The notes below the pieces were generated by a model. The model saw only the letters and a program-made list of their open reading frames with translations. It ran no database searches and was not told the origin of the DNA. A stretch of DNA of 25,468 nucleotides. It comes from Reclinomonas americana ATCC 50394. Lineage: Eukaryota. The stretch lies in NCBI GenBank assembly GCA_048213135.1, contig PS015058.1, forward strand, positions 81,934-107,401, read 5' to 3'. This document shows positions 1 through 25,468 of the stretch, one piece after another; position 1 is the first letter of the stretch, and every line of letters starts with the position of its first letter. The position numbers and the translations under genes were made by a program.

Positions 1-2
1 CA

Positions 3-862
3 CAGTCACCTGCCCAGCCTGTCGCTGAAGATTCGGTTGATGCTGCTGCTCCACAGTCACCCGCACAAGCTGCCGCTCGTTCTCCAGTCGCTGTCGCATC
101 ACCGCCGTCCGCTCAAGCAGCTGCTGGATCTCCGGTGGCAGTCGCTTCGCCGCCACCTGCCCAGCCTGTCGCTGAAGCACCGGTTGATGCAGCTGCCCCA
201 CAGTCACCCGCACAAGCTGCCGCTCGCTCTCCAGTCGCTGTCGCATCACCGCCGTCCGCTCAAGCAGCTGCCGGATCTCCGGTGGCAGTCGCTTCGCCGC
301 CATCTGCACAAGCTGTCGCTGAATCACCAGTTGGCGCTGCTGCTGCTCCGGAGTCACCAGCTCAGCAAGCCGCTGGATCACCAGTTGGCTCTGCTGCTGC
401 TCCCGAGTCACCTGCTCAGCCTGCCGCACGGTCTCCGGTGGCAGTTGCTTCTCCGCCGTCCGCTCAACCTGCTCCAGTGGCCGTGGCTGTGGCATCACCA
501 CCACCCGCTGCCGCCGTGCAATCCCCAACAGAGGATCCGGTGATTGCCGGCTCCCTGGACGAGGACGAGTTGCTGTCGGTCGAAGACACGGTTTTGGCAC
601 CCAATGTTGCGTCGTAACAGCACATTTCATCCGTCACATTTCCACTCACCGCCTCGCCTTGCACCAGCCTGCCGCCGCCGCCGCCATGTCACCCGACATG
701 GGTCTGAGTGAAGAGGACCTCCTGGCACTGCAGCTGTCGCCCACCAGCGGTGGCGATGCGACCGCTACTGTCGGTACCCCTGCAGGCGGTCCACCGGCGC
801 CCACGGGCGTCATGTCACCCGCCGAAGACGATCTTTTCTTGATTGACGAGGACGAATTGTGA
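3..862 (+). CDS. 3' part of a Pro/Ala/Ser-rich low-complexity repeat protein with an acidic tail (5'-truncated by the window)
   Basis: The frame is open from 3 (QSPAQPVAEDSVDAAAPQSPAQAAARSPVAVASPP...). A phase-0 intron (donor GTTTTG at 591 or GTTGCG at 606, acceptor CAG at 667) joins it to 668-862, PAAAAAMSPDMGLSEEDLLAL...DDLFLIDEDEL*. An A-rich 3' region follows. Confidence 0.7.
7..500 (+). repeat. Coding tandem repeat with a 147-bp (49-aa) period, built from ~14-aa SPVAVASPPSAQAA-like subunits
   Basis: CACCTGCCCAGCCTGTCGCTGAAG occurs at 7 and 154, and degenerate copies continue to about 500. Confidence 0.85.
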
Positions 863-1022
863 AGGACGGTGGTGGTTGCTGGCGAAAATGTTTGCACGTG
901 AAGAATAAAAAAAGAGATTTAAAAATCGGAAACACGTACGTACATTGTTGAAAACACCTCAAAACAAATAAACAATTAGGGGGGGGAGTCGATTCTTTTT
1001 TTTCTTCCTTGCCAACCACACC

Positions 1023-4000
1023 TCAACGCACGGGTCGTCGAGCTGCGGCGGGATCGGCAGCGGCGGCGGCTGGTGAGCCAGGTGAGCTGGCGACCGGCGA
1101 CGCAGCAGCAGCAACAGGTGATTTTTGCAGCGGTGCGTCGCATGCTCGCGAGAATTCGAGCCAGTTGACCAGCGGAACGGCACCAGGGTACAGCTGTTCA
1201 CGCGGGTCGACAAGGCCAATAGGTGCCGGATTGAGTGTCGGCATGCTGGGCGATTCGCTGTCGTCGGCAGCCGTCAGCATCTTGAAGCGCCGCAGCGTGT
1301 CGCATGCAGCGCGCAGGTTGAGCGGCTGATCGCCCAGCACCGTGTAGGCGGCAATCAGGGCCGCACTCATCGACGCCGTGCGCTCGGGGTCGGCGTTGAG
1401 CATCGAGCTGCACGCCGTCGTCACCTCATGCAGGCAGTGCCACAGTGCACCGTCCGACTGCATGGCAAAGGCACGGTGACGGGCCGCCGCCGAGAGTAAT
1501 CTCAAACCACGTTCCCAGTGCGCCACCGTCAGGCCACCACCGCGAGAGGCCAGCTCTCCCTTGTCGAGCATGATTTGTGCAAAGAGCGAGCACACAAACA
1601 GCAAGTCGCGCTCCAACTCGCGGCAGGCGTTGATCGATGAGAACAGGTGTGACTCGCGCTGGCACAACTGGTCGATGCAGAGGCCGCAAATCTCGCGCGT
1701 CAACTGATGCAGTCGTGGCGGGTGGCCGTGGAAGCGCAAGTAGCGCGTGTACAGCGGCGACAGCTCAAAGCACGTGCTCTCCTCGGCTCCCATGCTGCCG
1801 AGTCCACTCTGCAGCGCATCGGCCGCCAATCTCCTCTGCGACTCGGACAGGTTGATCGGCGCCACCACGCCGTCGTTGATCAGCTCGCGCATCAGGCCGT
1901 CCAGCACCGTCTCCAGCACCGCACCGCCGGCTAGCAACGGCGAAAACTCAATCTCCTCAAAGTGCTCCATCGCCAAGTTGAGCAACACGCTGCGCGTCGC
2001 CATGCGCGACGGGTGCATCACACACAAGAAGTGGAGAATGGCCTCGCGGAACGCGTCCTGCTGCACATCCTGCACCAGCAGCGACCGCAGCATGCCCACA
2101 TCGGCGTCGCGGATCCACGTGTCGGGCAGGCGGGCACCAGTGACATTGCTGCGCGGCGACGACAAAAGTGAGAAGACAGAAGAAGATGCCAGCAAGCGCA
2201 CGCGCACAAGTGAGACGCAACGTCAACAGCTCGTAGTAGAACGGCAGGCGGCAGTCCTCGGGGACGGCGGTCAGAGGCGGTGAGATTTGTTGCAGGCTGA
2301 ACTGGCTCGAGAGCTGCTCCAGATCACCGAATGCCAGCGGTCTCATTGTGACACGGGCCACGGGCTTGATCACGGCCTCCAGGCCAGCAATAATCTGCTT
2401 GCGCGAGGTGACGATGAAAATGGGGCCAAACATGCTGCCCGGAGTGCGCTCCGGCAGCACGTTGACCACTTGCAGCGGTGACACCACATCGTCCAGCAGC
2501 ACAATGTTGCGCCGCGTCGACGAGCGTGCGTTGAGGGCATCGCCCACGCGCTGTCGCAAACCATCACGCGCCTGCGAAGCGCCAGCGGGCAACACCAGGC
2601 GCGCCATTTGCTCCAACTCGGACACCAGCGATGCCTGCAGTAACCAGCAATCAGAAAAAAGAACAACAAATACTCGACAGACAAACAAGCAACACACCTC
2701 CGACACCTGACCACCGGCGTAGCCGCCGAATTCGCGCACATACACCGGACCGTCAAAGTCCGGCTGCGCCTGCAGAGCATTGATCATGCGGGCGGCAATG
2801 GTCGTCTTGCCACTGCCGGCCACACCGTCGAGTACAAACACACTGGCGCCGTTTTGCAGCTTGGTCGGCTCGAGCAGTTGCTGCAGGATGGCCAGCTGCG
2901 ACGGGAACAGCCACGGGCGGAAGGCACTCACAGAAATGTCGGCGGCCAGCGCGTGCGGCGGGGCAAACATGGCAGCGTCCACTGCAGTTCATGGTACCAC
3001 GTGAGCGACAAAGCAAAAAGAGCGCGGAGTGAAATAAATAAACGCAACAAGGATTGGTGAGAGCGTTGGCCATGGCCGGCGAGGCGTTGGCGAGTGCGAG
3101 CGTCAACTGGCGGTACAGCTGATCGGTCGAGGCAAAGTTGCGGCTGAGCACCAGTGTGCGATTGGCACGCAGCGCCACTGGCACACACGACTCGGCGGCC
3201 GTGTCCTCGCCGCGCACCAGCATGGCGTCACGCGGCCAGATCTGACCCGTGACAAAGTGCACCAGGTTCAGCTGCTGACGCGAGGTCATGCGCCACACAG
3301 CATCGCGCAGGAATCCAGGCACCGGGGTGGCGCCGCGGGCAAAGTCGACAAACTGGAAGCGCAGCAGGCCAGTGACCTCGGGGCACAGGAAGCGTTCCCA
3401 GCCGGCGCCAGTCATGGCCGACATGGCCCGCTCAAACGACGCCCGTCGTGGGCCGGCAGCAACGCGCAGCACGTCCAACATGCCGTCGCGAATCTGCTCG
3501 ACACTGTCAAAAGGCACCTGGAGCGCCGGCGAGTGCAGGTGGTCGTGCAGGCGATCCAGAATACTGGCGCTCGACACACCGCGCGCGGCGTCATCGGCCA
3601 ACCCGCCAAAGAAGTCCGGATCGCAGTCTGCCAGGCGCTGGCACAAGTCCACAATCGGTGTGGAGGCGTCGTACACGTCGCCGGCAAACAGTGTCCAGAA
3701 AGCCGGCGAAATGGCGTACGCGGGCACCGGCACCTCTTCCAGCACGGCGGCGGCCATTGCACGACCAAACATGCGGAAAGTGATCTCGGCAATGCCACGC
3801 TCCTGCCCGCCCAGTCGCGACAGCGACACGGGCATCTTGCGACCAAACACATCGGTGCGCGAAAACGCCGGCGTCTGCAAAATGTTCTCCATGAACTGCA
3901 CAAGGATGCAAGTGTGTGTGTGAGAGAGAGTGGCGACACCATGGGGGAACTATTGAAGCAGTCGAGGGTGTGCACGCAACAGGAACAAACATGTTCAGGC

Positions 4001-7000
4001 CAAGCTGCAGACGACCAGTCGTCCACTCAGCCGGCGGCACGGCGTGCAACAACGACACCATCTCCCACACCATTTGCGCGTCAATCGACGGCACCGACAC
4101 CTGACGATGGGTGGTGGTCAGGCGACGGTGCTCCGTGCGAGTCTTCCACAGCACGTCGAGGAACTCCGAGTGCGGTGCGTCGGCCTTTGGCAGCGCACTG
4201 CTAATGTCCTCCACAGCCGACGGCGTCGCCACGGCTGCGCGTGCCGCCTCCATGCCAGCTCGCGACTCGGCGCGCATGAACGGCACCACAAACGCGGCAC
4301 TGCTGACAAACTGCACCGGCTCCACAATGTGCTCGGTGGTGCTCGCAGAGGTGCCGGTCGGAGCCAGTGAGGCAACGACTGCAAAGAGAGAGAATGTCAC
4401 CAAACTGTGCGATTGTAGTCGCACAGTGTGCACGGCATGGCACGCAACAATTGGCCTTCATGAGCTCGTCCAGCACACGGCTGCAGCCCTTGATACGGAA
4501 CCCAAACACCTTGTTGCGGAAGGTGGAGGCTCGCTCGGCCAGCGTCTCCTCGGCCAGACGGAACTGCGCCGGGGTCAAGTCGCGCGTGCGAGTGAGCAGC
4601 ATCATCAGGCGGACGGCGCACTGGTAGTTGAGGTGCGCGTACGCCTCGACCAACGCCGCCGACACCGTGTCGCCCGTCAGGTTGGTGCGCGCCACGCCGT
4701 AACGCTGGTACAGATTCAGCAGCGTCGACAGCGTCAGCTCGGTGCAACGGGCGCTCGCCATGTCGAGCGGCGACTGCTCGAGGTCGTTGGTGTGCGCCGC
4801 CAGCTGACGGACCACATCGGGGCCCTCGGACGACGCATAGCGCAGCAGCTGCGCAATGGCGGTCTCGCGGCACCACGTGTCGAGGGAGGAGTCGTCGGGG
4901 TCCGCAAGCACGTTCTCCTCCGCCGCGGGATCGAACATGAGCAGGAGGTGCAGCAGATTGTTGCCCTGTGCGTCCGACTGCTCCGCCAGGCGCAGCGTCG
5001 GCAATTGGCGCGAGGCACCCTCCGCACCGAGCAGGAAGTGGAGAATCGTCTCCAGCGCCTTCGGGCGACGAGCCGCCGCCAGCACCAGCGGCGTGTACGA
5101 CAGCTCGAGTACCTGCCGCGACAGCAGGTCCAGGAACGAGAACGAGTCGCGGTGTGCGTCGGGGCGGAGCGAGAACGACAGTGCGTCCTCGATCAGCTCG
5201 AGATCGTTGGAGCCAATGGCCTGTGCGGAGAGCGAGTGGTGGTGAGAGACGGGGAGGGGAGTAAAAGAGAAGTCTGCATCTCATCCATTAACCTCGTACA
5301 GCAAGTGTGCGGCAGCCACCTCGTCGGCCGTGACGGCCTCGGAGATCGGTCCAAACAGCGGCACGTGCGAGAGCGCAAACGATTGCAACGACGGCGAAAA
5401 GGCCTTCAGCGCCATGTCCCAGCCACCGGGCGCACCACCAAAGCCAGAGGGAGGCGAGGAGGCAGTCGAGGTGCTGTCGCTGGCACTGGCAGGCGAGGAG
5501 CCCGGCGAGGGTCGGGAGCTCGGGCCGCGGTTGGCGCGCTTGGAGGCGGACTCGCCGGTGCCTGCTCTCAAGCCCTTTTTTCGCCAACGAAAGAGTGAGT
5601 GAGTGAGTTGGGAGGCGAGGTATGAAGCGCACGGAGTGTGCACTCACCTCGGCAGCACGCTTTCGTGACGGGCGCTCCAGCACACGCAGCACGGTGGCAT
5701 CGGTGCTGAAAAACACCTCCGCCGCACCATTCTGATTCCACACCAGCGAGCACAACACCGAGCCGACGGCGCGGGCACGGAAGGAGAACTGCGCGCCCTG
5801 GTCGGGAGAGACCGAGGCTCCGTCGGGGGTGACAATTTCCATGTCCTGCACGAGAGCAAAGGGGGAAAGTTGAATATAGGGAATAGAGAGAAGTGATAGA
5901 AAAGGGGGGGAATGAGCGCACCTTGCTGCAGTGCACCATGGCCGACGAGTCGGCAAACGCCACACCCATGCCGTCGCATGACGGTGGCGCGCCATCAAAG
6001 GTGAAACCGGCCACAATGCGCAGACCGCGGAAGCACGAGTACTCGGGTCCATTCCACACACCCACATCGACGTGGTTGAGCGGACGCGGGACGAGCGAGC
6101 GCAGGTACCGGCCGAGGAGCCAGCAGCAGTAGCGCTCCACGCACGACGGTGCCTCCTTGGTCTCCTGATGCAACATCTGCGTGTGTGTGCGCGCAATTCG
6201 AGAAACCAGTATTCGTCAGGGCAAGTAGCAGAATGGAATAACAGCGAGAGAATAATCACCATGACTGGCATGGAACCACGCAGGCGGACGTCGCAGCCGC
6301 CAGCCACAAAGTGCGTGTGGCAGTGCAGATCGACCGTCAGCGACACCGTGTTCTTGCTGAACTTGTCCTGGCGCTGCGCGTCTGAAATCTGCGACGGGGG
6401 AAAAGCGCGTCACTTGACCGAAAAAGCATCACAGCGGCGGTCATGCACACACACACGCACCTGCGCATAGCGCAGCGACACTTGCGAGTCTGGCAAAATC
6501 TCGGCCGAGAACTTGTCAGTGCTCAGTTGTGCCTGCGAGCCGCGATACACGGTCACCGGCACGGAAATGGGCGGTGCGCCGCGAACTTGCAGCGTGCACG
6601 CCACATCCACCGGGCAGCTGCGGTACTCGGGCTGTCCGCGGCCTACAATCACACGAGTCAGGACACAAGCAGGGATGCTGCCAAGCAGCAATAAATAACG
6701 TACCCTTCTTGAAGAGCAGCGACGGAATGGCGAGTCCGTCGGTGATTCGGAAGCGGTCGGGATTTATGGTGAAGCCTGCAATTAGTCGTATTGTCACACA
6801 AATCAGACAAAAATGCGGCCGATATTGTAAGGGAAAAAAGAGAGGACGCAACTCCAGCACGCCTCACTGCCACCCTCATCAACGACAGCGCTCCACGACA
6901 AGCGGTTCTGACGCGGAACACCCTCAATTGCCTGCGCGTGCGCGAAACGCGGTCGCCAGTATGAGCGATAACGAAATTGGCAATCAACACGCCCCGTCGC

Positions 7001-8205
7001 GACGAAATGGCAGTGCACCGCGACGCACTCACCAAGACCACTTTCACCCCCAATAAACTCACACAGCCTGTCTCCATGTCACTCTCTCTCTCTCATGCTC
7101 GACACACAGAGGCAGACAAGGAGAGAGAGGCGCAGAGGGAGACAACACGGAGAGAGAAAGATACAGAAAGTGGCGCATTGAAACAATGTGTCTTTCCCCT
7201 TGTCTCTTGCTCTCTGTGTGTGGTGCTCTGTGTCTCACTGTTCCACCTGCCCGCACACCGAGTCTATCACGTGCACGGCAGTGAAAGACCACCGAGTGCG
7301 CAGCACACACGCGTGAAAAGGCGTCGTCACAGCCAAACGCCACGAATCCGCCCATGCACACACACACACACACACGCTTGTCTCTGACACTCCCTCCCCT
7401 CTCTCTCCTCCCTACGCGCACACACCTGCCAGTTCTCCGGCGTGCTATCCAAGCACGTCACATGCGGCACCACATGCGTCACCACGCCCGCCAACAGCTG
7501 CAGCGGCGCACGCGCACCACCTCCACTTCCCGAGCCTCCACCTGCGCCACTCGCCATACTCACCGCCGCAGTAGTCATGGACATCATGCCAGACGCGCCT
7601 GCCTGCTGCTGCTGCTTGAAGTCTGAGGCAGCGCGCATGGGTGCGTCAGGCAGCGCAGATGGCCACTGTCCCCATGCTGCTGCTGACGAGCCGCCTGCTG
7701 CTGCTGTCGTGGTGGTGGTTGTTGACGACGAGGAGGAGGAGTCAAGATACGCTGCTGTGTTGTGTGTGTGCGAAATGGCCAGTGAGTGTGTGTTGTCTCC
7801 TCACGCGCTCGCACTGGCGCTCTCACACGCGCGCACCTTGCATGAACGATGGTGGTACTGATGCAGCAGCTGCGGCAGCCGCGGCAGCAGCAGCAGCGGC
7901 AGCGGCGGCGCCTGTGTGCGACATCGCGCCCTGTTGTTGTTGTTGTTGTTGTTGTGTGAGATACGCAAAGAGTTGTTGTTGTTGTTGTTGCGCGGTGGCA
8001 GCACTGGGCATCATGAAGCCAAAAGAGGAGGCGCCAGCAGCAGCGGAGGCACCAACGGGCGTCTGTACGCTGTTGAACAGGTACGAGTCTGCGCGAGAGA
8101 GAGAGTGTGAGCCAAGCTGCGGCTGTGCGCTCTCTTCGAAGAGTGAGTGGAGAACGGACCAGGGTCGCCCCATACTTCGTAGTCCTCAAGCGACGAGCTC
8201 TCCAT
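1023..8205 (-). CDS. Large multi-exon protein: polyQ/polyA N-terminus, duplicated beta-rich domain, NLS-like patch, ankyrin repeats, HECT-like domain without the catalytic Cys, NB-ARC/STAND NTPase, helical C-terminus
   Basis: ATG at 8205 (ACAATGG; MESSSLEDYEVWGDP). Phase-compatible GT-AG introns chain the exons, e.g. 8159-8089, 6852-6776, 4448-4379, 3980-3896, 3048-2982, 2697-2635 and 2221-2149. Stop TGA at 1025-1023. Exon structure around 6900-7430 is the least certain part. Confidence 0.75.
2222..2850 (-). other. NB-ARC/STAND P-loop NTPase domain within the large gene
   Basis: Walker A VFVLDGVAGSGKTT (~2826-2800), Walker B NIVLLDDV, sensor-1 IFIVTSR and a GxP-like CRLPFYYELL, in canonical order and spacing. 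A winged-helix-like segment follows in the next exon. Confidence 0.85.
3060..3895 (-). other. HECT-like domain, internal to the protein, with Ala at the catalytic Cys position
   Basis: FRMFGRAMAAAVLEEVPVPAYAISPAFWTLF ~ FRFxGRLxGxAxxxxxxxxxxFxxxFYKxL; LADCDPDFFGGL ~ LxxxDPxxxxSL; MTSRQQLNLVHFVTGQ ~ xxEERxxLLQFVTGS; VPVALRANRTLVL...STDQLYRQLTLAL ~ LPxAHTCFNxLxL...SxExLxEKLxxAI. Confidence 0.75.
4700..5310 (-). other. Ankyrin-like repeats (3-4, degenerate)
   Basis: HLLYEAIGSNDLELIEDAL, SYTPLVLAAARR...ILHFLL, DAQGNNLLHLLLM and NDLEQSPLDMAS...TLSTLL resemble the G-x-TPLHxA ankyrin consensus. Confidence 0.7.
7861..7990 (-). repeat. Coding trinucleotide repeats (CAA)n/(GCN)n giving polyQ and polyA tracts
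   Basis: Translates as QQQQQQLFAYLTQQQQQQQQ...AAAAAAAAAAAAAAAA in exon 2 of the large gene. Confidence 0.85.
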
Positions 8206-8591
8206 TGTGATCGAGAAAAAACCTACAAAACTATGAAATTTGGCCGGCAGATCACATCACGACGCACGCTCTGCGATGAGGATTACCAAATTGAAGTGCA
8301 TGTCGTGGCGTGTGGGTGGAGGGAGATAGAAGAGAAGTGTGGATTCGAGTGAGGCTGAGCGTGTTATGAGGATGTGTGGGGAGGGAACGAGAGGAAATGA
8401 TTGTGGAGGTCGATGTCGACTTCGTGTAATTCCTATGTCCAAGCTTTTCAAGCTGGAGATCAGGAGGACTCAAGGCTTGATCTGGCGACTGACCCACTCA
8501 TACACTCCTTTCCTCGTTCTCTGAGTGACGAGATCGGAGCTCGTCATTAGCCGGCATTTGAGCTATGTTTCATGCCGGCCAGGAGGACTCG

Positions 8592-8758
8592 CACACACAC
8601 ACACACACACACACTCTCTCTCTCTCTCTCTCTTGCTTCCGCGTAGGTGTGTATGAGGATAGCCTGAACCGAGATCCCAACAGCTGCGGCCAGACAACAA
8701 AAGCTGTACACTAAACTGATACACCCTTCCCTTCCTCCCTCTCTCCCTGTCTCTCCCC

Positions 8759-8804
<46 letters not shown>
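8592..8804. repeat. Intergenic microsatellites: (CA)n(CT)n at ~8592-8632 and (CT)n at ~8762-8804
   Basis: Directly visible. Similar intronic tracts lie at ~7357-7375, 21523-21543, 21644-21672 and 23215-23233. Confidence 0.95.
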
Positions 8805-8806
<2 letters not shown>

Positions 8807-8807
<1 letters not shown>

Positions 8808-9206
8808 CATCCAATGTACGGCATGTTCTTGGGTGGCGACAGTGGCTCCACGGGGTCCGAGGTGGTTAGCGAGTGTGAGATCAGATACGCCAACTCAGAT
8901 CCGAAGCCCTCGCGATCGCGTGGGTCGTCCGAGGGTGGTGCGCTGTGACGAGGCAAAGGGGAGAGGAGAGAGAAGGAGGGAAGAGTGGACGGATGTGAGC
9001 ACAAAACGAAACTGAGCAATGATCTCACTGCCGCGTGTGTGTCTGCGCGCGTGTCACTCTCTTTCTCCTTCTTCTCTTTCCCCTGACGCAACAGTCCATC
9101 CACCAGTGACTGTTGACTTGCGTTCATAATCGGCACAAAAACAACACGCTCACTCTCTTCCGCTCTCACTCACACAATCGACTTCACGATCTGCAGGACT
9201 TTCCAT
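8807..9206 (-). CDS. Putative 66-aa four-exon small protein (MESPADREVDCSLVDGLEIIAHAPPSDDPRDREGFGSELAYLISHSLTTSDPVEPLSPPKNMPYIG)
   Basis: Exons 9206-9174, 9109-9093, 9027-9013 and 8942-8807. Introns are 64, 65 and 70 nt (GTGAGT, GTTGCG, GTTTCG ... CAG), matching local intron size. Spliced length is 201 nt, an exact 67 codons. No homology recognised. Confidence 0.5.
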
Positions 9207-9348
9207 ACTTTTTCCCCCGCAACCCTCTCCTCGGCGACCGAGAACAGCAGAGTACGTAGCGCTCTTCACCTCGCCCCGGCAGCTGGTGCGCAGCGGAAAC
9301 TCCACAAGTCGGCGATCGACGTCGACGTCGAACATCCGAACACCAAAA

Positions 9349-10428
9349 ATGAGGTCTCCCACGCGCGTACACGCCCACTCCCGCGACGTGTGGACGCTGG
9401 CATTTGCCGGTGAGTACGTTGTCTCAGGCGCAGACGACCGCCACATTGTCACCGCGTCGGCGACCACTGGCGCCATTGTGCACTCGCACAAGCACGAAAG
9501 ACATGTGTATGCGTTGGCGGTGACCGCCGACGAGCAACACTGCGTCGCCTGCACCAGTGCGTCCACTGTGAGTATGTGGTCGCTGGGGAACGCTGGCGAG
9601 GAAGTGTGTCGATTTCGCATGGACGCCAACGTGACCATGCATGCAATCGCTCTCACGCCGAGACATCTCCTGGCGCTCGGCGGCGGCAACCACACTGTGT
9701 ATGTGTTTGCCGCGCCCAGTGGCGATGGGGACTGCGAGCTGGAGCAGGAGCCACTGTCGTCGTTCTCGGTGGGTGACCGCGCCAAGCCGTACACATGTTG
9801 CATGGCGGTGTGTGGCGACGACTTGGTGCTGGTGGGTGGGTTCTGTCACGCCATTTACGTGCACTCGCTGGCCGACTGCGGGAGGGAGGTGCGGCAACTG
9901 ATTGGCCACACTGGCGATGTGTTCTCGCTGGCGACGACCGTCGACGGGCTCTTTGCCGTCAGCGGCGGAAACGACAACACCGTGCGCGTGTGGTCCATGG
10001 TCACTGGCGAGCAGGTGCATTGCATGCAAGGGCACACCAATGCCGTGGACAGCGTGGCGGTCTCGATCGATGGGTGTTGGGTGCTGAGTGGCTCCGACGA
10101 CGGCACCGTGCGCGTCTGGTCAATGGACACCGGGGCGGAGGTGTGCCGACTGCCCGGACTCGACAGCACGTGCCAGATACGCTCAGTGGCACTCTCACGC
10201 GATGGACTGCACGCGGCCGCCGGCGACGAGAACGGCATCGTGTCGGTGTGGCGCACCCCGTTCGGTCATGCCATCGATGAACTTCGAGCAATCGAACTGG
10301 CACTGGCCGTCGTGCACGATATGCAAGCCGGCGACGACAAGGAGGAGCGATGTCTGATCGAGATGGTGATGCGCTGCTTCCTGCTGGAGGAAGCGCGGGT
10401 GGTGGCGAGGAGAGTGGCGTGGCAGTAA
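9349..10428 (+). CDS. WD40-repeat protein (about 7 blades plus a short helical C-terminal tail), intronless
   Basis: ATG in AAAAATGA context at 9349. Clear repeats GHTGDVFSLA...VSGGNDNTVRVW, GHTNAVDSVA...LSGSDDGTVRVW and IRSVALS...AAGDENGIVSVW. Confidence 0.93.
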   Translation: MRSPTRVHAHSRDVWTLAFAGEYVVSGADDRHIVTASATTGAIVHSHKHERHVYALAVTADEQHCVACTSASTVSMWSLGNAGEEVCRFRMDANVTMHAIALTPRHLLALGGGNHTVYVFAAPSGDGDCELEQEPLSSFSVGDRAKPYTCCMAVCGDDLVLVGGFCHAIYVHSLADCGREVRQLIGHTGDVFSLATTVDGLFAVSGGNDNTVRVWSMVTGEQVHCMQGHTNAVDSVAVSIDGCWVLSGSDDGTVRVWSMDTGAEVCRLPGLDSTCQIRSVALSRDGLHAAAGDENGIVSVWRTPFGHAIDELRAIELALAVVHDMQAGDDKEERCLIEMVMRCFLLEEARVVARRVAWQ

Positions 10429-10480
10429 AATCGTCCCTTGATATGAGTGTGTCTGTCCCGTCGCGATCGTTTTGCCTCCG

Positions 10481-11792
10481 ATGCCGCGCCTAGACGTGCA
10501 GCGTGTGAACGCGTTCGTCCGTACGCACTGGCGCAAATCGCTGGTGCTGACGGTCGTCGTGTGGAACCTGGTGTGTGAGGTGACAGTTGCCGACACGTGT
10601 GCGTGCTCACTCTCACTCTCTTCAACTCTCACAGCTGTTCGCTCTTGCGCCGCGCATCCCACTGGACAGCCGACCGCCGATCGACACCAGCATGCTGCCG
10701 CGATCAGAGTTGTTCTTGGTGAGTGTGAGAGAGTGAGTGTGAGTGAGCAATGTCGCTCACACACGCGTTGTGGCGCAGCTCGGTGGCATCGGCTACTTGC
10801 ACCGCGGATGCGATTACTTTGCCAACTTGGTCCTCACATGCGCGTGCGCGGTGGTGTACACGATTCACATTCTCCTGCCCTTCCTGTTTCTCGGGTACGT
10901 TGAAAACACATGCACACACTTCCCCCTCCCTCTCTCTCCACACACACACACTCTCCTCCTCTCCATCACTGTCTTTCTATGTGTGTGTCGACTTGCCCGC
11001 ACCATCAGTTGTGATGATCAAACCGTCGTGTAATCTGACGCATTGCAATTAGGTTTTTGTGGTTCCGCGATCGCAACAAGATCGTGCGCTTCGCCTTTGT
11101 GTTTGGCGCGATGAACCTGGCCGCCGTACTCACACAGGTTCGGCGAGGCATTTCCTCACTGCGCTCTCCTTCTCCTCACAGTTGTGAGTTGCGTTCCTCT
11201 GGCAGCTCATGTACCCGACGGCGCCTCCATGGTACCTGGAAAAGTACGGCATGGCTGCGGCCTCGTACAGCATGTCGGGTGATCCGGCACGTCTGCGCAC
11301 GGTCGACGAGTTCTTCAACATTGGCTTCTACAAGAAGACCTACGGCACCTCTCCGATTGTCTTTGGCTCGTTCCCCAGGCACGCACGCATCCATCACCGT
11401 CTCTCTCTCTCTCTATCTCCAGGAGATGATGCTCATCTGTCCCCTCTTCTTCCTTCCCCGCTTCTCAGTATGCATGGCGCGTGGCCAGTTCTGCTATGTA
11501 TTTTCCCTGTGCATCCGGGACGCTGGATGTGGCTGTACGCCGCGTTTGTTAACTTTGCCGCCTTTTACCTGGTGCACCACTATGTCGTGGACCTGCTGGC
11601 CGGCGCCTTTTACGCCTGGTTCTTCAACTGGCTCGGTGAGTGGTGCAATTCTTTTCGGCAAATGGGGGCTGACTGCAGCTCATGCTTCCTTTGTTTGCAG
11701 GCGCTCTCATTTTCGACTCTCACGACATGTCGCCGGAAGAGGTTGCGGCGGCTGGCGCGCGTGGTCGACGCAAGGGAGTATCCGTAGATTGA
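10481..11792 (+). CDS. AUR1: Inositol phosphorylceramide synthase, AUR1-like (PAP2/LPT superfamily), multi-exon membrane protein
   Basis: Spliced motifs IPLDSRPPID..LP, QLMYPTAPPWY, YSMSGDPARL..VD, SPIVFGSFPSMH and YLVHHYVVDLLAG match Aur1 D1-D4 motifs, including the His/His/Asp catalytic triad. FPS|MH is split by a GC-AG intron (11379-11468). The last intron (11636-11700) gives stop TGA at 11790-11792. Confidence 0.88.
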
Positions 11793-11902
11793 AGGTGCAA
11801 GTGAAACCAGTTTTTCCGACCAAATTGACCGTTTACACATTTTTCATTTCATTGGGCGAGAAAACGCACGCCCCTTTGTCTTGTTGACCGTGTGCCGTAC
11901 TC

Positions 11903-14900
11903 ATGGCCAGCATCATTCGCCTCTCGGACAGCGACGACTCGGTGCACGAGGCACTGACGGCACTGGCCGGTTCGTAGAGCACACAGCACATACGCGCGCT
12001 TTGCCGTTTCTGCCACCGTAGACTGACTCTGTGACACACACACGCACACACGCAGACAAGGTGGCTGGCGTCGCAGGCCACGGCGATGGCGAAACAGATG
12101 GGATCATCGATGTGAAGAGCCGTCGTCGCACGCGTCCACCGCGATCTCGTTCAGTGTCGCCGTCCGTCGACATGACGACCACACCGTCCGCAGTTGTCGC
12201 ACTGGACACGGCGTCGCCGGCCGTGCAGTCGGCCCGCTCCATGTGGCCACCACCTGCTTCGGCGCGGCATCAGCGTCTTGCAGCGCGCTACTTGCGCGGC
12301 ATTGACGCGCGACAGACACGGGACGGCGACAACCCGCCACCGCGCGACCGACCCGCCAGCGTCATGGCCGCCATCGACTCAGAGGACCAGCCGAGCGAAG
12401 CGTCGCCGTCGGGCACTGAGGAGGAGGAGGCGATGGCCGAGGAGGAGAGAGAAAAGGCGGAGGCGGAGGCCAGCTTGAAAGCTCTCGAGGGCGAGAAGAA
12501 GGACGACGAGCAGGCAACTGAGAAGCACTGGTTCCAGGCCCTCACGCAGGACGAGTTCATCCGGCAGTTCATTGAGAACATACAGGTGTGTGTGTGTGTG
12601 CTCTTATGTGTGTGTCTGCGTGCATGTTTGCGCTGACTGTCCTGCGTACAGAAACACGACGACGAACTAAAGTACCACGCACTCCGCCGCCTGAGTCGCG
12701 GCTCACTGCTGGTGCGGGACATTGACAACATCAACGAGGACGAATTCACCGAGTTTTACGCCAAGCTCCTGGCGGCAGCTGCGCCGAAAGGTACACGAGC
12801 GCGTGAACTACCTTCCGTTTTCTGTCAGGGCGACTAACCCGATGATCGTCTCCCGTTGCAACAGCCGTCGTGGCGGACGACAAGGCCGTGGAGGCGAGTG
12901 GCAGCGCGCAGCTGCCGGTGGCGTCGCCGATCGATGTGGCTCTGTGGAAGAGCAGCCGAATGGACTCGCTGGACGGGCGCATGTTTTCGGCCAAGGCCGT
13001 CGAATCGGCCCTCTGTGTGCCCCATCCGAGTCGGGTCCGTTTGTTCATTCTCTCGAGCACTCGTGCACCGGCTCACTAACTTTCGCTCGCTCTACACAGG
13101 ATGCGTGCGTGCAAGTAAACATCTCGGACCTGGTGTGCGAGAGCACGCCACGTGCAGTCTCTCCCGAGCCGCCAACAACGCCATCGGCTGATTCTGGATC
13201 AGAGGCGCTGCTTGTGCGTGCTTTTGCTTCCCACCACAAGCGCATGCATCCTGACTGACACTTCGGTGCTTTTGCAGTCACCGTCCGGCACACCGCAAGC
13301 GCAGTCGACATCGCCGCACCCGCGACGAAGCATGCTCACTCTCATCGAGAAAGAGATGCACGCCGAGGCGGTGGCACGCATCGTGCGCAAGCATTCCCGA
13401 CAGGACTCCGTGCCACACGCATCTGCAGTCATGTCTGTGGCCGACGCAGCCGCGGCCATGGCCAACGGCTCGGCGCTGCGTGCTGTCGAGGAGAAACTGG
13501 CGGTGCTCACGAACGAGTTGCAAGACTCGCGAGAGCACCTCGAAATGCTGACAGAGCAGCGAAACGAGATGCAGCAGGCGCGTGACGCGGCGCACTCGCA
13601 GATCGACACACTCAAGTCCGAGATCAAGTACTTGCGGCAGGAGCTCGACAGTGCGCGACTCTCGGAGGAGAACGCGAAAAAGGAGACGAAAAAGTGCCGG
13701 CGACAATTGGATCCCGTTCTCATCAAGCAGGCGTCGTTGGAGGCCGACCTCGCGACCGAGAGGGCGTCGTTTGCGCAGCTGCGCAGTGCCTTTGATTTTA
13801 TCGATCGTTGCGTCGTGTGAAACGCAGCCACGAGATGATGCGTTGCACTTACAGTGTATGGATGGCAACAGGAAAAGTCAACGAGGCCATCAAGAACGGC
13901 GGTATGTAATGCTTCCATCTTAACGCGCACTCTCTCTCCTATCCCAACTCAATTCTCCTTCCGCGCATGCAGGTCGACTAAAGTTGATGGACGCCGAGTT
14001 GCAAGCAAACTACCCGTCCGACGCCATCACCCTGGGTGCGTTTGATCGTGCCACGGTGGTCATTGCGCAGCTGGATGCACGTATCACCGACAGGCGAGAC
14101 AATATCATCAAATTGCTGGACCACGAGTATCGTGCCGCGTTGCACGAGATGCGCAGAAGTTGCGAGCGCCCAGCTGCGAGCGACTTTTTTCTTCCACGAC
14201 ACCTGCTAACATCACAAGCACCGCAGTTCACATCGAGGCCGAGGCGCAGCTGCAGCGACAGCTGCAACAGGCGCGGGTCGAAAGCAGGCAGCTGATGGAG
14301 AAGAACGTCTTGGTGAGCGGCGGATGGACTCACCACAGGAGTAATTTGCATACATCTTGACGACTCGATTCTGTGTGCGCAGTTCGGCAAGGCACTCCTG
14401 TGGGCCCGCAAGCAACTGCAGCCACCAGATCGGCTCGAGCAGCGCCAACGCCAGCAACGAATCCGCGAACAAGTTGCGAGATTGGCAGTCGTGCCAGCGA
14501 GAAATGGGGTGGTGTGCTTACAGTCGAGTGCAGGATGCACACTGCGGATGCACCGTGGCCGAAGTGGAGGAGATGATTCAGTCGTCGGGAGCCGGTGTGC
14601 AGAACGTGCGCGGTGCGATTGCCGGGCAGACGATGCACGAGAAACCGAACCAGGAGAGCGACCAGTCGCGCAAGGTCATTCGCAACATTGAACATGTGGT
14701 CCGCGGTCGCATGGCAGAGTACAAGGAGGAAGTGGCGCTGTTCCAAGATCAACAGCTGGCCGCTGTGCAGGTGCGCTTCCATGTCGCATATCTTTTGTTG
14801 GTGGTTGCACTCATGTACGAATGAATGCACACGACATCAACAGGGAGCGGAGCAGCTGCAGGCGCAAGTGGAGCGCACCATGCAACTGCGTGCGGAACAC

Positions 14901-17900
14901 AAGCGCACCGAGAAGGCCATGAGCGAGCTGATGGACAAGTCGAGTGCACTCGAGGCACGAGTGGAGGAACTCACCACAGCACTTGGCGATGCTCGGTTAC
15001 AAGCGCACCGTGAAGTGGAAGGTGACAGCGTCGAAAAGTCTTCTTGAATCCCGCGCCTGTTCATGCGCTCACTGTCCCGACGCCTGCAGCATTGACATTA
15101 AACGAGGCCATGGACAGAGAGCGACTGCGGAACGAGCTGGCGGAGGTGGCCGAGAAACTGGCGGAACTCGATGCCCGTGAGGTGCACCGCATTGCAGAGA
15201 GAAACACGCTCTCGCGTCTGTGATTCTTTCTGTTGCTGATGACCTGCACTTCTTGTCACACAGCGTACCTTGCACATGGAAGAGGAAAACATTGAGCGGA
15301 TCCGCAACGCACTACAAGTGGACGATCTGCGACACAAGCTGTCTGCAGTGTTGAGGTGCGGGGCACGCCATCACTACTGCACACATGATCAGCAGTGTTG
15401 CTGACCCGTGGTCTCTACATGCATCCAGTGAGGTGGAGGCGAGTGTGAGCCGTCAGGCGCGACGAGTCCTCATTGTGGTGTCGCATGTCGCGGCCAGACT
15501 CGGTGTTGACTTGCCCGATTCTGTTGGAGCCGTGCTGCGTGGAGTCCGCCAATGCTCCGCCTTTGATGCAAGCAGTCCAGAGAGTGTGGCACAGCTGTTA
15601 GCCAGTGCTGACGATGTCGCGGACGAAGTGCAAGAGGTCGACGAAGCGCTCCTGTCCGACAACGAGGTTGACAATGTCATCCGACAGGTCGTCGAGGAGG
15701 CCAAGAGGTCCGTCCGTTCCGCAAGCTCATTTGTCGCTCGTGTCTTGCTCGGTCTGACTTTCTACTGCCTCTCTTTCTCTCTCTCTCTCTTATTTGTACA
15801 GCCACATGGAGAGCACCATGGACATGCTGCGCGGTGTGGCCGACATGTTCACGTCGTGCCTGCAGAATACTTGTCGATCAGCAGCTGGTGGGGTAGACGA
15901 CGACAGCAGCGGCGATCATGACGGCGACTCACCGGAGGGTGAGGATGGCCTAGCGGACGGTGAACGACGAAGCTCAAAGAGCGCATTCAGTGCATCGCTC
16001 GCCGCCGCTCGAGTGGAGATCACTGCGCTGAAAGAGGAGAAGACGAAGCTGGTGAGGAATTCGAAGCGATGTCATCCTTCCTTCCGTCGTCACTCACGTG
16101 TTGCTTTTCTTTGGCCAGGAGCTTTCGCTGGATGAGATGCGATCATTGTTGGAAGACGCAAAGAGCCGCATTGTGGTGGAGAGTGCACGACGCACGGAGC
16201 TCGTCAACAGTCTTCTGTCGTCTGGCAAAGTCACCGAACAGGATATCTCAGAGGCGCAGTCGGCAGAGAGCGAGCAGCAGGCCCTCGCGGCTGCCATGAC
16301 GCTGCGCGACTTGGAAAACAACTCGGTGCGTCTGATGCAGCTCCTGCGCGATGCGGTGGCCGCAGACCGTGCCGTGGCCGAAGATGTCAAGTTGGGCGAC
16401 ATGGCTCTCTCCATTCTCGAGAGTTGCGCGTGGCTGTCAATGTCTGCGTCGACGAGTAATTCCGCTCATGTCGTAACCATTGTGCGCAGAGCGGCTGGAG
16501 CACGTGTGCGAACATGGGACTGATGAGACGCAGTCGAGTGCGGACGGCGACGGTTCGATTGGCGCCGCCACCCACGAGGACATCCTGACGGCTGTCGCCG
16601 ATATCCAGTCGGCGATGAAGCACATTGCCACAGAGAAGGCTACCGTTTCCTCGCTGGTGCAGGACGTGCATGCAGCAGCATTCTCACTGTTACGTCACTG
16701 CCTTGCCTGCTTGCCAGCCTGCTCGTAGAGGACTCATGCATATTCTCCGCAGTGTGGAATCGCTGCCGGCAACCATTGCCCGAGTGCAGGCGGTGGTGGT
16801 GCCGACATCGCTGGCCAACCGCGTCAACAACGCGCGGCCACGGTTGCCAGATGGCGAGCCACTGAACACCACGTTTAGCCACGGAGCGACAGAGATACGG
16901 CGTGGACATTCACAAGACATGTCGGCGCCAGAGGCCGCTTCTGCCAATCGCGAAGCATTCTTGGCCAACTCGGTGTTTGCGGCACCAGTGTTGCGCACCG
17001 GCGTGAGCGCCGGCGGTGGTGAGTCCCTTCCTGCTATGCAGTTGCTTGCGCGTGTATCGCGTGTCCTCAGGAGCGCACTGAATGCAGATCACGAGCTCGA
17101 CGGTCTCACTGTGGTCACCGCCACGCAAGAACCTGCGGCAGAGTCGCACCCAGACGTTGACATGCCCATCTCCAAGCTCCTCGACAAGCTCACCACTCGG
17201 CAGGACCGTATCAAGGCTCATCGCTGTTTCGTCTTGTCCATGCATGTCGGAAACATGCATGCATTTGATCTTACATTGCACTTGCGCCATGCAGCCTGGG
17301 GTATTCAGCGGAAACGAATGGGCGGTGCGTCGTACGTTTTGATGCGTTGCTGATACTTGATCTTGTGACTGACAAAACAACACGACTGTGCGCGCAGCGG
17401 GGACTCGTGTGGCGAATTCGCACTTTTCGGACTCGGGTCGCGGCGGCAATCAGAGGAGGTTTGGTGGCTCGAACTGGCCGCTTACTTCCTACGCTCTGTA
17501 TGTGTTCCAACTTCTTTGCGCCGTGCAGTCGTCGGCTCTGGACGCAATCACGTGACGGGCTGTCGAGCGGTATGCCACAAGCTGGATTCATGCAAGTGAA
17601 GGAGCTGCTGCAGCGCGGACACTTGCAGAACATGTGGGGCCGTCCGGCGAATGGCATTGGCAACCTTCTCGGTACGCAAAAAATTACTTGTCTCCACACC
17701 GTGTACGCCACTCTCTCACCCTCTTGCGGCCGCTGCAGGCACCGATGGTTCTCCGTTTGTGCTGCGCCCCAACCTGTCGTCCGAGCATCGGCCTACGGTA
17801 GCGGTCTCGTCTCGCCACCAAGCGACCATGGCCAACCGTCGTGCACAACCGCTCGGAGCACCAACTGGCCTCCTCTCCAGCGTAGCACCGCTGCCAAAGG

Positions 17901-18171
17901 TCGCCACACCACTACTCGTGGCCGCGCCAATCAGTAGTGCACCAGCTGCCACTCCGCCGCCAACCACCAAGCTGCCCGACATTTCGCGACGACGAGTCGG
18001 TGCCACTGCGGCTGCCGGTACCGGAAGCCAACGTTGCGCCCACACAATCCTCACGTGTCATGCGACCCCTCCTCACTGTGATTGTCCAAAATAGGAGAGC
18101 TCCATCAAGGCAGCAGCAGCAGGAGTCGATCGCCATCGCCGTTGCCGAGCACAGCCAGAGAACCCAGGTAG
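11903..18171 (+). CDS. Large multi-exon coiled-coil protein of unknown function
   Basis: ATG at 11903 (MASIIRLSDSDDSV). About 20 phase-consistent introns link E/Q/L/R-rich heptad segments (e.g. LRAVEEKLAVLTNELQDSREHLEMLTEQRNEMQQ, LQAQVERTMQLRAEHKRTEKAMSELMDKSSALEARVEELT). The final intron 18033-18094 gives stop TAG at 18169-18171. Confidence 0.72.
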
Positions 18172-18239
18172 ATTCCACCGGCTGCGACGAGAGTAACGAG
18201 GAGTAAAGTATAGTGTTGTACTGTTTCACTGTTTCAACG

Positions 18240-19777
18240 TCATCGGGCCTTGGCAAACAACTGTGTCAAGTACCACAACCCTTCGCTGTTCTGATACACA
18301 CCAATGCCGCACCAGTTGAAGTTGCCGAGAACTGCAGAGCACAGGCCGGTGAATTCGTGTGACGTACTCTGCGCACACAGCATCATCGTACGCAACGATT
18401 CTTTCGATGACCCGGACTGTCGATCCAGCCATCCACCACTTGCCTCGCGACGCCAGCATCGGCCGACGTGTATGCCACGTTTTCGCCCGCCGACTGGTAC
18501 GAGAATGGGTAGCGCGCCACTCGACCATCGAACCCCTGGTGCCCAAATGGAACGCGTCCATTGGCCATGTCTGCATGCATGCGCAGCACAGGGTGAGCAC
18601 CAAGAAGAACCAACATTGCGAGAGGCATGGTTTTCCACGGTACCTTTCGAGTGCCCCACACCAATCTCACACAACGCCTGATGCCAACGGAGTGGTGGTA
18701 GACCCTGCGACCTCCGGAACTCGTTGGTATACTGCAAGGCCTCCTTGCCGATGGCCAGCGGTGTGGCAAACGACGCCAGCGTGTGCTCACGCCGATTGCG
18801 CTGCAAGAACTCGTTTCGCGACTCGTCGGCGCCATGTGCTGCAAGAGTGGCGCGACTTGAGTGCACCGTCGTCACTTCTTCTCCAGTGGCACGCGCGGCA
18901 CCACGCACCTTCAAAATCCATGCGCACCGCGCGCTGACGCCGCACCTCCTTGTCCACATCACCCATGTTCCACACCCGCTTGCCCTTCTTGCGACTCTCC
19001 TGTCGCAGCAGTCGCAACTGTTCCGCAGGCGTCAAGCTCGTGCGCGAGTGCGGACGCACGCCGCCACTGCCGTACTGCTGCTGTCGTAGCTGACGAATCT
19101 CTCGCAACTGACGCTGCACTTCGTCCGGGTCGATACGCGCGGCTGCCGATCGCATGATCGACGAAGGGCCGGCAATGTTTGCAGGCGACGCTCTGCTGCC
19201 GCTGGCGGCAGCGGTGGTGGTGGAAGTGGTGGTGACAGAAGGGAAGGACACGTTGTTTGGTCTCTTCCACGGCGGCGACACCACACGGTCTCCATCGTCC
19301 TCGGTGACATCGACGACCTCCACCTCGTCTTCTTGCACGTGTTTTTCGCGGGGCCAGCGACCCCGATCATCGGTACTGTCACTCGCGTCATCCTCCAGGA
19401 GACTAATAGTGGTGGCAGGAGGAGCCTCGGAGACCACTGTGGCCGCCGGATCGTCGTCGTCGATGACGACAACATCATCATCGGCATCGTCATCGACATT
19501 GATCATCTCGACCTCAGAGGGTGACGAGAGGCGACGCAGTTCATCCAGTCGCTCCGATAGCGGCAGTAGTGCTTCGATCACATCCAGAATCGACACGGTG
19601 CCTTCTCCACTGTGGATGCACACAACGCGATTGGCACACACTCACACACTCACTTTGTCATCAGTTGACGTCGCACCTCATTTCGATGTACGCCTCGATG
19701 GTGGACTGGTGCAGCAGTGGCAGCACCGACTGCACTTGCTGCACCATGTCGGCCGTGGACATGTGGTCCTTGCTCAT
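18240..19777 (-). CDS. CUE-like domain + SUMO-interacting-motif cluster + bacterial-type CAP/SCP domain protein
   Basis: MSKDHMSTADMVQQVQSVLPLLHQSTIEAYIEMS...ILDVIEALL (CUE-like); acidic SIM-like motifs; CAP motifs TNEFRRSQGLPPLRW, HSKDMA, FGHQGF, AGENVA, VVDGWIDSPGHRKNLLG and CGIGV...YLTQLF, rebuilt across four introns. Confidence 0.85.
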
Positions 19778-19842
19778 CGGGCGACACAAAAAAACAAAGT
19801 GGACAACTCGTCCGATTTTGATCACTCTTCACACAGCTCCGA

Positions 19843-21638
19843 TCATGGGCTCGAGTTTACAGTGTCATCACAAGCGACCGCTGGTGGTGCTGGCGGTGGT
19901 ATTGAGGGTGCTGTGGGATCTACAGCGTCAACCGTCGGCTCTGTTTTCACTGGATCGGCACTGGGCCGGTTCACCTTGGACTCCGACATGATCAGTTGCT
20001 CCAATTCGTCCTGCACGTGCGTGCACGAGGTGAGGGAGGCGCGGAAAGGATAAGCAACAAAACCTGACGATCGTACGCAACTCGCCACCCCACAAGTTCG
20101 GCGAGTCGGAGAAACACCGCGTCACAATCGCCAGGCACGAAGACCTGCGATGCCGTCGACGTTAAGTGAGGACAGTGCAGTTCGACATGGCAGTGGTGGT
20201 GCAGCACGCAACATCCCGAAAGTTGGTGGCGCTGTCAAACGTGAACCACTGCCAGCCATCAAAGAGCTCGGCACCGGGACGGCGCGGCATGCCCACACGT
20301 TGCCGATTGACCAGCAGGCGTGGGATGCATGGGTGTGTCTTGTTGTCAAGTGAAGTGAGGAGAAGGAGAGGAAAGGAGGACAAAAGCAACAACAGAACGG
20401 CAACAATAACAAGAGGAAGATACGAAACGAGGTGGATGAGGTGAGAGAACGGCTTGACTTGCAGCGAGGTGCCGGCCACAATTACGAGGTCCGCCGACTG
20501 GAAATCCTGTCACCGTTGATGAGACTGGATTTGTCAAGCATGAAAAGAATACTGCGCTCTCTCACTGCACCGACTCGCGCAGCTCGAAGAAGCGACTCGG
20601 CATCGCTTCTCCAAACAACACCACATCCGGTCGCACCACACCCGAGCGACACTGGCCGCACCGATCTGTAGGAGCTCTCAGAATCCATTTTCGTTCTCTC
20701 GTGGCGTTGACTGCATCACGCAACAGACTGTGCCGGCCATGGCCGCGTCTGCGGTGGCGACGTGCACTGTGAGAAGAAAGAGAGAAAGGACCACACATGC
20801 AACACACAACGATCGTACCAAGCATCGGTTGATAATCAGCTGGTCGCCGGCAGCGAAAGCACGACGCCGTAGCCATGCTTCCGTGTGCTTCGATTAACAG
20901 CTCTGGCCGAATGCCTGCATACGGTCTTTGTAGCGAGAGGGAAAACAAGGTAACGAAGCACACAAGGCAGCACCTGCTCGGCGCTCCAACCCATCCACTG
21001 CGACATATGCATAAGTACACAGCAGCTGCAAATCACTTGGCACGACAACGACACACCTTGCTGTGTGAACACTCTGCGTGCATGAAGAAGGACGAGGAGT
21101 GAGCGCATTCATGCAGTAAGCAAGCCACTGCCACGAATGCACAAACCGATGCAACATGCCCTTGTCTTGCAGCAGACGGAAGAAAAAGTGGGATGGACTG
21201 GGTCGAACATCTTGCCCTCCCACCTCGCGCAGCATGTCGTAGATGGGTGTCGGATCCTGTCGAAAGTACCTGCAGGTACGATGTGAGAGCGTGCTGGAGT
21301 CAATCAGTGATTCTACATAAGAACGAACTCGGCAGAGAAGAGTATCTGCGGATCGCCAACTTCCGGGTACCGTTCTGCACAAAACACATCACTCAAACAA
21401 TTACCCACAGTGCTGGTCCCTTGCGCAATCCATCATCTCACCAGCGAGGACTTCGTAGAGTCCACCGGGAGAGCGGAAATCGCGGATCCTGTTGTCGACA
21501 TGATGATGAGGCACATGCGTATGAGAGAGAGAGAGAGAGAGAGGCATCCTGCCACACAGACGCACCCGCATGAGGTGGAGATGCCTGCGCCACAGGCAAT
21601 CACCACTCGACGAACTGTGAAAGTGTGAGAGAAGTACG

Positions 21639-21676
<38 letters not shown>

Positions 21677-21874
21677 ACAACTGCGACCAGCCACAATGGC
21701 CTCGGCAATGCCCTCGAGTGTCACATTGCCTTGCAGATAGAACGATTCTTGAGCTCGACGATCGCTGACATGTGTGTCAAGTGTGAGAGAGAGTGACGCA
21801 GAGAGGAGAACGCACTGTCGTGTAAGAAGAGAACACCTGTGGGTGGAGTTGGCCAGCGGAAAGTCGGGGTTCAT
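19843..21874 (-). CDS. Class I (SIRT2/Hst2-like) NAD+-dependent deacylase (sirtuin), multi-exon
   Basis: Spliced motifs GAGISTSCGIRDFRSPGGLY, PSPSHFFFRLLQDKG, VFTQQVDGLERRAG, EAHGS..CFRC..CGQC, VRPDVVLFGE, GTSLQVKPF, PRLLVNR and RDVFVPGDCD..LAELVGWRDEL. The start at 21874 (MNPDFP) is inferred. Confidence 0.92.
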
Positions 21875-22162
21875 GGTAACGGCGCCTGAAGAGGGAAGGG
21901 AAGTGCGTCGGAAGTGCAGTGAGTTGTCCAATGCGTCCTCTGCGTCGCGAAGTCACTGTTTTTTTGAGGAGAACGACCATGAGTCTCCTAACGCTTTCCG
22001 TCTGTGTGGCTTCCTGTATCAGCTCTTCATCGAATTGCTTTGGCTGTCCACTCACTGCCCAGACTGCTGCTGTCTCCTCTACGTTCATTAATGGCAGCCA
22101 GCAGCAGCTGCAGATCAAGCATTGATCAATAAAACCCCCCTGAGAGACGTGCTCTCCCCTCT

Positions 22163-24684
22163 TCACGCCACCGGCTGCAGCAACTGCGGATTGCGATCCT
22201 CCAGCACCGCCACCTCCTGCGGCGAGAACTTGGCCCGCACCATGGCCGTCACGCGATCCCACTCCGGCTTGTCCTGAGCCCCGATGACGCTCTTGATGTT
22301 GTGCAGGTACTGCTCACGCTGCGGCGGCGGAAGGGTGACCAGCGTAAAGTGCAGCAGCTCGTCGCCAAACATCTCCGGATCCTGTCGGTAGATGCGCTCG
22401 TAGACCGGCGGCTGCGACGGCGGCGGATACACGCGCTGCGAGATTGCCATCAGGTTCGTCTCCTCCCACGCGAAGTGCTCGATGGTGCTTGTCTTGATCT
22501 TGGCCAGCTCCTGGCGCACACGCTCCACGTGCTCGCGACGCTCATCTGAGCCGGCGGCCGTCGCCGCAGTGCGCTCCAACAACGGCGCCAGTTGCATCAG
22601 CGACGAATGCTCGTCCTCCATCTCGTGGTGATCGGTGGTGGCCTGCGAAGTGCAGTTCGGTGCATCGGCCAGCATCAATGGATACATGACCAGCTCCTCC
22701 ATGCGGCTGTGGTAGATGGCGGCGGCGACGAACTTGCGCCACACATCGCGCAGATCGGCCAGCGCCGCATCCTCGGTGATGAGATGCTCGTTGTTGCCCA
22801 TGTCCACCAGTCGGTTGACCCAGCCACGCAGCGACACATGCTGCAAGACGTTGGAGCTCAGCGGCGGCAAGTACGGCACCGCGTTCTTGATGTTGCGCCG
22901 CAGCTGCGCCTCGGTGATGCCGGCTGCCTCGTAGAATGGCACCATGTAGTCGTGCGCCATGGTGGCGTAACGGTGCAGACGATCAAGCGATGCTGGCACG
23001 GTGAGGTTGCGCACCCACACGATGATCGGCAAGCGCGCCAACGTCGGAATCAGCAGAGCGTCGGCCATTGTAAAGTGCTGTCCGAAAGCAAAGCCTTCCG
23101 GCGCCACCTTGGCGTCGATCTCTCGGAATGCCGCCTGCAGCTTTGGCACGAACTCGGCCTATGGAGACACCGAGGGGTGTGTGAGAGGAGGGAAGAATTC
23201 AAAGTGGCACATGTCACACACACACACACACACCTGCATGCCGCTGGCCATCATGGTCTTACCCCAGGCCGGCGTAAAGTCGTTGTTGATAAACTGCACA
23301 AACTCCGTCAGCTCGCCCGCAGGCACATCGGCCGGGCGAAGTGACGGCTGCGGGAACGTGCGCTCCATCCACTCGAGCATCTCGCCGCTGTCGCCCAGCA
23401 TAGTGCCGTCGCGAGCCACCAGGAACGGCACGCTCTTGCTGGGATTGGCTGCGGCGTACCACGGCTCGGTGAGGGCGGTGCCCGAGTCGCGCGCGTCGAC
23501 GAGCAGGCCCTTGAACTTGGCCGCCACCAGCACGCGATACGAGAACATGCACATCTTGGTGGTGAACAGCACAAAGGCGCATCCGTCGGCCGGAACCACC
23601 GGTGCGTGGACAGCCTGCTCCACCGCCTGCTGCGCCTGCTGCTGAGCCGCGTGGGAGGCATCCTGCGCGTGCTGCTGGGCCGAGGCCTGTGCCTGCTGTG
23701 CCTGCTGTTGAGCCGCGTGGGAGGCGTCCTGCGCGTGCTGCTGAGCAGAGGNNNNNNNNNNNNNNNNNNNNNNNNNNNNNNNNNNNNNNNNNNNNNNNNN
23801 NNNNNNNNNNNNNNNNNNNNNNNNNNNNNNNNNNNNNNNNNNNNNNNNNNNNNNNNNNNNNNNNNNNNNNNNNNNNNNNNNNNNNNNNNNNNNNNNNNNN
23901 NNNNNNNNNNNNNNNNNNNNNNNNNNNNNNNNNNNNNNNNNNNNNNNNNNNNNNNNNNNNNNNNNNNNNNNNNNNNNNNNNNNNNNNNNNNNNNNNNNNN
24001 NNNNNNNNNNNNNNNNNNNNNNNNNNNNNNNNNNNNNNNNNNNNNNNNNNNNNNNNNNNNNNNNNNNNNNNNNNNNNNNNNNNNNNNNNNNNNNNNNNNN
24101 NNNNNNNNNNNNNNNNNNNNNNNNNNNNNNNNNNNNNNNNNNNNNNNNNNNNNNNNNNNNNNNNNNNNNNNNNNNNNNNNNNNNNNNNNNNNNNNNNNNN
24201 NNNNNNNNNNNNNNNNNNNNNNNNNNNNNNNNNNNNNNNNNNNNNNNNNNNNNNNNNNNNNNNNNNNNNNNNNNNNNNNNNNNNNNNNNNNNNNNNNNNN
24301 NNGGCCGAGGCTTGTGCCTGCTGTGCCTGCTGTTGAGCCGCGTGGGAGGCGTCCTGCGCGTGCTGCTGAGCAGAGGCCTGCGCAGAGTGCGCAGCATCCT
24401 GCGCCTGCTGCTGAGCTGAGTTCGCAGCATCAGTGACTGTGTAGGTCGCTGATCGCTGCACCGAGCCCGCTTGCTCCTCTGCCTGCTTGGTCACCGACTG
24501 CGCAGCCGTCTGTGCGTCGTGCGCAGCTGACTTCCCAGCGGCTTCCGCCTCCGCAGCGACTCTATCGGCGATAGATTCTAACACACGCGCACACGCACAC
24601 AGCAGTTAATAATGTGCGCTACAAGCAACTAATCACACGGACGAACGCTACGAAACGCGATTGCTTTGAGTGAGCGCACCCCAT
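22163..24684 (-). CDS. N-acylated (MGC) repeat-containing glutathione S-transferase-hemerythrin fusion protein (spans the assembly gap)
   Basis: Exon 1 24684-24657 (MGCAHSKQS), intron 24656-24578. A/Q/H repeats follow. GST-N: CMFSYRV...NPSKSVPFL...LGDSGEMLEWMERTFP. GST-C: FAFGQHFTMADALLIP. Hemerythrin/HHE: QHVSLR, YHSRMEELVMYP, DHHEME, EHFAWEE. Intron 23233-23159. Confidence 0.85.
23630..24430 (-). repeat. Coding 66-bp (22-aa) tandem repeat AQQHAQDASHAAQQQAQQAQAS, unresolved across the gap
   Basis: Near-identical units flank both sides of the N run. Confidence 0.85.
23752..24302. other. Assembly gap (N run) inside the tandem repeat
   Basis: 551 Ns. Confidence 1.
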
Positions 24685-24987
24685 TTTTGCGTTTGTTTGT
24701 TGATGGTGGAGTTGATGAGTGACGCAATGCGCAGGTCCTGCACCCGATGCATTGACGTCGAGTGCAATTGCGCAATACTTGGCGACTTCGAACAGAGAAT
24801 GACCGGAACTTACACACCCACGTTCGCCCTCTTAGTTGTAGCTGGAAAGGTGGCCCTGCTTAACCTTCATTGTCTGCGAGTGATGCAGACGTCGCGTCCG
24901 CTTCGGTATTGTACGCGAATACAAGCGAAATTCATTATTGTTGTATAACCATCATTATTGCTTCCTCTAGACCACCCGACTGTGGAT

Positions 24988-25452
24988 TCAGCAGCGGCCA
25001 CCGCGCAGACGGAGCACCAGGTGAATGGTGGCCTCCTTGGTGATGTTGTAGTCGCCGAGAGTGCGTGCGTCGTCCAGCTGCTTGCCGGCGTAGATCAGGC
25101 GCTGCTGGTCGGCGGGAATGCCCTCCTTGTTGCGGATGAGCTCCTTGAAGGCCTCGACAGTGGTGGTCGGCTCGGCGTCGAGGGTGATGGTCTTGCCGGT
25201 GAGGGTCTTGACGAAGATCTGCATGCCACCGCGCAGGCGGAGCACCAGGTGAATGGTGGCCTCCTTGGTGATGTTGTAGTCACCGAGCGTGCGGGCGTCG
25301 TCCAGCTGCTTGCCGGCGTAGATCAGGCGCTGCTGGTCGGCCGGAATGCCCTCCTTGTTGCGGATGAGCTCCTTGAAGGCCTCGACGGTGGTGGTCGGCT
25401 CAGCGTCGAGCGTGATGGTCTTGCCGGTGAGTGTCTTGACGAAGATCTGCAT
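24988..25452 (-). CDS. Divergent di-ubiquitin precursor (2 x 76 aa + RC tail), intronless
   Basis: Two units identical in protein, [11 protein letters not shown]...LRLRGG, differing only at synonymous sites. Each has 19/76 differences from canonical ubiquitin. Confidence 0.95.
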
Positions 25453-25468
25453 GATTGTTGTTGTTGTT

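Follow-up and report, generated by a model that had tools for sequence, protein, structure and literature searches.

In this study, we have explored the donor sites of a 25-kb window (the whole stretch of DNA that was analysed, with about ten genes of the GC-rich eukaryotic genome of Reclinomonas americana ATCC 50394), and our gene models support the view that introns starting with GTTDCGT are genuine GT-AG spliceosomal introns that form a major and tightly defined second donor class. The motif of this class is the ordinary donor motif, lying one base further into the intron relative to the cut, and recognition motif and cut site thus appear to be routinely uncoupled in this stretch. We put at roughly 60% the probability that these introns represent a shifted-register donor class, in which the base displacement is routine and the GU alone sets the cut. 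Among the 67 introns traced in coordinate-based gene models across the window, 21 (31%) start with GTTNCG, or 19/65 when the doubtful small gene S is left aside, which bears out the original prediction of a share of a quarter or more. All 21 coordinates listed in that prediction carry the expected hexamer on the expected strand, split into 16 GTTGCG, four GTTTCG (9012, 17226, 20428 and 24656) and one GTTACG (16689). The class motif is GTT(G/T/A)CGT at the intron start, with an exon base other than G before the cut, and each of the 21 can be drawn in the gene models as a GT-AG intron of 50-90 nt that keeps a long frame open (phases 0/1/2 in 6, 11 and 4 cases). The introns are as follows, in window coordinates:

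606..667, plus strand: 62 nt, GTTGCGT after T, in gene A (repeat-rich acidic protein), within its 3' part; links a pair of open frames (phase 0), and the downstream exon has the same acidic motif style.
2149..2221, minus strand: 73 nt, GTTGCGT after C, in gene B2 (a weak HECT-like region plus a STAND NTPase); required for an open frame of 1693 codons, with three frame-compatible GT candidates; a homologue search gave no matches.
2982..3048, minus strand: 67 nt, GTTGCGT after T, in gene B2; the sole frame-compatible GT donor there.
3896..3980, minus strand: 85 nt, GTTGCGT after T, in gene B2; frame continuity, with another GT 6 nt upstream.
4379..4448, minus strand: 70 nt, GTTGCGT after T, in gene B2; frame continuity.
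6776..6852, minus strand: 77 nt, GTTGCGT after A, in gene B2; frame continuity, with an in-phase rival donor A/GTGAGG (slash, cut) 15 nt upstream.
8943..9012, minus strand: 70 nt, GTTTCGT after A, in the small ORF of gene S; possible but doubtful, intron-like and pyrimidine-rich.
9043..9092, minus strand: 50 nt, GTTGCGT after T, in gene S; possible but doubtful, purine-rich and without a branch-like motif.
13807..13871, plus strand: 65 nt, GTTGCGT after C, in the coiled-coil gene CC; frame continuity through a 30-nt exon, with an in-phase rival donor A/GTGCCT 21 nt upstream.
14159..14226, plus strand: 68 nt, GTTGCGA after A, in gene CC; frame continuity and a CTAAC branch-like motif.
14473..14533, plus strand: 61 nt, GTTGCGA after A, in gene CC; frame continuity, with further frame-compatible GTs deeper inside the intron.
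16423..16489, plus strand: 67 nt, GTTGCGC after A, in gene CC; frame continuity.
16689..16752, plus strand: 64 nt, GTTACGT after T, in gene CC; frame continuity, a GC donor 3 nt downstream being impossible.
17226..17294, plus strand: 69 nt, GTTTCGT after T, in gene CC; in frame and stop-free, its removal not being needed for the frame; scored as codons it ranks at the 4th percentile among exon chunks, and its GC content is 0.45 against 0.62 in exons.
18033..18094, plus strand: 62 nt, GTTGCGC after C, probable last intron of gene CC; intron-like with two CTCAC motifs; the unspliced frame would stop 60 nt further on, and the gene could end without this intron.
18332..18396, minus strand: 65 nt, GTTGCGT after C, in the CAP-domain gene; gapless junction against 120 homologues.
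20011..20081, minus strand: 71 nt, GTTGCGT after A, in the sirtuin gene; gapless junction against the fragments P0121 and P0122.
20145..20212, minus strand: 68 nt, GTTGCGT after T, in the sirtuin gene; the sole frame-compatible GT, gapless against P0121 and P0122.
20339..20428, minus strand: 90 nt, GTTTCGT after C, in the sirtuin gene; in frame and stop-free, gapless against P0121 and P0122 once removed, with exact SIRT2 spacing and a codon score below all 187 exon chunks.
20666..20724, minus strand: 59 nt, GTTGCGT after T, in the sirtuin gene; frame continuity.
24578..24656, minus strand: 79 nt, GTTTCGT after C, in the GST-hemerythrin gene as its first intron; joins a short ATG-starting exon to a long frame in phase 1.

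Homology fixes the exact junction without a gap at four of these introns (18396, 20428, 20212 and 20081), and it places cleavage there at the GU and not where the U1 register would place the cut; for the remaining 17 the basis is reading-frame continuity. The two introns at 9092 and 9012 are doubtful because the 106-codon ORF of gene S is open unspliced, the two together amounting to 120 nt. One could suppose that the borders have been mis-drawn, the true donor being the GC 3 nt downstream (GTT/GCGT), a nearby GT or a G/TT...AGN junction, and the GC is indeed frame-compatible at all 16 GTTGCG sites, while several sites have other frame-compatible GTs. This downstream GC is impossible at the five GTTTCG or GTTACG sites, which have no GC at that place, and homology excludes it at three others, so that we reject a GC-AG reading of the class. 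In the CAP-domain gene, a GC donor at 18393 would add a residue where 0/120 homologues have an insertion, and a cut one base later than 18396 would give Arg in place of the split-codon Leu, a position held by I, L, M or V in 118/118 homologues covering both sides. In the sirtuin gene, a GC donor 3 nt past 20212 or 20081 would likewise add a residue that is missing in both P0121 and P0122, and for the 20212 junction the flanking exons are spaced on solved SIRT2 chains by exactly the 42 residues that the exon lying between these two supplies. Furthermore, mis-drawn borders would leave GTT on the exon side in all three phases without any coding reason. Based on this, we regard such an error as very improbable. 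Four junctions had been proposed as fixed by conserved motifs; homologues agree at 18396, 20212 and 20081, and at the candidate junction 20724 the loop between the flanking exons has 16 residues in our model and 9-13 in solved sirtuins.

A further concern is chance combined with curation bias, as GTTGCG is common in GC-rich DNA and may have been picked among several possible donors. Across the whole window this hexamer is not enriched (33 copies against 28.7±5.4 in shuffles), and the 67 intron positions offer on average 4.8 frame-compatible GT candidates each. Nevertheless, 22 of these 324 candidates are GTTNCG, where the base rate of the window predicts 4.0-6.0 (binomial P of 2e-10 to 3e-7), two class donors (3048 and 20212) are the only frame-compatible GT at their introns, and homology fixes four junctions. 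The 7-mer, unlike the hexamer, is enriched: GTTDCGT occurs 18 times in the window against 9.9±3.0 in shuffles, 0/100 of which reach 18, and 17 of the 18 copies open a modelled intron in the sense direction. The remaining one (11188) is intron-internal, likewise on a sense strand, and no copy is antisense or exonic. The ordinary 7-mer, GGTDCGT, serves as a donor at only 7/14 of its copies in the window. T is found at +7 in 17/21 class donors and in 3/39 non-donor GTTNCG sites, and C at +4 in 0/21 despite the 14 GTTCCG sites of the window, which mirrors the scarcity of C at +3 of ordinary donors (3/46). We give almost no weight to chance.

On the exon side of the junction, as predicted, the class follows an exon base other than G: the -1 base is A in six, C in six, T in nine and G in none of the 21 class donors of our models, and G in 43, A in two and T in one of the other 46 introns. 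When -1 is set against +3 in all 67 introns, 23 combine non-G with T, one non-G with non-T, five G with T and 38 G with non-T (Fisher P = 4e-12, and P = 5e-10 on the 58 introns left after removing nine less certain ones). Non-donor GTTNCG sites, too, seldom have G at -1 (7/39 against 0/21, P = 0.085), so that the absence of G from the class shows a missing enrichment and not a proven avoidance.

The displacement itself, which had also been proposed, was measured with a sliding test, in which the matrix of ordinary donors was applied to the free positions that play no part in the class definition (-3, -2, -1, +4, +7, +8 and +9). The log-likelihood is -287.7 in the usual register, and a one-base slide raises it to -185.6, a gain of 102 nats; the slide is preferred by 21/21 class donors and by only 2/46 ordinary donors in a leave-one-out control. 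This result bears on another noncanonical arrangement, a bulged register, in which U1 would pair with +1 and +2, the U at +3 (or +2) would bulge out and pairing would restart at +4. Such a bulge would move +4 to +7 by one base, as we observe. Bulges are the second known noncanonical register of human donors. They are documented at +2/+3 (Tan et al., 2016; PMC4856993). In this source, the bulged and asymmetric-loop registers have downstream pairs displaced by one base, and U at +3 is typical of bulge +2/+3. They keep the usual pairing at -1 and +1 (PMC4856993), while in the class -1 is without a G signal. With -1 still facing U1, G would be expected there as often as in ordinary donors (43/46) or more, and with G in 0/21 class donors we do not assign the class to bulge +2/+3. 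For -1 alone, the usual register has a log-likelihood of -76.3 and the slid one of -28.4; a chi-square test finds no difference between the class -1 base and the ordinary -2 base (P = 0.07), and the class -1 base is wholly different from the ordinary -1 base. As class -1 behaves like ordinary -2, the shifted register is favoured over a bulge, which we consider unlikely.

Beyond the donor, the two kinds of introns are alike. Median lengths are 68 nt in the class and 71 nt in ordinary introns, GC contents are 0.530 and 0.527 (exons, 0.624), and CTNAY lies 6-50 nt upstream of the 3' end of 15/21 class and 38/46 ordinary introns, as compared to 17% of random exon windows. An all-against-all blastn of the 67 introns returned only low-complexity matches and 10-12-nt donor ends and no common sequence family; since class introns share no sequence along their length, an introner-like repeated family is rejected. 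U12-type introns likewise form a second class of donors, whose intronic motif is long and near-invariant and whose exon side is without signal. Their donor is RTATCCTT and their branch motif TCCTTRAY near the 3' end, and minor introns make up well under 1% of the total. In the class, by comparison, the donor is GTTDCGT, the introns resemble ordinary ones in branch region and 3' end, with CTNAY at the same distance, and the share is about 30%, so that a U12 type is also rejected.

How the class is recognized can be framed from its motif. The class 7-mer is the ordinary G/GT(G/A/T)CGT with T replacing G at the second place, and the cut comes before the first GU that the 7-mer offers: between bases 1 and 2 in ordinary donors, and before base 1 in the class. 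The recognition motif therefore lies one base deeper in the intron than expected from the position of the cut, and the displacement would cover U1 pairing and probably also the later pairing of U6 with the conserved G and U, a shifted register being in routine rather than rare use. We infer that the shift concerns base pairing with U1 and U6, and that the cut is set by the GU alone. In human cells it is established that U1 pairing can be shifted without fixing the cut (Tan et al., 2016; PMC4856993), which we count in favour of this explanation. The class combines poor predicted complementarity to a standard U1 in the canonical register, a consensus match after a one-base move that includes the exon side, and, at the four homology-fixed junctions, a cut at GU, as shifted-register sites do.

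The predicted strength of pairing complicates this model. The pairing was predicted for a standard U1 5' end as given by Tan et al. (2016; PMC4856993), which may not be that of the host. In the register that the folding selects, the duplexes of the 21 class donors average -1.3 kcal/mol and those of the 46 ordinary ones -6.5, and U1 C8 is predicted to pair with +1 in 42/46 ordinary and 0/21 class donors. With the same standard U1, the C4:+6 and A3:+7 pairs are predicted in only 8/21 class donors. A duplex near zero makes shifted pairing of an ordinary U1 weak on paper and, as pairing is poor in every register, leaves room for help from a variant snRNA or a protein. The class might thus have a dedicated snRNA, a second U1 variant complementary to GUUGCGU, or be recognized independently of U1. 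To be complementary, such a U1 would need to differ from the standard one only at the base normally facing +1, and the organism would have two parallel modes of donor recognition, loosely as U11 serves minor introns. The poor predicted pairing, the tighter motif of the class (donors at 17/18 copies against 7/14) and its exon side without signal all speak for this possibility, as do the co-evolved U1 5' ends of Entamoeba (ACAAAC) and Mastigamoeba (ACGUAC) and the standard and modified U1 candidates reported in Physarum (Roy and Bowser, 2022; bioRxiv 10.1101/2022.06.08.495308). However, the 3' halves are alike in both classes, unlike those of major and minor introns, and a standard U1 is reported for two further lineages whose donors carry C at +4 (bioRxiv 10.1101/2022.06.08.495308). 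An Rfam search of the window gave no matches. We hold dedicated recognition to be a tentative second explanation, well behind a shifted register.

Several known systems help to place a shifted register in this stretch. Human shifted-register sites are rare, a few dozen, whereas here they would account for 21/67 introns, with a near-invariant 7-mer and weak predicted pairing with standard U1. They trace to Roca and Krainer (2009), as described in PMC4856993. As in the class, the GU is cut as usual while U1 pairs are displaced by one base, the exon end is non-G and the cut is not fixed by U1; in an example oligonucleotide of this study, A precedes GUCAAGUAU (Tan et al., 2016; PMC4856993). Atypical donors across whole lineages, with co-evolved U1, are described for Entamoeba (GUUUGU) and Mastigamoeba (GUGCGC) in the available text of Roy and Bowser (bioRxiv 10.1101/2022.06.08.495308). 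Entamoeba has T at +3, like the class, in a consensus that departs from GUAAGU, and C at +4, as in the ordinary donors here, is found in Mastigamoeba, Mamiellales and Thecamonas. Entamoeba and Mastigamoeba each use a single motif in the usual register, in contrast to the two coexisting motifs offset by one base described here. The available part of that source makes no mention of a GTT-offset class, and our literature search found no published description of one. In the copepod Eurytemora affinis, GA and GG donors occur in about 12% of introns (PMC5714493), a lineage-specific oddity that upsets gene modelling as in our window; there GT itself is replaced, while the introns of our class retain GT and have the remainder of the motif shifted. 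Separately from the class, one GC-AG intron was modelled in the window, at 11379-11468.

The window is GC-rich (55-64%) eukaryotic DNA holding about 10 genes with many short introns. Our evidence base was this one window, the homologues of its encoded proteins and the literature. Sense strands were read in three frames, gene by gene, and the models, written as coordinate lists, were curated by hand, a donor-blind dynamic-programming parser having been dropped because it recovered too few sirtuin exons. The models hold 67 introns of 50-158 nt; apart from the stretch of N in the GST gene, their reading frames contain no internal stop.

Gene models of the window and their introns
Gene A, 3' end of a repeat protein gene: 1 intron
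B2 (1023-7077, minus strand), large gene of about 1690 residues with a weak HECT-like stretch (E = 0.089), then a STAND/NB-ARC-type P-loop NTPase: 13 introns
B1 (8205-7425), low-complexity gene, which may be the 5' part of B2 via a 494-nt intron: 2 introns
S (8807-9127, minus strand), small and doubtful ORF: 2 introns
PAP2-like gene: 6 introns, one of them GC-AG
CC, long coiled-coil gene: 23 introns
CAP-domain gene: 4 introns
Sirtuin gene: 14 introns
GST-hemerythrin gene: 2 introns

The introns of these genes fall into two classes of donor. Twenty-one of the 67 start with GTTNCG, with G (16), T (4) or A (1) at +4 and never C, and the exon base before them is A in 6, C in 6, T in 9 and G in none. 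The other 46, referred to here as ordinary, start mostly with GTGCGT, GTACGT, GTGAGT, GTGTGT or GTCCGT, and G stands at -1 in 43 of them. The identity of the last exon base and that of the third intron base are thus tightly linked: T occupies +3 in 23 of 24 introns that follow a non-G base versus 5 of 43 that follow G (Fisher P = 4e-12). The link persists (n = 58, P = 5e-10) when nine less certain introns are dropped, namely those at 9092 and 9012 in S, at 18033, 17226, 17459 and 13035 in CC, at 7032 in B2, and at 21681 and 20428 in the sirtuin gene, the last of which was afterwards confirmed through homology. The original prediction had listed 21 GTTNCG donors, and direct inspection found each hexamer at the coordinate and on the strand assigned to it. 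It had also held that these introns follow a non-G exon base; this stands as a count (G in 0/21), but not as an avoidance of G, since G is uncommon before non-donor GTTNCG as well (7/39, P = 0.085), and what distinguishes the class is that G enrichment is missing. For three ordinary introns, two donors only a few bases from each other keep the frame equally well (21681/21687, minus strand; 13017/13035 and 17459/17498, plus strand); one donor was picked for each, a choice that can change the class table by no more than one count apiece.

The class is very unlikely to be a by-product of base composition. As a hexamer, GTTGCG is not enriched in the window (33 copies versus 28.7±5.4 in shuffles), but donors carry T at +7 in 17 of 21 cases, versus 3 of 39 non-donor GTTNCG sites. 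The resulting 7-mer GTTDCGT (D = G, T or A) occurs 18 times against 9.9±3.0 expected, a number reached in 0 of 100 shuffles, and 17 of the 18 copies are modelled sense-strand intron starts; none is antisense or exonic, and the eighteenth (11188) lies within an intron of the PAP2-like gene, 18 nt short of its end. The ordinary 7-mer GGTDCGT, by comparison, is a donor at only 7 of its 14 occurrences. Around the 67 donor positions we counted 324 frame-compatible GT candidates (4.8 per intron), of which 22 read GTTNCG versus 4.0-6.0 expected (P between 2e-10 and 3e-7); at 20212 and 3048 the class donor is the sole possible GT. Unspliced GTTGCG is found on the sense strand of modelled exons at 11742 and 16990 (plus) and at 19018 and 19108 (minus), in every case without T at +7. 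An additional in-frame intron of 81 nt at 16990-17070 (GTTGCGC) was considered and kept as exon, its codon score and GC content being exon-like. In S, the 106-codon ORF is open unspliced; the alternative removes two pieces, 120 nt in total, by splices at GTTGCGT and GTTTCGT and leaves 66 codons.

Homology fixes the exact border at four of the 21 junctions (18396, 20428, 20212 and 20081). The CAP exon upstream of 18396 stops exactly where its alignment to a solved SCP-domain chain ends. With this 57-residue exon as the query, 272 proteins were found at E up to 10; the best 120 were used, and the spliced model was aligned to the first 30 and then to all 120 of these. The junction is gap-free, with insertions in 0 of the 120 listed homologues, and the leucine whose codon is split by the intron faces I, L, M or V in all 118 of them whose alignment spans the junction. 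Two alternative borders are thereby excluded: a GC donor at 18393 would introduce an extra residue that these gap-free homologues lack, and a cut one base later would give arginine in place of the hydrophobic residue. In the sirtuin gene, exon 12 aligns to residues 217-240 of the SIRT2 chain 1j8f_A and residues 5-21 of exon 14 to residues 289-305; the spacing between the two in SIRT2 is 42 residues, and exon 13 is exactly that long. When the in-frame read-through of exons 12-13 was searched exhaustively, two fragments were returned, P0121 at 59% and P0122 at 54% identity; against both, the spliced model is gap-free at 20428, 20212 and 20081, the sole gap being one of 4-5 residues inside exon 13. 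At 20724 the loop has 16 residues in the model versus 9-13 in solved sirtuins and the Pfam positions are non-contiguous, and the junction stays frame-based. The other 16 class introns are modelled on frame continuity; among all 21, two are doubtful and one is dispensable for the frame. The search with sirtuin exon 6 found zero candidates sharing three words; solved-structure searches with sirtuin exon 13, the start of sirtuin exon 15 and CAP exon 5 gave no useful match. Pfam matches on the B2 exons (the weak HECT and the STAND NTPase) lie around an ordinary intron and span none of its five class introns, and a search with its last exon, limited to longer proteins, returned no homologue for the last 374 residues.

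A rival placement of the borders is suggested by the GC that lies 3 nt downstream, in a compatible frame, at every GTTGCG site. Such borders are impossible at the five GTTTCG/GTTACG sites, are ruled out by homology at three sites, and would imply that exons end in a conserved GTT whatever the phase of the intron. One GC-AG intron is modelled elsewhere, in the PAP2-like gene (11379-11468, plus strand; 90 nt, donor GCACGC after G), where the sole GT alternative would cost two residues just upstream of the exon that matches the PAP2 profiles.

In several other respects the two classes are alike. Median length is 68 nt in the class and 71 nt in ordinary introns, GC content is 0.530 and 0.527 (exons 0.624), and CTNAY occurs 6-50 nt before the 3' end in 15/21 and 38/46, respectively, compared with 17% of random exon windows. 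No repeated family was found among the modelled introns, the only similarities coming from long (CT)n, (CA)n and (GA)n tracts, which lie in introns and between genes (7100-7420, 8580-8810 and 21520-21660). Two class introns are in-frame and stop-free, 20339-20428 (minus) and 17226-17294 (plus); their retention would add 30 and 23 residues, respectively, and keep the frame, and both have intron-like codon scores.

When GTTDCGT and G|GTDCGT are aligned at the CGT block, the second base is the sole difference, and the cut falls before the first GU that each 7-mer offers. We scored the class donors with the ordinary-donor matrix, restricted to positions outside the definition of the class (-3, -2, -1, +4, +7, +8 and +9). 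The log-likelihood rose from -287.7 in the usual register to -185.6 after a one-base slide, which was favoured in 21 of 21 class donors versus 2 of 46 ordinary donors in a leave-one-out control. The improvement at +4 and +7 would be expected of either register, shifted or bulged. The gain at -1 (-76.3 usual, -28.4 slid) fits only the shift, because a bulged register keeps the exon end facing U1, where G would be expected. Consistent with the shift, the class -1 base (A6 C6 G0 T9) shows no significant difference from the ordinary -2 base (A23 C8 G5 T10; chi-square P = 0.07), and the absence of C at class +4 parallels its scarcity at ordinary +3. At the level of sequence, the class resembles shifted-register donors and departs from bulged-register donors, U12-type introns, GC-AG introns and introner families.

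In ordinary donors the conserved G and U at +5/+6 also pair with the ACAGA box of U6. In the class the conserved G and U are at +6/+7, so that U6 would pair one base out of step or forgo these pairs. With a standard U1 5' end almost no duplex is predicted for the class, the mean being -1.3 kcal/mol versus -6.5 for ordinary donors. Only 8 of 21 class donors show the C4:+6 and A3:+7 pairs in the prediction. A standard U1 would thus need the help of proteins; alternatively, the organism's own U1 might fit the class. Among known mechanisms the nearest is the shifted register described for atypical donors in human genes, in which, as outlined by Tan et al. (2016), every U1 pair moves by one base and the cut is set later by U6 and the GU. 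On snRNA adaptation, a preprint reports co-evolved U1 5' ends in Entamoeba and Mastigamoeba, mixed U1 candidates in Physarum, and a standard U1 kept in two other lineages with C at +4 (Roy and Bowser, 2022). Of the three lineages described there with C at +4, none clearly matches the donor habits seen in the window. We give a tentative probability of about 0.3 to the reading that the organism has two parallel modes of donor recognition, in which some 30% of introns would be recognized through a dedicated snRNA variant (or independently of U1) that pairs with GUUDCGU one base off the cut, uncoupling the U1/U6 register from cleavage genome-wide and allowing introns to be placed after any exon base.

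Full-text literature searches found no account of the motif, nor of any lineage in which shifted donors make up a large fraction; donor tables in the supplements of genome papers, outside their scope, could contain such a class unnoticed. Work on how the spliceosome chooses its cut when U1 and U6 pairing conflict with each other or with the GU has so far relied on a few human sites and on engineered reporters. If about three in ten introns carry the motif one base off, this organism would offer hundreds or thousands of natural test cases, pose a clear question on snRNA co-evolution, and show how introns persist after non-G exon ends. Gene finders trained on ordinary donors would miss or mis-phase such introns, and many gene models would be broken.

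Protein-collection searches with B2, the sirtuin gene and the CAP-domain gene returned no protein of the organism itself, and an Rfam scan of the window gave zero matches. A metagenome scan with the CAP alignment gave 80 loci, none with the composition or 7-mer density expected of a close relative; the scan with the GST exon found zero relatives, and the Atlas search with this exon returned only the GST-hemerythrin cluster (score 0.81). In the GST-hemerythrin gene, the run of N at 23752-24302 and its flanks (minus strand) breaks the Q/A-rich tandem repeat of the N-terminal region, across which the model is provisional in repeat number and frame. Finally, intronless head-to-tail ubiquitin repeats occupy 24988-25468 on the minus strand and run past the end of the window.

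Follow-up and report, generated by a model that had tools for sequence, protein, structure and literature searches.

A predicted STAND NTPase gene with a putative HECT-derived domain immediately N-terminal to its NB-ARC module

On the minus strand of a 25,468-nucleotide stretch of DNA (the window) from a GC-rich eukaryotic genome, in-silico splicing predicted a gene of 14 exons running from 7077 to 1023 (Table 1), with a frame that stays open from an ATG at 7077 to the stop at 1023 and encodes 1677 aa in as many codons. The 13 predicted introns are 61–106 nt long and bounded by GT..AG, except that one junction among them, the acceptor of the exon at ~5541–5293, lacks a clean AG at the coordinate used. 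Exon GC3 ranged from 0.57 to 0.89 and intron GC from 0.40 to 0.61. A preliminary description of this locus had proposed phase-consistent introns, naming three junctions (4448–4379, 3980–3896, and 3048–2982); these proved to be GT..AG introns of 70, 85, and 67 nt, respectively, and together with the ten others they produce the uninterrupted frame of 1677 codons. The donor heptamer GTTGCGT is common to four introns (4448, 3980, 3048–2982, and 2221). Because all 14 exons are open and have coding-like GC3, we rejected a pseudogene reading. Genes neighboring this one are WD40, PAP2-like, SIR2, hemerythrin/GST, and ubiquitin-like; a divergent ubiquitin-like protein is encoded at 24988–25467. Rfam detected nothing within the window.

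Table 1. Predicted exons, the intron between the HECT-like and P-loop exons, and sequence motifs, in window coordinates.
Feature	Coordinates	Strand	Length and content
Possible upstream exons (8205-8160, 8088-7837, 7754-7426)	7426..8205	(-)	209 aa, Q/A/S-rich; GT..AG junctions and frame checked
Exons A-H (7077-7033, 6931-6868, 6775-6704, 6642-6461, 6388-6260, 6176-5922, 5845-5648, ~5541-5293)	5293..7077	(-)	
Exon I	4449..5220	(-)	257 aa, helical; lone ankyrin-like motif YTPLVLAAA at 5071-5097
Exon J	3981..4378	(-)	132 aa, middle region
Exon K, putative HECT-like domain, both lobes	3049..3895	(-)	282 aa
Predicted intron, HECT-like exon to P-loop exon	2982..3048	(-)	67 nt; donor GTTGCGT, acceptor CAG
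Exon L, NB-ARC start	2698..2981	(-)	Walker A GVAGSGKTT at 2800-2826
Exon M	2222..2634	(-)	Walker B IVLLDDV at 2485-2505; sensor-1-like IFIVTSR at 2401-2421
Exon N	1023..2148	(-)	374 aa plus stop; ~200-aa helical stretch, then A/P/S-rich tail

Three possible exons further upstream, with GC3 of 0.49–0.73, would lengthen the predicted protein from ~1680 to 1871 aa. Their membership in the same gene is uncertain, as is the choice of start between 8205 and 7077. Joining them in frame to the exon at 6931–6868 requires a 494-nt intron, and without this splice the frame that begins at 8205 stops after 241 aa.

Exons A–H encode the N-terminal region, which includes the part previously called beta-rich, and an S/P-rich linker; scans of five of these exons found no Pfam family. 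The stretch described as beta-rich is spread over exons of 15–85 aa. The ankyrin repeats of the preliminary description were not confirmed: exon I matched no Pfam family, including Ank, at E ≤ 10, and it scored 3.4 bits against an Ank-repeat HMM, built from the repeats of 10 Pfam-verified proteins, a value equalled by 17 of 1000 shuffles. A phmmer search of exon I against the PDB gave no match, and single-sequence AlphaFold2 returned an all-helical model with a pLDDT of 40.4, too low for use. Exon J matched no Pfam family and reached a P of 0.2 in hhalign against the HECT alignment.

The most readily recognized part of the predicted protein is its nucleotide-binding module. Pfam NB-ARC (PF00931) matched the ORF at 1957–2988, which runs through a 63-nt in-frame intron, with an E value of 3e-7 and a score of 30.4 bits (cut-off, 23.5), and when the exons were searched separately, exons L and M scored 21.3 and 10.9 bits and aligned colinearly with profile positions 8–55 and 98–146. 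This match is limited to the nucleotide-binding part of the profile (8–146 of 248), with ARC1 and ARC2 unmatched. A Walker A motif has the form GxxxxGKT/S, a Walker B motif the form hhhhDD, and sensor-1 an Arg after a hydrophobic strand; GVAGSGKTT, IVLLDDV, and the sensor-1-like IFIVTSR were all present and intact, in agreement with the earlier proposal of an intact-looking STAND NTPase. The helical ARC1 and winged-helix ARC2 subdomains carry GLPL and MHD-type motifs, which CRLPFYY and ILHFLCVMHP resemble by eye only. Additionally, the NCBIfam family FxSxx_TPR (NB-ARC-TPR) matched a stretch of exon M weakly, PADLOC gave P-loop-level matches only, and a comparison of the NB-ARC ORF with PDB sequences gave no informative match.

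The first part of exon N is probably a winged helix, judging from inspection of its residues. This exon had no match in Pfam (E ≤ 10), NCBIfam, or PADLOC and only a chance-level match in the PDB. In none of the first three collections did its 374 aa yield an LRR, WD40, TPR, or ANK array behind the NTPase, as the preliminary description had stated for LRR, WD40, and TPR. Under a strict definition of NLRs as a NOD plus C-terminal sensor repeats, the predicted protein thus falls outside the class.

Immediately upstream of the NB-ARC exons lies exon K, which had been described as a HECT-like domain. An exhaustive phmmer search of 1.84 billion representatives detected three fragmentary relatives (P0001, P0002, and P0004), which together with exon K make up the four-member family used below; P0003, a 1295-aa repeat protein and the remaining one of the four matches, was set aside as spurious. 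Our reference set comprised 42 canonical HECT domains, of which 26 ORFs were checked, including E6AP/AZUL, NEDD4-like C2-WW, and HERC/RCC1 types, all 26 with Pfam HECT E values of 1e-64 to 1e-103. Compared with this set by hhalign, the family reached a P of 1.8e-4 with a score of 37.6, at HECT probabilities of just 35–49%. When every query column was kept, query positions 38–275 aligned colinearly with template positions 107–367 of 370 across both lobes (P 4e-4), and the register was identical in all 12 query and template subsets. Reversed profiles scored 22.2 and 18.9, 19 column shuffles scored at most 17.8, and five other exons of the gene scored 10.8–15.7 against HECT. Scored with an unfiltered HMM built from the HECT alignment, exon K reached 6.5 bits, P0001 4.8, and P0002 4.3, values that none of 500 + 500 shuffles attained; P0004 scored −2.0 bits. 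The ESM-Atlas look-alikes of exon K found by a language model were HECT clusters in 30 of 30 cases, the top one scoring 0.95 with 198 of 256 features in common. Landmarks within the exon include FRMFGRAMAAAVLEE at 3734–3778 and LVHFVTG at 3245–3265.

These comparisons support exon K as a remote homologue of HECT over both lobes, with a signal that is weak but reproducible at the sequence level. The earlier assignment stands only as remote homology, in ESM-Atlas, in hhalign, and in HMM scores against shuffles, and fails at the Pfam cut-off: exon K scored 12.9 bits against Pfam HECT (PF00632; E 0.089), under the gathering cut-off of 23.9, only one of the four family members had a HECT match of any kind at E ≤ 10, and fragments of exon K had no Pfam match. 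Exon K might instead be a lineage-specific, mostly helical domain whose likeness to HECT is due to chance or composition, leaving a plain NB-ARC STAND NTPase. All curated tests failed in the way that this reading expects, since in addition to the Pfam result the family profile failed to match a HECT chain when searched against the PDB (E ≤ 10) and showed no similarity by hhalign (P 0.35) to eight giant-virus HECT domains, which themselves match canonical HECT at a P of 2e-18; moreover, the supporting P values are only ~1e-4 to 1e-2 and the hhalign probability stays below 50%. We nevertheless consider chance similarity improbable, because three methods agree on the family and on a colinear register that extends from the motif of the N-lobe through FVTG to the helix at the C-terminus, and because shuffled, reversed, and same-gene controls score much lower. 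An AlphaFold2 model of exon K from a four-row alignment had a pLDDT of 45, so its Foldseek result (no match at E ≤ 0.001; best E 0.77, meaningless at such confidence) is uninformative.

If exon K is HECT-derived, it is predicted to lack the catalytic residue. In three alignments, the catalytic Cys column is occupied by Ala in both sequences that cover it, exon K (Ala244, at 3164–3166) and P0001, and the label 'pseudo-HECT' given to it previously is thus apt. Among metagenomic HECT ORFs, the protein ends 36–39 residues past the Ala of AHTCFN in 98 of 117 cases, and the canonical HECT domain terminates the protein in each of the 26 reference ORFs checked. Exon K ends 42 residues past the aligned Ala, i.e. 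3–6 residues beyond the canonical HECT stop. In the gene model, however, ~600 residues follow the HECT-like domain, which makes it internal; the proposed position of a HECT-derived domain directly N-terminal to NB-ARC appears to hold in this predicted model.

The junction between exons K and L is where two neighboring minus-strand genes may have been misjoined, a degenerate HECT-type gene ending near 3049 and an NB-ARC gene starting near 2967. Such an arrangement would fit both the usual position of HECT at the end of a protein, about where exon K ends, and the presence of an in-frame ATG near 2967, 14 nt past the proposed acceptor and inside exon L. Left unspliced past 3049, though, the HECT frame continues for 98 more codons without a stop, at a non-coding-like GC3 of 0.47, so a separate upstream gene would overlap the P-loop exon. 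The 67-nt gap also resembles the gene's other introns in length and base composition and carries the very donor heptamer that they use. Coding signal changes frame exactly at this intron, with GC3 of 0.78 in the HECT frame before it and 0.78 in the NB-ARC frame after it. The intron is among only three GT..AG pairs that link the two frames without a stop, and the other two would remove the conserved end of the domain. We therefore regard two separate genes as unlikely.

Relatives found to date are too short to display the HECT-like and NB-ARC architecture. No full-length or fused relative of the HECT-like exon was found among longer proteins, and near lengths gave only P0002 and P0004. A word-based search found no relatives of the NB-ARC ORF, and no related loci were detected in metagenome, genome, or viral collections.

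We suggest that these features are best explained by a single gene for a multidomain STAND NTPase with a Cys-less, HECT-derived domain immediately N-terminal to NB-ARC, a reading of sequence data to which we assign a probability of roughly 0.55. Overall, the predicted protein is probably a new domain-architecture variant of STAND NTPases. The likeliest history would be that a HECT-type gene became fused to an NB-ARC gene lying downstream and that the former end of the HECT frame is now occupied by a splice donor, such that the free HECT C-terminus would have been replaced by a donor leading into the NTPase. The NB-ARC module may act as an ADP/ATP-dependent switch and oligomerization platform, like those of Apaf-1, CED-4, and plant NLRs. 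The HECT-like module, presumably dead, would form no ubiquitin thioester; because it sits where signaling or adaptor domains sit, it would fill their place as a non-catalytic interaction surface that is gathered on oligomerization. Candidate input sensors are the N-terminal region and the ~200-aa helical C-terminal region.

A more far-reaching proposal is that, in a poorly sampled protist lineage, an NB-ARC gene captured a HECT domain, which then lost its Cys and now serves as the N-terminal signaling domain of an NLR-like switch. Such a domain would represent a STAND output module of a new class, with binding-based coupling to ubiquitin, and a first natural internal, non-catalytic HECT fold; we hold this to be rather doubtful. 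Any function as an immune receptor, decoy, or E2/ubiquitin binder is speculation. The preliminary description had suggested an immune or signaling switch whose pseudo-HECT is an integrated decoy or an E2/ubiquitin-binding module; as the decoy of an innate-immune receptor, it would bait pathogen effectors that target HECT ligases of the host. Absence of the catalytic Cys and an analogy with the integrated domains of plant NLRs would suit such a role, but the neighboring genes are ordinary, and the integrated decoys of plant NLRs adjoin a recognizable sensor repeat array, of which there is none here, making a decoy very improbable.

STAND/NLR proteins arise as shuffling attaches different signaling domains to one shared nucleotide switch; any N-terminal domain not seen before indicates an output pathway that is itself new. 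In the texts searched, a HECT-derived domain was not found among the N-terminal domains described for NLR-like proteins of plants, animals, fungi, and bacteria. HECT ligase activity is thought to need both a free C-terminus and the catalytic Cys, so an internal, Cys-less copy maintained as an open coding frame in two or more related genomes (those of the window and P0001) would be a natural pseudo-enzyme. The surfaces retained in such a copy would reveal non-catalytic capacities of the HECT fold. If true, the HECT–NB-ARC combination would couple nucleotide-driven oligomerization to the ubiquitin system by binding rather than by catalysis.

We found no description of a HECT-derived domain combined with NB-ARC in full-text literature searches; in the main text of a survey of fungal NLRs (PMC4986451), 'HECT' occurs 0 times and a HECT-like N-terminal neighbor is unlisted. 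The remote alignment of exon K to HECT E3 ligases runs colinearly through both lobes, with F..GR...A, L..FVTG, and the last helix in the same order and spacing, yet exon K has Ala for the catalytic Cys, an internal position, and a score that misses the Pfam cut-off. It is also ~88 residues shorter than the 370-column HECT reference, with gaps at the template segment F.v..fG...L.pnG..i.VT in what is a low-confidence alignment. In HACE1, a C-terminal HECT domain comes after ankyrin repeats, and the predicted protein would share this arrangement (repeats, middle region, HECT) if exon I were ankyrin-like, a likeness that is unconfirmed; Ank was absent from all 26 reference HECT ORFs scanned. The NB-ARC score, Walker A and B motifs, and TSR at sensor-1 are shared with NB-ARC STAND NTPases such as Apaf-1, CED-4, plant NLRs, and the bacterial and fungal NB-ARC-TPR proteins, the last of which are also matched weakly and colinearly through FxSxx_TPR. 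Unlike them, the predicted protein has no WD40, LRR, or TPR array after the NTPase and has ~1000 residues upstream of it. In proteins of the Apaf-1, CED-4, and plant NLR type, a CARD, CC, or TIR domain sits directly N-terminal to the NTPase; here the same position appears to be occupied by a non-NTPase domain that is, instead, HECT-like.

Minus-strand positions 8205-1023 of the window, in which GC is about 60%, hold a succession of long open reading frames whose phase shifts every few hundred bases. Exon boundaries set by GT..AG, on sequence signals alone, gave a 14-exon model with no internal stops and 13 introns of 61-106 nt, 12 of which have a clean AG acceptor, while the acceptor of exon H, the last of the N-terminal region, is uncertain. 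Exon GC3 ranges from 0.57 to 0.89 and is at least 0.77 in the eleven exons from 6775 onward, and the introns have a GC of 0.40-0.61. The phase-consistent introns proposed in the preliminary description were borne out, as all three junctions it named were recovered with the same phases. Four introns (4448, 3980, 3048 and 2221) share the donor heptamer GTTGCGT, which is unusual as a donor; the remaining donors are of the GTGAGT, GTGCGT, GTACGT, GTGATT, GTTAAT and GTGTGT types. The gene may start at three candidate upstream exons, which are frame-compatible with exon 6931-6868 but require a 494-nt intron, far longer than the gene's others, or alternatively at the ATG of exon 7077-7033 itself; without the 494-nt splice, the upstream frame stops after 241 aa.

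Pfam NB-ARC matched ORF 1957-2988, read through a 63-nt in-frame intron, at 30.4 bits (cut-off 23.5, E 3e-7), outscoring AAA_22, AAA_16 and NACHT (16 bits). Each of the two NTPase exons covers its own portion of the profile, 8-55 and 98-146, in colinear order. The IFIVTSR strand is intact, as are Walker A and Walker B, in agreement with the intact-looking STAND NTPase noted before. In NCBIfam the stretch from Walker B to sensor-1 weakly matched an NB-ARC-TPR family, and no Pfam match covered the ARC1/ARC2 half. These profile matches and motifs identify an NB-ARC-type NTPase domain with a putative winged-helix part. The 374-aa last exon matched nothing in Pfam, NCBIfam or PADLOC and nothing beyond chance in PDB, so the absence of a repeat array after the NTPase, also claimed previously, holds in these searches.

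Upstream of the NTPase lies the HECT-like exon K, which an exhaustive phmmer search of 1.84 billion representatives matched to four proteins, three of them real relatives (P0001, P0002 and P0004, at 53%, 56% and 33% identity) that resemble single-exon ORFs on short contigs. The HECT assignment of the preliminary description fell short in Pfam, where exon K scored 12.9 bits against a cut-off of 23.9 (residues 38-79 on profile 38-72), only one of the four family members had a HECT match at E<=10, and exon K fragments had none; a PDB search with the family profile returned no HECT chain, and an AlphaFold2 model on the four-row alignment was of low confidence (pLDDT 45). Three remote-homology approaches, however, agreed in its favor. 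In ESM-Atlas, all 30 feature matches were HECT clusters (best score 0.95, 198/256 features in common). For the others we scanned metagenome contigs for the HECT active-site motif and from 117 ORFs retained the 42 that had 300 or more uninterrupted residues before the motif and 25-60 after it, aligning the last 370 residues; all 26 reference rows checked in Pfam were strong HECT domains (E 1e-64 to 1e-103) reaching the protein's last residues. With hhalign the family matched this alignment at P 1.8e-4 (score 37.6, 167 columns), against 22.2 and 18.9 for reversed profiles, at most 17.8 for 19 column-shuffled templates and 10.8-15.7 for five further exons of this gene. Retaining C-lobe columns held by only two members placed query 38-275 on template 107-367 of 370 (P 4e-4, 220 columns), and the register stayed constant when each of four query sets was paired with each of three template sets (12 of 12 pairings, P 4e-4 to 1e-2). 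The unfiltered HMM of the reference alignment gave exon K 6.5, P0001 4.8 and P0002 4.3 bits, above all 1000 shuffles (maxima 2.2 and 2.9), and P0004 -2.0 bits; the matched pieces (N-lobe F..GR...A, L..FVTG and the last helix) are in the correct order. Two results count against homology: the hhalign probability for HECT stayed below 50% throughout, and eight HECT domains from giant viruses, which themselves matched canonical HECT at P 2e-18, showed no similarity to the family. Weighing these comparisons, we put the probability of HECT ancestry for exon K at about 0.8. Giant-virus-type contigs (L003, L013, L015, L016, L017, L019 and L023) encode proteins of up to ~1490 aa ending in a divergent HECT with an intact AHTCFN motif, and eight of nine such ORFs scanned passed the Pfam HECT cut-off.

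Ala244 of the window protein and an Ala of P0001 fall in the column of the catalytic Cys in three alignments, so the HECT-like domain, if the alignment is right, would be unable to form a ubiquitin thioester. The protein ends 36-39 residues past the Ala of AHTCFN in 98 of the 117 reference ORFs and exon K ends 42 residues past the aligned Ala, which therefore places the splice donor almost exactly at the normal HECT stop, the expected trace of a HECT gene fused to a downstream gene. In the low-confidence alignment, query gaps lie opposite one template segment, presumably the E2-binding subdomain, and if real they would argue against E2 binding.

Whether the two domains belong to one gene depends on intron 3048-2982. 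GC3 of the upstream frame falls from 0.78 before this intron to 0.47 after it, where the downstream frame has 0.78; retaining the intron would extend the upstream frame by 98 codons, to a stop at 2755 inside the P-loop exon. Just three stop-free GT..AG pairs, intron 3048-2982 among them, link the HECT-like and P-loop frames, and the other two would cost the HECT-like domain its conserved end. The frame switch in GC3, the retained-intron overlap and the sole suitable GT..AG pair thus favor a single spliced gene; an ATG that lies in frame 14 nt into the downstream exon leaves two separate genes as an unlikely, though appreciable, possibility.

The ankyrin repeats proposed upstream of the HECT-like domain found no confirmation: exon I had no Pfam Ank match at E<=10 and no PDB match, its AlphaFold model was all-helical (pLDDT 40), and an Ank-repeat HMM made from the repeats of ten Pfam-verified viral ankyrin proteins scored 3.4 bits, equalled by 17 of 1000 shuffles. 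A lone TPL.LAA-like motif stands out in this exon. The region described as beta-rich lies on exons of 15-85 aa, and the five exons scanned there, each singly, matched no Pfam family.

The neighbors of the gene look ordinary, comprising WD40, PAP2-like, SIR2-family, hemerythrin/GST_C and tandem ubiquitin-like genes. The WD40 gene and the NB-ARC gene are arranged head-to-head, with ~1 kb between the former and position 8205, the possible start of the latter. WD40 forms part of the polypeptide in Apaf-1-type NB-ARC proteins, but here the WD40 gene is on the opposite strand and so cannot belong to the NB-ARC gene. The ubiquitin-like gene has at least two 76-aa repeats, identical in protein and sharing 219/228 nt, each ending LRLRGG, with a two-residue tail past the final repeat; about a quarter of positions presumably differ from canonical ubiquitin, unusual for such a conserved protein. 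The SIR2-family gene probably has introns, since it is split over at least two frames. An A/P/S-rich repeat protein runs past the window start, and the run of N accounts for what looks like a drop in GC at 23-25 kb.

Coordinates of the gene and its neighbors in the window
Feature	Position	Strand	Remarks
Gene model	7077-1023	-	ATG to stop, 5034 nt, 1677 codons
Candidate upstream exons	8205-8160, 8088-7837, 7754-7426	-	209 low-complexity residues
Exon H	about 5541-5293	-	
Exon I	5220-4449	-	257 aa
HECT-like exon K	3895-3049	-	282 aa
Last exon N	2148-1023	-	
WD40 gene	9130-10428	+	stand-alone, seven-blade-type beta-propeller; Pfam WD40 E 4e-28
SIR2-family gene	listed under 20562-21388 and 22163-23158	-	
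GST C-terminal + hemerythrin domains	listed under 20562-21388 and 22163-23158	-	one ORF
Tandem ubiquitin-like gene	24988-25467	-	runs past window end; Pfam ubiquitin E 7e-61
A/P/S-rich frame	3-617	+	holds the tandem repeats
Tandem repeats	7-427	+	147 bp, 2.2 copies, 92% matches, 48-54-bp sub-periods
551-N run	23752-24302		inside minus-strand Q/A-rich repetitive coding region

Domain fusion is notoriously promiscuous among STAND proteins. Our search of the full-text literature, mostly via abstracts, found no description of HECT joined to NB-ARC or NACHT. One text match was to the word "hectare". In the parts consulted, PMC8195603 mentions HECT and NACHT solely as alternatives to each other in partnership with SPRY domains, and the main text of a fungal NLR survey (PMC4986451) contains neither "HECT" nor "ubiquitin" and has no HECT among its 12 N-terminal classes.

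The gene thus predicted places an intact-looking NB-ARC nucleotide-binding site next to a probably HECT-derived domain without the catalytic Cys. The sensor may lie outside these two domains, either in the protein's N-terminal region or in its helical C-terminal part. The decoy or E2-binding roles suggested in the preliminary description would be compatible with a dead module. The NTPase of Apaf-1, CED-4 and plant NLRs alternates between an ADP-bound and an ATP-bound form and assembles into oligomers once activated, and it is the domain directly N-terminal to the NTPase that is brought together for signaling. By analogy with these proteins, we suggest that the NTPase of this gene may cycle between ADP and ATP and oligomerize on activation, and that the dead HECT-like module may be a non-catalytic interaction surface brought together to signal, as the corresponding domains are in Apaf-1, CED-4 and plant NLRs.
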